Shown in pieces: positions 1 through 64,000 of a DNA stretch of 64,000 nucleotides (positions are counted from its first letter, which is position 1; each line of letters starts with the position of its first letter). Under the pieces are notes generated by a model. That model was not told where the DNA came from. It did not search any database and saw only the letters and a program-made list of their open reading frames with translations. Source of the DNA: a virus. Its lineage: Duplodnaviria > Heunggongvirae > Uroviricota > Caudoviricetes. The DNA is taken from the IMG/VR virus record IMGVR_UViG_3300031707_004017; one strand, written 5' to 3'. The position numbers were made by a program, and so were the translations under genes.

Positions 1-408
1 CGACGTGTTGTTTAAACAAAAAACATTAACATATTGATCTGCAATAACTACTGACTTTACGCGCAATACATTTGTTTTAAGTTGTACGACATCTACAATT
101 ATTGGATCTGCATTAGAATGTGGTTCGATCTCCACTAAATTAAGGACATTTGCCGGAGTAATTTCCCATAACCAAAACCTATCTGGATTAACTGAATTAT
201 CAGAATTGAGAGCTATCGAGAGATTGAAGTGAGAAATATTAATACGGACTCGCCTAGTCAGACTGCCCTCATATTCTTTGAGGAATAGATTTCCAAAAGA
301 GGAAAACATGGTCCACAGAGTCGATCCCACAATAACGCTACTCGGGATAGACTCTAATCCTAAGCTACTAATAGGATATTCTGTTCGATCTACTACAGGA
401 ATACTCAT
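1..408 (-). CDS. hypothetical protein, partial (ORF open to window start; first ATG at 408..406)
   Basis: Hand translation of minus strand from 408 to 1 gives 136 codons with no stop (MSIPVVDRTEYPISSLGLESIPSS...); continues past window edge; overlaps and supersedes the + strand ORF 278..571. Confidence 0.5.
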   Translation of the reverse strand, partial: MSIPVVDRTEYPISSLGLESIPSSVIVGSTLWTMFSSFGNLFLKEYEGSLTRRVRINISHFNLSIALNSDNSVNPDRFWLWEITPANVLNLVEIEPHSNADPIIVDVVQLKTNVLRVKSVVIADQYVNVFCLNNTS

Positions 409-417
409 ATTTTTCTG

Positions 418-612
418 TTATCTAAAAACGAGTGGAATACCTGTTGGTGTTCCAAATAAATCACCGAGTATTTTAAAATTTGAATTGTTTATTTCTTCAA
501 TGTTCGCCTTGATAACTTCTCTGTCAGGACTGTCTTTTTTAATTTCTGTTTCTGACAGATCAATCCTGTAATTAATCTTGGCAAGTTCACCAATAATCAT
601 GGGCTTGTCCAT
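418..612 (-). CDS. small hypothetical protein (64 aa)
   Basis: ORF track; lies immediately downstream of the 1092-aa gene and in the same frame as the 1..408 ORF, separated only by a TAA. Confidence 0.35.
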   Translation of the reverse strand: MDKPMIIGELAKINYRIDLSETEIKKDSPDREVIKANIEEINNSNFKILGDLFGTPTGIPLVFR

Positions 613-623
613 AGTTATCTCCC

Positions 624-3600
624 TTAGTTAAAAAGTGTGTACGTATATGTCAATGTCAAATTCTTTCCCGCGTCAGCAGCAGCAAACACAAAAACACCGT
701 TTGTTCCTGCATAGTAAGTACCAGTGGTAGGAACGGGTTGCTGTAAATAACATGTTCCTGAACCATTGTCAACTATATCGATAGCAGTACCCAGCAACGC
801 ATCTGCATAGGTCAATGCCAATTTTATTCTTGTTGCATCTACACGAATAGCATAATAGATTGCCTGATCAACTAAAAATCTAGGGAGATAACCAGACGGC
901 GAATATACCATACAGGGTGTGCCTGTAGCGATATCAACACCAACGGTCAGAATATCCGTTGTATAATCTGAAGAGAAAGCAACTTGAGAAGGTATGACAT
1001 GCCTTGTATATCTTGTTGCGCCCTCGTATACCTCCGTCAGAAAATCAATGGTATCGAGCTCCCTGAAATCAGGATCTGATGTTGCAGGAATATGATATGT
1101 GTAGGCAGCAGCGCCAGGAACAGAGACCGCAGCAGAATCAACTAATCTTGCTGAGCAGGCGTATTGCCTTGCTTTCATATTAACAGTTTGCAAATTATCC
1201 TTGAACTTATAGGGTCCATAGCAATAAGTGAATCTTTCCGACACTACAAACTGTGTATCCCATGGTTTCAAGGTCGCATTATTAAAAGCTACGGAAGTCC
1301 CATCAAGCAAAGTGTGCGTTCCTGTTTTTGGAATGTATCTCTCTCCTGAATTATCTTTTACCCAAGCTGCTCCATTCCACCCAAATTTGAATTGTGTACC
1401 TAATCTACTACCGATAGAACTTATGATTGGACCAGTCATACCTATAAATACACCATTGCCATTAACATCGATAGGAATAGCTCCAGATGCAAAGAAATAT
1501 GATGGATATTGTGTGGGAGTATAAACTGTATCTCCTCTATTAATATCTACAACAGATGATCCTATGTAATAGAGCTCAATATAGAACTTATATCCTCCAA
1601 CATAAACATGGATATTAGGCATTAAATAGCAGGTATCAGAAAGCTGTTGCATCTGGCAGTTAAGTTTGTAACTATAGTAAGTAACCCCAGCAATAGTATG
1701 CAATTGTGTTTTTGATCCAGTCCCTTTACCTGTAACAGTAACTGAATATTGATACCAAGCAGATGGAGATCGTATCACAATATTGTCGGTTCCTTTTCTT
1801 ATGCGTCCCCCATATTGGGCATCAGCTGCCACGTTTATTATGAACCAACCTATACCATCATCCATAACCCATACTGCTAAATGGATATCACTACTAGCAT
1901 CATAATCAGTACCATTAAGACCTGCCCGCAAGACTCTTCCATTGTAAACATCAATCTGTCCTGCTTGAATGTTACAGTCATTGGCAGACATTCCTTCCAA
2001 CGCATTTCCTGTTCCGGAAATATACTGTGTTGCAGTAAGTGCTCCTGCATCTATTTTGGACAAGCCGGTAGTATGTCCTGACCACAATTTACCTGTTACC
2101 GGATCAAGTGCCAAATCTTGAATGTTGGTATCAATAATACCAGCAACAGTTATCAATGCAGGTGCTACTGTTGGATTCGTCGTATCATATTTATAAATCC
2201 CATCACTAGTTCCTATGTAGATGTCTGTTCCTATTGCGACCATTTTGCAAAATACTGTCGAAGAAGTACCGAATTTTTTAAAAGATTTAGATGTCTCAAT
2301 ACTCCAGAAATACCACCGGCATATATTCAAAACATTGTTTACCCTGCTCTTTTGAACTGTCCAGAGATAATTTCCTATCTTGATCCATCCCTCTACCAAG
2401 TCAGGATTCGATGCCGACCAAACTGAACCACCCTCTCCTGTATCATAACTGTCATCATAAACTGCAGGCTGTACTTTATTATCAGCATCAATTGCCATGA
2501 CCATCTGCCTGAGAGCTCCGTTCAAGTACCAAGGTTCCAACTCCAACTGATACTTTCCGGTATTCCACCGTATAATGGTGTGCGTTCCTGTTCCTGCATC
2601 ATTGAGAGTTATTGGTGTCCCACCTTGAGATGTGGCTACCTTCATGCTCGTTCCACTCTTGTATACAATGTAATAGCTAGTATCAGCAAGTAGTGGACTA
2701 GGTAATGTATTTGTCGTTGTGAATCTAACCAACTCATCGACCAAATGATCCTGGCTGGAATTTGTAGTTAATGTATCAGTTGGCGGCCCAGAAACTGTAA
2801 ATGTATCATCAATAACATCACTAGCATCACCTGTCTTTGTTATCTTGATACGTGTGACAATCGGATATTTGTTAGTTGGAGTACCTGATGGAGTGACTGT
2901 ACCAAAGGATTCCGGTGGATATGAAGGATCACTGAATATCTGCCCTATTCGACTTTCAGGATGAACGAAAACACGAGAAAATGATGGAAGATTATCTTTC
3001 ACTTTGTTGTATCCGAAAGTTACGTCAAAGAATGTTGTTGGTGGAGAAGTTCCACCTTCCTTATACGACATTGGACCTCTAGGAAAAGCAATACATCCTA
3101 ATGGACCAGGTATATCAGCAACTACAAAATCGTAAGTATAATTCGCCGCAAAAACCGCCCCATAGTTTGTTATTTCAGAAGGCACGCAATTCGCTATGAT
3201 ATAAACTGACCTTGCCAAATTATTTTTATCTTCTGGTTCAATGAATGGAGTAACAGAAAAATACCTCCATGTACTAGCAGGATATGCATCACTGTATTTG
3301 CCTATCAATATGTCTAACGTAGTATTGTTGTTATAGGGACCATATATCAAAGCACCTTTGTTGATATAGTAGTCAATATACCTATTTGATGGAGAATTTA
3401 AATCATTCGTATTTGATGTATATGAAACATAAATCGTGTACTTAACATAAAGATATTGATTTGTGTTCTGTGTGATAGGTGTTGATAACTGAATAAAAGA
3501 AATCCAATTTAACTGACCTACAAACTGACGATAGAAATCAATACCGATTAACTGAATTGTTCTTGGAGAACCAACAGGTGGAGAAAAATTATGTTCTGAT

Positions 3601-3902
3601 CTACGAAAATTTAACGTCGTATCAAGAACCTCAGTAGTAACACCACTAGCGAGAATATTGAAATACGAAGTAGCACCGGCTCTTCTGTAGTCTCCTGATG
3701 ATGGCACAGTGTCTGACAAAAGAATATGAAAATATGGACCATAACCACTATTTGGTGCCTGAAATGTAAAAGCACTAGATAATTGTAGGAGTGGAATAAG
3801 CATGTAATCGTTTACAGTATTCCATTGTGATCCCTCTTGATCAACGTTTCCTGTATCCTTGTTGATAAGCTGCCAGTCGTACCGACCTTTTAATTTTAGC
3901 AT
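624..3902 (-). CDS. large virion structural protein (1092 aa), tail-fibre/baseplate-like, beta-rich G/T/S/N/Y composition
   Basis: Long ORF; SD AAGGGAGA upstream of ATG at 3902; composition and size typical of phage fibre/baseplate proteins; no catalytic motifs recognised. Confidence 0.75.
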   Translation of the reverse strand: MLKLKGRYDWQLINKDTGNVDQEGSQWNTVNDYMLIPLLQLSSAFTFQAPNSGYGPYFHILLSDTVPSSGDYRRAGATSYFNILASGVTTEVLDTTLNFRRSEHNFSPPVGSPRTIQLIGIDFYRQFVGQLNWISFIQLSTPITQNTNQYLYVKYTIYVSYTSNTNDLNSPSNRYIDYYINKGALIYGPYNNNTTLDILIGKYSDAYPASTWRYFSVTPFIEPEDKNNLARSVYIIANCVPSEITNYGAVFAANYTYDFVVADIPGPLGCIAFPRGPMSYKEGGTSPPTTFFDVTFGYNKVKDNLPSFSRVFVHPESRIGQIFSDPSYPPESFGTVTPSGTPTNKYPIVTRIKITKTGDASDVIDDTFTVSGPPTDTLTTNSSQDHLVDELVRFTTTNTLPSPLLADTSYYIVYKSGTSMKVATSQGGTPITLNDAGTGTHTIIRWNTGKYQLELEPWYLNGALRQMVMAIDADNKVQPAVYDDSYDTGEGGSVWSASNPDLVEGWIKIGNYLWTVQKSRVNNVLNICRWYFWSIETSKSFKKFGTSSTVFCKMVAIGTDIYIGTSDGIYKYDTTNPTVAPALITVAGIIDTNIQDLALDPVTGKLWSGHTTGLSKIDAGALTATQYISGTGNALEGMSANDCNIQAGQIDVYNGRVLRAGLNGTDYDASSDIHLAVWVMDDGIGWFIINVAADAQYGGRIRKGTDNIVIRSPSAWYQYSVTVTGKGTGSKTQLHTIAGVTYYSYKLNCQMQQLSDTCYLMPNIHVYVGGYKFYIELYYIGSSVVDINRGDTVYTPTQYPSYFFASGAIPIDVNGNGVFIGMTGPIISSIGSRLGTQFKFGWNGAAWVKDNSGERYIPKTGTHTLLDGTSVAFNNATLKPWDTQFVVSERFTYCYGPYKFKDNLQTVNMKARQYACSARLVDSAAVSVPGAAAYTYHIPATSDPDFRELDTIDFLTEVYEGATRYTRHVIPSQVAFSSDYTTDILTVGVDIATGTPCMVYSPSGYLPRFLVDQAIYYAIRVDATRIKLALTYADALLGTAIDIVDNGSGTCYLQQPVPTTGTYYAGTNGVFVFAAADAGKNLTLTYTYTLFN

Positions 3903-3912
3903 ATATTCTCCC

Positions 3913-6900
3913 TTACGATGAAACTGTGATTATTCCAACATATCCTGTACTAAGACCGGTATCCTTGCTATCAGATTCATAGTCTCGAATTGTTTCAAAT
4001 TCAGATGTTTTTTCAATTATTCCTTGGTATCCTTGACTAAGACCAGTATCTTTGTTGTCTGTTTTATAGTCTCGGATAGTTTCATATTCAAAAGTTTTTG
4101 AAATAATTCCTTCGTGTCCTGATCCCAACCCAACACTTGTTGGTCGTTCAATGATCTCATCAGTAATATGAGTTGGATCAGGAAATGTTTGTAACTCAAA
4201 TGGATCAAAAACTTTTAATATTCCATAATTTGCTGGTAACGTAGTATATGGCGTATTAATCAACTTATTATTCACCCTGACACCTACATAAAATGTATCA
4301 GTTCCATACGTCCATTGAAACCATCTATTTAAACTACTCAAATCAGCAAGTAAATCATATACTGCAATTGAAGTCACTAATACATAACTTCCACCTGTGT
4401 ATCTAAAAAATTCTACATAATATGGATAGTTAATATAAGACAAATAACTTCCAGTTAAATATGGTAAATACATGAATGGCTGATAAACTCCCAGTACTTT
4501 TCTATAACCTACTCCATAATAAGCAAATGGATACAGATCGACTCCCTGCGGAGCAGTAACAACTCCCTCGTATCCACTTCCCAGAGACACAGGCAATGAA
4601 CTTTGCGGATAGGGATTCATATTTATCTGGAGCATATTCGCACTAACAATAGTATGAGGTAGGTAACTTAATGTCAAAGGATCAGAAAAATCAATAATTC
4701 TTACAAATACAGCACTGTCTTTTAAATAAGATAAATAAATCTTACCAGTAACATCAATAAACGCTTTTGGTTGTTCCCCTACATTGAGCGTATATTCTTT
4801 ACTATCCCATACTCCCGGAGAGGTTTGTGATTTAACAGAAATATAATTTCCAACTTTTTCCCATCTTTCAAGCAATGTTATTTCACTACTTCCAGAATAA
4901 ACAAAAGCTAAAATTATTACATCTTTAACTAAATCTGAGTCCCATACATCTGTAATAGTGACTGTACCTGTATTAGATACATACAATAATTGATACGTGT
5001 CGTGCGTAGCATAAACATCAACAGCAGACCATGAAACAGATATTGCATTTATAGAACCTGAACCAGCAGGAACGTGAATTGTAAATGGCATGTCCCATGT
5101 TAAAAAAGCAGTTATTGGCGAATAATTAGTTAGACCAGATTTTAATTGTTTTTCATAAAAAACAACGCGTTTTCCATCGGGTTCAACAATTACAGCAGTG
5201 TTATAATTTTGACGTTCTGAATCAGTGTCAGATGTTAATGTGTTTAATGTTCTCTGAAAAATACTAGTAGTAATATAATTGCTTTTAATTTCTGTGTCTG
5301 TCGTTCCTCTAGATGAAATTAAAGTAACAGTAAATGCACCGAGCGCAGTATAAATATGACTTGGATTTTGCATTGTTGAATGAAGAGTACTGTCACCAAA
5401 ATCCCAATCCCAACTTGTCGGATTACCTACAGACAAATCTGCGAAATTGACTGTTAACGGCGCAGGTCCTATAATGGGCGTTGCTGAAAAATCTGCGACC
5501 ATATTAATAGTGATATAATCGACTTTTGTTTCAATGTCAGTCGATGTTAAATTTGATGCAATTAATATTATAGTATATATGCCTGCATTTTGATAATCAT
5601 GTGATGGATTTTGTGTTGTAGAATGAGGCGATCCATCACCAAAGTCCCAATCCCAAGATATCGGCATTCCTGTAGAAAGATCTGTAAAATTAACAAGGAG
5701 ACTTGCATCACCGGTCAATGGCACTGCTGAAAAATCTGCAGCAATAGCAGCTATTTGTTCTACACCGCATACAGCAAATGTAACAGGACTATTTTGATTG
5801 TTATATTCTGTTTTAATCCAGTCAGCAGATAAAGCCGATGCAAAAACTCGTGCTTCGTCTATTTTTCCAGAAAAGAAATCCGTCCATGAGCCTGGATAAT
5901 CTGCCCCTATCCCAAAGGGTCCAGAATCAGCTATAGGAGTTCCTGTTACAGATTGAGACCCTCGTTCAATTCCGTTGATATATAGTTTTACAGTAGAGCC
6001 ATTGTAAATAGCAGTTACATAAGACCATAACCCAGTAGGAACAGTCACAGATGAAGTTAATGAACTTGGTGACAAACCATTGTTAAATAAGACAATATAC
6101 CCCGAAGGATCTACATCAAAAATGTAATTATGTGTTCCAGAACCGTTTTGCCTTTTTGCTATAATAGTAGCGTATCCATAGCTACTTAGATTTATCCAAG
6201 CCGATAAAGTAAATGAGCCTGTTATGTCTTGCTTATCATCTGTATCAGTTCTGTAAGCATAACTACTGCCATTAAAATTATACCCATTTTCAATCTGTCC
6301 TATAGTAGAAGAAGCTCCGGCATTAGTCAGGCTGACGTTCTGTGTAGAAGAATCAGATAAACTCTGTAAGTGATAAATGCCTTTCGGTACTAAACTGTCC
6401 CATAAATCATAATCATTAGCTTTAGTAGATCCACCATATAGGCAGTAAATAATTTTATTAATAGCAGTACCGAGTGACGGGATTTGCACCCATGCCTCTA
6501 CCTTACTCGTTCCTGGATTGTATAAGACTATCTCTCTTTTCAATTCAGTCACACTATCTGTATCGAAAAATCTTATATCAAGACCAGTTGTATCTATAAC
6601 ATGAGCCCAGAAACCGGCAGGGATAGATGAGCAGAATTCAGAAAACAAATACACAAAATTGGAATTTGTACCTTGAACTTTAGTCTTATCTATTGTAATA
6701 GGAAATTTGTATATTCTTGTAACATCTTCTTCTGCACTACATAATGAAAACGTAGCAGGATCATTTTGATTGTTGTATTCAGTTTTTATCCAATCAGATA
6801 AAAAAGAGGACTTAAATATCCGAACGTCATCAATAAATCCAGTAAAATATTCAGCTGGGAAAGGATTTCTACCAATATTTAGATTATTTGCAAAACTAGT

Positions 6901-8352
6901 AAAATTGTCTGTTGTAGTGTCTGATGATCCGCCACCAGAATCCTCGACTCCATCAACATATATAAAAAGTTTATCTGTTACAACATTTCGAACTCCTACC
7001 ACTAAATGCCAATTACCATCAACAATATTTGTTAGACCTAGAGCTTGAGAGGAATTTCCACTATTATCTTTAATTATAAATCTTGCTACATTAGTGTCTG
7101 TAACATCGAGTATATAATAAGGACCTGCTGATGCCCCTCTTCGCATTATTTCAGTATATCCAGTGCTACTTGTTTTTATCCAAGCAGAAAGAACAAAACT
7201 ATCCGATGACAAAAAAGAGATATTAGCGCCCATATCAACATAAGCCGACCCATTCAACGAAATGGCCCTATTGATCTTACCTAAGCCAAATGTAGTGCCG
7301 TAATTGGTACCATTCACTAAACCTAAAGCACCATTATAACTGTCCTGAAAATGCCAATTCTCCTTTGCTGATAAATCAGACCATACCGTTGTATCATTAG
7401 ATCTTGTGACTCCACCGTACTGGCAGTAAATGACTTTATTAGCAGCAGTACCTAGTGATAGGATTTGTACCCATGCCTCAACTTTACTCGTTCCAGGATT
7501 ATATAGAACTATCTCTCTCTTCAATTCAGTTACACCATCCGTATCAAAAAATCGAATATCCAGCCCTGTAGTTGTATCAACAACATGTGACCAGAATCCG
7601 GAAGGAATAGAAGAGCAGAGTTCATTGAACAAGTACGAAAAATTAGTAAGATCATCTCCAAAATGTAACAATATCTTTGTGTAAGAATCACTGGAATATT
7701 TAGATGTTGGAGGAATAAATCCTGATGTCCAACGAGCTATTCCTTTTGAAAATCTAAATTCATCAATATTACCATTAAAAGAACCTAGAGTACCAGTATT
7801 CATGTTCCCAATAGTTACAGGATAAGTAGAATCTAGAGCAAAATATCCTGTTAAGGTGACAGATGCTTGATAAATACCATCGACGTATAAAGTAAAGACA
7901 TCCCCATATCTTACACAGGCCACATGATGCCAAATATTATCATTAACATTGTTAATTGAACTAAGTGTGGTGTGTGAGGGATACGATTTATAATCTGGAA
8001 ACCAATACAATTTACTACTAGAAACATAAAGAAGATGAGCTATGTTACCTGGATTGCCATCATTATCTCCTTGATAAAACAACATGCCAAAACCAACTTG
8101 TGTTGTTTTAAACCACAAATCAATGGTATAATCGCCTGTACCCGTAGCAAAATCTGCATGATCTGGTGTTAATATATAAGTTCCAGAGACTCCATCAAAA
8201 ACACCAGAGGCAGGAGCAAATTCATAATCTCCTGTACTCAGCTTGGCATTACCAGCGGCAGTCCAAACTTTGCCTGATACGTCAATAAAGCTCGTGCTAT
8301 TATTAACGCTTTGTACTTTGGTTTTATCGATTGTAATAGGAAATCTGTACAT
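3913..8352 (-). CDS. giant structural protein (1479 aa) with three LamG/ConA-like lectin modules and two PKD domains
   Basis: PKD signatures WDWDFGDGSPHSTTQNPSHDYQNAGIYTI and WDWDFGDSTLHSTMQNPSHIYTALGAFTV; LamG-like modules ending DDVRIFKSSFLSDWIKTEYNNQNDP / DEARVFASALSADWIKTEYNNQNSP; internal duplication (see repeat feature). Confidence 0.85.
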   Translation of the reverse strand: MYRFPITIDKTKVQSVNNSTSFIDVSGKVWTAAGNAKLSTGDYEFAPASGVFDGVSGTYILTPDHADFATGTGDYTIDLWFKTTQVGFGMLFYQGDNDGNPGNIAHLLYVSSSKLYWFPDYKSYPSHTTLSSINNVNDNIWHHVACVRYGDVFTLYVDGIYQASVTLTGYFALDSTYPVTIGNMNTGTLGSFNGNIDEFRFSKGIARWTSGFIPPTSKYSSDSYTKILLHFGDDLTNFSYLFNELCSSIPSGFWSHVVDTTTGLDIRFFDTDGVTELKREIVLYNPGTSKVEAWVQILSLGTAANKVIYCQYGGVTRSNDTTVWSDLSAKENWHFQDSYNGALGLVNGTNYGTTFGLGKINRAISLNGSAYVDMGANISFLSSDSFVLSAWIKTSSTGYTEIMRRGASAGPYYILDVTDTNVARFIIKDNSGNSSQALGLTNIVDGNWHLVVGVRNVVTDKLFIYVDGVEDSGGGSSDTTTDNFTSFANNLNIGRNPFPAEYFTGFIDDVRIFKSSFLSDWIKTEYNNQNDPATFSLCSAEEDVTRIYKFPITIDKTKVQGTNSNFVYLFSEFCSSIPAGFWAHVIDTTGLDIRFFDTDSVTELKREIVLYNPGTSKVEAWVQIPSLGTAINKIIYCLYGGSTKANDYDLWDSLVPKGIYHLQSLSDSSTQNVSLTNAGASSTIGQIENGYNFNGSSYAYRTDTDDKQDITGSFTLSAWINLSSYGYATIIAKRQNGSGTHNYIFDVDPSGYIVLFNNGLSPSSLTSSVTVPTGLWSYVTAIYNGSTVKLYINGIERGSQSVTGTPIADSGPFGIGADYPGSWTDFFSGKIDEARVFASALSADWIKTEYNNQNSPVTFAVCGVEQIAAIAADFSAVPLTGDASLLVNFTDLSTGMPISWDWDFGDGSPHSTTQNPSHDYQNAGIYTIILIASNLTSTDIETKVDYITINMVADFSATPIIGPAPLTVNFADLSVGNPTSWDWDFGDSTLHSTMQNPSHIYTALGAFTVTLISSRGTTDTEIKSNYITTSIFQRTLNTLTSDTDSERQNYNTAVIVEPDGKRVVFYEKQLKSGLTNYSPITAFLTWDMPFTIHVPAGSGSINAISVSWSAVDVYATHDTYQLLYVSNTGTVTITDVWDSDLVKDVIILAFVYSGSSEITLLERWEKVGNYISVKSQTSPGVWDSKEYTLNVGEQPKAFIDVTGKIYLSYLKDSAVFVRIIDFSDPLTLSYLPHTIVSANMLQINMNPYPQSSLPVSLGSGYEGVVTAPQGVDLYPFAYYGVGYRKVLGVYQPFMYLPYLTGSYLSYINYPYYVEFFRYTGGSYVLVTSIAVYDLLADLSSLNRWFQWTYGTDTFYVGVRVNNKLINTPYTTLPANYGILKVFDPFELQTFPDPTHITDEIIERPTSVGLGSGHEGIISKTFEYETIRDYKTDNKDTGLSQGYQGIIEKTSEFETIRDYESDSKDTGLSTGYVGIITVSS
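5740..7660. repeat. intragenic tandem duplication (~1 kb unit x2) inside the 1479-aa gene
   Basis: DNA at ~7440-7630 and ~6480-6670 is near-identical (e.g. ...cccatgcctc.actttactcgttcc.ggatt.tata.gactatctctct.ttcaattcagt.aca...); protein repeats YLF.E.CSSIP.GFW.HV.DTTGLDIRFFDTD.VTELKREIVLYNPGTSKVEAWVQI at aa ~237 and ~572; FPITIDKTKVQ at aa 4 and 556. Confidence 0.8.
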
Positions 8353-8390
8353 ATTATTTTCAATGATTCGTTAGAAATCTTAACTAGAAT

Positions 8391-10178
8391 TCAATTTGTT
8401 ACAATGTCGCTAATATCATACGCATCGACATCAATACTGGTACCCGCATCAATGTATACATCTGTTACAAAATTTAAATTTACATCATATTTTGATATCT
8501 TTTTCCTATCTACATTATACGTTAACAAATCACCATTATAATCTTCTTTAAGCCATCTAACAACCTTTGATATTTTATTAGAAGCGCCAACACTTTCATA
8601 CGATGAATTAACTTTTATAATTCGTTGACCATTATTAAGATACAAATATCCGTTAGAATGATAAACCATTCCATAATATATTTGTGGTAATTCACCTATA
8701 ATTGATCTATTTATAAACATTGAAAAATTTGCTGACTCAGTGGTCTCATAAACATCTAAACCGGCACCCACAACTAATATTTTATTTACATCAAATCCTC
8801 TACAAATAGCAATCGGTTGTCCCTTTAAACCACCTATAGTGTGTAAATTATCACTTGTTATAATATTAACCAAATTGAAATCTAATTTCTGAATTCTAGT
8901 ATAATCGTTATTAAACACGCCAACAACATAAAGACAATCGCCTGCTCCAGAATCATGAATCATTATTCTATAAGGCCGACCAATTGTTGTAACAGTACTA
9001 TATTCAGACACGTATAGTAAACTCGAATTAACCAACTTAATAATACGACTATTCAACGAGTCACAAATATAAACATTATTTGAATTAACAGTAATACCTT
9101 GTGGAAATTTTAACATTGTATTATCCGAGCCTGCTTCGCCATACAATCCGAATTCAATACCCGTGTATATAGCGGGTATAACATTTGATTGCAACTGCTT
9201 TACGACGTGTCTCTTTGTTCGTTGTGCTACATATAGCATATTGACTGTTGTAGATCCCCAAACAGACAAAGTATCGCCACCCACCTCACCTGCCATTACA
9301 AAGGCAACACCATTATAACCCAATATTCTTGATATACCAAGAGCTTCAGGATAAGGTGCAGAACTAACAATAGCAAATGGATCCGTCGATGGGTCAAGAA
9401 GTGATATTGTCCAAGGTCCATACCTTGGGGAGGTTGCATACAATAAAGTGCCATCAAACCACATTTGATTCGAACTAATCGATCTATAATCAGTACCAGG
9501 AGCTTTATGCCCATTCGATCGATCTATAAGTCCTAAATTACCAGTTCCGGGATATCGTGAAATAAATAAATGGCCATAACCACCTCGTAATCCATTATTA
9601 GAAGAGGGATACGAACTTCCATTACTTCCTAAAGCTGGTGGAGGGCCATCTGATACCGATTGATAATATAAATATGATAAATTACCATAATAAAACGCAT
9701 TTATGGCATATGGCTGCGGTAAAAGATTGGGGGTGTTTCCTCTAACATCTATAGATCTACTTCCTCGGTAAGTAAAAGAAGATCCATCGAATGTTAGTAA
9801 ATATGCAGTTCCGGTTCCAGGTCCGCCACCACCAGAAACAGCGGATAGAAATAATATTCTGTCGCCAGGATTAGTAACTGCAAAATAGTTGGCACTACCA
9901 ACTACAGAGCGGGCAATCGACCCAACCTCTGCAAATAAAGACCCGTTGAATGTATACGCCTTGAAATATGATCCCTCAATACGGAAGAGGTAACTCCCAT
10001 TATAAAAAATTGTTGAACCACCCGGAACTAGATATTCTGCAACAAGATTCAGTGTAGAACCCGTCCACTGATAAGCATGCATACCTGTGCTATCATTAAT
10101 AATAAGATAACCTGAATTATCTATTGTTGCATTACCGAAAGGAATAGATGTTGTGCTATATAATTTTAAAAAGGCCAT
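8391..10178 (-). CDS. NHL-repeat beta-propeller protein (595 aa), receptor-binding/fibre paralog 1 with extra N-terminal domain
   Basis: NHL-like motif YICDSLNSRIIKL; internal YVAQRTKRHVVKQL matches N-termini of the two downstream paralogs; conserved C-terminal DVYIDAGTSIDVDAYDISDIV; SD GAGGA. Confidence 0.8.
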   Translation of the reverse strand: MAFLKLYSTTSIPFGNATIDNSGYLIINDSTGMHAYQWTGSTLNLVAEYLVPGGSTIFYNGSYLFRIEGSYFKAYTFNGSLFAEVGSIARSVVGSANYFAVTNPGDRILFLSAVSGGGGPGTGTAYLLTFDGSSFTYRGSRSIDVRGNTPNLLPQPYAINAFYYGNLSYLYYQSVSDGPPPALGSNGSSYPSSNNGLRGGYGHLFISRYPGTGNLGLIDRSNGHKAPGTDYRSISSNQMWFDGTLLYATSPRYGPWTISLLDPSTDPFAIVSSAPYPEALGISRILGYNGVAFVMAGEVGGDTLSVWGSTTVNMLYVAQRTKRHVVKQLQSNVIPAIYTGIEFGLYGEAGSDNTMLKFPQGITVNSNNVYICDSLNSRIIKLVNSSLLYVSEYSTVTTIGRPYRIMIHDSGAGDCLYVVGVFNNDYTRIQKLDFNLVNIITSDNLHTIGGLKGQPIAICRGFDVNKILVVGAGLDVYETTESANFSMFINRSIIGELPQIYYGMVYHSNGYLYLNNGQRIIKVNSSYESVGASNKISKVVRWLKEDYNGDLLTYNVDRKKISKYDVNLNFVTDVYIDAGTSIDVDAYDISDIVTN

Positions 10179-10180
10179 TT

Positions 10181-10723
10181 TTAATCCTCAAAGTGAAACT
10201 CTGGAACCTCGTATCTCTTTTCTTCAAATTTTATTGGATTACCTTCTGAATCATAGAGCCTTTTACTACTAAGCATATAATGCTCATAGCTATTAGGATC
10301 AAATACCTTTTGCAATCCCTGATCAAAACCAACTTCCAGTATTTTCTTTATGGTATCACAACAATTATTAGACCCTATCATACAATCCATGCAGGTTTCA
10401 GTAAAATATGGGAAACCAGACTCCATCTCTGGTATGTACTTTAGATACACATCTGTATCCAGGTACAGTAGATTAGGAATTGAAACTGCTTTATTAAATC
10501 GTATGGGATCTGTTATATTCATAAATGTCGATGGGCCAAAATCCAGATCCTCCACAGGTGTATCAAAATATTTCTGAACATCAGAATTGGTCATTAATGT
10601 AAATGTATGACCACCAGCAGCTGCTAGTTCACGAGCCCTGCTTATACACTCTACCCTTTTATCCCGTGCAGGATCAGGATATGCTTTGATAAAAAGATCT
10701 ATCATTAAAACATTTAGATTCAT
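10181..10723 (-). CDS. hypothetical protein (180 aa)
   Basis: ORF between NHL paralogs; contains YLDTDVY (DxD-like) but no confident family assignment. Confidence 0.55.
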   Translation of the reverse strand: MNLNVLMIDLFIKAYPDPARDKRVECISRARELAAAGGHTFTLMTNSDVQKYFDTPVEDLDFGPSTFMNITDPIRFNKAVSIPNLLYLDTDVYLKYIPEMESGFPYFTETCMDCMIGSNNCCDTIKKILEVGFDQGLQKVFDPNSYEHYMLSSKRLYDSEGNPIKFEEKRYEVPEFHFED

Positions 10724-10802
10724 TTACTTTTTTAACCTTTTGTTGGTTCCTGTTTCTATTATCATTCATTTTTACTTATTTTATCATTATGCATAGTATT
10801 AT

Positions 10803-11699
10803 TTATACATTTGCTTCAACGAAGTCCATTATCTCATACGCATCAGTCGCTATAACACTACCACTATCAATATAAACGTCTTCTACAAAATTCAAATTCT
10901 CATCAAATCTCATTATTTTCTGATCATCGGCATTATAAATCAACATTGTCGCACTTTTGCCCTCTTTAAGACCATAAATCGTCTTTGATATAAAATCCGA
11001 ATCACCAATATTTATTAATGATGCTGTAGCCTTAATGATTCGTTCACCATTATTTACATAAAAATGCCCGTTAGTTGAATGCTTTATCATACCATTATAT
11101 CTGTTATTTGCAAATAATTCAGGATATAACGAATACTCGCCATAAATTGTCCTTGTAACAAAACTAGAAAAACTAGTAGTCTCAGTCGTCTCAAAAATAT
11201 TTAAATCAGCTCCTCCAACAAAAAATGTATCCGACGGAGAAACGATGCCACGACAAATCGTCACGGGTTTAAATGCTAAATCTTTTACAACACCTAAATT
11301 GCCACTGACTCTAACACTAGTAAGAACTGTTGTTAGTCGTTCGATTCTAATAGCGACACCATAAATCAATTCGACACCGACAACATATAAATCTCCATTA
11401 GCATCCCAATGAATCGCATACGGCGTTCCCACAGTCGACGACGTGTCGTATGACGTAAGATAAGCTAAATTAGAATCTAATTTGACAATCCGTCTATTTT
11501 GAGAATCGCAAACGTAAATACTTCCACCAGAATCTCTAGTAATACCCCACGGAAAATTTAATGTAGTAACTGTTAAACCAGGTATTCCCCACGTACCAAA
11601 TTCAATACCGACATCATATGTAGCGGGAGCTGATACAGAACTTAATCTCTTGACCACGTGTCGATTAGTACGTTGCGTCAAATAAATTTTTTCAGCCAT
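10803..11699 (-). CDS. NHL-repeat protein paralog 2 (298 aa)
   Basis: N-term MAEKIYLTQRTNRHVVKRL; YVCDSQNRRIVKL NHL motif; C-term DVYIDSGSVIATDAYEIMDFV shared with paralogs. Confidence 0.8.
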   Translation of the reverse strand: MAEKIYLTQRTNRHVVKRLSSVSAPATYDVGIEFGTWGIPGLTVTTLNFPWGITRDSGGSIYVCDSQNRRIVKLDSNLAYLTSYDTSSTVGTPYAIHWDANGDLYVVGVELIYGVAIRIERLTTVLTSVRVSGNLGVVKDLAFKPVTICRGIVSPSDTFFVGGADLNIFETTETTSFSSFVTRTIYGEYSLYPELFANNRYNGMIKHSTNGHFYVNNGERIIKATASLINIGDSDFISKTIYGLKEGKSATMLIYNADDQKIMRFDENLNFVEDVYIDSGSVIATDAYEIMDFVEANV

Positions 11700-11711
11700 A
11701 AAACCTCTTTG

Positions 11712-12575
11712 TTAAACTTCAATGAAATCTGCTATATCATAAGCATCAAGTTGGACTGTCGCTCCAGTGGTCCAATAAATATCAGCAATAAAATATAGAT
11801 GCTCATCATACCTGACTAATTTTTGGTTATCGTTCAAATAGATAAGTAATGATCCATCAAGACTTTCTTTTAAACCTGTTATAGTTTTTGCAACAACATT
11901 TGAATCACCAATATTAACAAAATCAGAACCCTGTAAATTTATTCGTAATATTTGTTTTCCATTATTAACATACAAATCGCCGTTTGAATGCTTTATAATA
12001 GAATTATATGTCGTTGTCGTAAATAATTTCGGCCACGTCGTTGTCTCACCGACAACTGCTATTGTAGTAAATGCAGAGAATGACGATGTTTCAATAGTTT
12101 GAAATAAATTAAGTGCAGATCCTGAGACGATAAAACTGCCAGCAGCAAATCCTTTACATATACCTGTAGGCCTAAACCACAAACTGCCTGTGCTATTTAA
12201 ATTACCACTAACCCTAACACTAGCAAATGCCGTCGTCAATCGCTCAATTCTAACAAATGCGTTATTATAAACACCCACTATATATAAATCTGTATCAAAT
12301 AAAATTGCACACGGACTACCAATCGTTGATCTTGTGCTATATTCGCTAATGTATGCTAATCCTGAACTTAATTTTATTATTCTTTGATTACTAAAATCAC
12401 AAACGTAAATATTATTCGACGTATCTTTCACAACACCTCGAGGATTAGACAAATGTGTATTATCCGTACCTTTAGTTTTAAACACACCAAAATGACCTAT
12501 ATAAGTCGCAGGTGATGATGAAGCACTTAAACTTTTTACAATGTGTCTTTTAGTCCTTTGCGTAAGATAAATCAT
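11712..12575 (-). CDS. NHL-repeat protein paralog 3 (287 aa)
   Basis: N-term MIYLTQRTKRHIVKSL; YVCDFSNQRIIKL; C-term DIYWTTGATVQLDAYDIADFIEV. Confidence 0.8.
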   Translation of the reverse strand: MIYLTQRTKRHIVKSLSASSSPATYIGHFGVFKTKGTDNTHLSNPRGVVKDTSNNIYVCDFSNQRIIKLSSGLAYISEYSTRSTIGSPCAILFDTDLYIVGVYNNAFVRIERLTTAFASVRVSGNLNSTGSLWFRPTGICKGFAAGSFIVSGSALNLFQTIETSSFSAFTTIAVVGETTTWPKLFTTTTYNSIIKHSNGDLYVNNGKQILRINLQGSDFVNIGDSNVVAKTITGLKESLDGSLLIYLNDNQKLVRYDEHLYFIADIYWTTGATVQLDAYDIADFIEV

Positions 12576-12656
12576 AATTGTCCTTTATAAGAAAAAAGCT
12601 CGCACTATGCGGCGATAATGCAAGCTTTTCTAAAAACTAAAAATATCTGTAAACTG

Positions 12657-13169
12657 TTACAATAAACCTTCGTCCATTAGCCTGTTCATAAAAGCTTCTC
12701 TATTAGTATACGTTTGAATGTCACCATCTTTATCGACAGTGTACTCTTCAAGAACAGGTTCGCCATCTTTTTCATCATAATTTGTTTTAATAGTGATGTA
12801 ACCATCATCTGTCTTGACAGAATCTTCTGTCAAATATTTTTTTGTCGATTGAATAATTGGTACAATTTGAAGAGCTGGTCCCGTCATCACATCAATCACC
12901 TCATCGACGACTTGCGCAATTTTACATTCGTCATCATCAGATGATTTTTTCTTTTCTGGTTTATAATGAGGTTGCGGCGACTTTTTCAACTTACCGCCCG
13001 GTCCCCACTTTGCACCTGGTTTCTGCTTAGCTAGCCACCATGACAAGGCCCACGGGTTTGTAATATTCTTATGTTTTTTCATAGCACGTGTTGTCCCAGA
13101 CCAATTTTTGGGCGACACTGCTTCTTTTAATATCAAATCTGCAATTTTATTAATATTTGATCCTAACAT
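12657..13169 (-). CDS. hypothetical Lys-rich protein (170 aa)
   Basis: ORF track only. Confidence 0.55.
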   Translation of the reverse strand: MLGSNINKIADLILKEAVSPKNWSGTTRAMKKHKNITNPWALSWWLAKQKPGAKWGPGGKLKKSPQPHYKPEKKKSSDDDECKIAQVVDEVIDVMTGPALQIVPIIQSTKKYLTEDSVKTDDGYITIKTNYDEKDGEPVLEEYTVDKDGDIQTYTNREAFMNRLMDEGLL

Positions 13170-14017
13170 GTCACCTCCTCTTTATTCATTGTATGATGAG
13201 ATTTATGATAATTTCTAGCTTTTTCTATGTATTCACTTAAATCTTTTTCCGTGATTATTTTAAATGTTAAATTGTTTTGTCTACAATATTCTTGTGCAGC
13301 TAAAAATTTTGCTTGATTTTCTTTACTAGCTACTCTGCTTAATGGTTTAATTTCTTCTAAAACACTTCCTACTAAAATATCAGGATAATACCATCGATTT
13401 TGTTCATTTATTGTATATTTAATTCTAATGCTATGCCTTTTAGTATAACATTGCTTTAAATCATCTAATTGCATAAATCTAGCTAATTCGTAAGAACTAT
13501 CATAAAAATGTCCGTAATAACATCCTTGAAAAAATCCTGTATATGGTTTCCATGTGCCGTCAATAAAAGATTTGAATAACCCATCTGAAATGTGTTGTAT
13601 TCTTTCTTCGCTAAATTGTGGCTTTGCTTTTAAAGTCTCACTAATTTGTCTTTTTGTTTCTTCAGTGTGTTTTACACCAGGTCTTCCTGTTAACGTTTCA
13701 CTTATTCTTTGTCTATTTTTCTCGTCTGACATTCTTAATTTTGCAGCGCAAGACAAACTACAAGTTTTATCATCTCGTTTACTATAAGTTGAAAACCATT
13801 CTTTACACCATGGACATTGCTTTTTATGTAATATTCTTGTTCTTTGACTGTCACCTACTTTTTTATTTCGTTCTTCAGTATAAAGTTTCTTTTTATACTC
13901 TGGATCAGACATTCGTGAATTTGCACCGCAGGAATTGCTACAAAATTTACGTTTTCTATATCGCCACGTCAAAAATGGTTTATTGCACCATTGACAATTT
14001 ATTTGAATTTTACTCAT
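13163..14017 (-). CDS. triple zinc-ribbon protein with C-terminal PD-(D/E)XK nuclease-like motif
   Basis: Three repeats of CxWCxKxF...KFCSxSCxAxxRMSD; C-terminal YYPDILVGSVLEEIKP fits PD...(D/E)xK. Confidence 0.6.
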   Translation of the reverse strand: MSKIQINCQWCNKPFLTWRYRKRKFCSNSCGANSRMSDPEYKKKLYTEERNKKVGDSQRTRILHKKQCPWCKEWFSTYSKRDDKTCSLSCAAKLRMSDEKNRQRISETLTGRPGVKHTEETKRQISETLKAKPQFSEERIQHISDGLFKSFIDGTWKPYTGFFQGCYYGHFYDSSYELARFMQLDDLKQCYTKRHSIRIKYTINEQNRWYYPDILVGSVLEEIKPLSRVASKENQAKFLAAQEYCRQNNLTFKIITEKDLSEYIEKARNYHKSHHTMNKEEVTC

Positions 14018-14182
14018 AAGACGCTAACACTTCATTAATAATATCTTCATCTTTTATTCGATTTTTAAATTGGTCTTTAACTAACTGCCGGTCTTTCTTG
14101 GGTAAATGAACGAACTGATGTTCGAGTTGATCCATCACTCCATAATCAATTCGTTCTATTAATGGTCGTAAGACATTCATAA

Positions 14183-14905
14183 TTAATATACATTAAATTT
14201 AGGATCATATCCGCTTGTCAAACCTTCTACTGTACGATTATACATCGGTGATGAAACACCGACAGAATTTGTGATAAGTGAGCTCGGCATTCTTGCTTGT
14301 GTTGATGCTACCCATGCTGATCCACTCCACACGTAGTCTCTGTTTTGACTTTTTACCCAAACAATTTCACCTGTGACTGGTAATGATTCAACCCAAGCTG
14401 CAGCTTGCCATACATACTTACGATTTACCGTCCAACCATTAGCTGTTGCCGGCGCAATGTAGCTGTCACCATTTGCACCAAACTGTGATACGACCATCGT
14501 CATCGTTCCAGTAATCGCTGACAAATTTAGAAGTGAAACAACAACGAGTTTATTTGTGTTCGCAGTGATAGTTATTGTATGTGTGACATTTGAATACACG
14601 GCTGATGCAACATTTACTGCATCAGCAGCCGCAATAGCCGCAGCGAGATTTGTCAACGTCGTATCTTTATTTACGGCATACGCAGTAGTTGCAGCATTAC
14701 CATTAATCTTCAACGACACTGCACCTACAGTATATGTGCCTGCATTATCCGTAATCACTGTCACTGTAGAAACCGGTGCGACCATGCTTTTAATGACAGG
14801 TCCGATTATAGGATCGCCAGTTACAAATTTCGGATCGCTGAAATTCGGCGTCTCAATTTTTGACGAAGTACCAGAAACTGAAACAATTGTCGGTCCTGTT
14901 ACCAT
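14183..14905 (-). CDS. virion-associated protein paralog A (240 aa)
   Basis: Shares C-terminal module with next gene: NGWTVNRKYVWQAAAWVESLPVTGEIVWVKSQNRDYVWSGSAWVAS vs GNWTINNVERYHSAAWVSTAPVTGQTVWVENLGKNYVWSGTAWVAS; SD AGGAGGA. Confidence 0.7.
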   Translation of the reverse strand: MVTGPTIVSVSGTSSKIETPNFSDPKFVTGDPIIGPVIKSMVAPVSTVTVITDNAGTYTVGAVSLKINGNAATTAYAVNKDTTLTNLAAAIAAADAVNVASAVYSNVTHTITITANTNKLVVVSLLNLSAITGTMTMVVSQFGANGDSYIAPATANGWTVNRKYVWQAAAWVESLPVTGEIVWVKSQNRDYVWSGSAWVASTQARMPSSLITNSVGVSSPMYNRTVEGLTSGYDPKFNVY

Positions 14906-14935
14906 AATATCCTCCTATTAAGTTAATGTTAGCGA

Positions 14936-15391
14936 TTAATAAACACTGAAATGTTTATCATAACCACCAGTATTGTGACCCTCTCTAGAACGATTTGCAG
15001 CAGTTGACGAAACACCAGCAGTCATCAAAAACGTACTGCTTGCAATTTTCATTGATGCAGATGCGACCCATGCAGTTCCAGACCATACGTAATTTTTACC
15101 GAGATTTTCGACCCAAACAGTTTGACCTGTTACGGGTGCTGTGCTGACCCAAGCAGCTGAATGATACCGTTCGACGTTATTAATTGTCCAGTTACCTGCA
15201 GTCGCTGTTGCGATATATGTTACACCTTCATAACCACCTGTACCGTTCGCCCAAGGCTGAGCTGCGAGAAAACCTTTTGCCAACGACCCGACATTGATTT
15301 CGCTCATTGCGAACTTCGGATCATTATTTGTTATTCCGACTTTTGACGATACACCGGCAGAAAGAACTACTGTTTGACTAGATACTGACAT
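14936..15391 (-). CDS. virion-associated protein paralog B (151 aa)
   Basis: Paralogous C-terminal module (see above). Confidence 0.7.
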   Translation of the reverse strand: MSVSSQTVVLSAGVSSKVGITNNDPKFAMSEINVGSLAKGFLAAQPWANGTGGYEGVTYIATATAGNWTINNVERYHSAAWVSTAPVTGQTVWVENLGKNYVWSGTAWVASASMKIASSTFLMTAGVSSTAANRSREGHNTGGYDKHFSVY

Positions 15392-15478
15392 ATTAGCCTC
15401 CTGTGTTAACCATTATATAACAACTGTTATTTTGAATTTCTTGATTTATTTAATGTATATAAATTTTAAATTTATTGT

Positions 15479-16702
15479 TTAATTTTGCGTCATCATTTCA
15501 ACAACTTTTGTTTTATAAGATTCAGAATCTAGTTGTAATTGACCTTCATCTATTGATTTTTTCAAATCCAAAACTGTAGGCATTACTTTTTTAAGATCCA
15601 GGTCTTTTATAATGTCAATGGCATCATCAAAATTACCATTCAACAAATTTTTCCCAATTTCTCGAGATTTACTTTTAATCGCCATTTTATATTCTTCTGC
15701 AAATTGCTGTTTTATCTCATTAACTTTTTCAAAGAATTTATGAATTTTTTCTTTGCTATATTCGGGACGTTCAACAACAAATAGTTTATCATCAACACTT
15801 GGCAAATGATTCCATTTTACATAACCAACTGCTGAACTTAATGATCTAATCTTTGATTGTGCATTTTGAATCAGACTAAAAGCTTCAACAGTTGCACCTG
15901 ACGATACTTTATCATTAAGTACATCATTAAAAGTAGGAATAGAAAAATTCCTGACTTTATCAATATTTTCATTTATCATATCAGTATAATAGTCATAAAT
16001 AGGTTTTGCAGTTCTTGTAATTATTTTATTTTCAACTGCACGAACTTTATCACGTCGATCACTAGATGATCTTATTTGTCTAAGTTCTTGCCGTTTAGGA
16101 TCAACTTTTATCGCAAATACAGTGTATGGTTTATCTGGTAGCTTTTCAACAATTGTCGACATTCTTATATCAGGCTCTCTATCAGTATATGAACCTCGAC
16201 GGTGACTATATCGTTCTTTTATTTTGTACAAATACGTATCTTTCATTTTACCGTCTGGTTCAATAATCATTTTATTTTTATCATCAAGCACAGGCACTCT
16301 ACAATTAAATTTATCATCTCGATATGTGCGTCTTATGTAAAAAGCTGGCTTTTTACTTGTGATAGGGCCACCACTTTCAAATCCGACAATCAGTGCAACA
16401 TCAGCATCATCAAATGATTCTTTTAACATTCTAGGTCTTATCATGTCAGACAATTGTATTGCTTCAGAATTGCTACCTGCACCATCAAGAATACTTTGTT
16501 TTCTCCAATTCTTCGGTAAAGATCGTAAAATATACTTCATTTGATCAGAGACTTCACTTAGTGGCCTGACAGTCTGTCGCAATTTTGTTTTTCTATGAGT
16601 TTTGAGATAATCATTTTGTTGTTGTGGAGTGAGTTTTTTCCACCAATCTGGATCAATAGCAAATTTTAAGAACTCATTATGAATTAATGCTAAATACTTC
16701 AT
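15479..16702 (-). CDS. hypothetical protein (407 aa) sharing N-terminal domain with 34606..35790
   Basis: N-termini MKYLALIHNEFLKFAIDPDWWKKLTPQQQNDYLKTHRKTKL vs MKYIAQIQVEFLKIARKWSDLSDEEQRGYLKRHPKSKRKL. Confidence 0.65.
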   Translation of the reverse strand: MKYLALIHNEFLKFAIDPDWWKKLTPQQQNDYLKTHRKTKLRQTVRPLSEVSDQMKYILRSLPKNWRKQSILDGAGSNSEAIQLSDMIRPRMLKESFDDADVALIVGFESGGPITSKKPAFYIRRTYRDDKFNCRVPVLDDKNKMIIEPDGKMKDTYLYKIKERYSHRRGSYTDREPDIRMSTIVEKLPDKPYTVFAIKVDPKRQELRQIRSSSDRRDKVRAVENKIITRTAKPIYDYYTDMINENIDKVRNFSIPTFNDVLNDKVSSGATVEAFSLIQNAQSKIRSLSSAVGYVKWNHLPSVDDKLFVVERPEYSKEKIHKFFEKVNEIKQQFAEEYKMAIKSKSREIGKNLLNGNFDDAIDIIKDLDLKKVMPTVLDLKKSIDEGQLQLDSESYKTKVVEMMTQN

Positions 16703-16773
16703 GTTATCTCCTGCACATTATTTCGAACAATTATTGCAAACTTATCTATAAAGTATCATAATATCAACACAAA

Positions 16774-16808
16774 ATAAAAAAAGCTAGACGTTTCCGTCTA
16801 GCTTTTAC
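16774..16808 (-). terminator. rho-independent terminator hairpin (bidirectional-capable)
   Basis: aaaaaaAGCTAGACGtttcCGTCTAGCTtttt: perfect 9-bp stem, 4-nt loop, A/T runs on both sides, directly downstream of vWA gene stop. Confidence 0.6.
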
Positions 16809-16828
16809 AGTGTATAGTTCTTCTATAA

Positions 16829-17548
16829 TTACATCGAATATTGTACGATTCTTGATTTTGATAACGTGAGATCATCTCTATTAATATTAAGCATTTCACA
16901 AATTTTATCAACATCATATTTATTAGACAGCATATTCAATACTTTAGAATCGAGGTTAATGTTATCAAATTCAGTTTTCAATGTGCTTAATATAGCGTCC
17001 ATAGCATCATCATTCTCAATCAACATTCCGCCTGTAAAATTAGCAATAGTTTTAAAATTTAATCTAGCATTGTCGTCAGTACTTAATAGTATTGAATAAA
17101 CTACGACTTTCTTTTGTTGCATGACTGCTACTGCTTTTCCCCATGTTTGCCCACACGTGCAACAATTTTCGTCCGGTATCATTCCGTGAGCCGGTGCGTC
17201 TCCTATCAAAAATGCTATTTTTCTACTATCATCTCGCCACTTCATGCTAGCAGCACCATCAATTATGCCATCAATGACTGCTTCAGCATTATCACCACCG
17301 CCATCAACAGAGATCTCTTTTATTTTGTCCGTAATTTCATTAACATCCATCAAATCAAATGTTATAGTAACAAATGGATCTCCTTGTGATGGATGATCAC
17401 GATATAAACTTAAACCTACTTTTAAATCAACCTCAAATTTTTCAATTAAATCTGATAAAATTGATTGCATTTTATCTTTAGCGCTTTGTATAAAACCCGA
17501 CATTGAACCTGTTATATCTACAATAAATAATAAATCTACTTTACTCAT
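16829..17548 (-). CDS. von Willebrand factor A (vWA) domain protein
   Basis: MIDAS motif DITGSMS near N-terminus, FLIGDAPAHG; SD GGAGGTG 7 nt upstream. Confidence 0.8.
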   Translation of the reverse strand: MSKVDLLFIVDITGSMSGFIQSAKDKMQSILSDLIEKFEVDLKVGLSLYRDHPSQGDPFVTITFDLMDVNEITDKIKEISVDGGGDNAEAVIDGIIDGAASMKWRDDSRKIAFLIGDAPAHGMIPDENCCTCGQTWGKAVAVMQQKKVVVYSILLSTDDNARLNFKTIANFTGGMLIENDDAMDAILSTLKTEFDNINLDSKVLNMLSNKYDVDKICEMLNINRDDLTLSKSRIVQYSM

Positions 17549-18777
17549 TTTACACCTCCGATTGGTAGATTTTCAAGATATCCATTAGTCGCGCCTGATA
17601 AATCTCGTAAACCATCTTCAACATATCGTTCGAACTGCTCACGAAATACAAAATAAATTCTCATAATACTTGCCGGTTTGTTTTGCCATTCATCGATCGA
17701 ATGTCTGTCGCCAATTACATCTTGAGATATTTTAGCACCTGCACCTATTCCAACTTCAGCATTCATTAATCGCATTGAAACATGTGTAGCATTCGTCACT
17801 ACAGATTCATTCATTATAGAATCTTCATAAAACACGGGCGCAGGCGCGGCCAAACAAACATTAATCGCAAAATCATTTGAATCAGTTGATTTAGTAGTTG
17901 ATTTAGTGTATTCTTCAATCTTCAAACTAGATGTAAAACTTTCAGGTGAAACATATGAATGTCTTCTAACTACACCTCTAAATCCTGTACATCCCTGACA
18001 TCCAGTTATACCTCTATAATCAGACATTGATAAAGAGCTAGAATCAGACATTGAAGAGTCACTAAGTCTACCTCTAGAATCAGACATTGATAAAGAATCA
18101 CGAAGTGTTGTTTGTCTAAATATTTTTGGAAATTTATTTTTCAATCTATTACCATTCTCGTAATCTGTCTTACAATCTTTCAATTGATAAAAACAAAAAC
18201 CAAAAGCGGGAACTGTATCTTCTTTACCAATTACAAGTTCAGGTATTGATTTTGTCATATCTTCAGTAAAATAAAATTGTCGAACAGTTCCGTCAGCCGA
18301 CTTAAATCCATCCCAATAAAATGGCATCGGATCTGCTATATAATTTTGTTCCGGCCATTTAAAATTGCACTCTGGACATAATCGACCATGTAAAAATTTG
18401 ACATTATGTATTGGACAACGTTCTTTATATTGTTCAAGACATAAACCATTAATTCTAGCGCCCGTTATAGGATTCATTCCCTTTACTGATGGTAAAATTG
18501 AAATATTGTTATTATTCATCGTCCAGTTAAACCACAACGCCCAATCAGCCTCAATCGGACAGACATATGATCCTTGACCGCCAATCCAAAAATTAGGTCG
18601 ATTTTTCAAATAATCTACCGGTAAACACGGTATAGGAATGCCGGGCGGCAATGATGAATTGTCATCATCTTTCTTTTTATCAGACCGCATTATTGCCGCG
18701 TAAAATCCATTTGATTCCATAACACGATGCATATTACTAGTCATTGAAAATCCTAAAATATTTCTTGATGATAACAT
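17545..18777 (-). CDS. hypothetical protein (410 aa) with Ser-rich tandem repeat
   Basis: ORF; SLSMSDSRGRLSDSSMSDSSSLSMSDYRG encoded by tandem DNA repeats near 18040-18110; 4-bp overlap with vWA gene. Confidence 0.65.
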   Translation of the reverse strand: MLSSRNILGFSMTSNMHRVMESNGFYAAIMRSDKKKDDDNSSLPPGIPIPCLPVDYLKNRPNFWIGGQGSYVCPIEADWALWFNWTMNNNNISILPSVKGMNPITGARINGLCLEQYKERCPIHNVKFLHGRLCPECNFKWPEQNYIADPMPFYWDGFKSADGTVRQFYFTEDMTKSIPELVIGKEDTVPAFGFCFYQLKDCKTDYENGNRLKNKFPKIFRQTTLRDSLSMSDSRGRLSDSSMSDSSSLSMSDYRGITGCQGCTGFRGVVRRHSYVSPESFTSSLKIEEYTKSTTKSTDSNDFAINVCLAAPAPVFYEDSIMNESVVTNATHVSMRLMNAEVGIGAGAKISQDVIGDRHSIDEWQNKPASIMRIYFVFREQFERYVEDGLRDLSGATNGYLENLPIGGVK

Positions 18778-18820
18778 AGCAAGCCTCTTCTATTAAAGGG
18801 AGGCAACATCCTCCCTTTGA

Positions 18821-19789
18821 TTAATATTGCGTATGAACTACTCGGAAAGGATCACCGTTTTTTGTTTTTGATAGTCGGCGCTTTAAAGTTGGCAGTTTAT
18901 CTTCTTCTTTTAACTCCGTATATGTCAGATACAATTTTGGATAAAGCGCCACCAAATTATCAAATGACTGTTGCAAATAAGATCTTAAATTACTCGGCTC
19001 TATTTTGTGACTTTCAGAAATTAACCGTAAGAAAATATATTTATCCTTGTTTGTATCAAAGTCGAGCCATTTTAAACCACATTCTTCACAATATCCATCA
19101 ACTAAAAGAATGTTTGAATGAACTGGACATTCGTATAAAACATTCATTGGATAATCGCCGACCTTGTAAACGGGTTTAATAGAAGAGTCCACAGCATATG
19201 TATTCGGCATTTCACGGTGTCGAGCTTGCCGCAACAGAATAAGAGACATATCAATGTCAACAGTGTCATTATCTTTAAAAATGATAACTGGTCGTCCCTT
19301 AGATCTTTTAAGCAGTTCACATTCAACTTCTGAAGAACAATCTTTATTATATTTGGCAAGTAGTTCAAAATCTGACCATTGACCTATTGGTTTGTTTTGT
19401 TGAATACTTGACAATAGCATTTTAAGCGTCACTGCATCATTAGTCGTAGTATATGAATCAGACATATTAGTAATCTGTAAATCATCTATCGGTACCTCAG
19501 TTTGTTTGAATGGATCACGACCTTGTAATATTAATGTGGCAACTTTTACTCGCGGTCCCGGCACAGAATGACCCTTACTTTTTAACGCGACATCAAGCTC
19601 TGCAACATTGACATTTGACTCAAGAATTTTAATACTTAAATCAGAATCATCAATAACACCGACATCATGTAGTGCACTAGTGATTGTTGCCTCAGCGTCA
19701 ACAAGCTCATCTAAATTATTTTTTAAAAACGGTTGAATTACAATTGCGGCTTCTTTAATGCGAGATACAATCGTAGGTTTTGTAAACAT
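18821..19789 (-). CDS. hypothetical protein (322 aa)
   Basis: ORF track only. Confidence 0.65.
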   Translation of the reverse strand: MFTKPTIVSRIKEAAIVIQPFLKNNLDELVDAEATITSALHDVGVIDDSDLSIKILESNVNVAELDVALKSKGHSVPGPRVKVATLILQGRDPFKQTEVPIDDLQITNMSDSYTTTNDAVTLKMLLSSIQQNKPIGQWSDFELLAKYNKDCSSEVECELLKRSKGRPVIIFKDNDTVDIDMSLILLRQARHREMPNTYAVDSSIKPVYKVGDYPMNVLYECPVHSNILLVDGYCEECGLKWLDFDTNKDKYIFLRLISESHKIEPSNLRSYLQQSFDNLVALYPKLYLTYTELKEEDKLPTLKRRLSKTKNGDPFRVVHTQY

Positions 19790-20014
19790 GATCGACTCCC
19801 TTTTGTTTTGTGAACTTTAATTCAGTTCGTGCCATACTTATTTAGTATGACGTTTAATACTTTGTGACCTTTATTTTCGGTCACATTTCCCTAATTAAAT
19901 TTAATCTCGTTTATCTCCTTTCTTGTTTAATTTCTATCTCCAAATTATAATTTACGGATTTTATCAATCAATTTACAATTCACAATCTGAGCAATTTCAA
20001 AAACTGTTGATAAT

Positions 20015-20749
20015 TTAATTTGAAGAAGACTTTAATGAAGAAATAGACTTGACTTTCAAGCGCTTATCACTGACAATCGAGAAGTATGAGAACAAATCAC
20101 CGACAGTTAAATTGTATTGATCATTCTGCTGCGACTGTCTGATTTCATGCAATAACCATCGCCGTAATTCAGTCGCTACTTTATTTCCTATTTCAATATA
20201 GGCGTCAAATATTGGTACGTACCTGCTATGAACTTTTATTGGAAACGTCTTGCATTTGCTTAAATCTAATAATTTTAATTTAGTAATTATAATGCAAGCT
20301 TTAATAAACATGTCATCGTGTGTAAACTGACTAACATATTGTTTTCGTTTAGCATTGGTTATTTTAGCATTCGAAGATACTATTGTTTCAATCGAATTAA
20401 ATGATCGTACTTTTTCAAAAACCATTTTACCAAAAATGAAATAAACATCATCCATCGTTAATAGTTTAGAACCATTAATAACATAGTCTAATAATAACGC
20501 CGTGATATTTATTGCTAAGAGCTGCTTATCAATTTGAAATGATGGTAAGACTTTTTTAATGTAATGATTCAGTTCTACTGTTAAAAACTTAACAGCAATT
20601 TTCGGTTCTTCTACATTCATCGATCGTAATAATTGTGAATATTTAGCCATTCTATAAGCCAACAATATCTGCCGTAATGAATTTTTGTTTTTAATAAGCG
20701 ATGTAATCCACGAAATAAATGAATCGTTATTAAAAGTATATGATGACAT
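20015..20749 (-). CDS. hypothetical protein (244 aa)
   Basis: ORF track only. Confidence 0.6.
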   Translation of the reverse strand: MSSYTFNNDSFISWITSLIKNKNSLRQILLAYRMAKYSQLLRSMNVEEPKIAVKFLTVELNHYIKKVLPSFQIDKQLLAINITALLLDYVINGSKLLTMDDVYFIFGKMVFEKVRSFNSIETIVSSNAKITNAKRKQYVSQFTHDDMFIKACIIITKLKLLDLSKCKTFPIKVHSRYVPIFDAYIEIGNKVATELRRWLLHEIRQSQQNDQYNLTVGDLFSYFSIVSDKRLKVKSISSLKSSSN

Positions 20750-20751
20750 AA

Positions 20752-21153
20752 TTAGAAAAATTTAAACGGTTTTAAAATAGTATCTAAATTAATTTTTGTT
20801 TTTGGCTGTTTTACAACCTCGTGCGTGTCATTATTTAAATCATTATTCACGATGAAATCGTACTTATTAATCGTAATCGCAGTCGAGATAAAAGATTTCG
20901 TTTTGTCATTATATCTCACTATAAGCGAATCATTATCATCAAAAGTAAGAATGATTTCATCAAAACCTTTAACTGTGTGCAATGTTTCTAAATGTCCAGG
21001 ATCGCTATCATAATCATTCATAGTAAATATAATAGGTCGTAATTCAGTAACCGCACCTTTAAATAATAAGATTTGTTTGGGATTATTAATTAAATTACGT
21101 TCACATTCTTCTTTAGTTTTAAAGTTTATAGGTTTTAAAACAATCTTCTTCAT
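20752..21153 (-). CDS. hypothetical protein (133 aa)
   Basis: ORF track only. Confidence 0.55.
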   Translation of the reverse strand: MKKIVLKPINFKTKEECERNLINNPKQILLFKGAVTELRPIIFTMNDYDSDPGHLETLHTVKGFDEIILTFDDNDSLIVRYNDKTKSFISTAITINKYDFIVNNDLNNDTHEVVKQPKTKINLDTILKPFKFF

Positions 21154-21184
21154 TAAAATTCTCTCTTGAAATTCTACTCAAATG

Positions 21185-21694
21185 TTATTGCAAATCATAC
21201 ACATATACATCTATACCGCTATCGTGTGAATGTGTCTCAATTAATGGTTCAATTTTATTCCAATCACCGCCAGCTAAACCGCAACCAATTCGTGGCATAT
21301 GAATCGTCAAACCTTTTGCCGTTGCAAATTTAAATGACTTAATTAAAGCTATATTTAGCATGTCGTATTGCAAATAAGTTTTTGTATTTAAATGCTGTTT
21401 GCGATAACCTTGCTGGGCGATCATATTTGCCACCCATATTTCTTTACCTTGTATTAAAGATACAGGTATAAATTGAACATTACCTAAAGCAAATACTTTA
21501 TCATAATTCTCTTGAACTATTCTATCAATCCTACCTTTTCGCCAATCTCGATAAGCTATTTCAGGATTTGTCCACTTATCAGATAATGCCAGCACAAATC
21601 CCGCACCCCAGGCGCCTTTATCGTTGCAAACGTGACATATAAGTGATTTATCTTTGACAGGTGTCGTCGCATCACCGACTAAATAATGTATCAT
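21185..21694 (-). CDS. macro-domain (ADP-ribose binding/hydrolase) protein, tentative
   Basis: LICHVCNDKGAWGAGFVLAL resembles macro VNAAN..GGGV segment; TIHMPRIGCGLAGGDW resembles IAFPxIGTGxxGG. Confidence 0.5.
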   Translation of the reverse strand: MIHYLVGDATTPVKDKSLICHVCNDKGAWGAGFVLALSDKWTNPEIAYRDWRKGRIDRIVQENYDKVFALGNVQFIPVSLIQGKEIWVANMIAQQGYRKQHLNTKTYLQYDMLNIALIKSFKFATAKGLTIHMPRIGCGLAGGDWNKIEPLIETHSHDSGIDVYVYDLQ

Positions 21695-21751
21695 AATTAT
21701 TCCTTTACAAAGAAAAAGCAGACATTAAAACAATGCCTGCTTTCCTTTGAT

Positions 21752-22564
21752 TTACTGAAAGAATGAATTGCTGGGTCCGATTTGAGTTTGACTTTTCCGT
21801 ATAATTGATTGACTTACGAGACCCATAGCTTTTCGAACTTCACTTGGCGAATTCTTCGCAGTCAACACGTTCGGAAAACCAATTAAACTAGCAATGGCTT
21901 CAAACTTTGCTTTGCGCCGCTGATCGTCATTTTGGTCATTATCAAAACCAACGTAAACCAAATAAAACATTTCTGATGTATGACAATCATCAGCCAATTT
22001 TTTGACCAAATCAGGCGCTTTATAATTCTGTGAATCATTGTCTTCACCGTCAGAAAAGGCCGCTATGATACACTTCGTCTGAATGCCGCCGTCCTTCAAT
22101 GTTTTAGCATAAGCCCTGATGCCTATTATAGCATCAACGACTGCATCGTAAAACCGTGTCGAATCACCTCTAGCCACATATTGGCTCCCGATTTTACCAA
22201 CGTCTGCTACCTTTTTGAAATCATAAAGAATTTTTTGAGCTGTTGAAAACGTTCTTGCACTAACAAGCATTGACCCTGCTTGTTTTGTCGCCTTCATTGC
22301 GTTGATGACAAGTTCATCATACGCTTCACGAACAACCATTTCATTAGATTTCATTGAAAAAGAATCATCCAAAAGAATCGATGATAATGTCACGCTATCT
22401 GTTTCAAGATCATCGACAGCCACACCTGTACAACCTAAGATGTTCGTATCATTTAAACCATTAATCATGATATTAGCAGCATCTGCGTTTATATCTCCGT
22501 CCTGCACTGCATTAGCAAACAAACTCTTGATACTGCCAACATTAACGGGATTCGTTGAACTCAT
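21752..22564 (-). CDS. vWA domain protein, TerY-like
   Basis: LLDDSFSM MIDAS motif, AAFSDGEDNDS; followed downstream by kinase and PP2C. Confidence 0.75.
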   Translation of the reverse strand: MSSTNPVNVGSIKSLFANAVQDGDINADAANIMINGLNDTNILGCTGVAVDDLETDSVTLSSILLDDSFSMKSNEMVVREAYDELVINAMKATKQAGSMLVSARTFSTAQKILYDFKKVADVGKIGSQYVARGDSTRFYDAVVDAIIGIRAYAKTLKDGGIQTKCIIAAFSDGEDNDSQNYKAPDLVKKLADDCHTSEMFYLVYVGFDNDQNDDQRRKAKFEAIASLIGFPNVLTAKNSPSEVRKAMGLVSQSIIRKSQTQIGPSNSFFQ

Positions 22565-22577
22565 GTCTATCTCCTTG

Positions 22578-23537
22578 TTATAGTTTTAAATCAGTGCTTT
22601 TTACGATGTTAATGCCAGACGATCTAAATTTATCAAACTCCGCTAGAGTTATAGCTTCAAAATCAATTGCCGGATGTTTAACTGAACTCATGCAATCTTC
22701 AAGAACATAAATCTTCTTAAGAATTGCTTTGTCAGTGTTTATAAAGAAATTATGAATTTGTATAATTGATGCAAGAACACAGTGACTTTTTGCTTCGCCG
22801 GCAATTATAACTTTATCATACTTCATAAGCATATTTAAAAAGTCAGTATTAAACCCGCCTTGCTTATGCGTAGGTATCTTGACTTCCGGACTCAAGATAC
22901 CATACATTTCTGTTTGAGGAATTTGACCCTTTTGTAAAAAATTCAACTGCGACTTTCTTGCGAATGCATGAAATGCTAAAACTTCAAACAGCGCCGGATC
23001 CATAGCTTGCCCAAGAGTGCCAAGGAGCGTATGGTACGTCCATATACAAAGCGGCTTATTTGCTTGCTGTAATAATTTTTCTGTGTAATCAATGCTAGCT
23101 ATTGGATCGATCGTCGGTCGAATTTCACCATCGTTAATACTCTTCGTTAATGCATGTCTATTTTTCGGTGTGTCCTTATACACTTCTGTAAAATATGCCG
23201 GTTTTTCACCTGTCTGTAATTGCCACCATGACCGAAAGAAAATCTGGAACAATAAATGCGAATCCAAAGATCCAAAAATCGCAGTTATTTTTTCCAAATT
23301 ATTAAAGATGAAATCAACGACTCGTCGAATGTCGTCCAATGATCCAGGCACAGATAATGAACCATTTTCGTGACAAAAATCAATTTGCATATCAATAAGT
23401 AGCAATGCCACTCTTGACCCCGCCTTGTCATTCGCAGATGCCGGTATTTGTAGCCCATCAGCCTCTTTCTCGACATCAGCAAGCCTCGGCAAATACAATG
23501 TTCCGACCTTATTTGAATCATAAAACGATGGCTTCAT
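22578..23537 (-). CDS. isochorismatase-family cysteine hydrolase, nicotinamidase (PncA)-like
   Basis: RVALLLIDMQIDFC (cf. PncA ..D.QNDFC) and downstream GEAKSHCVLAS putative nucleophile Cys; N-terminal extension of ~40 aa. Confidence 0.6.
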   Translation of the reverse strand: MKPSFYDSNKVGTLYLPRLADVEKEADGLQIPASANDKAGSRVALLLIDMQIDFCHENGSLSVPGSLDDIRRVVDFIFNNLEKITAIFGSLDSHLLFQIFFRSWWQLQTGEKPAYFTEVYKDTPKNRHALTKSINDGEIRPTIDPIASIDYTEKLLQQANKPLCIWTYHTLLGTLGQAMDPALFEVLAFHAFARKSQLNFLQKGQIPQTEMYGILSPEVKIPTHKQGGFNTDFLNMLMKYDKVIIAGEAKSHCVLASIIQIHNFFINTDKAILKKIYVLEDCMSSVKHPAIDFEAITLAEFDKFRSSGINIVKSTDLKL

Positions 23538-23547
23538 CTCGACCTCC

Positions 23548-25425
23548 TTATTTTGATTGTGTAAGTGTTAAATAGCAAATTTTATTTGTAGAAATTGCTA
23601 ATAAGCCTTGCTTATAAATCTGCAAACTTTGATCGCTATTAACAAATTCAGCCGTCGATGACTTTAATGACAATGAACCATGCCGCTCAATAACAATACC
23701 TGCATCAGTGGGATGAATTATAGCCGATCCAACTAACTGTTTACCATGAATATTTTTTAACAAATCAGAATTGATAGATTCTTCAGTTTTTTTCTCAAGT
23801 ATTTTTGCTTTATCGTTAATTATATGCCAGTGTGAATAAGTACGACCATTATATAAACTTTTTCGTAAAAGTATTACGTTGTCAATTGACATGCACACAT
23901 CAATATCAATGATTTGACCTTTAAGTTCATCCATTTCAATTTCATACCGACCAATCGCAGAAAATACGAAATATTTATGTTGATTAAATATCTGGAACAT
24001 ACCTAAACCAAAATCATTTTTGCCGACCTGCAACCACGTTTGATTTTCCATCGCAGCCGTGACTTCTTCTTCAATGACTTGCCCATTAGTATATTGTCCC
24101 TTCATAATCATATTAGTTGTTAATCGATACAAATAATTACTACTACAAGAAAACACTGGTTCATTATGAAAACTCAACGTGGTCAACTTTGCTATTAAAA
24201 CAACATTGCTGTCTTTTACATCCATAATAAGTAAATCACTATCTTGATTGATCACTAAACAAGACGGTAAAAAATAATCGTACTTAAATTGTGGTTCAAT
24301 CCCTTTCCACAAAAGAAATGACTGCTTAAATTTTTCAGTAATTGAAACGAACCTTGTCTCGCCATCCTCATAACTTATTATGATAATTTTATCATTGATA
24401 ACTTTTGAAAATAAAATTACGCCTTTAGTTTCGTATATCATAATGATATCACATTTTTCTCTATCTATATGTTTTGGTGATATAATACTAGTTAAATCTA
24501 CGACTTGTTGTGGCGCAGTTTTTTGACACTGTGGACATTTCGATCTTGTCTTAGAGAAATAAGTATTACAAGAAGCACATTTATTAAATGTCCCTATTAG
24601 TTCTTGCAAAGACTGCACCGGTAAATTGCTTCTCTCACCCTTACAAAAAATGTTCGAAAAATAATGCAACAAATCGTCGCTTAACGTTTCAGGATGCAAT
24701 GCTATTTTTGGATATACGACTTCTTTTTCTAAAACCCAAACTTTTTTCTGAGCTCGTCGTATCATAGTATTGAACGTCTTATGAGTCCCACCATAAGGAT
24801 GCACAAACAACAAGCTTTTAAAAAGCATGACAGCAAAAGCGTACCAATCAGACTCTATCGTAAAAGACGGCTTTCTTGTTAAATCTACACCGTATAATGT
24901 CGGATCAATAAATGAATCTGTGCCTACAAAACACGGATACCGACCAAATTGAAACGAATCCACATCGATGTAATAAACTGATGAATCATTTTCGACAAAT
25001 AATTTATTGACATCGTTCAAATCGCCGACAATGACATTACTACTATTAATAGCGTCAAGCAGCAATTTAGAGTTAGAAAAGATTTGTATTACGTCATTAG
25101 TCGTAATTTGATGTTGATTTCGATATTTAATATTAGATAAATCGATAAACGACACAGTCCTTGGTGCTATAGCCATCGCAAAACCATTAATTTTACCCGC
25201 TGTATCGGTCACGACATCTATCGGCGCTAAAACATTCGGCGGTAAACTAAAGCCGCACTTTAAAAAAGCTTGCAACTTTTGCGCTCGCTCAAGAGTTGGA
25301 TCATGATAAATTTTAAATGCAATATTGTTATTATATTTAACAACATTAGCCTCGCCACCACTGCCAAGCACATGTTTCGTATCAATGTCAATTATTTTGT
25401 TCTGGTAAACTATTCGCATTTTCAA
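23548..25425 (-). CDS. protein kinase-like protein with Zn-ribbon (625 aa)
   Basis: Gly-rich loop LGSGGEANVV, AFKIY lysine, VIVGDLNDVNKL catalytic-loop-like, IDVDSFQFG DFG-like; CASCNTYFSKTRSKCPQCQK zinc ribbon. Confidence 0.6.
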   Translation of the reverse strand: MKMRIVYQNKIIDIDTKHVLGSGGEANVVKYNNNIAFKIYHDPTLERAQKLQAFLKCGFSLPPNVLAPIDVVTDTAGKINGFAMAIAPRTVSFIDLSNIKYRNQHQITTNDVIQIFSNSKLLLDAINSSNVIVGDLNDVNKLFVENDSSVYYIDVDSFQFGRYPCFVGTDSFIDPTLYGVDLTRKPSFTIESDWYAFAVMLFKSLLFVHPYGGTHKTFNTMIRRAQKKVWVLEKEVVYPKIALHPETLSDDLLHYFSNIFCKGERSNLPVQSLQELIGTFNKCASCNTYFSKTRSKCPQCQKTAPQQVVDLTSIISPKHIDREKCDIIMIYETKGVILFSKVINDKIIIISYEDGETRFVSITEKFKQSFLLWKGIEPQFKYDYFLPSCLVINQDSDLLIMDVKDSNVVLIAKLTTLSFHNEPVFSCSSNYLYRLTTNMIMKGQYTNGQVIEEEVTAAMENQTWLQVGKNDFGLGMFQIFNQHKYFVFSAIGRYEIEMDELKGQIIDIDVCMSIDNVILLRKSLYNGRTYSHWHIINDKAKILEKKTEESINSDLLKNIHGKQLVGSAIIHPTDAGIVIERHGSLSLKSSTAEFVNSDQSLQIYKQGLLAISTNKICYLTLTQSK

Positions 25426-26200
25426 TCACCTTTTCAAAAACGATGCAAGATGCATCATCATAAAATATTTTTCTGTCTGACCAAACGTTAAATTTCCTCT
25501 GCAATCCGCGTTTCTTAGTCCCGTAAAGTTCGCTCGTTAATTGTCGCTCGACTAAAGGTATTAAACCATCAGAACCAATGGCAATCTTATTTACAACTTT
25601 TATATCATACATTGATATTTGTAAGCCTTGTAACTTTGTCGGTTGATTTACTAACGCTTGTCTTGGAACATTGTCATACATTAAATAATGCGGGCCACCG
25701 TCTTGATGAATTATTGTCGCATTGTCATCAATAATTATCACGCCATCTCCGCAATGACCAATAATAATATAATCGCTCAAAACAATACCGAAAATAAACG
25801 TCGTCAATAAATATTCATCGATAAATTTAATTTGGTCTTGAATGTCGTCAATTCGCAGACCACGTAATAAATCATTAATAAATTTATAGCTTGTTGGTTC
25901 AATGATTCCTTTAACGACATTACTAATGATCTGTTGAGACGTATTAGCTGTGAACGCATCAACGTCTTCTTTAAACGGTGAATAATAATCGTCCAACGCC
26001 CCTAAAGATAAATTATTAAGAATAAGATTACCAAATAAACACGCACCAACCTCAGTAAATTGTCCACTGCCACAACCGTCACAAATTATACCATAAACAT
26101 GTTGTTTATCTATTAATGTCGCACAAAAATCTTGTTTATTTGTTTTAAACAATACATGATCGCGACCAATTATCATAGCCTTGTTAACGTTCCACATCAT
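25388..26200 (-). CDS. PP2C-family Ser/Thr protein phosphatase
   Basis: ICDGCGSG, IIIGHCGDGVIII, IAIGSDGL metal-binding Asp motifs; overlaps kinase gene by 38 nt (translational coupling). Confidence 0.65.
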   Translation of the reverse strand: MMWNVNKAMIIGRDHVLFKTNKQDFCATLIDKQHVYGIICDGCGSGQFTEVGACLFGNLILNNLSLGALDDYYSPFKEDVDAFTANTSQQIISNVVKGIIEPTSYKFINDLLRGLRIDDIQDQIKFIDEYLLTTFIFGIVLSDYIIIGHCGDGVIIIDDNATIIHQDGGPHYLMYDNVPRQALVNQPTKLQGLQISMYDIKVVNKIAIGSDGLIPLVERQLTSELYGTKKRGLQRKFNVWSDRKIFYDDASCIVFEKVIENANSLPEQNN

Positions 26201-26862
26201 TTAATTATTTCTCCCGTTTTATACGACCAAAATAATAAATCTAGCTCATCAAAATCTAATTCGTATCGTTTTGCAAAATCTTTCATAATGAGTTCAACTT
26301 TGCAATATTCTTTTTTATTACATGGTTTTTGCACGTTACAACCTAATAAATTAAGCATCGAAATTATGTGCTTATCAAGAATCGCAAAGCCCTTGAACCC
26401 GATGTTTCTAAGAAAATGACTACTTTCTTTGTAACCAATACCACATAAAAATTTAGCAAGAAATTCGCGTAAAGCAAGACCATCGTATTGATCAAATATT
26501 TTTCGTACATCAAGATCACAATAACCTTTTAAAAAATGTCGTGTTCTAACAATGTAATTAGCCCTTGACCTCGGAAATCTATACACGCCTTTTAAGCACG
26601 TCGATATATCTTTTTCATTGCCTAAAAACAACGTGTCGTCATCTATAACACTAACAGCTTTCATCGCCATTTTAGCGCTAGCGTTAGCTGTCAAAATACA
26701 AAAGATTAATTCTTGAAATAATTGTTTAGATGAACCTTTACCTATAACTTGAAATTCATTCAATCGTTTTTGAATCGCAGATTCTACACTAACATAATAC
26801 TGCCTCAAGTCATTAACTGTAGCAATTGTCACGGCATTATCGACTTTAATAATTTCAATCAT
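26197..26862 (-). CDS. ogg: 8-oxoguanine DNA glycosylase/AP lyase, archaeal Ogg2-type (HhH-GPD)
   Basis: LFQELIFCILTANASAKMAMKA and GIGYKESSHFLRNIGFKGFAILDKHI (HhH with catalytic Lys and Asp). Confidence 0.75.
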   Translation of the reverse strand: MIEIIKVDNAVTIATVNDLRQYYVSVESAIQKRLNEFQVIGKGSSKQLFQELIFCILTANASAKMAMKAVSVIDDDTLFLGNEKDISTCLKGVYRFPRSRANYIVRTRHFLKGYCDLDVRKIFDQYDGLALREFLAKFLCGIGYKESSHFLRNIGFKGFAILDKHIISMLNLLGCNVQKPCNKKEYCKVELIMKDFAKRYELDFDELDLLFWSYKTGEIIK

Positions 26863-27743
26863 TTACTTATCGGCCAATGTCGTTTAAAATTTATTTTTTT
26901 AAACAGCGCTGTCCGTGAAATACTTATCGGCCAATGTCGTTTAAAATTTGCCTTTAAATATCGTTGAACAACCGGATGATCTTTTAAGCGATCTCGTTGT
27001 TCAGTTATAGCATCAATATTTGTTAAGTAATTATTTTCCGTCATAATCCAGCATTTTAATATTTTATCAACATCATCATAAGTCGGAGCGCCTAATTGAT
27101 CTAAATCGCTATTGCTTACTCCTAATCCGTCAGTTGGAACAGCTTCAATACATAATTTAAGAGATTCAATTTGTTTCTCGTCTAGCAACATATTTTTTAA
27201 TATAAATTTAGAAATTTCATAAACTTCAGTTTTCCAAAGATGTTGAATCATACCATAATCGCCCCAATCACCCATGATTGTACTAAATCCTAGTAAAAAC
27301 TCCGTATAATTATCCGTGCTAAGAACCATACCTTTATTTTGAGCCGCAAGATCATACAATTTAATCATTCGCATTCGAGCTTTCAAATTACCTAATCGAA
27401 TCTTAAAAGCTACATCACTATGATCAGCTGTATCATAGTCATCTACTATTATAGGAGCAATTTGACGATAAGTATGTGATAAATCAATTTCTTTAAAATC
27501 ATGGCAAAAAGCTACTCCTGTCAAAGCTGCCCGCTGTATTTCGACTTCTGAATTTGTCGCAATAGGTATGCTACGACCTATAAGCGAAATATGTAAACAA
27601 TCGCAAACTGGTCGTGCTAATGCTGCGCAAAGCGTGCTATCAATTCCGCCAGAAATACCGATAATAAGACTTTGAAGTTTATGCTCAATTATATAGTCTT
27701 CAAGTTCTTGCCGAATATTCTTGACAACATCTTTGCAATTCAT
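26859..27743 (-). CDS. nadE: NH3-dependent NAD+ synthetase
   Basis: PP-loop IGISGGIDSTLCAAL ~35 aa from N-terminus; length 294 aa. Confidence 0.85.
   Translation of the reverse strand: MNCKDVVKNIRQELEDYIIEHKLQSLIIGISGGIDSTLCAALARPVCDCLHISLIGRSIPIATNSEVEIQRAALTGVAFCHDFKEIDLSHTYRQIAPIIVDDYDTADHSDVAFKIRLGNLKARMRMIKLYDLAAQNKGMVLSTDNYTEFLLGFSTIMGDWGDYGMIQHLWKTEVYEISKFILKNMLLDEKQIESLKLCIEAVPTDGLGVSNSDLDQLGAPTYDDVDKILKCWIMTENNYLTNIDAITEQRDRLKDHPVVQRYLKANFKRHWPISISRTALFKKINFKRHWPISK
26864..26977. repeat. imperfect 57-bp tandem duplication (2 copies) at nadE 3' end / ogg start
   Basis: acttatcggccaatgtcgtttaaaattt at 26864-26891 and 26921-26948; encodes FKKINFKRHWPIS twice at NadE C-terminus. Confidence 0.7.
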
Positions 27744-27866
27744 AAAATCCTCCTATAAAGATAATTAATTAATCAATATGTTTTACGATGATTTGATCGT
27801 AATCACAATGATTCACAAAGTAAATAATTGTCTTATTATTTCTTAAATAAGTAATAGGAGATTGAA

Positions 27867-28613
27867 ATGTCGTTATATAACAATGCTAATGAATTATTAC
27901 ATGACGCTGTTGAAAAAGGCTTAATCAATCTTTTACAACCACGTGTAAAAATCGGTAACATAGAAATACAATTAAATAATAGCGTCATAAATGTATTGAA
28001 CCTTAATAAATGGATGGAATTCCTCAACTATGTGATTCAAAATTCTGATAATGAAGATGAGATAAACTATGCAACTCAGATATTAGAATCATTCAAGCAA
28101 CAATGTAACATTCAAACAGTCGAAAATGATAAATCATTAATTTCGACCGACGATGTTATAAAACTATCAACTGAACTTAATAATTGCAATACAGTCGATG
28201 ATATTTTTAAATTAATAGGTATCCAACCTCTTGTTAATCGTGTTCCGGAAAAGCTCTACAAGCGCATCGATGCCACAACAATCGCCAAAAGCGCAGAACT
28301 CAATGCAGTTGTACAAGCGGCCGTCAATAATAAAATACCGCTACATGTTGATAAAATATCACCACCATCGCTGACTATTCCAAATACTATTAAGTGGAAA
28401 CGACCTATAAAAATCGACAACAAATGTCGCTATTATGCTCATAATACATCATGGTACATTGAACGTCAAGATGCGTATAACCAATATGGTGGATTAAATT
28501 ATTACTACTCTCTATTTTCGCCCACATCAAAAGAGCGTGCTCGCTTTGACACTCTTAAAGATGCGAAGAAAAATTCTTTAATCGTCATTAAAAGTTTAGT
28601 TGATAATCGATAA
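27867..28613 (+). CDS. hypothetical protein (248 aa) carrying a GC-rich patch shared with gene at 48.6 kb
   Basis: SD GGAGA; segment NRVPEKLYKRIDATTIAKSAELNAVVQAAVNN shared with 48530..48883 product. Confidence 0.65.
   Translation: MSLYNNANELLHDAVEKGLINLLQPRVKIGNIEIQLNNSVINVLNLNKWMEFLNYVIQNSDNEDEINYATQILESFKQQCNIQTVENDKSLISTDDVIKLSTELNNCNTVDDIFKLIGIQPLVNRVPEKLYKRIDATTIAKSAELNAVVQAAVNNKIPLHVDKISPPSLTIPNTIKWKRPIKIDNKCRYYAHNTSWYIERQDAYNQYGGLNYYYSLFSPTSKERARFDTLKDAKKNSLIVIKSLVDNR
28238..28330. repeat. ~90-bp segment near-identical (inverted) to 48590..48680
   Basis: cgtgttccggaaaagctctacaagcgcatcgatgcc...atcgccaaaagcgcagaactcaatg present here and as reverse complement at ~48.6 kb. Confidence 0.8.
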
Positions 28614-28621
28614 TCTAGCAT

Positions 28622-28921
28622 TTGGAGGTACGTGTGTTTGAAGTGCAGAATAATATTAATTATAAAGTCTTCATTAACGCACAGAAAAAAGCAATTGAAG
28701 TGTCAAAATGGATAGAAGGTGAACGTATTAAATCTGATCCCGGCACGCGCTATATACTATTTTGGATACATGCATACGCAAAAGATTTTAAACAAGCATG
28801 GAACAGATCAAGATGCAAAAAATGTAAAAATGAATATTGCAGATATAAAAATGTTTCTAAATGTAACGATTTTTCACCTGATCCAGAACTACAACATGTT
28901 AACAAAGAAACTAATAATTGA
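28622..28921 (+). CDS. small Cys-rich protein (99 aa)
   Basis: RCKKCKNEYCRYKNVSKC; overlaps HPr start. Confidence 0.4.
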   Translation: MEVRVFEVQNNINYKVFINAQKKAIEVSKWIEGERIKSDPGTRYILFWIHAYAKDFKQAWNRSRCKKCKNEYCRYKNVSKCNDFSPDPELQHVNKETNN

Positions 28922-29165
28922 AAATGATCGAGGACTGCATGCTAGACCGTCTGCACTAATTGTTGAAAAAATATTGCCATTTAAATGTAATGTCAAAATC
29001 ACTTGCAACAAAGTCGAAGCAGATGCAAAAAGCGTATTGTCTTTATTATCATTAATTGCTCAAAAAGGATTTGAAGTTGAAATTGTCATTGATGGAGAAA
29101 ATGAAATAGAAGCAATGAAAGTAATGATTGATTTATTTCATAGCAAATTTAAAGAAGCCTACTAG
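28896..29165 (+). CDS. ptsH: phosphocarrier protein HPr (PTS)
   Basis: MLTKKLIIENDRGLHARPSALIV...ADAKSVLSLLSL: His15 in GLHARP and Ser46 in KS(V/I)L both at canonical positions; 89 aa; start chosen inside ORF 28719..29165 at in-frame Met 60. Confidence 0.85.
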   Translation: MLTKKLIIENDRGLHARPSALIVEKILPFKCNVKITCNKVEADAKSVLSLLSLIAQKGFEVEIVIDGENEIEAMKVMIDLFHSKFKEAY

Positions 29166-29688
29166 ATTTAAGTCTAATAAATAAAACTGACACAAGCGGA
29201 TCTTTCACTGTGGGTATTATATCACTTTCAAACCACATACACTTAGCTTTCTTTTCTAATTCTGATCCATCACCGGTCGCATTTTGCATTTCGAAATCTG
29301 TCAAATTTATTGAATACAAATAATAAACAGTATCAGATGATTTTGTCGCAAAACAAGTGCCAAGACTTAATAAATATTTAGATTGGACTTCGTATCCTGC
29401 TTCTTCTTTCAATTCTAAAATAGCAGTGTCTCTTGGATCGCCACCTTCATAACCACCAGTTATAGAACTTATTACTGGTTTAAATCCCCAACAAGGTGTC
29501 ACTTCATTTCGCAATAAATATTCTATTTTGTAATTTGAAAATCTATATGGCAATATTGAAATTATTTTACCATCACATCGCGTCTCATGAGAAAAAACAT
29601 AACCCTCAACCCCTTCTTCGGGCGCTACTAAATTTTTAAGTGATAACCATTTATTAAAAAATAATGTTTGGACATTCATAATCAACAA
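29149..29688 (-). CDS. Nudix-like hydrolase (diverged Nudix box)
   Basis: GGYEGGDPRDTAILELKEEAGYEV approximates Gx5Ex7REUxEExGU (R replaced by L). Confidence 0.5.
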   Translation of the reverse strand: MLIMNVQTLFFNKWLSLKNLVAPEEGVEGYVFSHETRCDGKIISILPYRFSNYKIEYLLRNEVTPCWGFKPVISSITGGYEGGDPRDTAILELKEEAGYEVQSKYLLSLGTCFATKSSDTVYYLYSINLTDFEMQNATGDGSELEKKAKCMWFESDIIPTVKDPLVSVLFIRLKSSRLL

Positions 29689-30014
29689 AAAGCCTCATCT
29701 AAATTATTAAGAAAAGCCTGCTCGTCTTTATAAATGCTAAGTACGCTTGTCAATCCGGTTAATTTAAATGTGTTTAAGATGTCTTCTTTTAACCCATAGA
29801 TACATATGTTTAATTTTGAATCTGCTTCAACTAAATAGCTAATCGCTGTACTGTCGACTGTGCTCACTTCAGACATGTCGAGTGCAATATTTGACCAACC
29901 TTCACCCATTAATTTCTTTATTCGTATTAATAAATGACTGATATTTGTCGCAAGTAACATGCCACTAACTTCTAATAGTATATACGTACTATTGTTACTT
30001 TCACGAATATCCAT
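29682..30014 (-). CDS. STAS-domain anti-sigma factor antagonist (SpoIIAA/RsbV-like)
   Basis: LDMSEVSTVDSTAISYL (cf. DLSGVSFMDSSGLGVL) and GLKEDILNTFKLTGLTSVLSIY. Confidence 0.7.
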   Translation of the reverse strand: MDIRESNNSTYILLEVSGMLLATNISHLLIRIKKLMGEGWSNIALDMSEVSTVDSTAISYLVEADSKLNICIYGLKEDILNTFKLTGLTSVLSIYKDEQAFLNNLDEAFC

Positions 30015-30083
30015 ATTTAATCCCTAAAAAGATGGATTAAAATAATCCCATCCGGCATTAAAACCTGCGCCAAATTGTTGACC

Positions 30084-31724
30084 TCAAATATTAACGATTT
30101 TATTTCGTTTACTGATGATTAACGATGCTTGTTCACTACTTTCTGAGCCCAAAGCATTTGTAGCAACACATATGTAATAACCAACTAAATCATTGTTTAT
30201 ATTGCTCAATGTTAATGTTGTCGTCGTGACACCGCTCATCCTACTATTGTTCTGTAATGCTACTAAATTCGAACTATGACCGTGCGACTTGTACCATTGA
30301 TATGTCATCGCCGGATAACCTGCAAAAACGACATTAAATATCACAGTCTGTCCCTTTTCAGCAGCCTGATCTGCAGGTTGCGTGATTACGATTGGTCCTG
30401 AACTTACAATTAATGCTACAGTATCACTTGCGACAGTAGCAATACTATTGCTAACATCGACCCTATAAGATCCCATATCAGCAGCTGACGCTCTTGATAT
30501 TGCATATGTACTTGATGTTGCTCCACTAATAGGTGCACCGTTTTTAAACCATTGATAAGTCGGTATTGGATCACCGACAGCGACGACAATAAATGATACA
30601 TCTTCACCGGCATATACAGTCGCAGGTATCGGTTGGACTTCAATATGAGGAGCACTATTTATTATTAAAATAGCATCATCACTAGTTACAGATCCATAAT
30701 CATTTGATACAACTACAGTATATGTGGCTTGGTCACTTTTAACAGTATGTGCTATTTCGAACTCTGATGATGTTGCTCCACTGATATTGTGCCCGTTTTT
30801 CTTCCATTGATATAATAATGGTGGTGTACCATCAGCAGTAACACTAATTTCAGCAGGATCATCAATTTCAAGTGTTTGAAATGGTTCAGGCTGAACATCA
30901 ATGTTAGGAGCACGTGTTGGTGCAGCTGCTGACTGATAGGCACCTATATCAGTAGTAGTTCCCGAACGAGTCACACCGTTATAAGATGTTGTAGAGACAT
31001 AAGGATTAGCAGATGGACCTATACCTGCATCAAGACAAGGGCTACTTGCCTGTAAAGAAAAGTCCGTACCAAGTGTTGTAAAGAGAGGATCTGACAAAAC
31101 ATCATGTGCTCCACCAGAATATCCAGAATAATTGGTTGCTACATTATATACGCAATTGTAATCGAATGTCCCACCACGTTCAGGGTGCAATACATTGATG
31201 CCAACAGTTCCTGTTGCATTTGATCCATAAACGATATTATTAATAACAAAGTAGTCTCCCGGAGAATTTGGAGGACTTACTGAAATTCCAGTTGTTGAAC
31301 TTACTGTACCAACACTATGTATTATGTTATTTATCGCTTTAATTGCCGTTCCTACTTTAAAAAACATTCCATATTTTGGAGTATTTGTCAAGATACAATT
31401 TTCGACTTTTGAATTATTTCCAGTACAATAAACAACACCCAAATTAGTGTAATCAGTTCCAGGATACTCTATTTCACACCCTGAAATTACACCATTTTGT
31501 CCCAATAGTTGTAGCCCTTTATCTATGTTATTAATAACAATAAACATGATATTTTGTATTACTAATCCGGAAGCAGTAGCACCTAAACTTATTATAGTAG
31601 AAGTAATAGAATGGCTACATCTTATTGTCGGTTTGTTTGTGTTTCCTGCCCATGACCTTATCGTTATGTTAGAAATAAGTACGTTTAAGCTGAATTCCTC
31701 CATAACGATTCCATTATCCACCAC
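30084..31724 (-). CDS. beta-helix + triple Ig-like domain receptor-binding/fibre protein, main ORF (N-terminus lost to frameshift)
   Basis: Three I-set-like repeats (YQWKKNGHNISGATSSEFEI..., YQWFKNGAPISGATSSTYAI..., YQWYKSHGHSSNLVALQ...); beta-helix-like N-terminal part. Confidence 0.8.
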   Translation of the reverse strand: MVDNGIVMEEFSLNVLISNITIRSWAGNTNKPTIRCSHSITSTIISLGATASGLVIQNIMFIVINNIDKGLQLLGQNGVISGCEIEYPGTDYTNLGVVYCTGNNSKVENCILTNTPKYGMFFKVGTAIKAINNIIHSVGTVSSTTGISVSPPNSPGDYFVINNIVYGSNATGTVGINVLHPERGGTFDYNCVYNVATNYSGYSGGAHDVLSDPLFTTLGTDFSLQASSPCLDAGIGPSANPYVSTTSYNGVTRSGTTTDIGAYQSAAAPTRAPNIDVQPEPFQTLEIDDPAEISVTADGTPPLLYQWKKNGHNISGATSSEFEIAHTVKSDQATYTVVVSNDYGSVTSDDAILIINSAPHIEVQPIPATVYAGEDVSFIVVAVGDPIPTYQWFKNGAPISGATSSTYAISRASAADMGSYRVDVSNSIATVASDTVALIVSSGPIVITQPADQAAEKGQTVIFNVVFAGYPAMTYQWYKSHGHSSNLVALQNNSRMSGVTTTTLTLSNINNDLVGYYICVATNALGSESSEQASLIISKRNKIVNI

Positions 31725-31744
31725 ATCAATAAAATCTCCCGGAT

Positions 31745-31846
31745 TTAATGACGATAGATCATAGGCGTTTTTAAGAGTATGGTATCCGGTGTCGGTGTCA
31801 ATCCATCCTCAACACTTGATCCGGCATTAACATAAATTGTAGACAT
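31745..31846 (-). pseudogene. N-terminal fragment of the same fibre gene, separated by a frameshift at a T5/A5 run (31768-31772)
   Basis: ATG at 31846 with SD AAGGAG; MSTIYVNAGSSVEDGLTPTPDTILLKT then shifting frame gives NAYDLSSLNPGDFIDVVDNGIVMEEF continuous with the 546-aa ORF; typical beta-helix N-terminus. Confidence 0.6.
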
Positions 31847-31966
31847 TGTTCAAACTCCTTTGCTCCTATTCAGACAGTAAAATTAATTTAATGATTATAT
31901 TTATCTGAAAATTATTAAGCTATTAGAATCTAATAAATCATTGATTTTTAAATTGACTATATTAGT

Positions 31967-32461
31967 ATGAACGACGACCTATTACATCGTTTTTTAAGAG
32001 CGACTTATAGACTCCATCGACTTATCAAAATTGAAGCACCGCCTGCAATAATTGACAAAGAAAAAGAAATCATTAAGAATTACCATCTAAAGCTTTTATC
32101 AATCGGTATTAATTCTACAACGTACCTTGAATCAGTAAACGGACAAATTGAATATCTCATAACTTGTGCAGATGAAGATCAACTTAATAATATCTCTATT
32201 AGATGTGGTCAATGTACACATTATTGCTTATTCAATACTTATATTTGCGAAATTTATAAAGAAAATCGTCCTGTAATTTGTGAAAAATTTGACGATTCAA
32301 ACATGGACATCACTCAGCGTTTAGCTCAATTAGCTTGTGGTCGCTGTTGTAGTTGTGAATACGTAACACAAATAAATAATGAAATTTGCAGCGAATTTAA
32401 TTGTTCTAAAAAACTAAGTTTAATAGCTATACAATGTAATCAATTTAAAGGCCCTAAATGA
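31967..32461 (+). CDS. Cys-rich zinc-binding protein (164 aa)
   Basis: CGQCTHYC...CEIY, CGRCCSCEY motifs. Confidence 0.5.
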   Translation: MNDDLLHRFLRATYRLHRLIKIEAPPAIIDKEKEIIKNYHLKLLSIGINSTTYLESVNGQIEYLITCADEDQLNNISIRCGQCTHYCLFNTYICEIYKENRPVICEKFDDSNMDITQRLAQLACGRCCSCEYVTQINNEICSEFNCSKKLSLIAIQCNQFKGPK

Positions 32462-32712
32462 ATAATGAGCTTTGTTCAACAATTATATCACTTGAAAACG
32501 AAATTAGTGACCTTAAATCAATTGATGTCAGTGTCACTGAACAGCAAAAACAGCTTAAATTATTACATAAACAACTTAAGCGAGAAACTAAATGTAGCTG
32601 CGGTCAAAAACTCATAAAATTTATGCATAATTGTCCTTCATCAAATAACTACCCTGAAATTTTCGGCTGTCCTCGATGTGATGATAATTGTGCATTTTGT
32701 AAAGAAAGCTAA
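32458..32712 (+). CDS. small Cys-rich protein (84 aa)
   Basis: CSCGQK...CPRCDDNCAFC. Confidence 0.45.
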   Translation: MNNELCSTIISLENEISDLKSIDVSVTEQQKQLKLLHKQLKRETKCSCGQKLIKFMHNCPSSNNYPEIFGCPRCDDNCAFCKES

Positions 32713-32713
32713 C

Positions 32714-32932
32714 ATGAGTAATGGTCTAAATTATCTCAAAGCTCATCCCAAAAATTTTCATGAATTCCAAAAAAATTTAAGTAATAATATGTGTGTAACG
32801 TGTGGTAACATACCCTTAAAAGATTGCGATAAAACTTTTGGAATATGTAATAATTGTAAAAATCAAATAACGCTTACTCCTAAACAATGCGACGACTTAT
32901 GGTTTCTCATAGCAAATCATAAAAATAAATAA
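32714..32932 (+). CDS. small Cys-rich protein (start moved to MSNGLNY)
   Basis: CVTCGN...CNNCKNQ. Confidence 0.45.
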   Translation: MSNGLNYLKAHPKNFHEFQKNLSNNMCVTCGNIPLKDCDKTFGICNNCKNQITLTPKQCDDLWFLIANHKNK

Positions 32933-32939
32933 TAAACTT

Positions 32940-33149
32940 ATGAAAAAAAAATATACTTGTCAACATTGTAATAAATTTTATTCATCTATTATTTGGTGGT
33001 TTCGTCATATCAATAATTGTAAAGACTCATACACTTGCAATCGATGTAAGAAGCCATTCACGTCATTAAATCGATGGCTTCAACACTTGCACACCTGCAC
33101 ACTTAGAGTTAAACCTAAATTAACTACAATATCTGAAACCATACAATAA
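32940..33149 (+). CDS. tandem C2H2/C2HC-type zinc-finger protein (69 aa)
   Basis: YTCQHCNKFYSSIIWWFRHINNC and YTCNRCKKPFTSLNRWLQHLHTC. Confidence 0.5.
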   Translation: MKKKYTCQHCNKFYSSIIWWFRHINNCKDSYTCNRCKKPFTSLNRWLQHLHTCTLRVKPKLTTISETIQ

Positions 33150-33150
33150 C

Positions 33151-33663
33151 ATGATGATATCTAATTTATTACGTGTTAAAAAATCTAAAGATTCGCCAAT
33201 TGTAAAACAAACGAACCCAAGCTATCCTGTATTCTCAATTACCAAAAACGGTCAAATAATCTCTTATATTCGTGAACGCACTATCACTCCTGAAATTTAT
33301 TCAGGCGACCAAAATGAAATATTTTACAAACTTCTAAATACAGCATCATTGACAATACATGACTATTACGTCATTAAATCACTTGACGATTTATCTATTC
33401 CTGTCAAAGAATTAACACGATACGATCTCAAACCTGAACGACTGTTAGTCCCAGAAAATTTAACAATTGATGATACCATCGATGTCTCTTTCATATGTGA
33501 TACTAGTTTACCACTTAAAACAACGTTAACCGTAATAAAATGGTCAAAACTAACGACGACATTATATTTGTTCGCATCAAATTGCGGCACAATTCAACAA
33601 TTAACAAGCGGTTGCCGTATAACATTACGACCTGAAACAATTATAAAAATACACTTAAAATAG
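33151..33663 (+). CDS. hypothetical protein (170 aa)
   Basis: ORF track only. Confidence 0.55.
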   Translation: MMISNLLRVKKSKDSPIVKQTNPSYPVFSITKNGQIISYIRERTITPEIYSGDQNEIFYKLLNTASLTIHDYYVIKSLDDLSIPVKELTRYDLKPERLLVPENLTIDDTIDVSFICDTSLPLKTTLTVIKWSKLTTTLYLFASNCGTIQQLTSGCRITLRPETIIKIHLK

Positions 33664-33674
33664 AAAAAAATTCA

Positions 33675-33947
33675 ATGCGCGGAACAAAAGATTGCTGGAA
33701 CATAATATGTGCATGCTGGACCCGTGAACCAGAAACGTCTAATTGTATGGCAGAAGATCTTGAACCGCAAGATTGTAAACTAGCAGACATTGACCTCCGT
33801 ATTGCACTTACAATATCAAACACATCAAGCACCATAATAGCTATTAAAAGTATTTGTGAATCTATTGATCCTCATGAACTCGACATTGACACTTTACGTA
33901 AAGCTATCAATAAAATCTATGCAACATTATTTGAACATAATTTATAA
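33675..33947 (+). CDS. hypothetical protein (90 aa)
   Basis: ORF track only. Confidence 0.4.
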   Translation: MRGTKDCWNIICACWTREPETSNCMAEDLEPQDCKLADIDLRIALTISNTSSTIIAIKSICESIDPHELDIDTLRKAINKIYATLFEHNL

Positions 33948-34253
33948 CTGTAAGCACGATAGTTTATATTTTATCTGTGTGCTTACTATTGCTTGTTTAA
34001 TGATTATAATTGGTACAAAAATAATAGAAAAAATTAATGATAAAAAAAATAAAAAGACTCACTAACCGGCTAAACGAACTTTATAAACTATCGATTATGT
34101 AGCAGGAACACAGATCATGAACATCGTCTTTGCAATTCTACTTTTTCTCATATTTTGTGTGTTGCTTATTATTTCATATAATCTAGTAGCACTAAACAAC
34201 AATTTTGTTAAAATTACTCAACACATAATTCAAAAAATTATAAGGAGAAAGTT

Positions 34254-34523
34254 ATGAAATACAAAGTTATTACAAGAGATTGGAAAGGTACTTATGGAGA
34301 TAGTCCAAAGGGATGGGTGCTATTTGCAGGAGAAGATAAAATAAGCACAGGCAAAGATTGCTTTGTCACCATATTCTCAAAAGGTAAAAGCACGAAAAAG
34401 ATGTCTGGTCAAGAAATTTACGATATACATGAATGCTTACTACGCGGAGAAGATGTAGAAGGTTACGATCTAGATGCAAAAGAGGATAACATTTTAATAG
34501 AGACAGCGGCTGCGGGAAAATAA
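34254..34523 (+). CDS. hypothetical protein (89 aa)
   Basis: Strong SD AAGGAGAAAGTT before ATG. Confidence 0.6.
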   Translation: MKYKVITRDWKGTYGDSPKGWVLFAGEDKISTGKDCFVTIFSKGKSTKKMSGQEIYDIHECLLRGEDVEGYDLDAKEDNILIETAAAGK

Positions 34524-34605
34524 ACTGCACATCTTACAACAGTGTCATGCTAAAATAAAACACAAATGAGTCTAAGAAGTTATGAGTTAATGCCATTTCA
34601 TTCAG

Positions 34606-35790
34606 TTAAATAACTTTACTGTCTACAATCTCTCCGCGCCTCATCATCTCTCTCAATTCGTCCTTCGAATACTTCATCTTACCTTGCTCATCAAAATACT
34701 TTCTATATTCGCCCTCTAACTCTCTCATCCGCTCCCTTCCTCGCTCAATTCGATCCTTAAAAAACTTTCTTACTCCCGCAACACTCTTACTCATATTCTC
34801 GTCATCGTCTGCGACTACATGTGTCCTACCCCACTCGCTAGTCCGTATCCACTCACGTATACTATCATCACTCATACTCAAAAAAGGCTCATCATGCTCT
34901 AACAGCCTTTGAGCATTCTTATAATCACTACTGACTTGCCTCACTATACTAACTACTCTCTTAACTCTACGTTCGTCATCTCTCTTCTTTCGCTCATCTA
35001 ACCGCACATTCCTGCGTCGTTCTTTCTCAGCTCTAGCTTCATCAGACACTCTCTTCCTCACTTCTTCCCTTGGCACTTCTTGCGAACTCAAATTTATTAT
35101 ATATCGATAATGATACTCTTGTATATTATATCCACCTGCTCCAATTGCTCGAGCATGAAAGTCCCAGTCCCTCTTCTTATCATCTACTAACTTTCCCTCA
35201 AACTCAAAACCCTTTGACCCTTGCCTCACTCTACCAGACACATTAACAAAATCAGCTGTCACATATTTCGCTATCGCCTGCTTCAACTTCATCAAATTAT
35301 TCTCCCTGATCCCTTGCTTCACTCTCTCTACATACAAATCTCTCTTTTTCCTATTAATCCTAAACTCGCTCAATTTAACATTTTGAAACGGCCATACACT
35401 CGGTACGTCGTACACTCGAAATAACAACTCAGTCTCCATTGACTCTTTACCAAATATATTACTCACTCCATCATATAACGACCCTCGCACATTCAAATTT
35501 CGATCGTCGCTCTTACTGCCCTCAATCCTCTTCACACTTCCATTTATCTCTCTCTCGGCCTGATCACACAACCTCTCGATCATCGGCTCACATATGTCGA
35601 CAATCTTTTGCTGAACGCTTGTCATCTCTTTATCTTTACTACTTTCATCTCTATCGCTAATCGTACCAGTTAACTTCCTCTTTGACTTAGGATGCCGTTT
35701 CAAATATCCTCGTTGCTCCTCGTCAGATAAATCGCTCCACTTACGAGCTATCTTCAAAAACTCGACTTGTATTTGAGCTATATACTTCAT
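34606..35790 (-). CDS. hypothetical protein (394 aa), Arg/Glu-rich C-terminal half; paralogous N-terminus to 15479..16702
   Basis: Shared N-terminal domain (see 15479..16702). Confidence 0.65.
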   Translation of the reverse strand: MKYIAQIQVEFLKIARKWSDLSDEEQRGYLKRHPKSKRKLTGTISDRDESSKDKEMTSVQQKIVDICEPMIERLCDQAEREINGSVKRIEGSKSDDRNLNVRGSLYDGVSNIFGKESMETELLFRVYDVPSVWPFQNVKLSEFRINRKKRDLYVERVKQGIRENNLMKLKQAIAKYVTADFVNVSGRVRQGSKGFEFEGKLVDDKKRDWDFHARAIGAGGYNIQEYHYRYIINLSSQEVPREEVRKRVSDEARAEKERRRNVRLDERKKRDDERRVKRVVSIVRQVSSDYKNAQRLLEHDEPFLSMSDDSIREWIRTSEWGRTHVVADDDENMSKSVAGVRKFFKDRIERGRERMRELEGEYRKYFDEQGKMKYSKDELREMMRRGEIVDSKVI

Positions 35791-35926
35791 ATCACTCCTC
35801 GACTCTTAATTGTAAACAAAACCTATATAAAATACTTCAATTATCAAATATTAAGAACAATCATGAATGACACATTCAATGATTTTTAACTTGACTATAA
35901 TAATGCGTCATAACAAAGGAATCATT

Positions 35927-36631
35927 ATGTTTGAGAGAGACAATCGACATGATACTGCTATTTTGAAATGTCTTCACACTGCACTCAAAGCCCTAATACC
36001 TTATCAAAGAAATACTCTTGCTACTATTGAAGTAGCTGATATTGGATGCGGCTTTACTATGCCATATCTCAATATGGCTCTTAATAGTCTCAATGAGATA
36101 CCAAAACCTTTCAATTTTTATCTTGTTGATCCGGCTTTGAAAGATCATATAAAAGAAGCTCAAGAAGAAGTAAATAAAATACAAACACTCTATCCCGAAG
36201 TATGCAATTTGAAAATATGCCCCTACACATCACAAAAATTACTTGACGAACACTTATTCAAACAACTCGATATTGTAATCATGATTCAATCGGCATCTCT
36301 TTTCTCAGATAAAGACTTCGGCACACTCTTACAAGATCTTCGACACTCTAAACCCCTTTTATGCATCGTCGTCGAACTTAATGATAAAGTCACTTTACCA
36401 ATTTATAAAGACATCAAACTTCATAAAAGATCGGTTGAAAAATATATGTACATGGCTGCTAAAGAAGGTTTTGACCATGTTGTCACTGAGATTCAAAACG
36501 CTCATGGCGAACCCGACGGACAACTCATGGCAGGAATGGCATTTAAATGGTCCGATAGATACATGTCTCTCGACAATCTTTTTCCTATTGCCGGAGTAAA
36601 ACCAGAAATTTCTGAACAAACAGGATGCTAA
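35927..36631 (+). CDS. class I SAM-dependent methyltransferase-like protein
   Basis: Motif I-like VADIGCGFT; start moved to MFERD (SD AAAGGA) inside ORF 35867..36631. Confidence 0.5.
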   Translation: MFERDNRHDTAILKCLHTALKALIPYQRNTLATIEVADIGCGFTMPYLNMALNSLNEIPKPFNFYLVDPALKDHIKEAQEEVNKIQTLYPEVCNLKICPYTSQKLLDEHLFKQLDIVIMIQSASLFSDKDFGTLLQDLRHSKPLLCIVVELNDKVTLPIYKDIKLHKRSVEKYMYMAAKEGFDHVVTEIQNAHGEPDGQLMAGMAFKWSDRYMSLDNLFPIAGVKPEISEQTGC

Positions 36632-36683
36632 AAAATCACTTCAACTCTCGACTTGATTACAAATCTTAACAAAAGTAGACTCA

Positions 36684-37575
36684 ATGATTTCATTAATTAT
36701 CTGGTCATTTATCGGTCTATTCCTATTCATTACATTATGCAATAGCATTGTATTTGTGAAACAGCAATCACTAGTAGTATTAGAACGCCTTGGCAAATTT
36801 AAAAGGATCGCTACTGCCGGAATGTCGTTCAAAGCACCATTCATAGACAACAAAGCTGGAACAGTCGAACTGCGCATCCAACAACTCGATGTTAAAGTTG
36901 AAACAAAAACTCTTGATAATGTATTCGCAACAGTCTTAGTATCTGTACAATACTTCATTGATGAAAAGAGCGCCTACAATGCTTTTTACAAATTACGTGA
37001 ACCTCACAAACAAATTACTTCTTACGTCTTCGATGTAGTACGAGCAAAAGTACCATCTCTCAATTTAGATGATGTATTTGCTAAAAGATGAAATTGCAAA
37101 CGCTGTAAAAAGCGAATTAACAGAAACAATGGACGATTTTGGCTACGGCATTACAAAAGCACTCATCACAGACATTGACCCTGATTCAAAAGTCAAAGAC
37201 GCAATGAACGAAATCAACGCTGCTCAAAGGTTACGAATGGCCGCAACAGAAAAAGGTGAAGCAGAAAGAATCTTAAAAGTAAAACAAGCAGAAGCAGAAG
37301 CACAAAGCAAAGCACTACAAGGCAAAGGCATCGCAGACCAAAGAAAAGCTATAGACGGACTAAAATCATCTGTAAATGACTTCAAACTGGCCGTAGAAGG
37401 CAGCTCGTCCCAAGACGTAATGAACCTCGTCCTAATAACACAATACTTCGACATGCTCAAAGAAGTCGGAATCGGAAGCAAAGCGATCTTAATTCCCTAT
37501 TCAGCAGGCGGAGCTAAAACAACAGCTGACGAAATCAGAAACGCTCTTATGATTGCATCAGAAACAATAAAATAA
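36684..37575 (+). pseudogene. SPFH/band-7 (stomatin/HflK-like) gene split by frameshift at A4 run ~37084-37087
   Basis: ORF1 ...VVLERLGKF...LNLDDVFAKR* and ORF2 (+1 frame) DEIANAVKSELTETMDDFGYGITKALITDIDPDSKVKDAMNEINAAQRLRMAA together reconstruct one SPFH domain; N-terminal TM helix. Confidence 0.65.
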
Positions 37576-38589
37576 ACAATTACGTAACATCGACGACGAA
37601 CATTGCACTCTCACTCAACGACTTTCAACTTGATTTAAACAATGTCACAAATAATTGATGATAACACTCTAAAATGTCAATTTTCTTTTGAATCATAAGA
37701 AGATCTCAATGTTTCGTAAGTACACGTTTACATGGATGGTTACTACATTGGTTAGGTTTTATTGTTTGCCGAATAATGATCCTCCATAAAATATGGTAGA
37801 AAATTGTCACATCTTACAATCTACCGTTGCGCAACCGTTGTGCGAAAGAATTTTTTCTTTTTGGATCCTAAACGGTATAGGAGCGCTCAATGGATATCGT
37901 TGAATTTTTCAATCCCTACAGTGTAGAACATCTCAAAGCCTATGAACATTTATCTACATGGAAAATGGCCCACAGACTTCATACTGAAAAATTTGGAATA
38001 TTCGAGAGAATGTCTGGCAGGTCGGGATAGTAAATAAAATGGCAAATGCTTGGCTCGAACAAGCTAAAGCAGGACATATTTTTGGCATGCCTCATTTTGA
38101 TCAATAACTAGACTCACACACAAAAAAACTAATCTCTTCTCTACCCAAAAAATGAGAACTAAAGAACAACCCTTTCTTAATTGGACATACACTTGTGATA
38201 TTTGCAAAGACAATATCATTATAGTATCCACCAATGATAGGATCTGTTAGATTACCTGAAAAGGTTGGGAAGAACTCACGTTTTGTATCTATTTTAGCAC
38301 ATGTTTGTCCTAAACAAGAATGCAAAGAAAAAGCAAAAATTGCTTTTCCAGATTATTATTATGAAGAACAACAAATTATCGTTTCTAATTGATTCCAGAT
38401 CAAACACAAATTGAAAAAATGATAGACGCCCTGGATAGGACAGAGATAAATGAGAATATCTCTTTAGAGTATTTCTCAATGATCGTAGCAGGATGTCTGA
38501 TGACAAAAATGAAAAGATCGATTGGATAGATTTACAAGGACATAGCTCACAATTGGTTAGAGCGCTACGCTGTCACTAATCTCCCCACC

Positions 38590-38820
38590 ACACCCTATAA
38601 AACAAACTACACAAATACACTGCGCGTGCTCGCGAAGAAAAACTCTACATCGGCCCTAACTATACTGCGCGTGCTCGCTGAGACTCTATCGCGTACTTAT
38701 AACTGCGCGAGCTTGCGGGAAGAACATCAACCTGACTAAGAAAACCTCTACTATTTACTCTCTCTCTCTACCACTCTATAAAACAAAACACATGCATGTA
38801 CCGCGCGGGCTCGCGGGAAG
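38590..38820. promoter_or_regulatory. iteron-like array of GC boxes (A)CTGCGCG(T/A)GCT(C/T)GCG, four copies, two preceded by CTATAAAACAAA..ACACA
   Basis: tgcgcgtgctcgcg 38621-38634, ctgcgcgtgctcgctg 38665-38680, ctgcgcgagcttgcggg 38703-38719, accgcgcgggctcgcggg 38800-38817; no long ORF. Confidence 0.5.
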
Positions 38821-39450
38821 GGACCTCAAAACGATGTTAACTAGGCTCGAGCACCACCACACGGTACACCATACTTCTATAATTTGCAACAATCGCACGA
38901 TTTACGCGCGTATACTTTCTCATGGGTCGATTGCCGTTTGTGAAGGCTCACAAAGTCGCTCACTTTTTTTCGCACTTTACGAGACTGATGAAGACTGTTT
39001 TCGTGATTCGCGAATGAAGTCACACAAATTTTTACTCGTCTACGGAGCAAGTATCGGCCTGCAATTGCCGTCTGTAAATAGCGCATTCTGTGTCGTGGTA
39101 GACGCGATGGTGTGCTGTGCGACAGTGATTTCAGCGAGCCTTTTGTTGTCTAGTATTGGTCGAGAAAAAAATCAAGAACAGTCTGTGAGATTAGTGTGAC
39201 GGAGTAAAGTGTAGTGAGATAAAGCAGTCTAGAACAGTGGACGCGAGATAGTGAAGTAGAGATGTTTAGTTTCGAATTCGGCTCGATTTTAGTGCTATAA
39301 GAAAAGATTGCTAGTGTCATTTGTAAATTAAGTAAGGAGTGGCGAGTGATAGCGATTGTGATAATTCAGTTAGCGGACTGAGTATATAGCGTGAACAGCA
39401 GTTTATGGTCAGATACCATTTTGAGTCGTCGTTAGAAGATTTCTCGCTCT

Positions 39451-39483
39451 ATCGCGCATAAAGATCTTGACGAGTGAAATTTC
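39451..39483. repeat. degenerate copy of boundary repeat (atcgcgcataaagatcttgacgagtgaaattt)
   Basis: Aligns with 39981..40017. Confidence 0.5.
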
Positions 39484-39712
39484 TTTATTCTTCAAAGGGT
39501 TGAGTCGGTTTTGATGTCGCATTTGAAGATGAATGAAGATGATAGACAAAAAATAGCCACCTTTGTGGGGTGACTATTTTAGAATGAGTTAGTTGTTGAA
39601 TTGAGAATTATTCATCGTTCACAAAGTTTCTATTCTTGACTTCTCGATCCATGAAATAATTTCTGAATGTGTCCTTTTACATTTTCTTCAAAATTGCTTT
39701 TCTCATCATCAG

Positions 39713-39970
39713 TTATTGGTCTTCATCTTCTTCATCAGGATCATTAATTGATGCATCATAATCTACATTTGAAATTTCACCATTCGCATCCATTACAAGC
39801 ATTGCATCTCCGCCACCAAAACCAAACGAACCTTCTATCTCGCCATAACGATCCAGGTTGTGCATGGAGTAGTGAGCAAGTTTTCCTTGTAGGAGACTAA
39901 CAGCCACATTTTGGGAGTTCGCGACCTTTCCCCCTTCGCCCTCGATCACCTCGTTGGAAGTATTTCTCAC
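39713..39970 (-). CDS. small acidic protein (85 aa)
   Basis: ORF track; DPDEEDEDQ tail. Confidence 0.35.
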   Translation of the reverse strand: MRNTSNEVIEGEGGKVANSQNVAVSLLQGKLAHYSMHNLDRYGEIEGSFGFGGGDAMLVMDANGEISNVDYDASINDPDEEDEDQ

Positions 39971-40020
39971 TCTATAATATATCGCGCGCGTAAAGGATTT
40001 TGACGAACGAAATTGTTATC
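39970..40020. repeat. left boundary inverted repeat
   Basis: tataatatatcgcgcgcgtaaaggattttgacgaacgaaattgtt = reverse complement of 57834..57870 with 1-2 mismatches. Confidence 0.75.
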
Positions 40021-40171
40021 CCTTTGCTCGTTCTGTTAAGATCTCGCGGATGACGCCGATGAGGTCCGAGGGTAAGACTAAGTGATCGTTAGATAGCAGC
40101 GACGAGTAGATTTCGATATCGTTTTGTCCGTCGTCGATGTGTTTAATGATTTCTTCTCGTAGTGTCATTTT

Positions 40172-40582
40172 TTATCCTTTGTTTAAGATAGAATATTCGT
40201 GGTCTTCTATGACTCGCACATAGCCATGTTGTTCGACCATAGTAATGGAGCCTTCGTCCCACACATTTGTGATGCCTGTTGCTTTGAGCGACTCTGAGAC
40301 TCGGAGAGCGTGTTGTTCTTTACACTGTTCTCGATATCGTCGTTGTAATTCTTCGATTGTCAAGTCGCTCGTCGAGTTACAGGGTTGGCCAGGTAAGATT
40401 CCGAGGATCGATCGAGTATCGAGTTGTTTCGTGAGTGGTAATTGATTTTCAAAAATACCAGTAACCCTGCATTTCGGTTCATTTTTGTAATGCACACAAA
40501 CTACATGATCACCCTTTTTTACATGATCACTCTTTTTTAGCTTCATAACATATCTCCTAGATCGTGAACGTGTTCCAGACAT
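40172..40582 (-). CDS. hypothetical protein (136 aa)
   Basis: ORF track. Confidence 0.5.
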   Translation of the reverse strand: MSGTRSRSRRYVMKLKKSDHVKKGDHVVCVHYKNEPKCRVTGIFENQLPLTKQLDTRSILGILPGQPCNSTSDLTIEELQRRYREQCKEQHALRVSESLKATGITNVWDEGSITMVEQHGYVRVIEDHEYSILNKG

Positions 40583-40815
40583 TTTAGAGCGAAAGTTTCA
40601 GTTTCGTCTTTAGTGAGCGAATATTCAGTGCCTTTTTCGTCTTTCACTGACACGATGTCGACGTCTTCGGGTAAGTCAGGTTCCATTTGTAAGCCGAATT
40701 CCCTAGAACCGCGTTCAGCCGGGGTGTAATCAAATTCGATTTCGACATCGATTTCGTGTTCTTCGCCGTCGATATCACGGAGAATGTGACAATTTTTTAA
40801 GAATAATTTTGACAT
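40543..40815 (-). CDS. hypothetical protein (start at MSKLFLKN, SD AAGGAGAAAAC)
   Basis: Internal Met with strong SD inside ORF 40543..40872. Confidence 0.5.
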   Translation of the reverse strand: MSKLFLKNCHILRDIDGEEHEIDVEIEFDYTPAERGSREFGLQMEPDLPEDVDIVSVKDEKGTEYSLTKDETETFALKCLEHVHDLGDML

Positions 40816-40840
40816 GTTTTCTCCTTGATGACCGGTCCAG

Positions 40841-41062
40841 TTAAACTCCGTAGACGCTTTTGTTGTACACATGCGTGTCGCCGAAACTATCGATCGCGTT
40901 GAGATTCCAGACTTTCATTTCATTAAGGGTTTCTTCTTCGATGGGAGAGAGCACATTGTGTTTTTGGCAAGTCTCCAATGCGCGCTGAATAGCCATCAAT
41001 TTGCCGAGGGTCAAGTTCACTGCAAATGCGTTTTTACCTTTTTTCAACCTTGTTAATATCAT
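40841..41062 (-). CDS. hypothetical protein (start at MILTRLKK, SD AAGGAGGAT)
   Basis: Internal Met with strong SD inside ORF 40841..41122; preceded by conserved upstream element. Confidence 0.5.
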   Translation of the reverse strand: MILTRLKKGKNAFAVNLTLGKLMAIQRALETCQKHNVLSPIEEETLNEMKVWNLNAIDSFGDTHVYNKSVYGV

Positions 41063-41094
41063 ATCCTCCTTCTTAGTGATATAATCATGTAAAA

Positions 41095-41215
41095 TGTGCG
41101 TGCGGGCCCAAAATGTGGCCACAACATTTGGCGTAGTTTCTTGAAGTCATAGACTTCTCAGATTAGGGTAAAAAAAGGAAGGTATAAAACCATAGACCGA
41201 TGGGTTTTCTTTAAT
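41095..41215. promoter_or_regulatory. conserved upstream element copy 1 (GTGCG..CAAAATGTGGCC ... TAGACTTCTCAGATTAGG ... GGTATAAAACCAT)
   Basis: Shared blocks with 47797..47975 and 50974..51090; divergent intergenic region. Confidence 0.55.
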
Positions 41216-41346
41216 CTGAAGCCATTCTATAGGTTGACCTAAGCATTTTAATGTCTTTTAAAGTATTAGAAATCAACTACTTAGACGGTCATATTTTGGG
41301 ACGGTTTGTGCATACAGCATGATTATAATATTAACAAGGAGGACCC

Positions 41347-42192
41347 ATGGAGCAGAACCAGATCACATTAACAGTAACCGAATCCGAACGGCAACTTATT
41401 GAGGCCGAACGGAAACGCAAAGAAGCCGAAGCAGCTGAAATGGCTGCCCGGAAAAAAGTTAGTGATGCAAAGAAGATCGAAGCAATAGCCGTGCAAGCTC
41501 GCACCTTCACCGAGCAAAAAGGTCGCGAAAAAATCGCTTATCGGCAAATGTTCGACAATCTCAATTACGAAGCACCGAACTGCTACTCGCTGAAAGTCGA
41601 ACCAAAGACCCGTAAGTTCACCGCCGAGAATTATCGCTGCCAAGAGGATGGTGGTCCGGAAATCCTGGCATCACAGGATGTCGCTTACGAATCTTTCAAC
41701 ATCGTCCACATCGCACATCCCGAATTCGAAATCGTTGTTGAGTTCCACGATGGCGAATGGCGATATCGGATTCATTGCGGCCTCGGCTACCCGACTTCTG
41801 AGAAATTCTACAAGAAAGCTTCGACAGTCGCCGAGAAAATCCATGATCATTTCGAACAGAAGCGCCGGATATCTGACCTCCAAAAGCGGACGCTTTCTTT
41901 GCAAGATCAACTGGTCGAAGTCCTTAAAGCAAAATATCCGGATGCTGCGAAAATCGAAAAAGGTTCACATTGGGAAAGTGGCTATTCTTACCGTCGCGGT
42001 CGTCGATTTCCAGATGGCGGCCACGATGTGCAAGTCGTCATTGTAACTTTTCCCAATAGTTTCAAAGTCATTTACACGCCCGGCACAGATTCTAACGGCC
42101 AACTCAAGGCAAACTTCCGGTCGATGAATCTCGAAGCAATCGACGTAAACGCGATGATCGACTTTTGCAAGACGGCACCGAAAAAAGCATAA
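41347..42192 (+). CDS. hypothetical protein (281 aa)
   Basis: SD AGGAGGA; no family recognised. Confidence 0.65.
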   Translation: MEQNQITLTVTESERQLIEAERKRKEAEAAEMAARKKVSDAKKIEAIAVQARTFTEQKGREKIAYRQMFDNLNYEAPNCYSLKVEPKTRKFTAENYRCQEDGGPEILASQDVAYESFNIVHIAHPEFEIVVEFHDGEWRYRIHCGLGYPTSEKFYKKASTVAEKIHDHFEQKRRISDLQKRTLSLQDQLVEVLKAKYPDAAKIEKGSHWESGYSYRRGRRFPDGGHDVQVVIVTFPNSFKVIYTPGTDSNGQLKANFRSMNLEAIDVNAMIDFCKTAPKKA

Positions 42193-42223
42193 GCATTTTT
42201 TAACTCTCAAAAAGGAGCGAGTC

Positions 42224-42505
42224 ATGAGTAACTTACTGGCGAGGATCAAAGAAACTGCGGTCGAAGTCCTACCCGATTCGGACCGCTACAAAGTACGCTT
42301 CAAAGTCCGCTCACAGTCGTCGAACCAATTGTACTTGGTCTCTTACGACAATGCTCCCGGTGCGCAGTACTGGACGTGTTCGTGCCGCGGAAATATTCGT
42401 CACGGTCAGTGCAAGCATCTGAGTGCTTGCGGGCTCAAGGGTCGCGCTTACGGACGGCAAAGCCTTTCACAGTACATCAACGGAGGAGTTTTGTCACATG
42501 CGTAA
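42224..42505 (+). CDS. SWIM zinc-finger protein
   Basis: YWTCSCRGNIRHGQCKHLSACG = CxC..x..CxH SWIM signature. Confidence 0.6.
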   Translation: MSNLLARIKETAVEVLPDSDRYKVRFKVRSQSSNQLYLVSYDNAPGAQYWTCSCRGNIRHGQCKHLSACGLKGRAYGRQSLSQYINGGVLSHA

Positions 42506-42652
42506 AAACATTTGGACGTCACAATCGCAGTATGGAACTTATCCGGACGAAGCAAAACCCGTCAGTAAATCTACGGCCTACCGGTGGTTCAAAGAAGACA
42601 GGGTGAAAACGCGTCGGTCACAGTCGATGCAAAAAGTGGAGGTCGCAAATTC

Positions 42653-42904
42653 ATGAATGCGCGCCAGATCAAGAAACTCATGTTAAATGAACTGGACATT
42701 CCCAGACACAAGATCGAGTATGTAATCTCTCGTCCAGTCCTCGTCCAGGGTTTATGGGGTTGCTTGGCTGCATACGGCGTCGAACACGATCGAGAAAATC
42801 ATGAATTGCTGGTCGAAATCGTGCAAGACAAGTTAAATGAACCGGATATTGAAAGAGAGTGGAGTGAACTCGAATATGAAACGTTTGTAAAATGGGGGTC
42901 GTAA
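42653..42904 (+). CDS. hypothetical protein (start MNARQIKK, SD GGAGG)
   Basis: Internal Met with SD inside ORF 42584..42904. Confidence 0.45.
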   Translation: MNARQIKKLMLNELDIPRHKIEYVISRPVLVQGLWGCLAAYGVEHDRENHELLVEIVQDKLNEPDIEREWSELEYETFVKWGS

Positions 42905-44025
42905 AAATGCCTAAGAAAAGCTTTTGGACATCGCAATCGCGTTACGGCACTTACGAGGGCGAGAAGGGAAATCCTGGACAATGGTCATCATCATTCGGCT
43001 TCACCTTCGAAAACTCCAACTCGGTGAAATCGATCATGGGAATGACTGCTTATTCGATACTCGACCTCAAACCCTCAGCCAGCGACGATGCCGTGCGCAA
43101 TGCCTTTCGTAAACTAGCAAAACGCTATCATCCCGATAAGGGTGGCAATCGAAACAAGTTTGAAGAAATCACGACTGCTTACGAGACCATTAAAAACATG
43201 CGAGGCACGTCGAACCATACTCGCTCATCGAGGGCCCAAAATATGCACGGCCCGACAGTCCAATCGGAGCTTATTGTCCCACAACTGCTCACTGAGATCG
43301 AAGAGTCTGAATTAGCGACGTATTTATCCGATGATAATTTCGCATGCCAAGAGAAAAAAGACGGCAAGCATTTGACGTTACAGATACTCGACGGCCAATT
43401 TATCGTGCGAAATAAAAAAGGAATCGCATCGAGTTGTATGCCGGAATTTGAACCTGCAATACGGTCAGTCGGCCTTGATTTGCTCATCGATGGCGAACAA
43501 ATCGGTACCACATTTTGGGCGTGGGACGTGCTCGAATATGCAGGACAAGATCTTCGTAGTGAGTCGTATTATTCGAGGTATCTTAAATTGTCTGGAATAA
43601 ATTTCGGACCCGAGATTCAAGTGCTTAAGTTAGTGACAGGGACAGATGCAAAAACTCGATTCTACAACGAGCTAAAAAATGCGAACAAAGAAGGAATCGT
43701 ATTCAAGAAACTAGTGGGGATATTTAGTCCGGGAAAAGGTTTAGACCAATTGAAATTCAAATTTTATACAGAGTGTTCTGTGATAGTAGCTGCAGGTCGT
43801 CCGGGAAAAGCGAGCATCGGAATGGAATTGATTGGTCAAAACGGACGCGAATTCGTGGGATATTGTTCATGTAATCGTCACCCACCGATTGGAAGCGTCG
43901 TAGAAATCAAATATTTGTATGCATATCCGGGCGGTTGCCTTTATCAGTCTAGTTTCAAAGAACCGCGTGATGATGTCTCAGTCGATGAATGTACGATTTC
44001 GCAATTGAAATATAAACCGCTTTGA
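42892..44025 (+). CDS. DnaJ J-domain fused to minimal ATP-dependent ligase-type nucleotidyltransferase
   Basis: J domain YSILDLKPSASDDAVRNAFRKLAKRYHPDKGG (HPD); ligase motifs I KKDGKH, III LLIDGEQ, IIIa FWAWDVL, IV EGIVFKK, V LKFKF. Confidence 0.75.
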   Translation: MGVVKMPKKSFWTSQSRYGTYEGEKGNPGQWSSSFGFTFENSNSVKSIMGMTAYSILDLKPSASDDAVRNAFRKLAKRYHPDKGGNRNKFEEITTAYETIKNMRGTSNHTRSSRAQNMHGPTVQSELIVPQLLTEIEESELATYLSDDNFACQEKKDGKHLTLQILDGQFIVRNKKGIASSCMPEFEPAIRSVGLDLLIDGEQIGTTFWAWDVLEYAGQDLRSESYYSRYLKLSGINFGPEIQVLKLVTGTDAKTRFYNELKNANKEGIVFKKLVGIFSPGKGLDQLKFKFYTECSVIVAAGRPGKASIGMELIGQNGREFVGYCSCNRHPPIGSVVEIKYLYAYPGGCLYQSSFKEPRDDVSVDECTISQLKYKPL

Positions 44026-44056
44026 AAAGAGAATTCTATTATAGAGAAGGTGCAAC

Positions 44057-44272
44057 ATGACTATTGACGAAGCGATAAAGACCGCCAAACGAGAAGTCAA
44101 AGATTTGAATGCTCAAGCTTATTTGCATGGCATTCCCAAGTCGATAGAGTTGTTCGGATTAGAAGGTTTCAAAACTCAAATTTTATATACACTTAGTAAC
44201 ATGGCTTCGTGGCGAGGTGAAACTGCTCGCAAAGTCAAAACTACGATGCGAACTTGGATCAAATCGAATTAA
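44057..44272 (+). CDS. hypothetical protein (71 aa)
   Basis: ORF with SD-like GAGAAGGTG. Confidence 0.45.
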   Translation: MTIDEAIKTAKREVKDLNAQAYLHGIPKSIELFGLEGFKTQILYTLSNMASWRGETARKVKTTMRTWIKSN

Positions 44273-44726
44273 TCGGGAATTAGCTTTCCGTTCTCAGTCT
44301 CGTGGAAACATCCTTCATAATAAGCGTCTAGAAATCGACGCACTTTCCGAGCGACTTTATCGTAAAGCGAGTGTTGGTGTTCAGTCCGTAAAGCCGCAGG
44401 ATTTGAAGCATTGTTGTAAAGTCGAATTGCTTGAAAAAATTTCTTATCGCTCCGGCAAAGTAGATCGAACATAAGCCCTCCCCAAATGTGGCTGTTAATT
44501 CACACCGGAACTGGGTAAACAATTTTTAAGAGATTTCATACTTGGCACGACATTTGACACATATCACACAGTCGCAATAAACGATAAACTTGTGCTGGCA
44601 TGGCACCATAGCGCGGTAGGTGTCTGTTGAGCGAGTACTGCGGACTTCAGAGTTTCCCATGCTTCTTCACCACAATCACCATACACATACGGACATCCTT
44701 TGTTATCAATGTATTCAACTGCTTCT

Positions 44727-45098
44727 TTAATATTCATGGCAACCTCCTATCATAGATTTAATTTGTAGAGAATTCTTTAATGCTTGAATTTCTTGTTCGG
44801 GATTATATATTAATTTTGTTTTGTTACGTAACCATTTAATAATGAGATTATTGAGTTCTTTATCTTTTACAAAACCGTTTTTAGGAATTATGATAGTCGT
44901 GTAACCGACTTCATGTTTTTCAGCTCGACGCAATAGACAAATTAAATCAATCTCGTTAGCTTCACAAAGCTTGAACCATAAGTCGTCTTTTGGGCAACCG
45001 AATTCGTGTTTTAATTCGTGAATGAGACAACGAATAAATTCTTTGAGAAATTTTATCATAATGTTCTTTTGAAAAGAGTAAGAGTTAGAATATAGCAT
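44727..45098 (-). CDS. small HExxH-motif protein (putative Zn metallopeptidase-like)
   Basis: CLIHELKHEFG. Confidence 0.4.
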   Translation of the reverse strand: MLYSNSYSFQKNIMIKFLKEFIRCLIHELKHEFGCPKDDLWFKLCEANEIDLICLLRRAEKHEVGYTTIIIPKNGFVKDKELNNLIIKWLRNKTKLIYNPEQEIQALKNSLQIKSMIGGCHEY

Positions 45099-45157
45099 CT
45101 ACGAATAGGAGGCGTGGACATCTACATTCGCTCTTACTCTTAACTTTTGCACAGTAT

Positions 45158-45535
45158 TTACCGACCTGCCCGAAGTTTACACCAACAATCGTGACACTGT
45201 AACTTACCAGATACTATATCTACATGCTCAATAAAGCCAACAGGTTTGTGACAATCGGTGCAAATTTCGGAATGTGATTGTTGTACAAGCGCTCGAACTG
45301 TTTCCCTCAGTTGCTGCATTTCGTACACTATGGCACCATTGTGTGCCTCCCTTTCAGTGTGAGCGAAGTATTCCGGAAATACTTGGTTTAGTTCATAGTC
45401 TTCGCCAGCAAGGTGATGAATTATAGCCGCGCGGAACTGACCAATCTCATTCCTCTCTTTAGCGTTCTGATCTTTATCCTTTTCTTTACCAAGAAGACTC
45501 AATAATCGTTTTTGCAATTTTCTATTCTCCATCAC
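45158..45535 (-). CDS. hypothetical protein (125 aa)
   Basis: ORF track. Confidence 0.5.
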   Translation of the reverse strand: MMENRKLQKRLLSLLGKEKDKDQNAKERNEIGQFRAAIIHHLAGEDYELNQVFPEYFAHTEREAHNGAIVYEMQQLRETVRALVQQSHSEICTDCHKPVGFIEHVDIVSGKLQCHDCWCKLRAGR

Positions 45536-45579
45536 TTCTTCCTTTGGTGGTCACGATTTGATCAAATACCTTGTCAAGT

Positions 45580-46503
45580 TCATGAATTCATGTCAAAAAG
45601 TGACCGTTGTGCCGGTATTATATTATGTGACAAGTGCGTTTCGGGTTCCGATCCGTCATACTGACTATATGGATTGTTCGCAGAAATGCGAACGACTTTT
45701 CCAGTGGGATTTACTGTACATCCGCGTTGCAATGATGTCACTTTCGTCGATACGACTTTCGTCGGTGCTGCTGCCCAATCAACGTCGTCTTCTTTGGGTT
45801 TGATTTCGCCTTTCCGAATAAATTTGTTTTTTGCTAAATCGAATTCAAGCAGCTCGAATTCATAAATTGTACCGAAGCTCACTTGAGGGAAAAGTCCAAA
45901 ATCGCTTTTGATGTCTAGTGCTTTCTTAAGCAAGCTTTTCGTCGATGCGAAGAATATCATATTGTGGCAATAACCTATTGCTAACGGTCGATTGTCGTCG
46001 GTCCAAAAATAAATCTTCTTTATCGTCTTATTGTAAAGAACTATTGTCGCGCTACCATTCATATTTTTGATGGCATTCTTAATGCCCTGTCGTTGGATAT
46101 ACGAAAGGATAACTTCTGAGTCGACATCTTCGCTCGTATATTTATAATTAGCGATTTTCGGCATGCGGACTGTTCCGTTATGGATTATGATCCAATCTTT
46201 GGATTCAAATGGGTGAGCATTGATGTCTTTTGTTCGACTCTCGGGAGTGGTGTTAGACGAAGCTGCACGATCATGACCTAGCACAAATCGTTCATTAGCG
46301 AGTTCAGCGATGACTCGACCTCGCTTGACGAATTCTGTTGCCGTAATTGCTTCTTTTACGATACCGAGATTGGGTGCGTAATAACCTGTAGCATCGGTCC
46401 CACGAATCTGAGTCTCTATGAGACCTTTTTCGAAGATTTTAACGAGATCAAGATTGGTTTCTGTCTTAATGGTCGGTTTTATCCAACCAAATATTCCACA
46501 CAT
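45580..46503 (-). CDS. class II glutamine amidotransferase (Ntn hydrolase) domain protein, stand-alone
   Basis: MCGIFGW N-terminal Cys nucleophile, RGTDATGY, GHDRAASSNT...NAHPF, IIHNGTV: full GATase-2 motif set; no fused synthetase domain. Confidence 0.8.
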   Translation of the reverse strand: MCGIFGWIKPTIKTETNLDLVKIFEKGLIETQIRGTDATGYYAPNLGIVKEAITATEFVKRGRVIAELANERFVLGHDRAASSNTTPESRTKDINAHPFESKDWIIIHNGTVRMPKIANYKYTSEDVDSEVILSYIQRQGIKNAIKNMNGSATIVLYNKTIKKIYFWTDDNRPLAIGYCHNMIFFASTKSLLKKALDIKSDFGLFPQVSFGTIYEFELLEFDLAKNKFIRKGEIKPKEDDVDWAAAPTKVVSTKVTSLQRGCTVNPTGKVVRISANNPYSQYDGSEPETHLSHNIIPAQRSLFDMNS

Positions 46504-46560
46504 CCGCGCCTCCTATATATTTAATCAAACTATTTTGCATAGATGGACCATTCTCATTGC

Positions 46561-47229
46561 TTATTCTTCAGAGTCACAACGAACTGTTGCAGTCCCGTCC
46601 AACCGTAATTTCATCTGCTTCACAGGATTCGCTGCTCGAATTAGTTTGAGCATTTTCTTTTTATCTGAATTTTCCCAGACTTGTTTCCAATACTTAGGCA
46701 TTGACTTCTTCAACACGTTCATCATCTTTTCCGTTATCGGCTTACCGGTCAAAAACCATTTGGCAAAGCTGCACAAAATGTGACCGTCGTGGCCAGTAAA
46801 ACCGACATTGTTTCGAATCGTCGTCATTTCGGTCTGTTGTTCAGCAATTGTTTGGTGGTTGAAAATAAGCACAAGCGCTTTCGTAATCCACCGGGGATCA
46901 GTGCGGAGCTTTTTCTTAATGAACTCCTTGATTTCATCTTGTTTGATCGTGTGGAAGAGGTCCCAATATTCTTCCCAATCTTTCATGAAATTGAACGCGT
47001 CATCGATATTATCTTGCCATGATGACTGCTCTGATAAAGCGATAAAGTCAGCACCAACACCGTGCTTTTCTTGATATTTCGTCAACGGCATGTTGACCGT
47101 TATACGCGGTTGGTCGAAGACTAATTCCGCCCTTAAAAAGGCCGCATACTGTCTGAGTTCATCGATAGTTTTCATGATAACCAGGTTTCTATGCATTAAG
47201 TACAGATCTCGCGTTTGCATGCCGCTCAA
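46561..47229 (-). CDS. hypothetical protein (222 aa)
   Basis: ORF track. Confidence 0.55.
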   Translation of the reverse strand: MSGMQTRDLYLMHRNLVIMKTIDELRQYAAFLRAELVFDQPRITVNMPLTKYQEKHGVGADFIALSEQSSWQDNIDDAFNFMKDWEEYWDLFHTIKQDEIKEFIKKKLRTDPRWITKALVLIFNHQTIAEQQTEMTTIRNNVGFTGHDGHILCSFAKWFLTGKPITEKMMNVLKKSMPKYWKQVWENSDKKKMLKLIRAANPVKQMKLRLDGTATVRCDSEE

Positions 47230-47554
47230 TATATGACTGTTGACAATTCATTTCTTCGGCGACTTTTTTGTCGTATTCAATCTTGAGAGAAGCCAGTCGG
47301 TTTGGATGGTTCGCGATTTTCTGTGTGCATTCTTCGACTTCTCGCAGCGCTGAATATCTTGAGTCAGCGTAGACCGAGTAGCCGCCGGATGATTGTCCCC
47401 GACTGAGCGGGTCCGGAGGTTCTCTCACCAGCGTAAAATGTGCGCTGGAATATTTGATCCGAATCTCTGCTAGTTGCCGTTTAACAGCTTCTTTGTCCCA
47501 GCTGTAGATGCCGGTGAAGCTGAGTCCTTGTTCGTGTGCCTTTTGTTTTGTCAT
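47189..47554 (-). CDS. hypothetical protein (121 aa)
   Basis: ORF track. Confidence 0.5.
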   Translation of the reverse strand: MTKQKAHEQGLSFTGIYSWDKEAVKRQLAEIRIKYSSAHFTLVREPPDPLSRGQSSGGYSVYADSRYSALREVEECTQKIANHPNRLASLKIEYDKKVAEEMNCQQSYIERHANARSVLNA

Positions 47555-47754
47555 AAGTCACCACTTTCCAAGCAACCGCGCTCGTACAATGACATCGTCT
47601 CTTCAATTTGGGCCTGTTCGTCCAGATTTACATCGGCCAATCGCTGCTCCATCAAGTCCTTTGCCGTATCAAGGACATCGATCTGCTCTGGAGTATAGCA
47701 ATGGTCAAACGACGTTGAACCCTTCCTCGCAAAATCATCGGCTAAATGCATCAT
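47551..47754 (-). CDS. hypothetical protein (67 aa)
   Basis: SD AAGAAGGAGGATAAG before ATG; downstream of conserved element. Confidence 0.45.
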   Translation of the reverse strand: MMHLADDFARKGSTSFDHCYTPEQIDVLDTAKDLMEQRLADVNLDEQAQIEETMSLYERGCLESGDL

Positions 47755-47796
47755 TTTCTTATCCTCCTTCTTAATAATATAATCAAGTAATCTGCA

Positions 47797-47975
47797 TGTG
47801 CGAGCTCAAAATATGACCGTTTAAGTAGTTGATTTCTATAGACTTATAAAACTTACTATTCAAACACATAGAATATCGTCAAACGACAACGGACATATTT
47901 TGAGCAGTCAATGATTTCAGAGCCTTATGAGATTATCTCAGATTAGGTTTATGACAAGAGGTATAAAACCATTAC
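47797..47975. promoter_or_regulatory. conserved upstream element copy 2 (includes AAGTAGTTGATTTCTATAGACTTATA at 47823..47848)
   Basis: 26-nt block identical to 50999..51024; shares GGTATAAAACCAT and TCAGATTAGG with copy 1. Confidence 0.6.
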
Positions 47976-48029
47976 TAAAGATTTTAAACTAATCGGAGTG
48001 CTTTAGATACGTTTTAAATTCGATGGGGG

Positions 48030-48479
48030 TTAAACGGTCTTATTTTGAACTTGCAAGTCAGTACGCTCTTTACGTGCCTTACACCAGTCGCCGCTCACAA
48101 TTCGTTCGTAATGTCCGTTTTGGAAATGTTTTCCACCAATATAAACCCAAACTCGTTTTCCAGATTTCGTCGTCGCTTTCTTCCTTAAAAACAAATCGTT
48201 CGTATGATCGTATCTCAAATGATATCCTTCAAAATGGTCGAGAGTGCCAATGACATGACTGTAAGTAGTCTCATAAACTTCACCAACAACCCGGTCTTTA
48301 TTCGATTGAGAAAAACTGATATAAGGATAAGCCCAGTTAGCACTAAAAAGCTTGCCTCGAATTGAATCATAGCAGATGAATGTTGCGCCGCTTAAAAGAT
48401 TAGAACGACTGTCAGCTTTCCTAAGAGTACCATAAACGAAGATTAAGACTTTGTCATTTTTTTTCATCGAGGACCTCAT
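48030..48479 (-). CDS. gamma-glutamyl cyclotransferase-like (AIG2/GGCT fold) protein
   Basis: VLIFVYGTLRK N-terminal YGTL motif and downstream GEVYE catalytic-Glu context. Confidence 0.65.
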   Translation of the reverse strand: MRSSMKKNDKVLIFVYGTLRKADSRSNLLSGATFICYDSIRGKLFSANWAYPYISFSQSNKDRVVGEVYETTYSHVIGTLDHFEGYHLRYDHTNDLFLRKKATTKSGKRVWVYIGGKHFQNGHYERIVSGDWCKARKERTDLQVQNKTV

Positions 48480-48480
48480 A

Positions 48481-48511
48481 AAAAAGGGCTAAAATATATA
48501 GCCCCTTTTTG
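48481..48511. terminator. hairpin terminator between convergent-orientation minus genes
   Basis: aaaaAGGGCTaaaatatatAGCCCCttttt. Confidence 0.45.
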
Positions 48512-48529
48512 AACACCTTTTCTGGAGAA

Positions 48530-48883
48530 TTAAGCTGCCGCAACTTCTGTCTTGCGAGTCCGCTTTGCCTTGGAAATGTCGCCCATAACATTATTGATGG
48601 CCGCTGTAACAGCAGCCTGCACAGCTACATTGAGTTCTGCGCTTTTGGCGATTGCGGCATCGATGCGCTTGTAGAGCTTTTCCGGAACACGATTGATCTT
48701 TAGGCCTTTGACGGCGAGCTTGACTGCTTTCTTCGTCATCGACCGAGCGCGTTTGAGAGTGCGATTGAGTTTTGCGACTTTGATGACCAGCCGTTTTTTG
48801 GCTTTTTTCGCTTTGGAATGCCGCTTTTTCTTGCGATCGATTTTCAGAGATTTCGGCTTCCGTTCACGTTTTCCTGTTGCCAT
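48530..48883 (-). CDS. highly basic Lys/Arg-rich small protein (117 aa), possible nucleic-acid-binding
   Basis: KRERKPKSLKIDRKKKRHSKAKKAKKR...; contains the segment shared with 27867..28613. Confidence 0.5.
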   Translation of the reverse strand: MATGKRERKPKSLKIDRKKKRHSKAKKAKKRLVIKVAKLNRTLKRARSMTKKAVKLAVKGLKINRVPEKLYKRIDAAIAKSAELNVAVQAAVTAAINNVMGDISKAKRTRKTEVAAA

Positions 48884-48949
48884 TCATACACCTCCTTGAG
48901 TTATAGATTAAAGACAGATTTAAATAGCAGTGAAAGCTCTGTCGTGTGA

Positions 48950-49372
48950 TCAATCACCGCTGGATGCTTCGTCCTGTCGCTGATGAGCCTCTTCACGAGC
49001 GACATCGAGAATACTGAATTTCACCGATGAAGCGCCGATGGCCTTGAAAAACTTCGTCAATTGTTCTTGCACCTTTTTGGTCCCGTTCTTGCCGTGGCGA
49101 ACCGCATGGGACAGAAGGATGTTTGATTGCGCCTTGATGCCGATCCAATTCATACCGATCTTCGACAAGAACTTCGACTTTTCGACCAACTTGAGAGCGG
49201 CAATCGATGGTTCGCTGACATGTATGATGTTGGACGGCGCATGGCGCCACTCGGCCAATCCACGAATCGACAACGTCGAAACATCGACGCGTTTCGTGTC
49301 CGGGAAATTTACGGTACCGGTGAGGTTGAGACCCTCATCATCCGTATTGAATTGAAGCGTTACTTCCTGCAT
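48950..49372 (-). CDS. hypothetical protein (140 aa)
   Basis: ORF track. Confidence 0.5.
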   Translation of the reverse strand: MQEVTLQFNTDDEGLNLTGTVNFPDTKRVDVSTLSIRGLAEWRHAPSNIIHVSEPSIAALKLVEKSKFLSKIGMNWIGIKAQSNILLSHAVRHGKNGTKKVQEQLTKFFKAIGASSVKFSILDVAREEAHQRQDEASSGD

Positions 49373-49435
49373 GTTTGCCTCCTATTGGTTATGTATGTGT
49401 AATCAGTTAATCTGTGATTTTTGGTCCATTTTTTC

Positions 49436-50695
49436 TTAAGCTTCTACTTCTCTACGCATTTTTTTACGCACGCACGTTTCGAAGATTCTCGCGATATCTT
49501 CTGACATATTGGGATTCGACGCTCTCGAGTTGTAAAACACTGAATTGTTTAATGGATTCGATTGCACGCGTGAATCTTGGCTTGTAGTCGACACCAAATT
49601 CCTACGATGGATTTCGATGAAGCGCGCCCGGTATTGACTGCTTCGAGGAATTTTCAAAAATGGCCGCAATTCTTTACTGAAATAAATCGTGTTCGGTCTT
49701 AATCGGATATCCCGTGAAAGCTGTAATTGCCACGGTGTGTAATCGCCAAGGGGATAGATTCGAACTTCTGATACTGCAAACCGGCAGACTTTGAAAACTG
49801 TCTCCTGTTCGAATTCGTTCTCCCGATGAATTATCTTTAACTGGCAAATCTGTAATTGAATCCTCTCCGATCCCCGACGACTGCGACGGCTAGTTGCAGT
49901 CACATCCGATTGGATTAAATTGGGATTAGGATTAGTCCACAATTCTATACAATTAGGATTGTCCAATCGGTATGTTTTCGAAAATACGATTCGCTTGAAA
50001 TTCGCGATCTGAGTCGCATAATAGGATTGTTCCGGTCCTGATTCCGGTACGAGCATCGCATATTCGCGCTTCCTCGCGACTCGTTTCGCAGTAATGAGGT
50101 GATCGAACGCAGTCGGTTTTACTTGCCACATCTTAGCGATCTGGTATGCGATTGCCAGCACCGATTCTGCTAAGACGGGATCAGTGATCCACGACGGCGG
50201 CGTCCGATATTCGAAACCATGAGGTTGCATTCGCACATCGCCCGGTTTTCCATAAGATTGTCCGCTCCTTTTCGCACCGGGCACTTTTTTCAATCGTAAA
50301 CCTAGAAAATAATCGAGAGTCGTGATTAGTCGGCCTTGATGATTGTTACCAAAATTTGTTTGCCGACGGCGTCGACCATGATCATGGCTACTCCAAAAAG
50401 AATCCCAAGACATTCCAAAATGGATGTGCCCACCAGTAGCCTCGTGATATTGTTCACCGCCGCCGCATACAATCTTTATCTGGGGATGATGAGTTTTTAC
50501 ATGATGGAAAAGGTGCCTGAGGTTTTCGACCACTTGAGTAGGCGTTCCCGGCGCTGGCCGCATCTCACCGACACGGTTACCGTGATCCGACCCAACTTCA
50601 CCATACCGACTCTGATAACTGATATTACATAAAATACTTCGATTTTCTGGACCGACCACCATAAATTCAGGATCACATCCCAATGTCAATGGCAT
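49436..50695 (-). CDS. glutamine synthetase-fold amidoligase (GCS2/Amidoligase_2-like)
   Basis: N-terminal strand TLGCDPEFMVV (metal-binding acidic pair), GEMRPAP, and TGGHIHFGMS (GS-like HxH motif). Confidence 0.6.
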   Translation of the reverse strand: MPLTLGCDPEFMVVGPENRSILCNISYQSRYGEVGSDHGNRVGEMRPAPGTPTQVVENLRHLFHHVKTHHPQIKIVCGGGEQYHEATGGHIHFGMSWDSFWSSHDHGRRRRQTNFGNNHQGRLITTLDYFLGLRLKKVPGAKRSGQSYGKPGDVRMQPHGFEYRTPPSWITDPVLAESVLAIAYQIAKMWQVKPTAFDHLITAKRVARKREYAMLVPESGPEQSYYATQIANFKRIVFSKTYRLDNPNCIELWTNPNPNLIQSDVTATSRRSRRGSERIQLQICQLKIIHRENEFEQETVFKVCRFAVSEVRIYPLGDYTPWQLQLSRDIRLRPNTIYFSKELRPFLKIPRSSQYRARFIEIHRRNLVSTTSQDSRVQSNPLNNSVFYNSRASNPNMSEDIARIFETCVRKKMRREVEA

Positions 50696-50762
50696 ATATC
50701 CTCCATGAGCGGTATAAGTGCCTATACAATAATCATGTCACTGATGAAAAACGAACCTAAAA

Positions 50763-50924
50763 TTCAATTGCCTTGTATTTACCGTGACCGGGATACTGCC
50801 TTTTTGCTTCTTGAATTGCTTCGGATTTCGTTCCTACTACCCAATAACCGACTGTAAAATCTCCCTGGTCCTTATCTGAAATACGAACGTTATAAGCCTT
50901 TTCTGTCTTCTTACGGTTCATTTT
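50763..50924 (-). CDS. small protein (54 aa, MNRKKTEKAYNVRISDKDQGDF...), below ORF-track cutoff
   Basis: Perfect SD AAGGAGGATAAAAAAATG; immediately downstream of conserved element copy 3. Confidence 0.45.
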
Positions 50925-50973
50925 TTTATCCTCCTTCTTACCTTCTTATTACTATAATCACTATTGTAGAGCA

Positions 50974-51090
50974 ATGTGCGCCCAAAATGTGGTCATCTAA
51001 GTAGTTGATTTCTATAGACTTATAGAGACCTATGATCGATTGTACCAACGTATCAGATTAATTCAGATAATGAATTTAGCCTAAGTTAAT
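50974..51090. promoter_or_regulatory. conserved upstream element copy 3 (GTGCGCCCAAAATGTGGTC...AAGTAGTTGATTTCTATAGACTTATA...TCAGATTAAT)
   Basis: See copies 1 and 2; inverted partial copy CATATTTTGAGCTCGCAC at ~51172. Confidence 0.6.
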
Positions 51091-51299
51091 GGTAATATAC
51101 CTTCTTAAAATTTACCTCTATCGCTATTTCAAAATTGACGTAGATAAAAGCGATGTCTCATTAATTGACTGCCATATTTTGAGCTCGCACGCACATTCTA
51201 CTTGATTATTATACTAACATGAAAATCTTTCTTAATGCATAGAACAATGGACCAAGATTCAAAGATAATGTGATTATAATCTTAACTTAGAGGTATCTA

Positions 51300-51497
51300 A
51301 TGCCTAAGCTGGTTGACAAAACTGTAAAATTAGAGTTAGTCGGGCTAGATGGAAACGCTTTCTCTCTTATGGGGGCATTTCAGAAAGAAGCTCACAAACA
51401 AGGATGGACAAAAACAGAAATTGATGTCGTCCTTGATGAATGCATGAAAAATGACTATGATCATTTGCTCTGTATCTTGAGTGATCATTGTGAATAA
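51300..51497 (+). CDS. hypothetical protein (65 aa)
   Basis: ORF track. Confidence 0.4.
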   Translation: MPKLVDKTVKLELVGLDGNAFSLMGAFQKEAHKQGWTKTEIDVVLDECMKNDYDHLLCILSDHCE

Positions 51498-51520
51498 CAA
51501 CTTCAACAAAGGGGCCTTTT

Positions 51521-52126
51521 ATGGCAAAAAAAGCAGCAACTGTCGTCGTTGATCTCGACATCAAACTGGCTTCTGGAAAATCCAAAGCAGCGAAACCCGA
51601 CCAACTTTTGATCGATGACACGAAACACCAAGCAATTGTCGACAAATGCATCGAGCTTGATCACGCAATCGAAAATCTCAAAGCTGAGCTCGGGACCCAC
51701 GAAAGCCAAATCATCCACATCGCAGCTTGCGGTCGTGAAAATGAATTCAACGCCGGTAATTTCGTTAAAACCGTCAATGTCGCTGGTTCCACCCATAAGC
51801 TTCAGATCCAGTTCAAAGATTCTTATTCGAAAATGGAATCTTCCATGGAAGAGCCGCTCAAGACCGTTTTTGGTTCCAATTATCCGGTCATGTTCCGGCA
51901 CAACGTCATCGATTCTCTCCGGGACGAAAAGAAAGCCGATCTCAAATCGATACTCGGCACTCGCTGGGCAGAATTCTTCGCGACTGAAGAGAATATCCAG
52001 CCGTCGAAAGATTTCCAGCAGACGTATTTCATGCTGCGGAAGAATTTGAAGCAGCAGCAGACAGATTCGATCCAGAAGATTTTGGACGCTTGTCAGGCAA
52101 AACCGTCAGTCAAGTATCCTAAATAA
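51521..52126 (+). CDS. hypothetical protein (201 aa)
   Basis: SD AAAGGGG; no family recognised. Confidence 0.6.
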   Translation: MAKKAATVVVDLDIKLASGKSKAAKPDQLLIDDTKHQAIVDKCIELDHAIENLKAELGTHESQIIHIAACGRENEFNAGNFVKTVNVAGSTHKLQIQFKDSYSKMESSMEEPLKTVFGSNYPVMFRHNVIDSLRDEKKADLKSILGTRWAEFFATEENIQPSKDFQQTYFMLRKNLKQQQTDSIQKILDACQAKPSVKYPK

Positions 52127-52185
52127 ATGCACCTGGCTTTCGGTTGAGAGCACAAACAGTTTATAAACGTAAACTAGGAGGCAAT

Positions 52186-52566
52186 ATGCCGAAGACTCTC
52201 GTGAAAAAAGATGACATCAAGAATGACCCAAAACTGGCAATTATCAAAGCTTTTCGACTGGCAAACAAACGAGCTGGTGAAGCTAAACAGGCGGGCGAAG
52301 AAGCACTGCCACAATATGAGCTCGCATGCGGCAAGCTCAAAGAGCTGGCTGAGCTGGCAGAAGCGAACGGCTTTCATATTTGGGTCAACACGGACGGTCG
52401 TACCGGCCACACCTATGAAAAAGATTACAAACCGACCGACGAGACCCTGAACGATTGGGAAGAGCACCAGCGAGAACTAGCATCGATGGAATCAACAATG
52501 CACGACATCTTATCAGATGCTCTGGCTCATCATGTGCTGACTACGCCACCAAACAGGAACAATTAA
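52186..52566 (+). CDS. hypothetical protein (start MPKTLVKK, SD AGGAGG)
   Basis: Internal Met with strong SD inside ORF 52144..52566. Confidence 0.55.
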   Translation: MPKTLVKKDDIKNDPKLAIIKAFRLANKRAGEAKQAGEEALPQYELACGKLKELAELAEANGFHIWVNTDGRTGHTYEKDYKPTDETLNDWEEHQRELASMESTMHDILSDALAHHVLTTPPNRNN

Positions 52567-52581
52567 AAATGCCGTCGAAAA

Positions 52582-52821
52582 GTGGTACAAATGACAGCTA
52601 AAGATTTACAATTAATACTTAGTCTTGTAAACGCAAATGGTGGTTCGACTTTTAAACGAGCATGGAAAAATATTTGCATTTACATCAAAAAAGTTCAAAA
52701 ACCTTCACGTTACAAACCAATTATACCATTATCATGTGTTGGATGTGTTGGTGGCGGGTCTCGTTGCTATACATGTGTTCGTAATGTAAAAGAAGATAGA
52801 TATTATAAACATGACGACTAA
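52582..52821 (+). CDS. small Cys-rich protein (79 aa)
   Basis: CVGCVGGGSRCYTCVRN. Confidence 0.4.
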   Translation: MVQMTAKDLQLILSLVNANGGSTFKRAWKNICIYIKKVQKPSRYKPIIPLSCVGCVGGGSRCYTCVRNVKEDRYYKHDD

Positions 52822-53428
52822 CCAGATACAATACTTTTATCCACCCAAACCGACTCGAATCTGGCCCGATTCACCGCTCGTCGTGAGCTTTGCCGACTCT
52901 TTAGACTGGATTGCTGAAATCAAACTCAACGGCTGGCGCATCTTGCTTTTCATACTCGCCGATTCGATTCAAATCTACAACAGCAATGGCTCCGTCATCG
53001 ACATCGACCACGAAATTTTTCGGCCACATTTTGAGCGCTTTCCTGCCAACACAGTCTTCGACGGCGAGCTCCTCGATAAACGGACGAAGACACTCAAAAA
53101 TGTCATGGTATTCTGGGACACGTGCTTTTATAACGGCCTCGATGTCCGTCGAAAACCACTCAAAGAACGCAAGCAGTATTTAAAGTTCCCTATTGCACCT
53201 TTAACATTTGTCCAAAAACCAACAGCCCAAATCTTTAAAAGTCAACAATTCAACGACGATTTCCTCAACCTATATAACCAAACTATCACTCGTAACGATC
53301 CCCTCGAAGAAGGCATCGTCATCAAAAATCTATCGTCAACTTACAAACACAATCCAAAACGAAGTATTGACATTCTAGACTGGTTCAAAATCAAAAAAAT
53401 CGACGACCATGCGCTTGTTAACCGGTAA
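52811..53428 (+). CDS. minimal ligase/nucleotidyltransferase-like protein with atypical motif I (KLNGWR), paralog of 42892..44025 C-terminal domain
   Basis: I EIKLNGWR (N in place of D), III VFDGELL, IIIa VMVFWDTCFY, IV EGIVIKN, V DWFKIKK; FWDTCFYNGLDVRRK aligns with FWAWDVLEYAGQDLRSE. Confidence 0.6.
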   Translation: MTTNQIQYFYPPKPTRIWPDSPLVVSFADSLDWIAEIKLNGWRILLFILADSIQIYNSNGSVIDIDHEIFRPHFERFPANTVFDGELLDKRTKTLKNVMVFWDTCFYNGLDVRRKPLKERKQYLKFPIAPLTFVQKPTAQIFKSQQFNDDFLNLYNQTITRNDPLEEGIVIKNLSSTYKHNPKRSIDILDWFKIKKIDDHALVNR

Positions 53429-53538
53429 AACTTCGATTATCAAAGAAAAATGGTAAATCTATGACTGCGAACATGATTATAATATAAATAAACGAAGGGA
53501 GGATTGCGGAAAAAGATATCATTAACGAGGAAACTATT

Positions 53539-53985
53539 ATGAACAAACACATAACAACAGATGTTTTAAATAAAATTAGCGAATTAGAAGCTAAAATAGA
53601 TGAGCTCGAATCTGCCAACGATAATATATCGCAACAGACTGCCATCTTATCTGAACTGCTCAAGATCATGATAGAGATTCCAAACGGCAAACAGATTTAT
53701 AACCGAGCCATTAACCGGTGCAAACTAAATTATCTCAAAAACAGTGTCTTACCCAGGAGAGAACAACAACTCTTAGAATTCGAACGAGAACAAATGCCCA
53801 ATCCACTTCGAAAATTCTTCGTAAAAAAAGAAGTCAAACTATTACGATCTGTAGCACGTGCAATTAAACATAGAGAATACTTTGAACACCGGGCCAAAGG
53901 CAAGATCAATACTCTACTAAATAACATTTTTTCAATGACTCTACGCCATTCAACACGATTAAAAGCTATAACAAACCAATCTTAA
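53539..53985 (+). CDS. hypothetical coiled-coil protein (148 aa)
   Basis: SD GAGGAAACTATTATG. Confidence 0.55.
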   Translation: MNKHITTDVLNKISELEAKIDELESANDNISQQTAILSELLKIMIEIPNGKQIYNRAINRCKLNYLKNSVLPRREQQLLEFEREQMPNPLRKFFVKKEVKLLRSVARAIKHREYFEHRAKGKINTLLNNIFSMTLRHSTRLKAITNQS

Positions 53986-54002
53986 TAGGAGGTTATAATC
54001 TA

Positions 54003-54758
54003 ATGCCTGAACTCAATGATGTCATCACCAAACCGACTGACGACACTCCAAAAGTCGTCGATGCAACTGTCGTAGAACCAAATGAGGCTCCAGAGTCGAC
54101 ACTCGCACCGGCAGAAACAGCATCGACTTCGCCAGCAGAAACACCTCTTCCCAAGAAAGAGAAGAAAGCGAAGAAATCCAAAGAGAAAGTCGAAAAATCC
54201 GAAGCCAATGTCGAGCAAAAACTTCGCCGGCCACCTTTGGAACAAGTTGTAACCGATTTCGAAAATTACTTGACGACACTCTCTATCGAAAACAACAAGA
54301 TCATCAAACTCGGCTACAAATGCGGCAAAATCATCTTCGGCCTTGCCAATCCCGAAGGCAAAGACTTCCGCGTCGTAGCTTACAAGGCGCGTAAGAAATC
54401 CAAATCAGTAGCCGGAAAATCTCGATGTATCTTCTACTTCGGCCTCTCCAAGGAAACCAGCAAAACTATCAAAGACCTCAAAGGCGTCAAAGTATCGAAA
54501 TTCGGAAAATGCTCAGTCCAATCCGACAAGCCCTTGGAGCTCATCCTGGACAAAGTCACCTTCACAGAAATCTTTAACCAGGACGTCGACAAAGTCTTAG
54601 CAACTCTCAAACAACTCGCCGATACAGCCATCGAACACAAAACGGAACAATACGCAGAAAAACAGGCCAAACTCAAAGAGAAAGAAGTGGCCAAGTCAAA
54701 AGAAAACAAAGAAAGTAAGGAGGACAAAAACAAAAAAGCTAAAAAGACTAAAGAGTAA
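54003..54758 (+). CDS. Lys-rich protein (251 aa) with KKEKKAKKSKEK / KEDKNKKAKKTKE tails
   Basis: SD AGGAGG; charged low-complexity termini. Confidence 0.6.
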   Translation: MPELNDVITKPTDDTPKVVDATVVEPNEAPESTLAPAETASTSPAETPLPKKEKKAKKSKEKVEKSEANVEQKLRRPPLEQVVTDFENYLTTLSIENNKIIKLGYKCGKIIFGLANPEGKDFRVVAYKARKKSKSVAGKSRCIFYFGLSKETSKTIKDLKGVKVSKFGKCSVQSDKPLELILDKVTFTEIFNQDVDKVLATLKQLADTAIEHKTEQYAEKQAKLKEKEVAKSKENKESKEDKNKKAKKTKE

Positions 54759-54906
54759 AAAGACTTAAGAGCGATGAATTAAAAAGACTTAAGAGTAGGA
54801 CGCCTTCGAGGCCTTGTAATTATACCTCATTTAAAACGGCGTTAAGGGATTTAGGGAAAACCTATCCGATTTAAAAATTTAGATTACATAATCTAAAAAG
54901 TTAATC

Positions 54907-54945
54907 GAAAAGCCGTAGTAACTGATCATTACTTAACGGCTTTTC
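54907..54945. terminator. imperfect hairpin terminator between convergent genes
   Basis: gAAAAGCCGtagtaactgatcattacttaaCGGCTTTTc. Confidence 0.35.
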
Positions 54946-54947
54946 TC

Positions 54948-55199
54948 TTATTCAGTCGGCTTTGTTATTGACTCTGAAACATGTTGCCCCACTTTCGCTC
55001 CCAACACTATCAACAACACCATCACGCTATTTGACGGGAAATCTACATAACCTGCATTATGCAACATACTAATCACATTCTGAGCTACATATATCCCTAA
55101 TATTACAACAACTGTAGTAATTGTTGCTACTCTGATTGTTGATATCCCGCCATCTTTTCCCTCGACCATTTCTTTCAATGCGTTTATCATATTTACCAC
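54948..55199 (-). CDS. small two-TM membrane protein (holin-like, speculative)
   Basis: Hydrophobic stretches VATITTVVVILGIYVAQNVI and SVMVLLIVLGAKVG; SD AAGGAGGTGG. Confidence 0.5.
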   Translation of the reverse strand: MVNMINALKEMVEGKDGGISTIRVATITTVVVILGIYVAQNVISMLHNAGYVDFPSNSVMVLLIVLGAKVGQHVSESITKPTE

Positions 55200-55229
55200 C
55201 TCCTTTAATTTAACCGTTTAATAAATGCA

Positions 55230-55330
55230 GTATTCAAAATGTGGCTGTCTTCATTCTATCAACCAAAATACATGCTTACGCGCGCGGCCGTTAAATCTCT
55301 TGTAATTAGACTCTATAGACTCTTTAAATG
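55230..55330. promoter_or_regulatory. partial fourth copy of upstream element (CAAAATGTGGCTG ... TAGACTCTATAGACTC)
   Basis: Motif blocks shared with copies 1-3; upstream of 54948..55199. Confidence 0.45.
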
Positions 55331-55601
55331 GCTTCGCTATTTCTCTATGTTTTCTATTCTTAACAAGCAATAGAGAACGCGCGCTCGCACGCGTTAAACT
55401 CATAAGTCATCTATTCTAAACGAAATTCATTCTTAAATCTTCTCAATATAAAATCCTTCTATTTACCTTTTACTTTATCTTCCTTAAACTCTCGACACCC
55501 TTCCTATATTCTCTTAACTTTTACCAACTTTTTATATACTAAATTATCAATGTCTACGTGTTTCAATATGATTATTATTAATGAGTGGTAAAGGAGTTTT
55601 T

Positions 55602-56522
55602 ATGACTACGATATTGACATTGCCTGAACATGAACAAAATACAGTCCTCTACTATTTGTGTAAGATCGATAAGGATGTTACATGCAACGAAAAATATTAT
55701 GACTGGTTCTTAAACCGCACGTCTCCCACTGAAGTTCCCTGGGATCACAATTATCGTGGTGAGATTTCGGCCACTGACCATGAATTTTTCAACAACCACA
55801 AATCAGTCATCCAGAGCTTGCATAGCACGCTCTCATTCGTGAACAATAACAATCCGGTCTATTACCTCTTACAGAAAATCAATCCCACACCAAAAGAACT
55901 AAAAGACCTCTCACTCTTAGCTTGCTCGACTAATCGCATACTCAATGCTATCTTAGACTATGTGCATGACCACTATTACCAACATTACTATTTTGGTCTC
56001 TTTCCCGTCCAACTCAAAACGATCGAATACTTTAAAAAAACGTTCAACATCACACTAACAAAATCGTTCAAAGACATCATCTTCTTCTCTAACTTTTTAA
56101 CACACAATGCCCGACAACAATCGACCCAAAAAAATCGTCGAATCTCTAGATTCGATATTTACAATTTCATACTCATAGAAATAGAAGAAAGCAGCGACGA
56201 CGTTCTACCAGACGTCTATAAATTAAATATTGAAATAGACGCTCTCATCAAAAATCCACTACACCAAGTACAATACTCGACAGCTGCTCAACTCTACTAC
56301 CTCAAACAAATAGCTACTAAACTCAACTTCTTCGATGCTATCCAAATTATTCCTCCAAACGACATACAAGAATACGAAAGAGATACGGTCATTGAAAATA
56401 TTATCGATAACTTACCGACTGATTTACCTGTCTTACCACCACCAACTATCCGTTACCTCCACCAATTAGCTATCAAATTTGGCCTCTACGACGGTGCTGA
56501 CTTTATCAAAACTCACATCTGA
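55602..56522 (+). CDS. hypothetical protein (start MTTILTL, SD AAAGGAG)
   Basis: Internal Met with SD inside ORF 55581..56522. Confidence 0.55.
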   Translation: MTTILTLPEHEQNTVLYYLCKIDKDVTCNEKYYDWFLNRTSPTEVPWDHNYRGEISATDHEFFNNHKSVIQSLHSTLSFVNNNNPVYYLLQKINPTPKELKDLSLLACSTNRILNAILDYVHDHYYQHYYFGLFPVQLKTIEYFKKTFNITLTKSFKDIIFFSNFLTHNARQQSTQKNRRISRFDIYNFILIEIEESSDDVLPDVYKLNIEIDALIKNPLHQVQYSTAAQLYYLKQIATKLNFFDAIQIIPPNDIQEYERDTVIENIIDNLPTDLPVLPPPTIRYLHQLAIKFGLYDGADFIKTHI

Positions 56523-57803
56523 AAAGAAAAAACATGCTATTCGACATCAATAGAGCACGAATTACCAGCCATTGCGTCGGCAATGTAGCTTCACCCGGTT
56601 GCGTAGACGTTGCACGCAATAAGCCGATTGAAAGGATTTTATATGTCGCTTGCCAATGAGTTCAATGAGTGGTATCGTAAAAGTGTTTTTACTACATCTA
56701 AGGGCGGGAATACTCGGTTTAATAAGTTGGTCAAGCGACTGGAATCTTTGGAGTCGCGGCCTACAGTTCGCCCGCAGCGGGCCGCACAGGCAAAGGGTAA
56801 AATTACATTGCCTGCTTGTTAAGCCGAAACGGGCAATGATGCTATGTATCGAATGAATAGTTCCGATTACCATACTTTAGTGTATGTTAAATGGCTCGAA
56901 ACTAAAGTAGAAAAATTTACTAACAGCGCCATGCCAAAATGCTCGTGTGGCAAAGAGGGCTATGCTGCGCTTTGTAAGTCCTGTTATGGTGATTGGCTTC
57001 AGTGTAGTGCATAGCAGCACTTCGGCATTGCTCAACCGTGGATTTATTCACGGAGGTTGTAAATCGCCATTAATTTTTGTGAGATACTCACATCTGAAAA
57101 AACAATACTAATTCGACATCAATGGAACAAACTACGATTTTAGGAGCTTAAAATGAAGCCATATCTTATTCAGCGCGGTACTTTTAGAACGATTCCAGAT
57201 CAGGAAATTGCTGGTCTGGATTCCCATTTATATCCAGGTGCTGCCGTGTACCAAAAGAGATTACCTAATGAGGATCCTGCGAGAGCAGATTGACCTTAAT
57301 ACTCGACAATAAACCTCTCTCAATTTCACATTTTTACCTCTCTACTCTCTTATAACATTCTCACAAAGTAAACTAAACTCCTTCTCTCTCAACGCTTTAC
57401 ATTTTTACCTCTCTACTCAATCTATCGGTCATCGCAGTTCTATCACTCACTCAAACACCTATTACTACTCGTAAACACCGACTATCTTTTGTACTCATCT
57501 TATCGTGACTTCTAAAACACGAAAACATTATCGGCCACACTAGCGCGAGATAGCCTCTAAATTTATATTACCCTCTGCTCGAGTTTTACTCGTGCTAATG
57601 GTAATCTTACCCAAGCCACCTCTAATTACACATTTGTAAACTGCTCGCAGAATCTAACCTTAAAAACAATATTGCCCTCTCACAACTATCTCAAAATGTG
57701 GCTGTATCTAACACTCACTCAAATCTCATAATCACGCTTAACATCTTAACGGCCCTCACTTGTCTCTAATAAATTATCACAAGTAAACCACTCGTATCAA
57801 GTT

Positions 57804-57870
57804 CCTTTACGCGCGCGATATAATGGGGACATGAACAATTTCGTTCGTCAAGATCCTTTACGCGCGCGAT
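57804..57870. repeat. right boundary inverted repeat (two direct copies of CCTTTACGCGCGCGAT plus GAACAATTTCGTTCGTCAAGATCC)
   Basis: Reverse complement matches 39970..40020. Confidence 0.75.
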
Positions 57871-58013
57871 TTTAAAAGCCGTCAAGTTTTTACAAGCAGA
57901 CGAGTGAAAGTTACCAAGAAGCACCAGCCGCGGGTCGTGAGCGCGTGTGCCTCGGGCCGTGAGAAATTTGTCGAGGGCCTACATCTCGAATACCTACCAC
58001 ATTGCTGATTAAT

Positions 58014-58040
58014 TTCGGCAGTAGCGCGGACGTTGGCCAG
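58014..58040. repeat. left flanking direct repeat of the 11-bp array (ttcggcagtagcgcggacgttggccag)
   Basis: Matches 58478..58505 (ttcggcagtaacgcagacattgggccgg). Confidence 0.6.
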
Positions 58041-58370
58041 ATATTGGCCAGATATTGGCCAGATATTGGCCAGATATTGGCCAGATATTAGCCAGATATT
58101 GGCCAGATATTGGCCAGATATTAGCCAGATATTAGCCAGATATTAGCCAGATATTAGCCAGATATTGGCCAGATATTGGCCAGATATTAGCCAGATATTA
58201 GCCAGATATTAGCCAGATATTGGCCAGATATTAGCCAGATATTAGCCAGATATTAGCCAGATATTAGCCAGATATTGGCCAGATATTAGCCGGATATTGG
58301 CCAGACATTAGCCAGATATTAGCCAGATATTGGCTGGACGTTAGCTGGATATTGGCCGGATATTGGGCGG
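58037..58370. repeat. 11-bp tandem repeat array CCAGATATT(G/A)G, ~24 exact-length copies plus ~6 degenerate
   Basis: Read directly: ccagatattgg ccagatattgg ... ccagatattag ...; unit length equals one helical turn; no spacers. Confidence 0.9.
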
Positions 58371-58477
58371 CCTTTACTTCATCATGCCACCTTAAGGAGC
58401 TGCTCGGTTACCTTGTACTGTTTCTGTATCCAGAAGGCTTTGAGCCGAGATTTGGCAATAATGCGCATGCCGATCAA

Positions 58478-58505
58478 CTTCGGCAGTAACGCAGACATTG
58501 GGCCG
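58478..58505. repeat. right flanking direct repeat of the array
   Basis: See 58014..58040; followed by degenerate units gagcggacgttagcc. Confidence 0.6.
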
Positions 58506-58897
58506 GACATTGAGCGGACGTTAGCCAAAACTCCATGGAAGTCTTTTTTGGTCATTTACATCGTTCATGTCGTTAGTGTGTAGTTTAAATTGGTTATAAA
58601 TTTGATCTTTGATGAGTTATAATGAGTTATGATCAAAATGATGTTTATATGAGTTAGTGAGTTTAGTATAGGGTTTGTTAAGTGAGTAGTGTAGTTTGGG
58701 AGAGTGGTAGGTGGGAGTGTGTGATAGAGAGATTATAGTGATATTTATACTAGTATTTGTTTGTTAAGAATGAATTTTTTAAAGATCTTTTTTGGTAATG
58801 CTATGTTTGAATTTTAGTAGTGAGATTAAAGAGTAGGAAAAAAATAGCTACTTTGTTAGAGAGTAGCTATTTTGTTATTGTGTTTTGAGTGATATTA

Positions 58898-59347
58898 TTA
58901 TTCGTCGCTGAGTTCTTCTTTGTAGTCGTCGTATTCGTTTAGTATTTGTTGTGCGTGTGGTCTTTGATTGTTTTTGTCCAGAATTTTTGGAATTTTGGGT
59001 GGTTGATGAGTGCTTTTGTTTCGTCTGTTGAGATTGTTTTCTGCTAGAGTTTGTAAATTTTGTTGTTCAGAGACTTCAAGTGCATCGTTGAAAGTTTTGT
59101 ATAGTTGTAGTTGTTTTTGTTAGCGAGGTATGAGATTTTTGAATGTTGATTTGGGTACGGGTTTTGCGTCGCCGACTTCGTAGAAGAAGTTGTCTATACC
59201 AGAAGCGCCGGGTTCGCCTTCAATGCCTGATGTTTCGTCTTCAATGTATTGATCGACTTTAGATTCAAAGTCAGTTGGAGTAGGTTTTTTGGGTGTTGGT
59301 GTTGATTTTTCACCAGTGATGTCTTCAATTAGTTTTTCAATTTGCAT
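58898..59347 (-). pseudogene. 149-codon reading frame interrupted by a single in-frame TAA at 59120..59122
   Basis: ORF 59120..59347 (75 aa) followed in the same frame by 73 further sense codons (QKQLQLYKTFNDALEVSEQQNLQTLAENNLNRRNKSTHQPPKIPKILDKNNQRPHAQQILNEYDDYKEELSDE) with no Met at all, ending at TAA 58898..58900. Confidence 0.5.
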
Positions 59348-59370
59348 GCTAGAGTCATAGATGTCATTGT

Positions 59371-59655
59371 TTAATTTCTTGTATTGCGGGGGTTATCACT
59401 GTTCATGTTATCACGTTTGATGATGTTTTTTGCATGAGATTGAGTTGTGTTGATTAATTCGTCGATTTGTTTTGATTTGTTAGGGTATTGTTTTTTGAGG
59501 TGTTTGGATTGTTCGTTAGCGTAGTTTGAGTTCCAGTTTCCATACAGTATACGTATAGATAAAGTAATAATCAATTTGCGGGTATGTGAGAGAGCGTGTT
59601 TTAGTATGCCGCAACCGATGTCTACCCTGACAACGTTGGGTATGACATGTTTCAT
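59371..59655 (-). CDS. hypothetical protein (94 aa)
   Basis: ORF track. Confidence 0.3.
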   Translation of the reverse strand: MKHVIPNVVRVDIGCGILKHALSHTRKLIITLSIRILYGNWNSNYANEQSKHLKKQYPNKSKQIDELINTTQSHAKNIIKRDNMNSDNPRNTRN

Positions 59656-59729
59656 CGTACAATAACCCTACTGGTGAGTAGGTCGTTGTCTATTAGAAGA
59701 TTTTAGAATATGTATTGATTGTATTTTCA

Positions 59730-59822
59730 CCTCATACATGGAGTGGGTTTTAACAGGCAATTTATGTTGACAGATTGCTTTACAAGTAGACATACGTAAT
59801 TTCTCTATAAGTTTTCATTAGA
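59730..59822. repeat. rearranged partial duplicate of the 5' end of gene 62830..63186
   Basis: ggcaatttatgttgacagattgctttacaagtagacatacgtaatttctctataagttttcatta (59757..59820) ~95% identical to 63047..63120; adjacent 24-nt piece inverted relative to 62970..62994; encodes MKTYREITY then frameshift. Confidence 0.7.
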
Positions 59823-59877
59823 TTTGTATGGTTCGTAGCGTTTGACCTATCGCACTTGATTGTCTGCTATGTTGAAC

Positions 59878-60105
59878 TTATGCTGTGCCTGTTCCGTGAC
59901 ACGCCGTGCATGTGTTAGGTAGATCATCGCTATTATGTGAACCAATGCCTGACCCGCGACAGATAGGGCATGGCATAATTAGCTTGTTGTGCGTAGTGCC
60001 CAATACAGCTGTATTTAGAGTTTGCCACGCCTCTTGACATTCGAAAAGTCGGTATCCATCATACACCAATTTTCGCAACACCTCTAAAGCATCGTCGTTC
60101 GTCAT
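59878..60105 (-). CDS. small Cys-rich protein, EAWQTL family
   Basis: ECQEAWQTLNTAVLGTTHNKLIMPCPICRGSG. Confidence 0.5.
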   Translation of the reverse strand: MTNDDALEVLRKLVYDGYRLFECQEAWQTLNTAVLGTTHNKLIMPCPICRGSGIGSHNSDDLPNTCTACHGTGTA

Positions 60106-60474
60106 GGCAAACTCCTATTATAAAGGATCTTTTCAAAATCTTTTTTGCTATTTTAACATTTTTTTTACTAAATATTCATTGTCAGATGATAAATTGTGTT
60201 TGACGCCGTTAATCTTTTTGCAATATGCTTTAAATCGATTTTCTGATAAATTGCAAAGTTCTTTAATTGATAGTATTTTCATGTTTTTTGCCCTTTCTGT
60301 TTTTGTTGCCACTCTATTTTTTTCATTTAAAGTTGGCAGATGTCTTACATAGTTAGACGACCGATGGAACGTTGCGGAAAGTTTCCTTTTACCCACAAGT
60401 GGACTGATCGCCCACTGTCTCCCGCCAATTCAAAGAGCGAAAACTTGCACACAACGTCCAACAAACGTGCGCCG

Positions 60475-60960
60475 CTACATTAAAACGATACCGCTACGAT
60501 GCTTAGACTGACAACCGTTAGGACACTCCATGTCACGACCGCAAGCAGGGCATGGCGTACTTTGTTTGTTGGTTGTCTGTTGAGCGAGTGCGGCAGTTTT
60601 CAGAGTTTGCCAAGCCTCATCACCTATCGGGCCTAATATTCTTAACATAGCAGACTTTTCAATAAAATCAATAGCTTCTTGTGGTGTCATGGCAAACTCC
60701 TTGCCATTGCACTTAGGGTAAATGTCAACCTTGCGTTGTTGCGCGGCCCGCTGCGGGCGAACAGTGCGGCCCGTTTCCTTAATGTTAAGGCAGCAGCGCA
60801 TCAACCGCCGCGTTAAATAACCTAATTCCCGCGTATCCATACTATCCACAAAATCATCACCACATTGCAAATTCATATATGACATGTTATTTGGCCGTTG
60901 ACCAATAACAACCAGACGATAATTAGAACAATCAAACCGATATTGTCTTTGCGCTGCCAT
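60475..60960 (-). CDS. small Cys-rich protein, EAWQTL family paralog (161 aa)
   Basis: GDEAWQTLKTAALAQQTTNKQSTPCPACGRDMECPNGC. Confidence 0.5.
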   Translation of the reverse strand: MAAQRQYRFDCSNYRLVVIGQRPNNMSYMNLQCGDDFVDSMDTRELGYLTRRLMRCCLNIKETGRTVRPQRAAQQRKVDIYPKCNGKEFAMTPQEAIDFIEKSAMLRILGPIGDEAWQTLKTAALAQQTTNKQSTPCPACGRDMECPNGCQSKHRSGIVLM

Positions 60961-61055
60961 GTAATAATATCCTTTCTTTAGGGCCGCATTGCGTGCAACG
61001 TCCGTGCTATGCTGAAGTAAAAACCTATAATAAATATAATCCTACCGTGCTGTTT

Positions 61056-61238
61056 TTATTTTAGCATAGCACTGTTGGTTGCTGTTGACTGTCGCCTCTT
61101 TAGTGTTTGTGGGCGTTGCTTGTCCACGTAGAAATGATTACACACTTTAATAGGCTCAACTTGTTCTGATAGCCACCTACCTTTTGAGGCTGCACGACAT
61201 TTATTAGAAGATTGACAATGATTGCACTGACAAACCAT
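61056..61238 (-). CDS. small Cys-rich protein (60 aa)
   Basis: SD AAGGAGA; MVCQCNHCQSSNKC. Confidence 0.45.
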   Translation of the reverse strand: MVCQCNHCQSSNKCRAASKGRWLSEQVEPIKVCNHFYVDKQRPQTLKRRQSTATNSAMLK

Positions 61239-61607
61239 AATTTCTCCTTGTTTTAGCGCCCACCTCTTAACTTTATTTCTCCTTATTTTATGTTGTAAAG
61301 TCTTCCGTTTATCTCAATCTTCACATCCTTTACTGATAAATCTCTCATCGCTTTCTCGTAGTTTGAAACATATTTTTGTAGTAGTGGCCCTGTTGAGAGT
61401 ATAAGGCCAAGAAAAATACCTATGGTTACATATTATTCCTCCGTCGCTATTTTTATCATCGGGGAATAGTGTCTTTAAATACCTATACAATAAGTCTCCC
61501 GCATTACCGAATCTATTACTATTAGTCGTTTCATTTGTTTTTTGTCTATTTCTTCTATTGGTCTGTATTAATTTTTTTCATGAATTTCACGTAATGTGTT
61601 TCTCCGA

Positions 61608-61901
61608 TCATGGGGATGCAGTTTTTATCCATCCCAGTTCGATATGCCATGGATTCGTCGTACATTTTTTAGGTAATAGTTTATTAGCTATCTCTTGGCA
61701 GCATTCCAGGCAAACTGATACGCTATCGTGACCGCCTTGATTGTAGCCGCTTAAAAATTTCGTATGACCGTGATGTTCACAGGATCCTTCTATGATCATT
61801 CCTGTCCCTTCTCCCATGTCTAAAGGTTTGTTTTCTATGAAAATTTCTTCATAGATCTCATCCCTGATTGAGTGTTTTCGTGGTCTGATTTCTATTATCA
61901 T
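61608..61901 (-). CDS. hypothetical His/Cys-rich protein (97 aa)
   Basis: GSCEHHGH...VCLECCQEIA possible metal site. Confidence 0.4.
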   Translation of the reverse strand: MIIEIRPRKHSIRDEIYEEIFIENKPLDMGEGTGMIIEGSCEHHGHTKFLSGYNQGGHDSVSVCLECCQEIANKLLPKKCTTNPWHIELGWIKTASP

Positions 61902-61913
61902 GAAGATCCTTTG

Positions 61914-62477
61914 TTAAGAAAGGCTTTTTGTATCGATTGATTTCCATACGAAAGCGTCTTGACTATATGATCTTGCTATATTCCTATTAGACATGACGTT
62001 TAGGACTATGCCGAGATTGAACTGTATCTTTATTTCTTTTCTATCAATAGAGATAAATTGTAAGTCCCCGTAGCTCACGATAAGATACCCGGATTTATTT
62101 AGTCTTTTTACTAATGTAGAAGCCATATCTTTGGCACGCTCATGGATTCTATTATACACGACTGCCCATAAGATATCACGTGTATTTTTATGCGCTTGTA
62201 ATCCAGGTAACACCATAGACACTGTGTAGCGTGGTATTTTCATTATGCCGTAATCTCCGCCTATATAGAATCCTTGTTTTTTTGAGTTTCTGTATTTTGG
62301 GTGAATTTCGACCCACACTCCTTTATCTGATTCAGGGAAAATAGTAGACCTTTTGTTTTTAGGTCTGTAGTAGAAAAGTACAGGTCCGGGAGTGTCATAG
62401 TAACAACCATCGGAGTTCACAAGATCTGTGTGATATGCTACTATTTTGTGAGTTGCTCTTTTTTTAAGATTCATCAT
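61914..62477 (-). CDS. hypothetical protein (187 aa)
   Basis: ORF track. Confidence 0.5.
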   Translation of the reverse strand: MMNLKKRATHKIVAYHTDLVNSDGCYYDTPGPVLFYYRPKNKRSTIFPESDKGVWVEIHPKYRNSKKQGFYIGGDYGIMKIPRYTVSMVLPGLQAHKNTRDILWAVVYNRIHERAKDMASTLVKRLNKSGYLIVSYGDLQFISIDRKEIKIQFNLGIVLNVMSNRNIARSYSQDAFVWKSIDTKSLS

Positions 62478-62521
62478 AAAGTTACTCCTAAAAGTTTCCT
62501 GAAATAAAGTACTGGTAATTA

Positions 62522-62806
62522 TCAGTCTATATCGAGTACTTCTTTAATGAAGCTCTGTCCCACTGGCGACCCCAGCCATTGGACCACCGTAGCCGCGACC
62601 ATACGGTCTCGCGGCCTCACCTCACCCTTTGGACAGTTGGAATCCACCGCCAGCATATAATCTAGAGTACCACGACCATCTAATTTTTTAGTAGAAGCAC
62701 TCACGTTCTGACGCTCCCATGCTTGCGCAAACTTCTTCTCCATGGGATTTTGCTTGAAACGATATTGATGCAGACCTTTGTTAAACATGGTGTATATAGC
62801 CTCCAC
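62522..62806 (-). CDS. hypothetical protein (94 aa)
   Basis: ORF track. Confidence 0.4.
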   Translation of the reverse strand: MEAIYTMFNKGLHQYRFKQNPMEKKFAQAWERQNVSASTKKLDGRGTLDYMLAVDSNCPKGEVRPRDRMVAATVVQWLGSPVGQSFIKEVLDID

Positions 62807-62829
62807 ACGTTGTTGCCTCTTTTATTTAT

Positions 62830-63186
62830 TTACGGAGAAACAAGTATATATGACGCTGTTTTTTCGTCCCATCGCAACGATAACCCTGCTGGTGGATTAG
62901 GATTACTACAGCATTTTTTATTAGGATAATATATTCTTTTGCAATTTCTACACCTTGGTTTATTAGATGTCAAAACCCACTCCATGCATGAGGTGAAAGT
63001 GCAATCAACGCATATTCCAAAATCTTTGCCTAATGGACAACGATCTACTGGCAATTTATGTTGACAGACTGCTTTACAAGTAGACATTGCATACGTAATT
63101 TCTCTATAAGTTTTCATTATTAGATTTTCCAAAAAATATGGATGTTCCCTCTGTATCTTCATCCCTACCAGAAAAGTGCATATCAT
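62830..63186 (-). CDS. Cys-rich zinc-binding protein (118 aa)
   Basis: CKAVCQHKLPVDRCPLGKDFGICVDCTFTSC...CRNCKRIYYPNKKCC. Confidence 0.5.
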   Translation of the reverse strand: MICTFLVGMKIQREHPYFLENLIMKTYREITYAMSTCKAVCQHKLPVDRCPLGKDFGICVDCTFTSCMEWVLTSNKPRCRNCKRIYYPNKKCCSNPNPPAGLSLRWDEKTASYILVSP

Positions 63187-63380
63187 ATTTTTTCTTTGCT
63201 GTTTTTATTCCTTTTCATAATAGTCACTATTTGAGGTAATAACCTTTCATGCATTCAGAGGCGATGTCAAATTTTGGATGCCTGCTTAGTGCAGCATCAT
63301 TAAATACTCGTGTGCCGGTCATGCTGCCAGCCTGTATATATTATTAATAGCGTTATGCATTGATTTCCTTTCAATATCAT

Positions 63381-64000
63381 TTACAATTGATAGTTTGAAA
63401 TTGTATTGGTCGCATACTTGTCACATACTTTTATGCATAATTCTTTAATTTTTTTGATATCAGGTGATTTTTTAAGTGTGCTAGTTTTATATAATTCTTC
63501 AGCTTTTTTGTCCATTTTGTCTGAATATTCTTTAATCTGTTCATAAGACCAGGCTCCATCTCGAATAGCTTTTAATTCATCAGCATCTATCTCAGTCCTG
63601 TCTACGTTGACTTTACCGGTTTCTAATATCTCTTGACACATACGAATGAGACGGACCAAATGCATCGCATGCTTGCAGTCATACCCAAATTTAGCCTCAA
63701 TTTCTGCTCTAGCTTTATTGCGTGTCTTTTTCCATTGAGCATATCTGTCCCATTCATGCTGAGCATGATAGTACTGTAACTCTTTGGTTGCTTCTTCAAT
63801 ATATTCGTCTTTAATATAGGACGGTCCTAAAGCTTTTAAAGTATTAGCTTGTGATTTTATACCGACCTGGAGATACTCTAGGGCTAACGCTCTACGGTCA
63901 TCTTTAACATATTGACTAAATAGAGGCATGATATAATTAGAGTATATGTCATCGAGTGAATCAAGAAAATTTTCTTTTTCTTCTTCGATGATGAAATCCC
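63381..64000 (-). CDS. partial CDS (open past window end); C-terminal region resembles KNTase-type predicted nucleotidyltransferase helical domain
   Basis: Reading frame continues upstream of listed Met with no stop to position 64000 (DFIIEEEKENFLDSLDDIYSNYIMPLF...); CKHAMHLVRLIRMCQEILETGKV motif. Confidence 0.45.
   Translation of the reverse strand, partial: DFIIEEEKENFLDSLDDIYSNYIMPLFSQYVKDDRRALALEYLQVGIKSQANTLKALGPSYIKDEYIEEATKELQYYHAQHEWDRYAQWKKTRNKARAEIEAKFGYDCKHAMHLVRLIRMCQEILETGKVNVDRTEIDADELKAIRDGAWSYEQIKEYSDKMDKKAEELYKTSTLKKSPDIKKIKELCIKVCDKYATNTISNYQL

Follow-up and report, generated by a model that had tools for sequence, protein, structure and literature searches.

An inverted in-frame repeat in two unrelated phage genes points to ectopic copying of a basic protein's helical core into an interdomain linker

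The window analyzed here is a 64,000-nucleotide stretch of phage DNA that belongs to a 107-kb metagenomic contig. Two of its genes, designated gene A and gene B, carry copies of the same short coding segment on opposite strands. We found that the segment in gene A was very probably copied from part of gene B in a recent, single ectopic event of illegitimate recombination and was then altered by drift. The features that bear on this reading are as follows.

27867 to 28613, plus strand: gene A, 248 aa, the first gene of a conserved operon, adjoining the NAD synthase and Ogg genes
28236 to 28331, plus strand: recipient copy of the module, a 96-nt in-frame insert at gene A codons 124 to 155, NRVPEKLYKRIDATTIAKSAELNAVVQAAVNN
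48530 to 48883, minus strand: gene B, a small lysine/arginine-rich helical protein (117 aa, pI 11.6, 38 K+R)
48590 to 48694, minus strand: donor-type copy of the module, 105 nt at gene B codons 64 to 98, NRVPEKLYKRIDAAIAKSAELNVAVQAAVTAAINN, the conserved helical core of its family
28236 to 28274, plus strand, and 48656 to 48694, minus strand: perfect 39-nt block, inside which the Logan k=31 breaks fall
28279 to 28305, plus strand, and 48628 to 48654, minus strand: perfect 27-nt block
28275 to 48655: segment between the perfect inverted blocks, 20.4 kb, which includes the composition change at ~38-39 kb and is contiguous in the k=31 assembly

A self-comparison of the window recovered two inverted pairs, 28236-28278 with 48652-48694 (I3; 43 nt, 98%) and 28279-28324 with 48609-48654 (I4; 46 nt, 87%). 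In a codon-aware alignment, 28236-28331 on the plus strand and 48590-48694 on the minus strand were identical at 87 of 93 aligned bases. The initial annotation had placed the patch and its peptide correctly, and the self-alignment it proposed as a check returned the inverted repeat, which is slightly longer than it had stated. Both copies are in frame, and the shared peptide is NRVPEKLYKRIDA(TT/A)IAKSAELN(AV/VA)VQAAV..NN. The borders of the tract are abrupt, and the sequence flanking it cannot be aligned between genes A and B. In the window, the 39-mer is present at these two sites and nowhere else; 100 dinucleotide shuffles gave no match to it with up to three mismatches allowed. A tblastn search of the window in all frames found no third copy of the shared peptide. 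We also considered a MITE-like element and rejected it: there are just two copies in the window, the 36-nt core of the 39-nt block had no match in IMG/VR, and one of the copies is the core of a protein.

The two copies differ by two indels, both in frame, and by six substitutions, four non-synonymous and two synonymous. Gene A has ACA ACA where gene B has GCA, and it lacks 12 nt. At the substituted positions, the B copy has G, T, C, G, G, and A, and the A copy has A, C, T, A, A, and G. We infer that this pattern of change in the A copy is what would be expected of a tolerated insert, with no sign of selection on the peptide. A reading of the A copy as old and under purifying selection was tried and dropped. 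It rested on a gap placement that left seven differences in 21 nt, five of them consecutive and synonymous, and it fell when the 12-nt gap was set earlier, which gave five differences in 30 nt and the overall count of substitutions reported above. The differences are clustered, with one in the first 66 aligned nucleotides and five in the last 30 (Fisher p = 0.011). This clustering fits a single copying event followed by uniform drift poorly. The donor may have been a slightly different allele, or the 5' part may have been re-homogenized later by gene conversion between the A and B copies.

The module belongs to the family of gene B. When 1.84 billion representative proteins were searched with a profile built on the module only, 19 matched. 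Eighteen of these are B-type basic proteins of 105 to 163 aa, and the other is the gene A product of the window. All B-family members have the module at one relative position, first in seven of seven and then in all 18 others, and their protein identity is 35 to 59%. D75 and A91 are the only invariant residues of the family and both lie in the module, where P67 and N97 are near-invariant; the A copy retains all four. Gene B has the traits of its family, which are the length, the lysine/arginine-rich N-terminal helix, the PEKLY-KID-IAK...AV..AVN core, and a position after the ligase and 140-aa genes. Its description as a gene for a basic protein in the initial annotation is borne out by its pI and its lysine/arginine content. 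In the structural model of the gene B product, helices span residues 68 to 80 and 82 to 116. Gene A carries the core module only and is not a member of this small basic protein family. The B family can be classed as an uncharacterized phage family with no known Pfam or PHROG match. None of 185,579 GTDB reference genomes contained a relative of gene B, so this search gave no host clue and no prophage.

Gene B sits in a cassette whose other members are listed below.

49436 to 50695, minus strand: phiEco32-type COOH-NH2 ligase (PF14395, E 1.4e-27), the first gene of a conserved triad
48950 to 49372, minus strand: 140-aa protein, always between the ligase and gene B, with 59 to 68% identity across loci
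48030 to 48479, minus strand: GGACT/AIG2 gamma-glutamyl cyclotransferase-like protein, directly downstream of gene B
45580 to 46503, minus strand: class II glutamine amidotransferase, which recurs in the gene B cassette

The triad of ligase, 140-aa protein, and basic protein is kept in all six loci that have enough upstream sequence (L002, L006, L018, L020, L021, and L022, all metagenomic). A GGACT cyclotransferase, a 222-aa protein, and a class II glutamine amidotransferase are found near the cassette. One gene B-type locus is on a 416-kb IMG/VR contig, and another is on a 136-kb contig. Neither the 140-aa protein nor the small basic protein had a match in Pfam, PHROG, or PDB. From this gene order, it is very likely that the basic protein acts together with the ligase and the 140-aa protein, and it is plausible as a substrate or partner of the ligase. 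The C-terminal tail of the basic protein is rich in Glu and Ala.

Gene A has few relatives, and they lack the module. Besides the gene A protein of the window itself, only three homologues were found among 5.8 billion protein clusters. These are P0002, P0003, and P0004, with identities of 45 to 48% and 35%. In the window, gene A is followed on the plus strand by the genes below.

28634 to 28921, plus strand: ORF of ~95 aa
28896 to 29165, plus strand: HPr

Gene A heads the same small operon in L001 and in L007 to L010, beside Ogg, NAD synthase, or NAPRTase genes. Because this synteny is kept, we regard P0002, P0003, and P0004 as orthologous to gene A. The module is missing from all three. At the module site, the linker is 60 aa long in the gene A product of the window, versus 11 to 31 non-conserved residues in the homologues. 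The AlphaFold2 model of the gene A product is weak as a whole (pLDDT 60), and residues 121 to 174, which include the insert, have a pLDDT below 50. In this model, the low-confidence stretch separates an N-terminal domain from a C-terminal beta-rich domain. The linker that holds the insert is probably disordered.

Scans of genes A and B against Pfam, PHROG, and NCBIfam gave no meaningful family. Two hits from these scans, phrog_1952 (E 0.005) and MADS5 (15.9 bits versus a cut-off of 400), look like chance. In the linker of P0002, the residues KVTQKL resemble RVPEKL and were considered as a trace of an older insertion; the likeness is weak and was judged to be chance.

The composition of the patch matches gene B. 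Its GC content is 51%, versus 30.5% in the remaining gene A, and that of gene B is 49%. GC3 is 0.48 in the patch versus 0.25 in the remaining gene A. The patch is thus GC-rich relative to its host gene, as the initial annotation had stated. Its synonymous codon choice gave a log-likelihood ratio of +10.8 bits toward the GC-richer half of the window. None of 612 control windows of 32 codons, taken from genes of the AT-rich half, reached this value.

These observations show that the copying went from gene B to gene A, because the module is native to the B family, is missing in the gene A homologues, and has the codon usage and GC content of the donor. The initial annotation had proposed a transfer from the GC-rich segment into the core genome, and this direction is upheld. 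The A copy is the derived one, because the B copy agrees with its family on length: every other B-family member has a single residue at the TT of gene A, as well as the four residues that gene A lost. The copying was recent, because all synonymous sites are identical over the 39 and 27 nt of the perfect blocks, in contrast to the divergence within the family. It was also lineage-specific, because the only non-B architecture among the 19 module carriers is the gene A product itself. What we see is a single 96-nt event, unique among the representative proteins searched, and it does not demonstrate habitual DNA exchange between the two regions. The initial annotation had read the repeat as direct evidence of exchange between two compartments, provided that the assembly is real.

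We suggest the following course of events. A copy of about 105 nt from the helical core of gene B would have entered gene A in frame, at a distance of 20 kb and in the opposite orientation. The donor may have been the resident gene B or a near-identical allele from a co-infecting relative. The landing site would have been the length-variable linker between the two domains of the gene A product. Illegitimate recombination or a template switch could account for the join, perhaps primed by AAT / AATAAT microhomology at the borders. The insert has AAT at its start and AATAAT at its end, followed by AAA in gene A; the nearest homologue available for comparison is only 48% identical. Subsequent drift of the A copy would have included a duplication of the ACA codon, a 12-nt deletion between short repeats, and the six substitutions.

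We then turned to the support for the assembly. Logan contigs, in which every 31-mer is kept distinct (PMC12424806), were 100% identical to the window (SRR9617949, k=31). The contig covering the upstream (5') portion of gene A ends at 28265, which is 30 nt (k-1) into the 39-nt block. Contig SRR9617949_187703, of 20,441 bp, corresponds to 28245-48685 of the window and runs unbranched from repeat copy to repeat copy. Its start (28245) lies 30 nt inside the block as counted from the opposite end, and its end (48685) lies 30 nt inside the B copy. The breaks fall exactly k-1 = 30 nt inside the block, as expected of a perfect repeat of 39 nt. Besides the 3' part of gene A, this contig includes the patch with the variants specific to the A copy, and it spans the composition change at ~38-39 kb. 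Therefore, the AT-rich and GC-richer halves are parts of one chromosome. The A copy does not consist of misplaced B reads, because it has variants of its own.

A MEGAHIT contig from ENA (k141; 100,367 bp; offset 12,843 bp) was 100% identical to the window over the stretch that was fetched, 42.6-51.5 kb. This stretch includes gene B and its cassette, arranged as in the window. The ENA contig also codes for identical NAD synthase and STAS products, whose genes flank gene A, and both ENA and JGI are given as sources of the intact gene A protein. A lookup of the exact gene A product gave no hit, so that on the ENA side gene A is supported only via the P0001 source listing and these neighbor genes. 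The three assemblies are independent in method; they may derive from the same or related samples, and so are not necessarily independent in biology. The assembly, whose reality the initial annotation had presupposed, is upheld, since the k=31 Logan contigs cover both gene A junctions at 100% and the ENA k141 contig agrees. The misjoin that it had named as a test is excluded by these two further assemblies at 100% identity. Its contrast between a core genome and a separate compartment does not stand, because the single k=31 contig joins both, and because the ligase cassette of a relative, L002, likewise exceeds its own flanks locally in GC content.

These data bear on two other accounts of the repeat. 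The gene A patch could be a chimeric join or a collapsed repeat, with the two halves of the window coming from different genomes. The window is metagenomic and its GC profile steps from ~35% to ~42% at ~38-39 kb, as might be expected of such an artefact. However, the patch has sequence homologous to the gene A family to its left and to its right, so two switches would be needed. In addition, the A copy has private variants, the k=31 and k=141 assemblies agree at 100%, the only breaks of the Logan contigs are within the 39-nt block, and one contig bridges the repeats across the composition change. We consider an artefact hardly conceivable. The repeats could also be a substrate for recombination. 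The 39-nt inverted repeats would permit host or phage homologous recombination to invert the 20.4-kb segment and swap the C termini of the two proteins. They are perfect over 39 nt and in a common frame, and the resulting chimeric ORFs (177/178 and 187/188 aa) would be intact. However, Pfam found no resolvase/invertase or integrase family among 76 ORFs of the window, nor did the PHROG scans. The arrangement in the window is matched by that in the fetched stretch of the ENA contig, and none of the four predicted chimeras was found among ~15 billion proteins, where both intact proteins are present. The segment is also several times larger than known programmed invertible segments, and it carries unrelated housekeeping genes. 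A rare 20-kb inversion by homologous recombination across the 39 nt, giving domain-swapped forms of both proteins, is conceivable, but a recombination substrate is a very improbable explanation of the repeat.

Two further accounts were weighed. In a diversity-generating retroelement, one copy would serve as the template repeat, from which a reverse transcriptase rewrites the other, the variable repeat. A repeat pair of ~100 nt with few substitutions and with one copy in a protein-coding gene has this general form. However, there is no RVT family among 76 ORFs of the window, and the differing positions are adenine in only one of six cases with B as the template, or in three of six with A as the template. 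Both copies are coding, the would-be template is the conserved core of a protein, and the would-be variable copy falls within a linker in mid-protein instead of a ligand-binding domain at the C terminus. For the window, we give a retroelement practically no weight. The last account is that gene A captured a functional module, in which case the helix would serve in docking or recognition, for instance of the ligase, the 140-aa protein, or nucleic acid, and its insertion would have been selected for bringing the gene A product to the partner of the basic protein. Gene A retains the residues that alone are invariant in the B family, both indels of the A copy keep the frame, and the conserved triad very probably ties the basic protein to those partners. 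However, the frame must hold in any case for the C-terminal domain of the gene A product, and the event is unique among 1.84 billion representatives. The A copy has changed in the ratio of four non-synonymous to two synonymous substitutions and is down four residues and up one relative to the family. The model is of low confidence or disordered around the insert, and neither protein has a known partner. Selected capture is therefore unlikely. It is similarly doubtful that the copied helix is a portable docking element for the cassette of ligase, 140-aa protein, GGACT protein, and amidotransferase, with the gene A product as a second client.

Ectopic copying of a gene B segment into gene A is a fresh instance of well-known sub-genic mosaicism in phages, and it changes no concept. 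In the Hendrix/Hatfull model, such mosaicism arises by illegitimate recombination, either non-homologous or microhomology-mediated. The present case resembles it in that a short, near-identical segment with abrupt borders is shared by unrelated genes, keeps the frame, lies in a tolerant linker, and is missing in the recipient orthologues. It differs in that donor and recipient are in one genome and inverted, which makes the event an intragenomic partial gene duplication, with a co-infecting donor as a possibility. Ectopic (interlocus) gene conversion is similar in being non-reciprocal and leaving the donor intact, and the high identity of the 5' two thirds could reflect later conversion. However, members of the recipient family carry nothing homologous at the site. 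The original event was therefore not classical gene conversion, one of the two routes put forward in the initial annotation, but an ectopic insertion. The arrangement also recalls the Mu G and P1 C segments and shufflons, since the inverted repeats lie within two coding sequences in one frame and an inversion would exchange the C-terminal parts. Known invertible segments measure ~3 kb for Mu G and ~4 kb for P1 C. In contrast to those systems, the repeats here enclose 20.4 kb of unrelated genes, the window yielded no invertase, a single orientation has been recorded, and the products of genes A and B are not alternative tail-fibre tips.

The gene B cassette has its own parallels. For clusters of this kind, Iyer et al. 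2009 reportedly predicted an amidoligase role in the modification of peptides or metabolites. Among Pseudomonas phages, the LUZ24-like and tf-like ones have clusters annotated with a phiEco32-type COOH-NH2 ligase and a glutamine amidotransferase (PMC3890496, PMC6209634). The neighbors of gene B are similar, comprising the PF14395 ligase, the class II glutamine amidotransferase, and the GGACT-type cyclotransferase. Unlike those clusters, the triad here and in six other loci adds two families that have no match in Pfam, PHROG, or PDB.

The source phage is large, very divergent, and uncultured. The window codes for a baseplate-wedge-like protein and for Ig-domain tail or decoration proteins, and its auxiliary genes include NAD synthase, Ogg, HPr, STAS, PP2C, and DNA ligase. 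No tRNA or tmRNA genes and no Rfam families were found in the window. A megablast search with both repeat loci gave no match among 50,697 phage records, which marks the phage as a novel lineage. A tandem array of an 11-bp unit (x 30) is present at 58.0-58.4 kb.

The repeat offers a clean and well-polarized case, in which the donor, the recipient, the direction, and the approximate recency are legible from the sequence. If the copied helix did act as a docking element, the gene A product would join an uncharacterized phage protein-modification system as a client. The triad cassette and the 11-bp array are probably more rewarding leads than the repeat. The more useful by-product of the analysis is the uncharacterized triad of ligase, 140-aa protein, and basic protein, which occurs in large uncultured phages. 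The repeat itself illustrates how phage genes gain foreign segments at linkers.

Repeats and distinctive gene groups lie in both the AT-rich and the GC-richer half of the window. They are as follows.

18009-18036 / 18069-18096 and 26864-26892 / 26921-26949, direct repeat pairs in coding regions of the AT-rich half
25388-30014, host-signalling-type protein cluster surrounding gene A (the AT-rich gene with the patch copied from gene B)
39978-40017 and 57797-57870, inverted repeats with 17.8 kb between them, found by self-comparison of the window
41059-41120, 41267-41343, 47757-47848, 50975-51024 and 51168-51217, intergenic repeat family, direct and inverted
42892-44025 and 52811-53428, a pair of proteins that each have an ATP-dependent DNA ligase domain
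45580-50695, minus strand, cassette of ligase, 140-aa protein and basic protein (gene B)
58036-58364, non-coding array in which an 11-bp unit is repeated in tandem about 30 times
59697-59820 and 62968-63119, repeat group separated by 3.2-3.3 kb, found by self-comparison

The 11-bp array has a perfect period, and its unit is GCCAGATATTA, with TGG and TAG variants mixed in. One arm of the inverted repeats, which share the core ATCGCGCGCGTAAAGGATTTTGA and align over 37 nt (97%) and 26 nt (92%), lies immediately upstream. The GC skew switches sign in the non-coding stretch that holds the array. With their helical period, the iterons point to a candidate protein-binding array, either centromere-like (parC-type) or origin-type.

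The intergenic repeats of the GC-richer half are 50 to 77 nt long and 78 to 88% identical, and contain TATAAT-like and ribosome-binding-site-like motifs. They probably represent recurring promoter or leader sequences that serve divergent operons. The pairs between 59697-59820 and 62968-63119 comprise a 59-nt inverted repeat (88%) and direct repeats of 41 nt (95%) and 30 nt (100%); this pattern suggests either that regulatory regions were duplicated or that small paralogous genes are present. In the AT-rich half, the two coding-region pairs are 28 to 29 nt long and perfect or near-perfect, with a spacing of 60 nt for the pair at 18009-18096 and 57 nt for the pair at 26864-26949.

The phage-encoded cluster near gene A includes a PP2C phosphatase, HPr (28896-29165) and a STAS-domain protein (29682-30014), and is adjoined by genes for NAD synthase and an Ogg-type glycosylase. 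Its pairing of STAS with PP2C resembles bacterial partner-switching modules. In the GC-richer half, the ligase-domain protein at 42892-44025 carries an N-terminally fused DnaJ domain, which is an unusual architecture.

The cassette around gene B is a conserved phage cassette, composed of a phiEco32-type COOH-NH2 ligase (PF14395), a 140-aa protein and the small basic protein. It recurs in the related metagenomic loci L002, L006, L018, L020, L021 and L022, and its carriers are large uncultured phage contigs, one of them 416 kb long and another 136 kb. The 140-aa protein matches no known family, and at 59 to 68% identity between loci it is more conserved than the ligase. Nearby are GGACT, a 222-aa protein (phrog_21015) and a class II glutamine amidotransferase. 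The basic proteins have C-terminal tails rich in Glu, Ala and Pro, frequently ending in ...AA. The cassette may be a candidate system for protein modification in which the basic protein would be the substrate.

Follow-up and report, generated by a model that had tools for sequence, protein, structure and literature searches.

A conserved two-part, promoter-like element before the operons of one gene module in an uncultivated phage lineage

In the window analysed here (the whole stretch of 64 kb, part of a novel ~100-kb phage contig from an uncultivated lineage), five complete copies of a two-part element, a 20-bp box (TAGACGGYCAYATTTTGAGN) at a rigid distance from a TATAAT-like hexamer, face the genes of an amidoligase/GATase/GGACT/ligase-like module, and the same architecture is kept in about 25 related metagenomic loci. 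We consider it probable, at roughly 0.55, that the element is a class-specific promoter at which a host-type polymerase would act on the -10 half and a phage protein on the box. As read from the sequence, a conserved promoter of two parts implies a dedicated phage transcription switch.

Class-specific promoters time phage genes and take over the host polymerase, and to our knowledge a handful of cultured model phages account for nearly all described examples. The element provides a testable promoter grammar from metagenomic DNA of a lineage without a cultured member, consisting of the box, a fixed gap and an unusual TGAY-extended -10. This grammar defines a putative regulon, points to a candidate DNA-binding protein and serves as a search pattern for relatives that yields hardly any false positives. 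Confirmation of the factor would extend the range of mechanisms known to substitute for the -35 contact.

Structure and distribution of the element in the window

Conservation extends over about 85 bp and is bipartite. Counted from the predicted start of transcription, the conserved region comprises an AT-rich/(TCTATAG)AAATCAAC block at about -82 to -58, the box at about -56 to -37, a GC-rich spacer of 18-19 nt that lacks a TTGACA-like -35 and usually ends in CA, and the sequence TGAYTATAnT (TGATTATAWT in the window), whose hexamer lies at -12 to -7. The start region AnTARGA is conserved, in the window a strong Shine-Dalgarno sequence with its ATG follows the -10 half after ~6 nt, and the leader is short (5 to about 35 nt). 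The gap between the TTTTGA core of the box and TGAY is fixed at 20-21 bp, and that between the box and the hexamer at 24-25 bp.

Three of the complete units point leftward and two rightward, each toward an adjoining gene (Table 1). The rightward copies at 41282 and 51165 make the regions 41.1-41.35 kb and 50.9-51.3 kb divergent promoter pairs, so that the preliminary description, which placed the element upstream of leftward genes, captured the three leftward units and has to be widened to rightward ones. The blocks that it quoted are all present where it located them; the element of 100-180 bp that it outlined is composite, made up of the ~85-bp putative promoter and, in closer relatives only, a common spacer lying centrally between two divergent promoters. 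The region at 55.23 kb, counted there as a full copy, has the box, its downstream half is degenerate and its Shine-Dalgarno sequence differs (AAAGGAGGTGG); TCTATAGACT occurs nearby at 55312-55321. Both solo boxes noted earlier (44.48 and 57.69 kb) exist, the former with one A fewer, and seven more are added to them.

Table 1. Coordinates of the predicted promoter units, further boxes and associated features in the window
Feature	Position	Strand	Components and context	Predicted start	Predicted target
Unit A1	41063..41140	-	box 41106-41125; TGATTATATC 41078-41087; Shine-Dalgarno AAGAAGGAGGAT 41063-41074	~41071	73-aa gene 40841-41062 and downstream genes
Unit A2	41262..41346	+	AGAAATCAAC block; box 41282-41301; TGATTATAAT 41320-41329; Shine-Dalgarno AAGGAGG	~41336	operon 41347-44272 (281-aa gene ... 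DnaJ/ligase-like)
Unit A3	47755..47848	-	TCTATAGAAATCAAC block; box 47804-47823; TGATTATATT 47776-47785; Shine-Dalgarno AAGAAGGAGGAT	~47769	operon 47754-44564, GATase included
Unit A4	50922..51024	-	TCTATAGAAATCAAC block; box 50980-50999; TGATTATAGT 50951-50960; Shine-Dalgarno	~50944	54-aa gene, COOH-NH2 ligase, 140-aa, 117-aa and GGACT genes
Unit A5	51140..51230	+	box 51165-51184; TGATTATTAT 51203-51212; second TGATTATAAT without box at 51271-51280, before 65-aa gene at 51300	~51219	operon 51300-54758
Solo box CTAACAGCCACATTTTGGGA	39897..39916	+	15.0 bits
Solo box TTAACAGCCACATTTGGGGA	44479..44498	-	one A fewer (CAAATGTGGC); 3' end overlaps Shine-Dalgarno of possible 67-aa ORF (44269-44472)
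Solo box	45591..45610	-	within last codons of GATase gene; next gene begins 56 nt downstream (ATG 45532-45530, or GTG at 45535); may serve as internal promoter
Solo box	46771..46790	-	within ORF 46561-47229, co-directional
Solo box	47224..47243	-	junction of genes 47189-47554 and 46561-47229; then TGTACTTAAT
Solo box	47886..47905	+	faces rightward
Solo box	48031..48050	+	faces rightward
Solo box	53017..53036	+	23.6 bits; within ligase-like nucleotidyltransferase gene 52811-53428, co-directional
Box with degenerate -10 half (..TTAAATTAAAGGAGG)	55232..55251	-	42 nt before ATG of 80-aa membrane-like gene 54948-55190
Solo box GATACAGCCACATTTTGAGA	57689..57708	-	22.6 bits; gene-poor stretch
Central spacer of 41-kb divergent pair	41141..41261	.	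imperfect inverted repeat TCAGATTAGG (41158-41167)/TTTAATCTGA (41210-41219) around GGTATAAAACCAT (41181-41193)
Remnant of divergent region	47849..48050	+	two solo boxes; TCAGATTAGG 47938-47947; GGTATAAAACCAT 47960-47972; CTAATCGGAG 47989-47998
251-aa conserved module protein	54003..54758	+	predicted double-wing-like core

The window contains 15-16 copies of the box, all between 39.9 and 57.7 kb. Its core, CAYATTTTGRG (reverse complement CAAAATGTGG(C/T)C), has 11 exact copies, all inside 39905-57700, and 21 copies with at most one mismatch compared with 7.0 ± 2.9 in shuffled sequences, none of 100 shuffles reaching 21. A scan with a position weight matrix (threshold 15 bits) gave 16 matches in 39.8-57.8 kb, none in the remaining 46 kb of the window and none in the 10 kb of the source contig that follow it, which bears out the earlier claim that the element is specific to the GC-rich segment (42% GC versus 35%). 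The segment is bordered at its edge by an array of 11-bp iterons. A close variant contig (L121) differs by one SNP outside this array and is therefore uninformative on selection.

Other blocks are shared as well. The block TAAGTAGTTGATTTCTATAGACTTATA is identical at 47822-47848 and 50998-51024; reported previously as 26 nt long, it measures 27 nt. The sequences GGTATAAAACCAT (41181 and 47960) and TCAGATTAGG (41158 and 47938) recur exactly. Taken singly, TCTATAGACT and TCAGATTAGG are no more frequent than expected by chance, and their significance follows from their order and their conservation in related phages. Spacers homologous to that of the 41-kb pair occur in four relatives (L123, L124, L125 and L131); the central inverted repeat folds no better than shuffled sequences except in L151.

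The order of genes beside the promoters varies among relatives: in L124, the 73-aa, 51-aa and ligase genes stand behind one promoter, and in the window they are split between A1 and A4. A gene for an HU/TF1-like protein is present in L123-L125 and missing from the window. On the basis of the 27 identical bases and the shifting gene order, the copies probably spread by duplication and recombination. The same two facts, the identity suggesting recent exchange, together with the iteron array could be taken to mean that the repeats are recombination or cassette boundaries, or replication or partition sites, and not transcription signals. We regard this as extremely improbable in view of the strict gene-ward orientation and the fixed distances to the -10-like element and the Shine-Dalgarno sequence; moreover, recombination at repeated promoters would be a side effect, as in PeSL cassettes (PMC2839356), rather than an alternative to promoter function.

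The hexamers of the window (TATAAT, TATATT, TATATC, TATAGT and TATTAT) resemble the -10 element of sigma-A. Of the 58 full units, 39 (67%) have a T as the last base of the hexamer, T13/A14 downstream being better conserved; T5 and A6 are fixed by the selection of the units. The TG lies two bases upstream of the hexamer (TGAY-TATAnT) in 58/58 units, one base further than in canonical extended -10 promoters (TGnTATAAT), a position that follows from the choice of all 58 by the TGAYTA pattern. At the place of a TTGACA-like hexamer, 16-18 bp upstream, the sequence is GC-rich and non-conserved (CCCGCA, CTCGCA, ACGGTT ...), and a scan with the sigma-70 consensus called none of the five window units. 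TGAYTATAWT also precedes genes without a box (51271, 53474 and 55569) and is paired with two other conserved upstream elements, which we call classes B and C; a MotA-like distance to the hexamer, 13-14 bp, is seen for the element of class C and not for the box. These phages thus use the -10 half generally.

Conservation in related loci and control DNA

The related loci, which include a 416-kb megaphage contig, range from 31 to 51% in GC and from 35 to 64% in ligase identity. At 56 of 113 unique boxes, TGAYTA occurs exactly 18 or 19 nt past the 20-mer, and a co-oriented, Shine-Dalgarno-led ORF follows 55 of 58 full units at 12-125 nt (median 24 nt). Intergenic boxes number 88 of 113, although non-coding sequence makes up 19% of the DNA (P about 2e-41). 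The dedicated promoter suggested earlier is supported as firmly as sequence evidence permits, by gene-facing orientation, rigid hexamer spacing, intergenic placement and conserved architecture.

The relatives carry 47.6 boxes per 100 kb, compared with 0-1.3 per 100 kb in four control sets; about 3.5 Mb of control DNA contained 14 low-scoring boxes. None of the boxes in random IMG/VR, IMG/VR distant-homolog or GTDB control loci had a TGAYTA partner. Five control boxes with such a partner all come from metagenome loci (L154-L207) that had been chosen for distant or partial homologs of the ligase; some of these loci may be genuine relatives.

Searches beyond these loci were largely negative. Among 50,697 GenBank phage records, queries of 18 kb and 25 kb (megablast) and of two proteins (tblastn) gave no match, and the promoter consensus gave two chance matches only. 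In IMG/VR, a strict pattern scan and look-ups with single proteins found nothing; a loose scan returned 120 matches, all judged to be chance, and an exact 16-mer returned 13 single chance matches, none with a TGAYTA partner. In GTDB genomes, the ligase homologs were distant, confined to the N-terminal part and located in Bacillota, and their loci held six low-scoring boxes in 1.5 Mb, none with a TGAYTA partner.

A -10 partner is missing from 55 of the 113 boxes and 25 lie inside ORFs, which indicates that the box has some independent life. In a few units, it stands 42-52 nt from TGAYTA, and an inverted partner box can occur 24-73 bp upstream of a full unit (47823/47886 in the window, 3613/3685 in L125, 3665/3738 in L131). 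These solo boxes, and the TGATTATAAT elements that precede genes without a box and suggest that the -10 half may suffice, are consistent with host RNA polymerase alone using TGAYTATAnT as a -35-independent promoter, with the box as an operator for a timing regulator (a repressor or roadblock, for example) or as an UP-like enhancer instead of a recruitment site. Phage promoters of the extended -10 type that do not need a -35 are known (PMC3950348). We consider this reading unlikely: a box ending at about -37 clears the core promoter and is poorly placed for simple repression, spacing kept to ±1 bp across very divergent phages argues for direct polymerase contact, and full units show extra upstream conservation that solo boxes lack.

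Some solo boxes of the relatives lie directly after terminators, and a hairpin often comes within 15-30 nt downstream of the box. Combined with the units of wider spacing and the constant proximity of TGAYTA to a ribosome-binding site, this would suit a compact promoter in the box itself, with a start just after TTTTGA; the TGAYTA block would then act within the leader RNA, in translation or processing or as the target of a binding protein. Such an arrangement appears improbable. RNAalifold predicted no pairs for 51 units from box to Shine-Dalgarno, Rfam gave no match in 38-60 kb at E values up to 1, and no tRNA was found. TGAYTATAWT also occurs boxless and with other DNA elements abutting, at about 2 to >100 nt from the Shine-Dalgarno sequence. 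Conservation stops about 5-7 nt past the hexamer with leader length variable beyond, which fits a promoter rather than a leader RNA.

Predicted reading of the element and a candidate factor

In the two-part promoter that we favour, RNA polymerase, most likely the host sigma-A holoenzyme, would read the -10 half, which at least two further promoter classes in this phage also contain. The box would be bound by a protein of the phage, which would substitute for the -35 contact and recruit or license the polymerase, and the five or six operons of the module would thereby come under one switch. Several observations speak against it: the last T of the hexamer is less well conserved than T13/A14, the TG is two bases from the hexamer rather than one, about half of the boxes lack a -10 partner, the MotA-like spacing belongs to class C, the box is centred at about -45, upstream of every contact made by sigma region 4 or MotA-type proteins, and the solo boxes at 47886 and 48031 have no gene to drive.

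A phage sigma factor or phage RNA polymerase might instead read both halves without host sigma-A, which we think unlikely. Sequence is conserved beyond the sigma-A contacts (CA before TGA, AnTARGA after the hexamer), the -35 is absent in the sigma-70 scan of the five units, and the motif occurs in the 416-kb contig; phages of that size often encode their own polymerases, and the analysis covered about 74 kb of a genome of ~100-107 kb. On the other side, TATAAT and TATATT are textbook sigma-A -10 hexamers common to three classes with different upstream parts, and 24-25 bp from box to hexamer is too long for a -35/-10 pair of the sigma-70 family. No sigma or polymerase domain was found in the window, L126 or L125.

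The notion that the element serves a regulator or alternative sigma factor encoded in the segment stands for its promoter part; Pfam and PHROGs comparisons of 30 segment proteins revealed no sigma, HTH or polymerase domain, and PDB single-sequence searches likewise found no sigma factor, polymerase or classical regulator. Profile searches with four conserved unknown families also found nothing, and the small segment ORFs had no Pfam or PHROG match. The 251-aa protein is a possible DNA-binding factor for one promoter class on the basis of its predicted fold, which is weakly similar to the MotA/YjbR double wing (nothing below E 0.26 in Foldseek); it has no MotA-like N-terminal domain, and its N-terminus is predicted to be disordered.

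Only tentatively, we suggest that the module carries its own MotA-like factor, this protein possibly with the co-transcribed 148-aa protein, which would redirect host RNA polymerase to the box promoters. Module, promoters and factor would then form a self-contained regulon that would have moved between phage backbones from ~100 kb to the 416-kb megaphage and would still be marked in the window by its higher GC content.

Comparison with known promoter systems

By eye, neither sigma-54 (-24/-12), the Bacteroidetes -33/-7 motif, the sporulation sigmas E/G/K nor the SPO1 late promoter (CGTTAGA/GATATT) fitted in spacing or sequence. The SPO1 sigma cascades (gp28, gp33/34) and the promoters of phage RNA polymerases (T7/SP6 type and the AR9 non-virion polymerase) likewise place a class-specific consensus before one gene set. 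Each SPO1 class has a -10 sequence of its own, and a T7-type promoter is one contiguous block of about 20 bp (-17 to +6). The late promoters of AR9 are short AT-rich motifs (PMC5312081). None of the three resembles a 20-bp box with a TATAAT-like hexamer ~25 bp away.

PeSL cassettes of T4-type phages, a repeated early promoter with a stem-loop that mediates gene shuffling (PMC2839356), are similar in that small operons of a variable region, with shifting gene order, lie beside promoter copies that are almost identical, and some boxes of the relatives directly follow terminator hairpins. PeSL promoters have the sigma-70 consensus -35/-10 and an obligatory stem-loop; in the five window units, the -35 is missing and no stem-loop was called next to the promoter. 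The extended -10 middle and late promoters of Thermus phage P23-45, where gp39 displaces sigma region 4, also combine a good -10 and an upstream TG with no -35 (PMC3950348); here, the TG stands at a distance greater by one base, there is a long conserved box as well, and no gp39-like protein was identified.

There is a parallel with the T4 middle promoters, read through sigma appropriation by MotA and AsiA, in which a host-type -10 is likewise joined at a rigid distance to a phage-specific box that replaces the -35, in many copies per temporal class. The MotA box, (a/t)(a/t)(a/t)TGCTTtA, lies 12 ± 1 bp from the -10 (PMC2988021), at -30, whereas the box described here (TAGACGGYCAYATTTTGA) is unlike it in sequence, twice as long, 24-25 bp from the hexamer and centred at about -45. 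The phages are unrelated to T4, and neither a MotA N-terminal (transactivation) domain nor, by Pfam and PHROG matches of the small ORFs, an AsiA homolog was found; the C-terminal double-wing DNA-binding domain of MotA has a counterpart in the double-wing-like fold predicted for the 251-aa protein. If this protein does act on the box, the module would provide a second, independently evolved switch of the sigma-appropriation type outside the T4 group.

The two-part unit of the GC-rich segment

The window is part of a novel tailed phage, apparently a virulent one, and a DNA- and protein-level search of 50,697 GenBank phage records gave no match to it; the same sequence is carried by the ENA metagenome contig k141_2840474 (100,367 bp; 99.8% identical over 39.5–60.8 kb) and by Logan contigs, and the contig is present in samples ERZ27247707 and SRR9617949. 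Large minus-strand genes, including those for a baseplate-wedge-like protein and tail or decoration proteins, occupy 1–31 kb. The 40–58 kb segment has a GC content of 42%, versus 35% elsewhere in the window and over the 10 kb that follow it. Its genes specify a phiEco32-type COOH-NH2 ligase, a class-II glutamine amidotransferase (GATase), a gamma-glutamyl cyclotransferase-like protein, two ATP-dependent-ligase-like nucleotidyltransferases (one with a fused DnaJ domain) and many unknowns.

Every block of the recurring upstream element quoted in the preliminary description was recovered at its position, and when the copies are aligned in one orientation, the ordered blocks merge into one unit: (TCTATAG)AAATCAACTACT, TAGACGGTCATATTTTGAGC, 18–19 nt of GC-rich sequence, TGATTATAWT, about 6 nt, AAGGAGG and ATG. 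The core of its 20-bp box, CAYATTTTGRG, is the reverse complement of the block CAAAATGTGG(C/T)C; 11 exact copies were found, all within 39905–57700, and with one mismatch 21 copies versus 7.0 ± 2.9 in shuffles. The frequency of each of the shorter blocks alone was not significant.

Four leftward copies had been claimed, of which those at 41.10, 47.80 and 50.97 kb hold as full units (a box with a TGAYTA partner, the −10 half, at a fixed distance), and in that at 55.23 kb the box is followed by a degenerate second half. Nor does the element precede leftward genes only, as had been thought: two full units that were missed face right, so that, beside leftward ones, they form putative divergent promoter pairs at 41.06–41.35 kb and 50.92–51.30 kb. 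Ten boxes in the window have no TGAYTA partner, and 5 of these lie inside ORFs.

Coordinates of the units, promoter-like elements, genes and GC-rich repeats in the window
Feature	Position	Strand	Remark
Full-unit boxes, leftward (A1, A3, A4)	41106–41125, 47804–47823, 50980–50999	−	
Full-unit boxes, rightward (A2, A5)	41282–41301, 51165–51184	+	
Class B promoter-like element TCAWTGATTTTTAAMTTGACTATAWT	31938–31963, 35876–35901	+	same TGAYTATAWT as box class
Class C element	53452–53483	+	upstream of 148-aa/251-aa gene pair
Class C element	46518–46549	−	upstream of GATase gene
148-aa protein gene	53539–53985		paired with 251-aa gene
251-aa protein gene	54003–54758	+	conserved in 14/20 related loci
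GC-rich repeat blocks	38591–38634, 38772–38815, 38613/38658; also 39990, 55275–55290, 55380–55395, 57797/57848		

The box consensus is T-A-G-A-C-G-G-C-C-A-C-A-T-T-T-T-G-A-G/C-G/C, with G7, T13 and G17 invariant or nearly so, and that of the second half is CA-TGAY-TATWnT-AnTARGA. Full units have about 25 nt more conservation upstream of the box (AT-rich/AAATCAA); in solo boxes, which have no partner, conservation is limited to ACGGCCACATTTTGAG. Conservation ends a few bases past the hexamer, and the leader is then of variable length. Reading TATWnT as the −10 hexamer (−12 to −7) would place the box at about −56 to −37 and leave non-conserved GC-rich sequence where a −35 would stand; the starts predicted for the five full units are at about 41071 (−), 41336 (+), 47769 (−), 50944 (−) and 51219 (+). 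The TG stands two bases before the hexamer, not one, and a sigma-70 consensus scan called none of the units. Between the box and the Shine–Dalgarno sequence, no consensus RNA structure was predicted, and there was no Rfam match.

Two related loci (L123, 2990–3130; L124, 4625–4755) share a conserved, Cys-rich ORF (MENDxFECPIGSC...) some 45 codons long, which begins directly after TGATTATTCTAWT and has no Shine–Dalgarno sequence, so its mRNA may have no leader or almost none. In unit A5 of the window, the ATG of a 7-codon ORF (51219) likewise lies at the predicted start site.

The spacer between the divergent promoters is common to the window and the closer relatives L123, L124, L125 and L131, in the order TCAGAT(T)AGG, GGYCTATGG/GGTATAAAACCAT, CCTAATCTGA; distant relatives do not have it. 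It is an imperfect inverted repeat, the arm sequences of which differ in the related loci L140 and L151, and, L151 excepted, it folds no better than shuffled sequence. We consider it a lineage-specific upstream region, possibly with paired protein sites. The copy at 47.85–48.05 kb has lost its rightward gene and retains two solo boxes that face nothing.

Conservation of the unit in relatives and controls

Related loci were reached through homologs of the ligase, and a 20-bp weight matrix that had been refined on the sites was applied to the window segment and about 300 kb of these relatives, which range over 31–51% GC and ligase identities of 35–64% (one contig is of 416 kb). The matrix gave 113 unique boxes. 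Box density per 100 kb was 89 in window 39.8–57.8 kb and 47.6 in the relatives; the remaining 46 kb of the window and the 10 kb past its end had none. Among controls, the figure was 0.09 for unrelated viral loci (1.07 Mb) and 0.39 for bacterial loci (1.5 Mb). For 56 of the 113 boxes, the distance from the 20-mer to the start of TGAYTA is exactly 18 or 19 nt. Boxes with this partner are absent from the unrelated viral, IMG/VR distant-homolog and GTDB bacterial control loci; five occur in the metagenome loci L154–L207, reached through distant or partial ligase homologs, some of which may be real relatives.

Non-coding DNA makes up 19% of the sequence, and 88/113 boxes are intergenic (P about 2e-41); a co-oriented, Shine–Dalgarno-led ORF follows 12–125 nt (median 24) past the hexamer in 55/58 full units. 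Equal frequency of copies in coding DNA, which the preliminary description had named as refuting its proposal, is thus not observed, and that proposal, a dedicated promoter, appears, on sequence grounds, to be right in kind. We interpret the unit as a class-specific phage promoter, with a probability of promoter function of roughly 0.85.

According to ORF clustering across 20 loci, the module core consists of two divergent operons flanking the promoter pair, one with the ligase, 140-aa, 117-aa basic and GGACT proteins and the other with the 201-aa, 140-aa, ligase-like, 148-aa and 251-aa proteins. In the window (48030–54758) and related loci, the second operon also holds a 65-aa protein, and the set as a whole has no known function. 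Nearby are the GATase, the DnaJ-ligase fusion and, in the case of L125, a radical SAM enzyme; the core may serve to modify nucleic acids or peptides. The continuation of the contig past the window (L126 1–9900, 64–74 kb) carries genes for NAPRTase, a TnpB-like OrfB_IS605 and cpYpsA and RlaP domain proteins, and no boxes.

Shared −10 half and possible readers of the box

TGATTATAAT precedes box-less genes at 51271, 53474 and 55569. In class B, found in the low-GC part, TCAWTGATTTTTAAMT abuts the −10 half at 31938 and 35876 (2 copies versus 0.05 expected). Class C consists of GGTAAATCTAYGA (also written GGTAAATCTATGA), a gap of 9–10 nt and (ca)TGAYTATAAT; it is conserved at the corresponding position in L130, L131, L136, L140 and L144, and its upstream element, like the T4 MotA box, is 13–14 bp from the hexamer. 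That three classes have one −10-type element in common would follow if the −10 were read by a single polymerase/sigma and each upstream part by a different factor, which is how T4 early and middle promoters operate (PMC2988021).

The spacing of ±1 bp, kept over a non-conserved spacer in very divergent genomes, argues for one protein assembly touching both halves. The box lies upstream of where sigma region 4 could reach, its sequence is not that of a bacterial promoter element, and the phages sharing it probably infect different hosts; from its position, non-bacterial sequence and conservation across phages, the most economical reader would be a phage protein, which, bound at the box, would recruit or license polymerase bound at the −10. 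Judged from sequence, the whole model, with a class-specific promoter, a phage protein as reader and polymerase at the −10, has a slightly better than even chance of being correct.

Sequence-based searches of the segment proteins for this factor gave no identification. The lead is the 251-aa protein, whose own promoter is of class C and box-independent. In a model built from a 42-sequence alignment, its N-terminus is disordered, its alpha/beta core is predicted with confidence (pLDDT above 90), and a long K/E-rich C-terminal helix follows. The modelled core bears a weak resemblance to DUF419/YjbR and to the MotA C-terminal double-wing fold, and YjbR-family proteins have been described as having MotA's double-wing DNA-binding fold (PMC7641849). 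Foldseek with this model gave no significant match, and the MotA-like distance from the hexamer is held by the class C element, not by the box; the protein is a candidate DNA-binding factor, not an identification.

Other repeats, origin of the copies and known systems

On the right-hand border of the GC-rich segment, the 11-bp unit GCCAGATATT(A/G) is repeated in tandem about 31–40 times at intervals of one helical turn (57956–58440), with TGCYGATYAAYTTCGGCAGTARCGC flanks at 58003 and 58468 and a GC skew of +0.28. The window and the ENA variant contig differ by one indel near 39.8 kb; of their remaining differences, all except one lie in this array, which may serve as an origin, a partition site or a protein-binding array. 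GC-rich repeat blocks, CTATAAAACAAA...GCGCGTGCTCGCG plus TCAAGWTCCTTTACGCGCGCGAT twice, occur in gene-poor stretches at both segment edges. About 75 nt of the gene for the basic 117-aa protein (48621–48694, minus strand) recurs with 92% identity at 28236–28312 (plus strand), inside gene 27867–28613 of the low-GC part, which suggests a shared domain or recent exchange. Among small minus-strand genes, about 70 nt recur as a direct repeat (95–100% identity) at 59753–59820 and 63047–63119, 3.3 kb apart.

The window copies of the unit are closer to each other than to orthologous copies elsewhere, with 27 nt identical in two of them and AGAAATCAACTACTTA common to three. The arrangement of genes at the promoters varies: a single promoter in L124 serves the homologs of three genes (73-aa, 54-aa and ligase) that in the window are divided between the leftward units A1 and A4. 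A few backbone genes are also common to the relatives, indicating relatedness of the lineage and not of the module alone; the GC content of the module, above that of the rest of the window, suggests its acquisition from a higher-GC relative.

Dedicated promoters of this kind are already known, and here the kind probably occurs in a lineage without a cultured member. Similar shuffling at repeated promoters is seen in PeSL cassettes (PMC2839356, PMC4122927), which have a −35 and a stem-loop, whereas the units described here carry neither.

Follow-up and report, generated by a model that had tools for sequence, protein, structure and literature searches.

The modules known to target characterized DNA ligases bind DNA or interact with proteins, e.g., DBD, BRCT, zinc fingers, WGR, and PCNA-binding motifs. 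Minimal bacterial ATP-dependent ligases, namely LigC, Lig E, and the ligase domain of M. tuberculosis LigD, have a two-domain core of ~250 residues made of a nucleotidyltransferase (NTase) and an OB-fold domain. In a 64,000-nucleotide stretch of DNA (the window), which is part of a huge (jumbo) phage genome, we analyzed a gene in which such a core is fused to a DnaJ J domain, hereafter named J-ligase. Minimal ligases are its best structural matches (1vs0 and 6nhz, E ~1e-16; 6gdr, 5e-14), and TIGR02779 is its best NCBIfam match. Unlike LigD, LigC, and Lig E, however, the J-ligase has an added J module, it closes motif I with a His where an Arg is usual, and its motif VI reads R-D-D-V, in which the Arg and Asp are invariant but the Lys of the expected RxDK is absent. 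Its identity as a LigD/NHEJ ligase, which is the name given by JGI to many homologs, was rejected, with a score of 42.8 bits vs. an equivalog cutoff of 227.75 (TIGR02779/TIGR02776). The polymerase, phosphoesterase, and Ku context of such ligases is missing, and no Ku or primase-polymerase genes were found in the J-ligase neighborhoods examined.

The nearest relatives of the J-ligase core have a WGR domain. An "NT-OB_2-WGR" ligase cluster has been noted and is uncharacterized (Williamson & Leiros 2020, PMC7470946). WGR-ligases share ~45% core identity with the J-ligase, the same PQLL...QEKKDGKH start and the further landmarks RDD...QLKYK, and, at the same position, an N-terminal module that a linker connects to the core. 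Phages often encode them, with 49 WGR-fused loci in IMG/VR vs. a single J-fused one, but they have WGR where the J-ligase has a peptide motif (N-motif) plus a J domain, and none of the WGR-fused loci has a SWIM gene within 3 kb. The idea that the N-motif (…YGTYxGERG…) might be a degenerate WGR was rejected, with a 0.6% probability when the N-terminal region was compared by hhalign to 41 WGR N termini; the J-ligase also has no Pfam match to WGR (PF05406).

SWIM, WGR, and a chaperone-like ATPase are linked in the E. coli yeh cluster (yehF, WGR; yehL, MoxR AAA+; yehP, VWA; yehQ, SWIM). There are parallels in phages, where WGR-ligases adjoin a MoxR-like AAA ATPase and a DUF2201 protein in two cases and where SWIM is found with an Hsp70 cochaperone. 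Unlike the phage module, however, the yeh cluster contains no ligase and no J domain, and an hhalign comparison of the SWIM-like protein in the window (SWIM93) with YehQ was not significant (3% probability, with only the Cys/His segment aligned).

Two groups of viral J proteins are also relevant. The large T antigen of SV40 and polyomaviruses is a replication enzyme with an N-terminal J domain, which brings host Hsp70 to viral DNA. T-antigen J domains (1gh6 and 2pf4) are among the PDB sequence matches of the J-ligase, but large T antigen is a helicase from a eukaryotic virus, and the homology is confined to the J domain; use of the host chaperone by SV40 is mentioned in PMC12619734. In phages, RB43 Rki and other J proteins resemble the J-ligase in having an HPD J domain expected to engage DnaK (PMC3486835; PMC7824862). 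In contrast to the J-ligase, Rki is a standalone protein that acts on sigma32, and no phage J protein has been reported to have a nucleic-acid enzyme as its fusion partner, to pair with SWIM, or to possess the N-motif.

The J-ligase gene and its domains

A sequence-only reading of the window had named three ORFs, encoding SWIM93, the J-ligase, and a 205-residue protein, all of which were confirmed at the coordinates given (Table 1). For the J-ligase gene, it had proposed the interval 42892..44025, which holds for the ORF but probably not for the start codon, since a G-rich ribosome-binding site, the N termini of homologs, and an independent gene call (P0001) favor ATG 42907 (MPKKSFW) as the true start. 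[quoted passage not shown]

Table 1. Features of the J-ligase locus and of the 205-residue protein, in window coordinates
Feature	Position	Strand	Remarks
SWIM-like zinc-finger protein (SWIM93), 93 residues, pI 9.7	42224..42505	+	First gene of module; CxCx8CxH
g52, 52-residue basic microprotein	42498..42656	+	N-terminal motif MRKNIWTSQSQYGTY..., then SKSTAYRW
g83, 83-residue acidic ORF	42653..42904	+	Gene call in L001; between g52 and J-ligase
J-domain–ligase fusion (J-ligase)	42907..44025	+	372 residues from ATG 42907; ORF opens at 42892
N-terminal linear motif KKSFWTSQSRYGTYEGEKGNPGQW, residues 8-31 (377-residue numbering)	42913..42984	+	59% identity
J domain, residues 51-105	43042..43206	+	Pfam DnaJ; HPD at 43129..43137
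Nucleotidyltransferase (adenylation) domain	43267..43764	+	Motifs I, III, IIIa, IV, V
Motif I K155 (QEKKDGKH)	43354..43356	+	Invariant Lys
OB-fold domain	43765..44025	+	Motif-VI-like P-R-D-D at 43963..43974; Foldseek NTase plus OB of LigD
g71, small conserved ORF	44057..44272	+	Downstream of J-ligase; tblastn 49% identity
OB-less DNA-ligase-type adenylation-domain protein, 205 residues	52811..53428	+	Motif I KLNGWR at 52922..52939

This architecture is recurrent. The J domain and the ligase are joined in one ORF in 71 of the 120 best matches (from JGI, ENA, and Logan), and an identical protein (P0001, 100% identity) is present in an independent Logan assembly, which together show that the fusion is neither due to chance nor an assembly artifact. 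Many of the fused relatives are on contigs of hundreds of kilobases (up to 466 kb) with phage-like contexts. The fused form is maintained in these 71 database clusters and occurs in two ligase clades, that of the window and a second, deeper one, which are separated by WGR-ligases in a neighbor-joining tree. Within the main clade, mean pairwise identity is 59% for the N-motif, 42% for the J domain, 13% for the linker, 58% for the NTase domain, and 73% for the OB domain, which is therefore the best-conserved region (R359 and D361 are invariant). The remark that such an architecture was not recognized from characterized phages was supported, since we found it neither in 50,697 GenBank phage records, in which tblastn detected no full fusion, nor in the literature searched, where there was nothing relevant on J-domain–ligase fusions, SWIM with a J domain in phages, or OB-less ligase domains. 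The best match to the ligase core among GenBank phages by tblastn is in Tunturiibacter phage Tunturi_5 (32.6% identity), and megablast with 5 kb of sequence gave no match among phages.

The J domain is canonical, as had been proposed. It matches Pfam DnaJ (PF00226) over residues 53-102 with 50.9 bits (cutoff 27.8, E = 1.7e-13) and the human DNAJA1 J domain with a phmmer E of 7e-10, and its HPD corresponds to H80-P81-D82. The modeled helices (51-56, 65-79, and 87-105) have a pLDDT of about 86-95, and helix II is basic, with R, R, and K aligned to DnaJ R22/K26/R27, residues with a role in the contact with DnaK (PMC8215388). The J domain is thus predicted to engage Hsp70. A strict HPD is kept in 56 of the 71 fused proteins (79%), while the other 15 have lost it (with variants HRAD, HPN, HTD, and HQD), as have some standalone J proteins (HTD in L012, none in L014). 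Since HPD changes of such kinds abolish Hsp70 stimulation (PMC8215388), the coupling of the J-ligase to Hsp70 is likely but not universal across fused proteins.

Similarly, the NTase motifs listed in the sequence-only reading are all present, i.e., I (KKDGKH, 155-160), III (DGEQ, 200-203), IIIa (FWAWD, 208-212), IV (EGIVFKK, 267-273), and V (LKFKF, 287-291), with Q153, K155, G158, D200, G201, E202, F208, D212, E267, G268, V270, K272, K288, and K290 invariant across 29 homologs. Profile searches, which it had suggested, gave a match to PHROG 114 "ATP-dependent DNA ligase" (E = 1.4e-11) and a match to Pfam DNA_ligase_A_M (PF01068) that is slightly under the cutoff (25.1 vs. 26.2 bits, E = 1.6e-5); many homologs have a precomputed PF01068 match. 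The structure prediction that it had also advised led to the same family. The AlphaFold model of the fusion (mean pLDDT 84.5) resembles DNA ligases, with Foldseek matches to the M. tuberculosis LigD ligase domain, LigIV, LigIII, LigE, and T4 ligase (E ~1e-16 to 1e-13), and superposes on the NTase plus OB of LigD (6nhz) with a TM-score of 0.68 normalized to the target and an rmsd of 4.2 over 307 columns. The function that we consider most likely for the core is the sealing of DNA nicks or ends. DNA rather than RNA as the putative substrate is suggested by the OB domain with its motif-VI-like element and by top sequence and fold matches that are DNA ligases. The gene neighborhood of a bacterial WGR-ligase from Maribacter, which adjoins an MBL-fold protein and an SbcC-like AAA_23 ATPase, also counts in favor of DNA.

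The SWIM-headed operon and the motif-J module

SWIM93 was assigned as SWIM-like from its Cys/His signature (C52-x-C54-x8-C63-x-H65), which is invariant in 22 diverse homologs whose core displays 79% mean identity. This putative assignment is accompanied by a subthreshold match to Pfam SWIM (PF04434; 15.6 vs. 19.6 bits, E = 0.012), and 11 of the 22 family members match the same profile at E<=0.1 (best E 0.011). The SWIM gene had been described as lying directly upstream of the J-ligase gene, but two small ORFs, g52 and g83, intervene. All four genes form a tightly coupled operon: the g52 start, which is preceded by GGAGGAG, and the SWIM stop share 8 nt, g83 starts within an ATGA that overlaps the g52 stop by 4 nt, and only 2 nt separate the end of g83 from ATG 42907. 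While g83 has a tblastn match in L001 only, with no homologs outside this phage, g52 is kept in L003/4 (9320-9466) and L005/6 (9732-9872), and the second clade has a 61-residue motif-bearing counterpart (L018:7728-7913). A homolog of g71, which is downstream of the J-ligase gene in the window, is found just upstream of it in L003/4. A scan for promoters and terminators revealed sites no more numerous than expected by chance, and PADLOC detected no defense or antidefense matches among seven proteins of the region.

The N terminus of g52 displays the same motif as the J-ligase (E = 2.9e-4 for g52 against the HMM of the J part), and the motif is also found in standalone J proteins. In the fused proteins of the main clade, the N-motif is as conserved as the NTase domain, with an invariant Y18; residues 12-22 are predicted to be disordered.

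Comparison of loci shows that the conserved partnership is between SWIM and the "N-motif + J" module, not between J and ligase. SWIM is upstream of the J-ligase in every lineage examined (window/L001, L002, L003/4/10, L005/6, and L018 of the deep clade). In six other SWIM-anchored loci of huge phages, motif + J is a standalone gene encoding ~100 residues, and in five of them it is adjacent or close to SWIM. Among the loci with a standalone gene (L009, L011-L016), it comes directly after SWIM in L009, L011 (1-nt overlap), L013 (4-nt overlap), and L015, whereas in L014 it is located ~0.8 kb downstream of SWIM, in L012 at a distance of 5.5 kb, and in L016, a 595-kb phage, two small genes away. 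The latter, uncultured LR756511.1, is the sole GenBank phage with a SWIM and motif + J pair, which is distant, and we found the SWIM plus J-ligase arrangement neither in cultured phages nor in the literature searched. One contig has SWIM plus standalone J and a WGR-ligase, ~21 kb apart; on the other five SWIM contigs from IMG/VR, this ligase family was not found by a scan for exact patterns on contigs that may be partial.

The ligase fusion is thus one outcome of the motif + J module, in which J takes the place that WGR occupies in sister ligases. WGR is the DNA-break-binding module of PARPs. Since the closest relatives of the J-ligase have a WGR, a domain that targets breaks appears here to have been replaced by one that recruits a chaperone.

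The 205-residue adenylation-domain protein

The 205-residue protein had been viewed as a paralog of the J-ligase with an unusual motif I. Motif I does read KLNGWR, and the two proteins are related (hhalign of the 205-residue protein with the J-ligase NTase domain gives 97.6% probability and 24% identity), but only distantly, and they are not recent duplicates. The protein matches PF01068 with 43.2 bits (cutoff 26.2), while its score against the RNA ligase profile PF09414 is below cutoff (18.6 vs. 27 bits). As a family, it is closest to Lig1-type DNA-ligase NTase domains (1e-24) and LigD (1e-22), followed by capping enzymes (1e-9) and RNA ligases (1e-7), and its N terminus can be aligned to PxxPMLA, the sequence with which adenylation domains of DNA ligases start. 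There is no OB domain, since the protein ends nine residues past motif V, the median length in the family is 200 residues, and fold matches of the model (pLDDT 88.6) cover only ligase NTase domains. No separate OB-like ORF that could act in trans was found within the window. The conserved neighbors of the gene (g201, g140, g79, g148, and g251) have no informative Pfam match, and a search for cultured phage relatives by tblastn gave no match for the protein. Small ORFs upstream of the gene are not conserved between phages.

The KxNG motif had been presented as a departure from the usual Asp, pointing to an altered nucleotide specificity or a noncatalytic partner. In the broad family, it is in fact the norm. 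The motif-I Asn is invariant in 19 close homologs, and in the broad family of ~200-residue proteins (115 representatives) KxNG is found in 88 and KxDG in 17. K38 is present in all 115, motifs III, IV, and V are kept at above 95%, and E86, D103, E167, G168, K172, and K193 at 91-100%. The Arg of motif Ia, found in 105 of the 115 family members, is a Ser in the protein of the window. That KxNG is the family norm, with conservation of the catalytic residues, makes a dead partner unlikely, and we consider that this protein is probably a separate, active OB-less adenylation enzyme. It resembles the adenylyltransferase domain of T4 Rnl2, which is also OB-less and has no Asp in motif I (His37 in Rnl2; PMC6035275), but it has Asn instead of His, is nearer to DNA-ligase adenylation domains, and lacks an Rnl2-type C-terminal domain.

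Possible roles of the module

How might these parts work together? The reading that we favor, with somewhat better than even confidence, is that SWIM93, the motif microprotein, the motif + J protein, and the fused ligase core form a four-part module, in which J recruits Hsp70 to sealing. The J-ligase would self-adenylylate on K155 and seal breaks like other ATP-dependent ligases, while its J domain, via the HPD and basic helix II, would dock host DnaK/Hsp70-ATP and trigger its ATPase where the ligase works, or alternatively pass the ligase to a DnaK-bound complex. This would couple protein remodeling at phage DNA to strand sealing. The N-motif could be a docking peptide for SWIM93 or for a shared partner, and g52, which has the same peptide, could compete or coassemble. 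We infer both the contact between SWIM and the motif and the biological process that the module serves. Precedents for comparison are the action of DnaK/DnaJ on the lambda O-P-DnaB complex and on P1 RepA, as well as the J domain of SV40 large T antigen.

A more specific version, which must be regarded as doubtful, is that SWIM93, the N-motif, and J constitute a target-specific Hsp70 adaptor gating polynucleotide sealing. The feature recognized by SWIM93 would be a protein cap, a DNA structure, or a DNA end. Docking of the J-ligase would occur via its N-motif, g52 would act as a competitor or regulator, and host DnaK would strip or remodel the bound protein before the fused ligase seals the break. 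The OB-less KxNG adenylation enzyme may share this pathway.

Three other explanations were weighed against coupled remodeling and sealing. The fusion could be incidental, with SWIM and motif-J being a general cochaperone or host-takeover device that has no coupling to the ligase beyond coexpression or ligase folding. Since the pair is found without a nearby ligase in the standalone loci, and the pattern scan detected no ligase of this family on IMG/VR contigs with SWIM plus standalone J, it may indeed have a general nonligation role. This would fit with the DnaJ proteins of jumbo phages, for which a general prediction is that host HSP70 is recruited to fold and assemble proteins, as an aid to virion folding (PMC7824862), and with Rki, whose target is sigma32 and not DNA (PMC3486835). 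Against an incidental fusion stand its persistence in 71 database clusters and in two clades parted by WGR-ligases, the J module exactly at the position of the break-sensing WGR of sister enzymes, and an N-motif as conserved as the catalytic domain, and we consider it unlikely. It is still less probable that the J fold is merely a structural interaction surface that works independently of Hsp70, with SWIM93, for example, as the partner. The repeated loss of HPD (15 of the 71 fused proteins, L012, and L014) while N-motif and SWIM stay conserved would be explained in this way, but this very unlikely scenario has to contend with a strict HPD in 79% of fused proteins and, in the window protein, with an HPD, the basic helix-II residues that contact DnaK, and a Pfam DnaJ score far above threshold.

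The last explanation concerns the substrate. T4 Rnl1 repairs RNA cut by host anticodon nucleases, and the J-ligase and/or the KxNG protein could similarly be RNA ligases mending tRNA or other RNA cut by these nucleases, with the J domain recruiting Hsp70 to RNA-protein complexes, which taken together we find quite improbable. Several RNA_ligase (PF09414) genes are nearby in related huge phages, some family members match PF09414, and a Maribacter homolog is labeled "RNA ligase family protein" by NCBI. Moreover, motif I of RNA ligases requires KxxG only (PMC3400036), T4 Rnl2 has a His at the Asp position (PMC6035275), and the 205-residue protein has no OB domain, like RNA ligases. Nevertheless, both proteins score far better against DNA-ligase than RNA-ligase profiles and structures, the J-ligase has an OB domain and a motif-VI-like element, as DNA ligases and capping enzymes typically do, and the PxxPMLA-like N terminus of the 205-residue protein is that of DNA-ligase adenylation domains.

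If the favored reading is correct, the J domain would differ in kind from other ligase accessory modules, in that it brings an ATP-driven protein remodeler, Hsp70, to the site of ligation. The adaptor version, if true, would amount to a chaperone-coupled ligation pathway, for which we know of no characterized precedent in any virus or cell. With WGR vs. motif + J grafted on one core, and with split vs. fused J forms, phages offer a natural experiment with small parts and simple predictions, for which standard assays of DnaK and of ligases are available. In addition, we define here a SWIM-like protein family that is highly conserved and specific to huge phages, a short linear motif common to several proteins, and a large family of OB-less KxNGxR adenylation domains, none of which we found described. 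The arrangement of these parts suggests a coupling of strand sealing to the action of a chaperone.

A J domain and a ligase core in one protein

The sequence-only reading had placed a J domain with its HPD and a ligase core in a single ORF, which is borne out by Pfam for the J domain, motif alignment, and an AlphaFold model, and all of its ORFs were found in the window. The observation was confirmed with four corrections, while its interpretation as a whole is partly supported. In this fused protein (J-ligase), an N-terminal peptide (N-motif), a J domain, and a linker precede a nucleotidyltransferase (NTase) + OB core. Helix II of the J domain carries Arg, Arg, and Lys at positions corresponding to DnaK contacts of E. 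coli DnaJ, where basic residues of this helix contact DnaK (PMC8215388). In the core, K155, G158, D200-G201-E202, F208, D212, E267-G268, K272, K288, and K290 do not vary across 29 homologs, and a motif-VI–like element reads R359-D-D361. Clade-wide oddities are a motif I ending in His (QEKKDGxH) and a motif VI without its Lys. The model (mean pLDDT 84.5, ligase core >90) matches the ligase domain of M. tuberculosis LigD (E=1e-16, TM-score 0.68 normalized to target) and, further, LigIV, LigIII, Lig E, and T4 ligase. The Pfam ligase match is marginally under threshold (25.1 vs. 26.2 bits), and profile matches include PHROG 114 (1.4e-11) and NCBIfam TIGR02779 (3.6e-11). Since the TIGR02779 score is far under the equivalog cutoff, we rejected a LigD ortholog; profile scores point to a minimal, LigD/LigC-like ligase.

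The identical locus was also assembled independently (Logan SRR9617949), with gene calls there of, in order, 281, 93 (the SWIM-like zinc-finger protein, SWIM), 52, 83, 372 (J-ligase), and 71 aa. SWIM had been placed immediately upstream of J-ligase, but two small ORFs, g52 and g83, intervene. Overlapping or near-touching junctions (8 nt between SWIM stop and g52 start, ATGA between g52 and g83, and a 2-nt gap from g83 to ATG 42907) make this a tightly coupled operon. Because of a G-rich ribosome-binding site and agreement with all homolog N termini, ATG 42907 is the likelier J-ligase start, not 42892 as first proposed.

Features of the window and of compared loci (L numbers), with J-ligase residues in 377-aa numbering
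Feature	Location	Details
SWIM	42224..42505 (+)	93 aa
g52	42498..42656 (+)	between SWIM and J-ligase; MRKNIWTSQSQYGTYPDEAKPVSKSTAYRW..., repeats the J-ligase N-motif
J-ligase	42907..44025 (+)	372 aa
N-motif	residues 8-31	KKSFWTSQSRYGTYEGEKGNPGQW; conserved, predicted disordered
J domain	residues 51-105	Pfam 50.9 bits vs. cutoff 27.8; phmmer E=7e-10 to human DNAJA1 J domain
HPD	residues 80-82	
Linker	residues 106-125	disordered, nonconserved, 13% mean identity
NTase + OB ligase core	residues 126-377	complete
OB-less adenylation protein	52811..53428 (+)	205 aa
Its motif-Ia position	52982..52984	residue 58, Ser
Two Band_7/SPFH ORFs	~36684..37575 (+)	135 and 167 aa; = L001:3778-4669
Cys-rich protein	45158..45535 (-)	125 aa; C-terminal CTDCHKP...CHDCWC
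Glutamine amidotransferase, cyclotransferase, amidoligase-type set	45580..46503 (-), 48030..48479 (-), 49436..50695 (-)	
g52 in L003/4 and L005/6	L003:9320-9466; L005:9732-9872	conserved
Second-clade analog of g52	L018:7728-7913	61 aa; MADKKKSNFSLDKYKTHDGKRGSPDQW...
Standalone proteins with HPD lost	L012:15799-16254; L014:11150-11500	HTD in L012
Second J-domain protein of L013	L013:18860-19993	377 aa
Gene set preceding WGR-ligase	L007:2316-9077; L017:1573-7071	
Bacterial WGR-ligase neighborhood	L008:3065-9062	Maribacter MAG, GCA_947490135.1

The 205-aa protein and the phage setting

Motif I of the 205-aa protein had been read as KLNGWR with motifs III to V kept, and both points hold: E36-I-K38-L-N40-G-W-R43 is followed by DGEL (III), FWD (IIIa), EEGIVIK (IV), and WFKIKK (V), with the C terminus 9 residues past motif V. 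Its description as a paralog of J-ligase stands insofar as it is related to the NTase domain (hhalign probability 97.6%), but it is distant (24% identity) and OB-less. The only matches to its model (pLDDT 88.6) are DNA-ligase adenylation domains. Among 1.84 billion representative proteins, a profile search gave 229 clusters at E<=1e-10, nearly all of 175 to 225 aa. Over 115 diverse representatives, the motif-I Lys is invariant, E86, D103, E167, G168, K172, and K193 are each present in 105 to 115, and motif I is KxNG in 88, KxDG in 17, and KxKG in 5. A profile of the family scores 1e-24 against DNA-ligase adenylation domains, 1e-9 against capping enzymes, and 1e-7 against RNA ligases, and its N-terminal YPxxP lines up with the PxxPMLA at which ligase adenylation domains begin. 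Residue conservation and profile matches argue for a distinct, selected, OB-less family rather than a decayed copy, and the noncatalytic partner suggested earlier is, judging from these conserved residues, unlikely. As a caveat, the window protein has Ser at a motif-Ia position that is Arg in 105/115 representatives and 13 of 19 close homologs.

In J- and WGR-ligases (sister enzymes with an N-terminal WGR domain), D-to-N changes in motif I are sporadic (8/120). In human LigIV, the motif-I Asp is a candidate metal ligand and, when the enzyme is closed, forms a salt bridge with an OB-domain Arg, and the equivalent residue of T4 Rnl2, which lacks an OB domain, is His (PMC6035275); by analogy, the two might provide a rationale for Asn in an OB-less family. 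The 205-aa protein and J-ligase lie on one contig in several related phages, which may reflect only shared ancestry.

The window is phage DNA, with baseplate-wedge–like, tail, and Hoc-like proteins in its first 32 kb and no tRNAs found. Relatives of the locus sit on contigs from metagenomes (up to 466 kb) and on IMG/VR viral contigs (138 to 488 kb), and there was no close relative among 50,697 GenBank phage records. G+C makes up a fraction of ~0.31-0.37 across the structural genes (1..38000) and climbs to 0.40-0.46 in the small-gene block holding the module (40000..52000). Two adjacent, slightly overlapping ORFs matching Band_7/SPFH may be one split or frameshifted gene, and the Cys-rich C terminus of a 125-aa protein is probably a zinc ribbon. 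Related huge phages (L003-L006) share with the window, near J-ligase, genes for a class-II glutamine amidotransferase, a GGACT/AIG2-like gamma-glutamyl cyclotransferase, and a COOH-NH2 (amidoligase-type) ligase, a recurrence that suggests a peptide- or metabolite-modifying set.

Fused, split, and swapped architectures

J and ligase share a single ORF in 71 of the 120 best database matches; the fusion is thus recurrent and real. The ligase lacks J in the other 49, 42 of which have an N-terminal WGR domain. The cores of these WGR-ligases, noted but uncharacterized (PMC7470946), are ~45% identical to that of J-ligase and open after a linker with the same IPQLL...QEKKDGKH landmarks. Among IMG/VR loci of this ligase family, 49 phage loci are WGR-fused and 1 is J-fused. 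In a neighbor-joining tree of the cores, the WGR clade and the main J clade form contiguous blocks and another J clade lies deeper; as the tree is unbootstrapped, it is compatible with one fusion or two.

In two phages (L007 and L017), WGR-ligase is preceded by a common set of a MoxR-like AAA ATPase, a DUF2201 (vWA-metallopeptidase-type) protein, a DUF1281_C protein, and a ~260-aa gene. The yeh cluster of E. coli, which links WGR (yehF), MoxR (yehL), VWA (yehP), and SWIM (yehQ), offers a looser parallel. The Maribacter WGR-ligase has a repair-like neighborhood: upstream of it are an MBL-fold (Lactamase_B) protein and an AAA_23 (SbcC/Rad50-like) ATPase of 704 aa. Both the ligase core and the J domain are known, and we did not find the combined architecture and gene module described in the literature searched; a jumbo-phage survey (PMC7824862) reports sporadic DnaJ co-chaperones and a MoxR-vWA pair, does not mention a SWIM domain, and in the sections consulted describes no J-ligase fusion.

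The SWIM family comprises more than 128 proteins of ~90 aa (63 to 85% identity), whose core mean identity (79%) is above every part of the ligase. Its assignment as a SWIM zinc finger is supported by an invariant C52-x-C54-x8-C63-x-H65 signature, but the HMM match is subthreshold. SWIM is upstream of J-ligase in all lineages examined (window/L001, L002, L003/4/10, L005/6, and the deep second clade L018). In other huge phages, a standalone ~100-aa protein next to or near SWIM consists of the same N-motif + J domain and nothing further (L009; L011, 1-nt overlap; L013, 4-nt overlap; L014; L015; the 595-kb uncultured phage LR756511.1; and L012, 5.5 kb from SWIM). The 200-kb viral contig L013 encodes, 8.5 kb away from the pair, a second protein that has a J domain at its N terminus.

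In fused proteins, conservation of the N-motif matches that of the NTase domain (59% vs. 58%). In main-clade g52 microproteins the motif is followed by 'SKSTAYRWxKEDR', which may resemble the portion of small helix-turn-helix proteins that includes the recognition helix. Short, disordered, common to two proteins of one operon, and always found with SWIM, the N-motif is most simply read as a putative docking peptide, which SWIM would bind. J-ligase would seal DNA, a substrate suggested by its OB domain with a motif-VI–like element, by DNA ligases being the best matches, and by the Maribacter neighborhood, and its J domain would fire host Hsp70 at the ligation site. One precedent is SV40 large T antigen with its J domain. 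Others come from DnaK/DnaJ, which remodels P1 RepA and the lambda O-P-DnaB complex (PMC8215388). Strict Hsp70 dependence is counted against by the repeated loss of HPD in 15/71 fused proteins (including HRAD in P0016, P0018, and P0028, HPN in P0022 and P0026, and HQD in P0035) and in two standalone proteins, with the N-motif kept in both. Coupling specific to the ligase is counted against by SWIM + J pairs on contigs without a detected ligase of this family. One 103.5-kb contig has SWIM with a standalone J protein and a WGR-ligase ~21 kb away, and SWIM was found within 3 kb of WGR-ligase at none of its loci; it is therefore the J module that SWIM follows, and not the ligase family. What is conserved is the pairing of SWIM with the N-motif + J module, and J-ligase looks like a fusion in which this module stands in place of WGR.

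Follow-up and report, generated by a model that had tools for sequence, protein, structure and literature searches.

A divergent, single-ligase member of the phiEco32/LUZ24-type amidoligase cassette in uncultured large phages

The 64,000-nucleotide stretch of phage DNA analysed here (the window) carries a PF14395 ligase, a class II glutamine amidotransferase (GATase, or GAT-II) and a gamma-glutamyl cyclotransferase (GGCT) in one gene block. The locus belongs with the known phiEco32/LUZ24-type cassettes, in a reduced and divergent form, and does not represent a new system; its novelty lies in the divergent lineage, the single ligase, a private domain in that ligase and two constant partner proteins. 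The first-pass annotation had proposed a novel system, but the cassette is already annotated in hundreds of phages (LUZ24, phiEco32, PaP3, tf, RIO-1, Vp_R1 and others). It also passed over the lack of the canonical ATP-grasp and second amidoligase, the private domain, the two partner proteins and the loose placement of the GATase in relatives. It was correct that comparative genomics had predicted the core combination (Iyer et al. 2009, as reported in PMC5498523, PMC10580990 and PMC11945000), and also that no substrate is established, the literature offering only speculation for any member of the cassette. We consider it an even call that this one-ligase divergent cassette encodes a pathway that installs and removes gamma-glutamyl groups on a low-molecular-weight amine or short peptide.

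All genes of the block lie on the minus strand. The ligase (49436..50695, 419 aa, a long-form COOH-NH2, i.e. carboxylate-amine, ligase) and the stand-alone class II (Ntn) GATase (45580..46503, 307 aa) bound a span of 5,116 nt, in agreement with the first description of three same-strand ORFs within about 5 kb, and the GATase lies 4.2 kb downstream of the ligase. Between them, from the ligase onwards, are a 140-aa partner protein that is kept in the lineage (48950..49372), a very basic Lys-rich protein of 117 aa (48530..48883), the GGCT (48030..48479, 149 aa, a gamma-glutamyl(amine) cyclotransferase of the AIG2/GGACT family), two small ORFs of 121 and 67 aa (47189..47754) and a 219/222-aa protein (46561..47229). 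The small ORFs match no family in Pfam or PHROG profiles and are not conserved, except that the 121-aa ORF is kept in one relative. No convincing minus-strand terminator was found between ligase and GATase. A weak sigma-70-like promoter match (51208..51235, minus strand, TTAAGA-16-TATAAT, 10/12) lies between divergent genes, upstream of the block, in a sequence where the count of promoter-like sites is not above shuffle expectation.

The ligase matches PF14395 (phiEco32-like type 2) with an E value of 1.4e-27 (97 bits, cut-off 25) and phrog_3815 (“COOH.NH2 ligase”). It is made up of an N-terminal domain (residues ~1-255) and a C-terminal beta-rich domain (~278-415). The GCDPEF and GGHIHFGMS motifs are both present, and the GS/GCS2 catalytic fold proposed from them is upheld, for the N-terminal domain, by the profile and by structural matches. 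Residues D8, E10, E44, H90, H92, E162 and R164 are invariant across the long-form ligase clade; PF14395-wide, LUZ24 gp16 included, D8 and E10 are nearly invariant and the other five strictly so. These residues would correspond to the metal and ATP ligands of GS (acidic DxE strand, Glu, His and ExR). The ligase sequence has no detectable match among PDB chains; by structure, the top match is a small-molecule-type ligase, and Dop and PafA rank second and third. The rank of Dop and PafA counts, as a separate observation, against a small-molecule pathway. Structural identity to YbdK/GCS2-type ligases, gamma-glutamylcysteine ligases and glutamine synthetases (1tt4, 3ig5, 2gwc, 8pvg) is 9-17%, and the C-terminal domain of the phage ligase is missing from these enzymes. 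This domain of ~140 aa is private to the subfamily (15 clusters in a set of 1.84 billion representatives) and, together with the always-adjacent 140-aa protein, probably supplies substrate or partner recognition.

The GATase matches GATase_6 (E 4.3e-13), GATase_7 (2.3e-6) and phrog_4736 (4e-28), and consists of a catalytic domain (~1-230) and a poorly conserved tail (~235-307), with no fused synthase or acceptor domain. Its motifs MCGIFG, RGTDATG, NAHPF and HNGT are all present. C2, R34, R79, N109-G110 and D128 are invariant in an alignment with the GATases of the lineage, of LUZ24 and of Vp_R1, and with the N-terminal domain of E. coli GlmS. A match to the NCBIfam EgtC model (E 0.0023, far short of the cut-off) is only suggestive. 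The best matches in deposited phages are cassette GATases, and homologues occur in 318 of 50,697 deposited phage records. The partner of the GATase could be the ligase or the conserved 219-aa neighbour, the C-terminal half of which matches phrog_21015 (E 1e-19). Four of five relatives encode this neighbour upstream of their GATase, immediately so in three and at a distance of at most 0.7 kb in L008; elsewhere in phages the phrog_21015 domain is a stand-alone ORF of ~100 aa that does not adjoin a GATase. The GGCT matches PF06094 (E 3.8e-16) and phrog_2520 (E 3.5e-19), and both its YG(T/S)L motif (VYGTL, residues 15-19) and the Glu of GE(V/I)(Y/F) (GEVYE in the window) are kept across the lineage. 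The three original domain assignments are thus borne out by profile matches, and the catalytic residues are kept in all three enzymes.

The lineage consists of very divergent, uncultured large phages (contigs of 50-416 kb). Deposited phages give no DNA match, and no match to the ligase or 140-aa protein at E<=1e-5; weak ligase matches in them lie 2-3 kb from GATase matches in the same genomes. The ligase, GATase and GGCT families are found within 10 kb of one another in all five independent relatives (40-51% ligase identity), where they are among the few conserved genes of an otherwise poorly conserved early region. Among 24 unrelated IMG/VR loci that encode a PF14395 ligase, 15 have a GAT-II within 10 kb of it; GGCT was detected in three of the 24 with local profiles of uncertain sensitivity. 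Chance does not account for this three-gene linkage. Of the three, the GATase is linked most loosely: in relatives it is 4-10 kb away with variable genes between, and in L007 it is on the opposite strand, and for this reason it may work independently. Such variable, opposite-strand genes parting the GATase from the ligase and GGCT would be expected if there were no common pathway, the three being independent auxiliary genes (for glutamine/glutamate/nitrogen metabolism or for glutathione/gamma-glutamyl turnover) that share nothing but synteny in a conserved early region; for one phage with the cassette, a nitrogen-AMG role has been put forward (PMC10945688). We consider this very unlikely, as the three families recur as a tight operon in unrelated podovirus and other lineages, the three genes are kept across this lineage when little else of the early region is, and the AMG claim is without biochemical support.

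The tightest conserved neighbours of the ligase are the 140-aa protein and then the Lys-rich protein. The former has a basic alpha/beta core of orphan fold, invariant polar residues that include D12, N16, R43, H44, N48 and H51, and an acidic C-terminal tail that varies within the family in length and terminal residues. The latter (22% K, pI 11.6, net charge +31; 22-28% K across the family) is encoded beside the ligase, 140-aa and GGCT genes in all five relatives, with the common motifs SLKI, RLxIKxAKLxRT, PEKxY..ID and AVQAAV; it is a possible nucleic-acid binder and a candidate for partner or target. The constancy of a Lys-rich and an acidic-tailed neighbour is what a pupylation-like system would predict, in which the ligase makes gamma-glutamyl-epsilon-lysine bonds on the Lys-rich, 140-aa or host proteins and the GGACT and Ntn-GATase erase or process them. 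The GGACT family is defined by its activity on epsilon-(gamma-glutamyl)-lysine, and the private domain of the ligase could dock a protein. However, the known GGCT-family enzymes act on free small gamma-glutamyl compounds and not on intact proteins, the top structural match of the ligase is of the small-molecule type, and the adjacency of the genes may merely be lineage synteny. The C-termini of the 140-aa family are not conserved and lack a Pup-like GGQ or GGE, its invariant polar residues resemble an active or binding site more than a tag, and no other candidate for a small tag with a conserved C-terminal Gln/Glu was found. In comparison with PafA/Dop pupylation, there is no proteasome or Mpa context, and the removers (Ntn-GATase and GGCT) have folds unrelated to the ligase, while in pupylation the remover Dop and the ligase PafA are paralogues. 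Although peptide tagging was proposed for related systems by Iyer et al. 2009, according to papers citing that work, we regard a pupylation-like system here as unlikely. Distinctly unlikely is reversible lysine gamma-glutamylation, with the ligase, 140-aa protein, Lys-rich protein and GGACT writing pupylation-like isopeptides on a histone-like, nucleic-acid-binding phage protein or on host nucleoid proteins, the GGACT or Ntn-GATase erasing them and the C-terminal domain docking the target.

The module is surrounded by DNA-metabolism genes (DNA ligase-like, HU, PolX and NAD-ligase), and all of its proteins are basic. On these two features, a small molecule is no better a fit than a macromolecular target (nucleoprotein or nucleic acid). 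The features are also compatible with DNA or nucleotide hypermodification, where ligase and amidotransferase would decorate a modified base, as are the GmrSD_N-like genes and, in some relatives, the radical SAM gene near the module. [quoted passage not shown] Yet no dUMP hydroxymethylase, 5-hmU kinase, aGPT-Pplase, TET/JBP or DpdA/QueC-type gene was detected at 31.9-64 kb of the window (at reduced sensitivity), within +/-10 kb in the five relatives, or in the flanks, and the window lacks a homologue of the radical SAM gene that adjoins the GATase in L003-L005. We therefore hold hypermodification to be highly improbable. For the anti-defence role raised in the first-pass annotation there are no PADLOC matches, and no evidence supports either anti-defence or DNA modification.

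The gamma-glutamyl install-and-remove pathway that we favour is argued for by the family and fold assignments, the intact catalytic residue set of all three enzymes, the closeness of the three families in all five relatives, the independent recurrence of ligase and GAT-II (with GGCT in part) in unrelated phages, and the likeness of the window GATase to the cassette GATases. We infer its chemistry in its entirety from established biochemistry. GCS2/GS enzymes make gamma-glutamyl amides, and GGCT/GGACT/BtrG enzymes cleave gamma-glutamyl amines. The GS/GCS2-fold ligase would, at the expense of ATP, join an activated carboxylate to an amine, the carboxylate most likely being the gamma-carboxyl of glutamate, and so give a gamma-glutamyl-type amide bond; with one ligase in the lineage, only one such bond can be made. 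The Ntn GATase would either pass ammonia from glutamine to the ligase or hydrolyse the gamma-glutamyl amide in the manner of EgtC, and the GGACT-type cyclotransferase would take the gamma-glutamyl group off as 5-oxoproline and free the amine. The pathway would be expressed with the early and DNA-metabolism genes, and its most likely acceptor would be a low-molecular-weight amine or short peptide.

The lineage can be seen as a natural minimal version of the cassette: it has one ligase where the canonical cassette has three, and its GATase and GGCT genes are short and stand alone. This points to a persistent core of ligase, GAT-II and GGCT. The substrate question has stood since the 2009 prediction and touches therapy candidates such as LUZ24-like phages, which also carry the cassette. 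The minimal cassette alone leaves that question unanswered and shows no new kind of biology. It does provide new partner or target candidates (the 140-aa orphan protein, the Lys-rich protein and the private C-terminal domain of the ligase), and reconstitution in vitro is simpler for a system that makes a single bond, which could ease testing of the substrate.

Characterised ligase-plus-remover pairs follow the same chemical logic. In EgtA/EgtC (ergothioneine), BtrJ/BtrG (butirosin) and PuuA/PuuD (putrescine catabolism), the ligase adds a gamma-glutamyl group and the remover strips it, EgtC being an Ntn-GATase-like hydrolase and BtrG a GGCT-fold enzyme. The likeness is in that logic only: these pathways belong to cellular metabolism, secondary or primary, and not to phage early genes, and none of their other genes are present here.

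The pairing of GAT-II with a ligase also matches known glutamine-dependent amidations, and it could serve the envelope, GAT-II giving ammonia to the GS-fold ligase for amidation or extension of a carboxylate of the peptidoglycan stem peptide, to the end of superinfection exclusion. A role of this kind has been hypothesised in the literature for the canonical cassette (PMC5498523, PMC11945000, PMC10580990), which has been termed the amidoligase or “peptidoglycan modification” cassette (Iyer et al. 2009; Hardies et al. 2013, cited through PMC5498523 and PMC11945000). For this lineage we find it decidedly improbable. The hypothesis, as yet untried by experiment, rests on three ligases forming three unusual linkages, whereas the lineage has one, without ATP-grasp or Amidoligase_2; there is no evident signal peptide or link to the envelope, and DNA-metabolism genes stand near the module instead of cell-wall, lysis or membrane genes. 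No RimK-type ATP-grasp was matched in the 64-kb window by a local HMM of 19 cassette ATP-grasp proteins, nor any ATP-grasp Pfam family at 31.9-64 kb; none occurs within +/-10 kb in the five relatives, or in ~10 kb past the right and ~9 kb past the left window edge (~20 kb of the contig being unseen). By a local ligase profile, the window and each relative have one ligase ORF only and no second amidoligase (Amidoligase_2, LUZ24 gp18 type), while 16 of 24 other IMG/VR loci have two to three; PF12224 is likewise absent from the precomputed annotations.

With the cassettes of phiEco32, LUZ24, PaP3, tf, RIO-1 and Vp_R1 the locus has in common the PF14395 COOH-NH2 ligase, GAT-II and GGCT, and a site among early and DNA-metabolism genes; the weak matches of its ligase are LUZ24 gp16 and Vp_R1 gp070. 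The cassette proteins share only 20-30% identity with those of the locus, and the gp17-like protein of the canonical cassette is missing. The GATase is shorter (307 versus 510-542 aa), without the Cys-rich C-terminal part, and the ligase is longer (419 versus 246-266 aa) because of its private C-terminal domain. Finally, the locus has two lineage-specific partner proteins, and it is carried by large phages (contigs of 50-416 kb), where the canonical cassette is found in podoviruses of ~45-77 kb.

The three enzymes of the triad are all encoded on the minus strand, at exactly the coordinates claimed in the first-pass annotation, and profile searches place each of them in a known family, with PHROGs in agreement with Pfam for all three and every Pfam match exceeding the curated cut-offs. 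The glutamine amidotransferase (GATase, 45580-46503, 307 aa) belongs to GATase_6 (E 4.3e-13) and GATase_7 (E 2.3e-6) and to phrog_4736; the gamma-glutamyl cyclotransferase (GGCT, 48030-48479, 149 aa) to GGACT (E 3.8e-16) and phrog_2520; and the ligase (49436-50695, 419 aa) to PF14395, the “Phage phiEco32-like COOH.NH2 ligase-type 2” family (E 1.4e-27), and phrog_3815. All motifs quoted in that annotation are found, and on alignment the catalytic residues are kept in all three proteins. In the ligase, D8, E10, E44, H90, H92 and E162-Y163-R164 are invariant across the long-form clade, and in a broad PF14395 sample that includes bacterial members and gp16, the ligase of LUZ24, E44, H90, H92 and E162-Y163-R164 are again invariant and D8 and E10 nearly so. 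GATase residues C2, R34, R79, N109-G110 and D128 are invariant among the GATases of the lineage, those of the canonical (phiEco32/LUZ24/RIO-1-type) amidoligase cassette and the N-terminal domain of E. coli GlmS. Both YG(T/S)L and the glutamate of GE(V/I)(Y/F) are retained in the GGCT.

The linkage of the triad holds in related genomes: ligase, GGACT and GATase_6 genes are found within 10 kb of each other in all five independent relatives (metagenomic loci L003/4, L005, L006, L007/11 and L008, ligase identity 40-51%), where most of the early genes around the triad are unconserved. In every relative an ORF of ~140 aa directly follows the ligase, with a Lys-rich ORF and the GGCT within 0.5-3 kb; L006 and L007 have the GGCT upstream and divergent. 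The GATase, usually with an ORF of ~200 aa before it, is located 4-10 kb off, and L007 has it on the opposite strand. In this lineage the ligase and GGCT are more tightly linked to each other than to the GATase. The cargo between module genes differs, being a PolX-PHP polymerase and an NAD-dependent DNA ligase in L003/L004 (L003 13171-16796), and GmrSD_N (DUF262) proteins in L005 (20706-21242) and L007 (16934-17467). The early region of this lineage is thus very plastic outside a small set of conserved genes. Two proposals on GATase neighbours were rejected, a radical SAM enzyme as its partner and the phrog_21015 domain as a part of the cassette. The radical SAM enzyme adjoins the GATase in L003-L005, yet has no homologue in the window, and the radical SAM/SPASM enzyme found in the same phage ~9 kb past the window's left edge (L037 18218-19128), beside very large PKD/Laminin_G tail-fibre-like genes, is not orthologous to it. 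The phrog_21015 domain of the 219-aa protein encoded directly upstream of the GATase occurs elsewhere as an isolated ORF of ~100 aa with no GATase nearby.

Beyond the lineage, the window GATase as query matches 318 deposited phage records, and weak ligase matches sit 2-3 kb from the GATase matches in the same genomes, including Vp_R1, APT65 and LUZ24-like phages. Among 24 unrelated IMG/VR loci with a PF14395 ligase, some of them truncated, local profiles detect within 10 kb of the ligase a GAT-II in 15, an ATP-grasp enzyme in 16, a second or third GS-like ligase in 16 and a GGCT in three. Relatives, deposited phages and IMG/VR loci together establish the triad as a real and recurrent association.

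Ligases of the GCS2/GS type carry out ATP-dependent gamma-glutamyl amide formation, enzymes of the GGCT/GGACT/BtrG type release the gamma-glutamyl group as 5-oxoproline, and Ntn-GATases either supply ammonia taken from glutamine or, like EgtC, hydrolyse gamma-glutamyl amides. Only folds, motifs and linkage are observed directly here, and from this family enzymology we infer the remainder: the ligase would make one gamma-glutamyl bond on an amine, and the cyclotransferase and GATase would act on bonds of that type. We give about an even chance to such a pathway, in which a single gamma-glutamyl bond would be installed on, and removed from, an amine acceptor. The acceptor is more probably a small molecule or peptide, since the top-ranked structural neighbour is a ligase of the small-molecule type and every characterised GGCT substrate is a small molecule.

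The main rival, which we consider unlikely, is a pupylation-like modification of proteins, as suggested by similarity to Dop/PafA, by the Lys-rich neighbour and by a docking-like domain private to the ligase. This conserved, beta-rich C-terminal domain spans about residues 278-415. A search of 1.84 billion proteins with its profile retrieves no more than 15 representative clusters, every one from the subfamily of this ligase; full-length matches carry it at the C-terminal end, and three short matches (65-199 aa) are probably fragments. The possibility that the C-terminal half of the ligase is a fused protein of the LUZ24 gp17/Vp_R1 gp069 type, the hypothetical protein encoded next after the ligase in canonical cassettes, was rejected (hhalign probability 0.1-0.2%). 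The Lys-rich protein itself (48530-48883, 117 aa, 22% lysine, pI 11.6, net charge +31) is kept in all relatives with real motifs. However, the 140-aa family lacks the conserved C-terminus of a Pup-like protein. Its window member (48950-49372), a conserved candidate partner of the module, has 52-71% identity over 76 homologues, exceeding the conservation of the ligase, with D12, N16, R43, H44, N48, H51, K71, N75, R92, Q102 and K107 as invariant polar residues and a variable, acidic tail of net charge about -6. The tail had raised the idea of an SSB-like OB-fold, which was rejected: the fold of the model is alpha/beta, and neither an OB-fold nor any other structure matches it significantly.

The module proteins are all basic and some relatives carry HU, PolX and NAD-ligase genes near the module; with the DNA-ligase-like neighbours, this gene content hints at a nucleoprotein setting. 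Two ATP-dependent DNA-ligase/capping-enzyme-like nucleotidyltransferases, one of 377 aa with an N-terminal DnaJ domain (42892-44025) and one a minimal 205-aa adenylation domain (52811-53428), lie on either side of the amidoligase module and are conserved in 5/5 relatives. DNA hypermodification (PMC8989533) is nevertheless disfavoured, as no hallmark gene was detected in the window from 31.9 to 64 kb (at reduced sensitivity), in the relatives' neighbourhoods and in the flanks; a setting of thymidine- or 7-deazaguanine-type modification was rejected on the same grounds. The nitrogen-AMG idea (PMC10945688) has no biochemical basis. The anti-defence role raised in the first-pass annotation is not supported: a search of defence and anti-defence catalogues gave no PADLOC matches, and nothing else spoke for or against it.

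By its gene content the window is phage-like: it encodes baseplate-wedge-like and Ig-domain tail proteins, and PKD/Laminin_G fibre proteins are found past its left edge. Nearly all its non-structural genes are ORFans. No megablast match to the region is found among 50,697 deposited phages, nor any tblastn match (E<=1e-5) to the ligase or the 140-aa protein. The relatives come from metagenomes only, on contigs of 50-416 kb, one being an IMG/VR viral genome, and a search of 185,579 representative genomes of bacteria and archaea gave no copy of the 140-aa family, the most conserved marker of the lineage. Searches for host or prophage clues gave no tRNAs and no Rfam matches, and a promoter/terminator scan gave no more sites than expected from shuffling. 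GC content steps up near 38000: it is ~0.32-0.37 in the 1-38 kb that hold the structural genes and 0.39-0.46 in the early/ORFan part (38-58 kb). One SPFH/Band_7 domain (E 2.3e-23) is divided between two overlapping plus-strand ORFs in different frames (36684-37091 and 37069-37575), which reflects a frameshift, whether programmed or a sequencing error, or else a disrupted gene. At 58036-58364 an array of ~30 head-to-tail copies of the 11-nt unit GCCAGATATT(A/G), free of indels and 92% matched, falls in a region poor in ORFs (~57.0-58.4 kb) in which the GC skew flips to +0.28. The array is not read through by any ORF, and its period, approximately one helical turn, suggests phased binding sites for proteins, of an origin, iteron or pac-like kind. 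About 6-10 kb past the right edge, the same contig (L036 1-4357) carries a NAPRTase/Nampt-family NAD-salvage gene, of a type reported from phage counter-defence pathways, plus an IS605 OrfB/TnpB-like gene, a cpYpsA (SLOG) gene and an RlaP nucleotidyltransferase.

A conserved module of GGCT, ATP-grasp enzyme, GAT-II/aminohydrolase, gamma-glutamyl amidoligase and COOH-NH2 ligase is described in phiEco32, 7-11, LUZ24, PaP3, tf, PA11, RIO-1, CW02 and others (PMC5498523, PMC11945000, PMC3517423, PMC10580990). Where these papers discuss its role, it is, after Iyer et al. 2009 and Hardies et al. 2013, proposed to form unusual peptide linkages and modify the cell wall (PMC5498523, PMC11945000, PMC10580990). 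In annotated examples the ligase (246-266 aa) comes first, then a hypothetical protein (~190-200 aa), the amidoligase (clear in LUZ24), a GATase of 510-542 aa, the ATP-grasp enzyme and finally the GGCT. In contrast, the window has a single 419-aa ligase with an added C-terminal domain and a short GATase without the Cys-rich C-terminal part; neither ATP-grasp nor second amidoligase is found in the 64 kb, in ~10 kb past the right edge or ~9 kb past the left, or within +/-10 kb in the relatives. Cell-wall modification fits this reduced form poorly, since the three linkages are impossible and the envelope context is absent. The proposal of a novel system is not supported, the cassette being already known from phiEco32, LUZ24, RIO-1 and others, while the annotation itself and the view that the substrate is unsolved were right. 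The module in the window is a new form of this known, uncharacterised phage cassette, both minimal and divergent, and is mainly of value because it offers an easier starting point for the substrate question and supplies new candidates for partner proteins.
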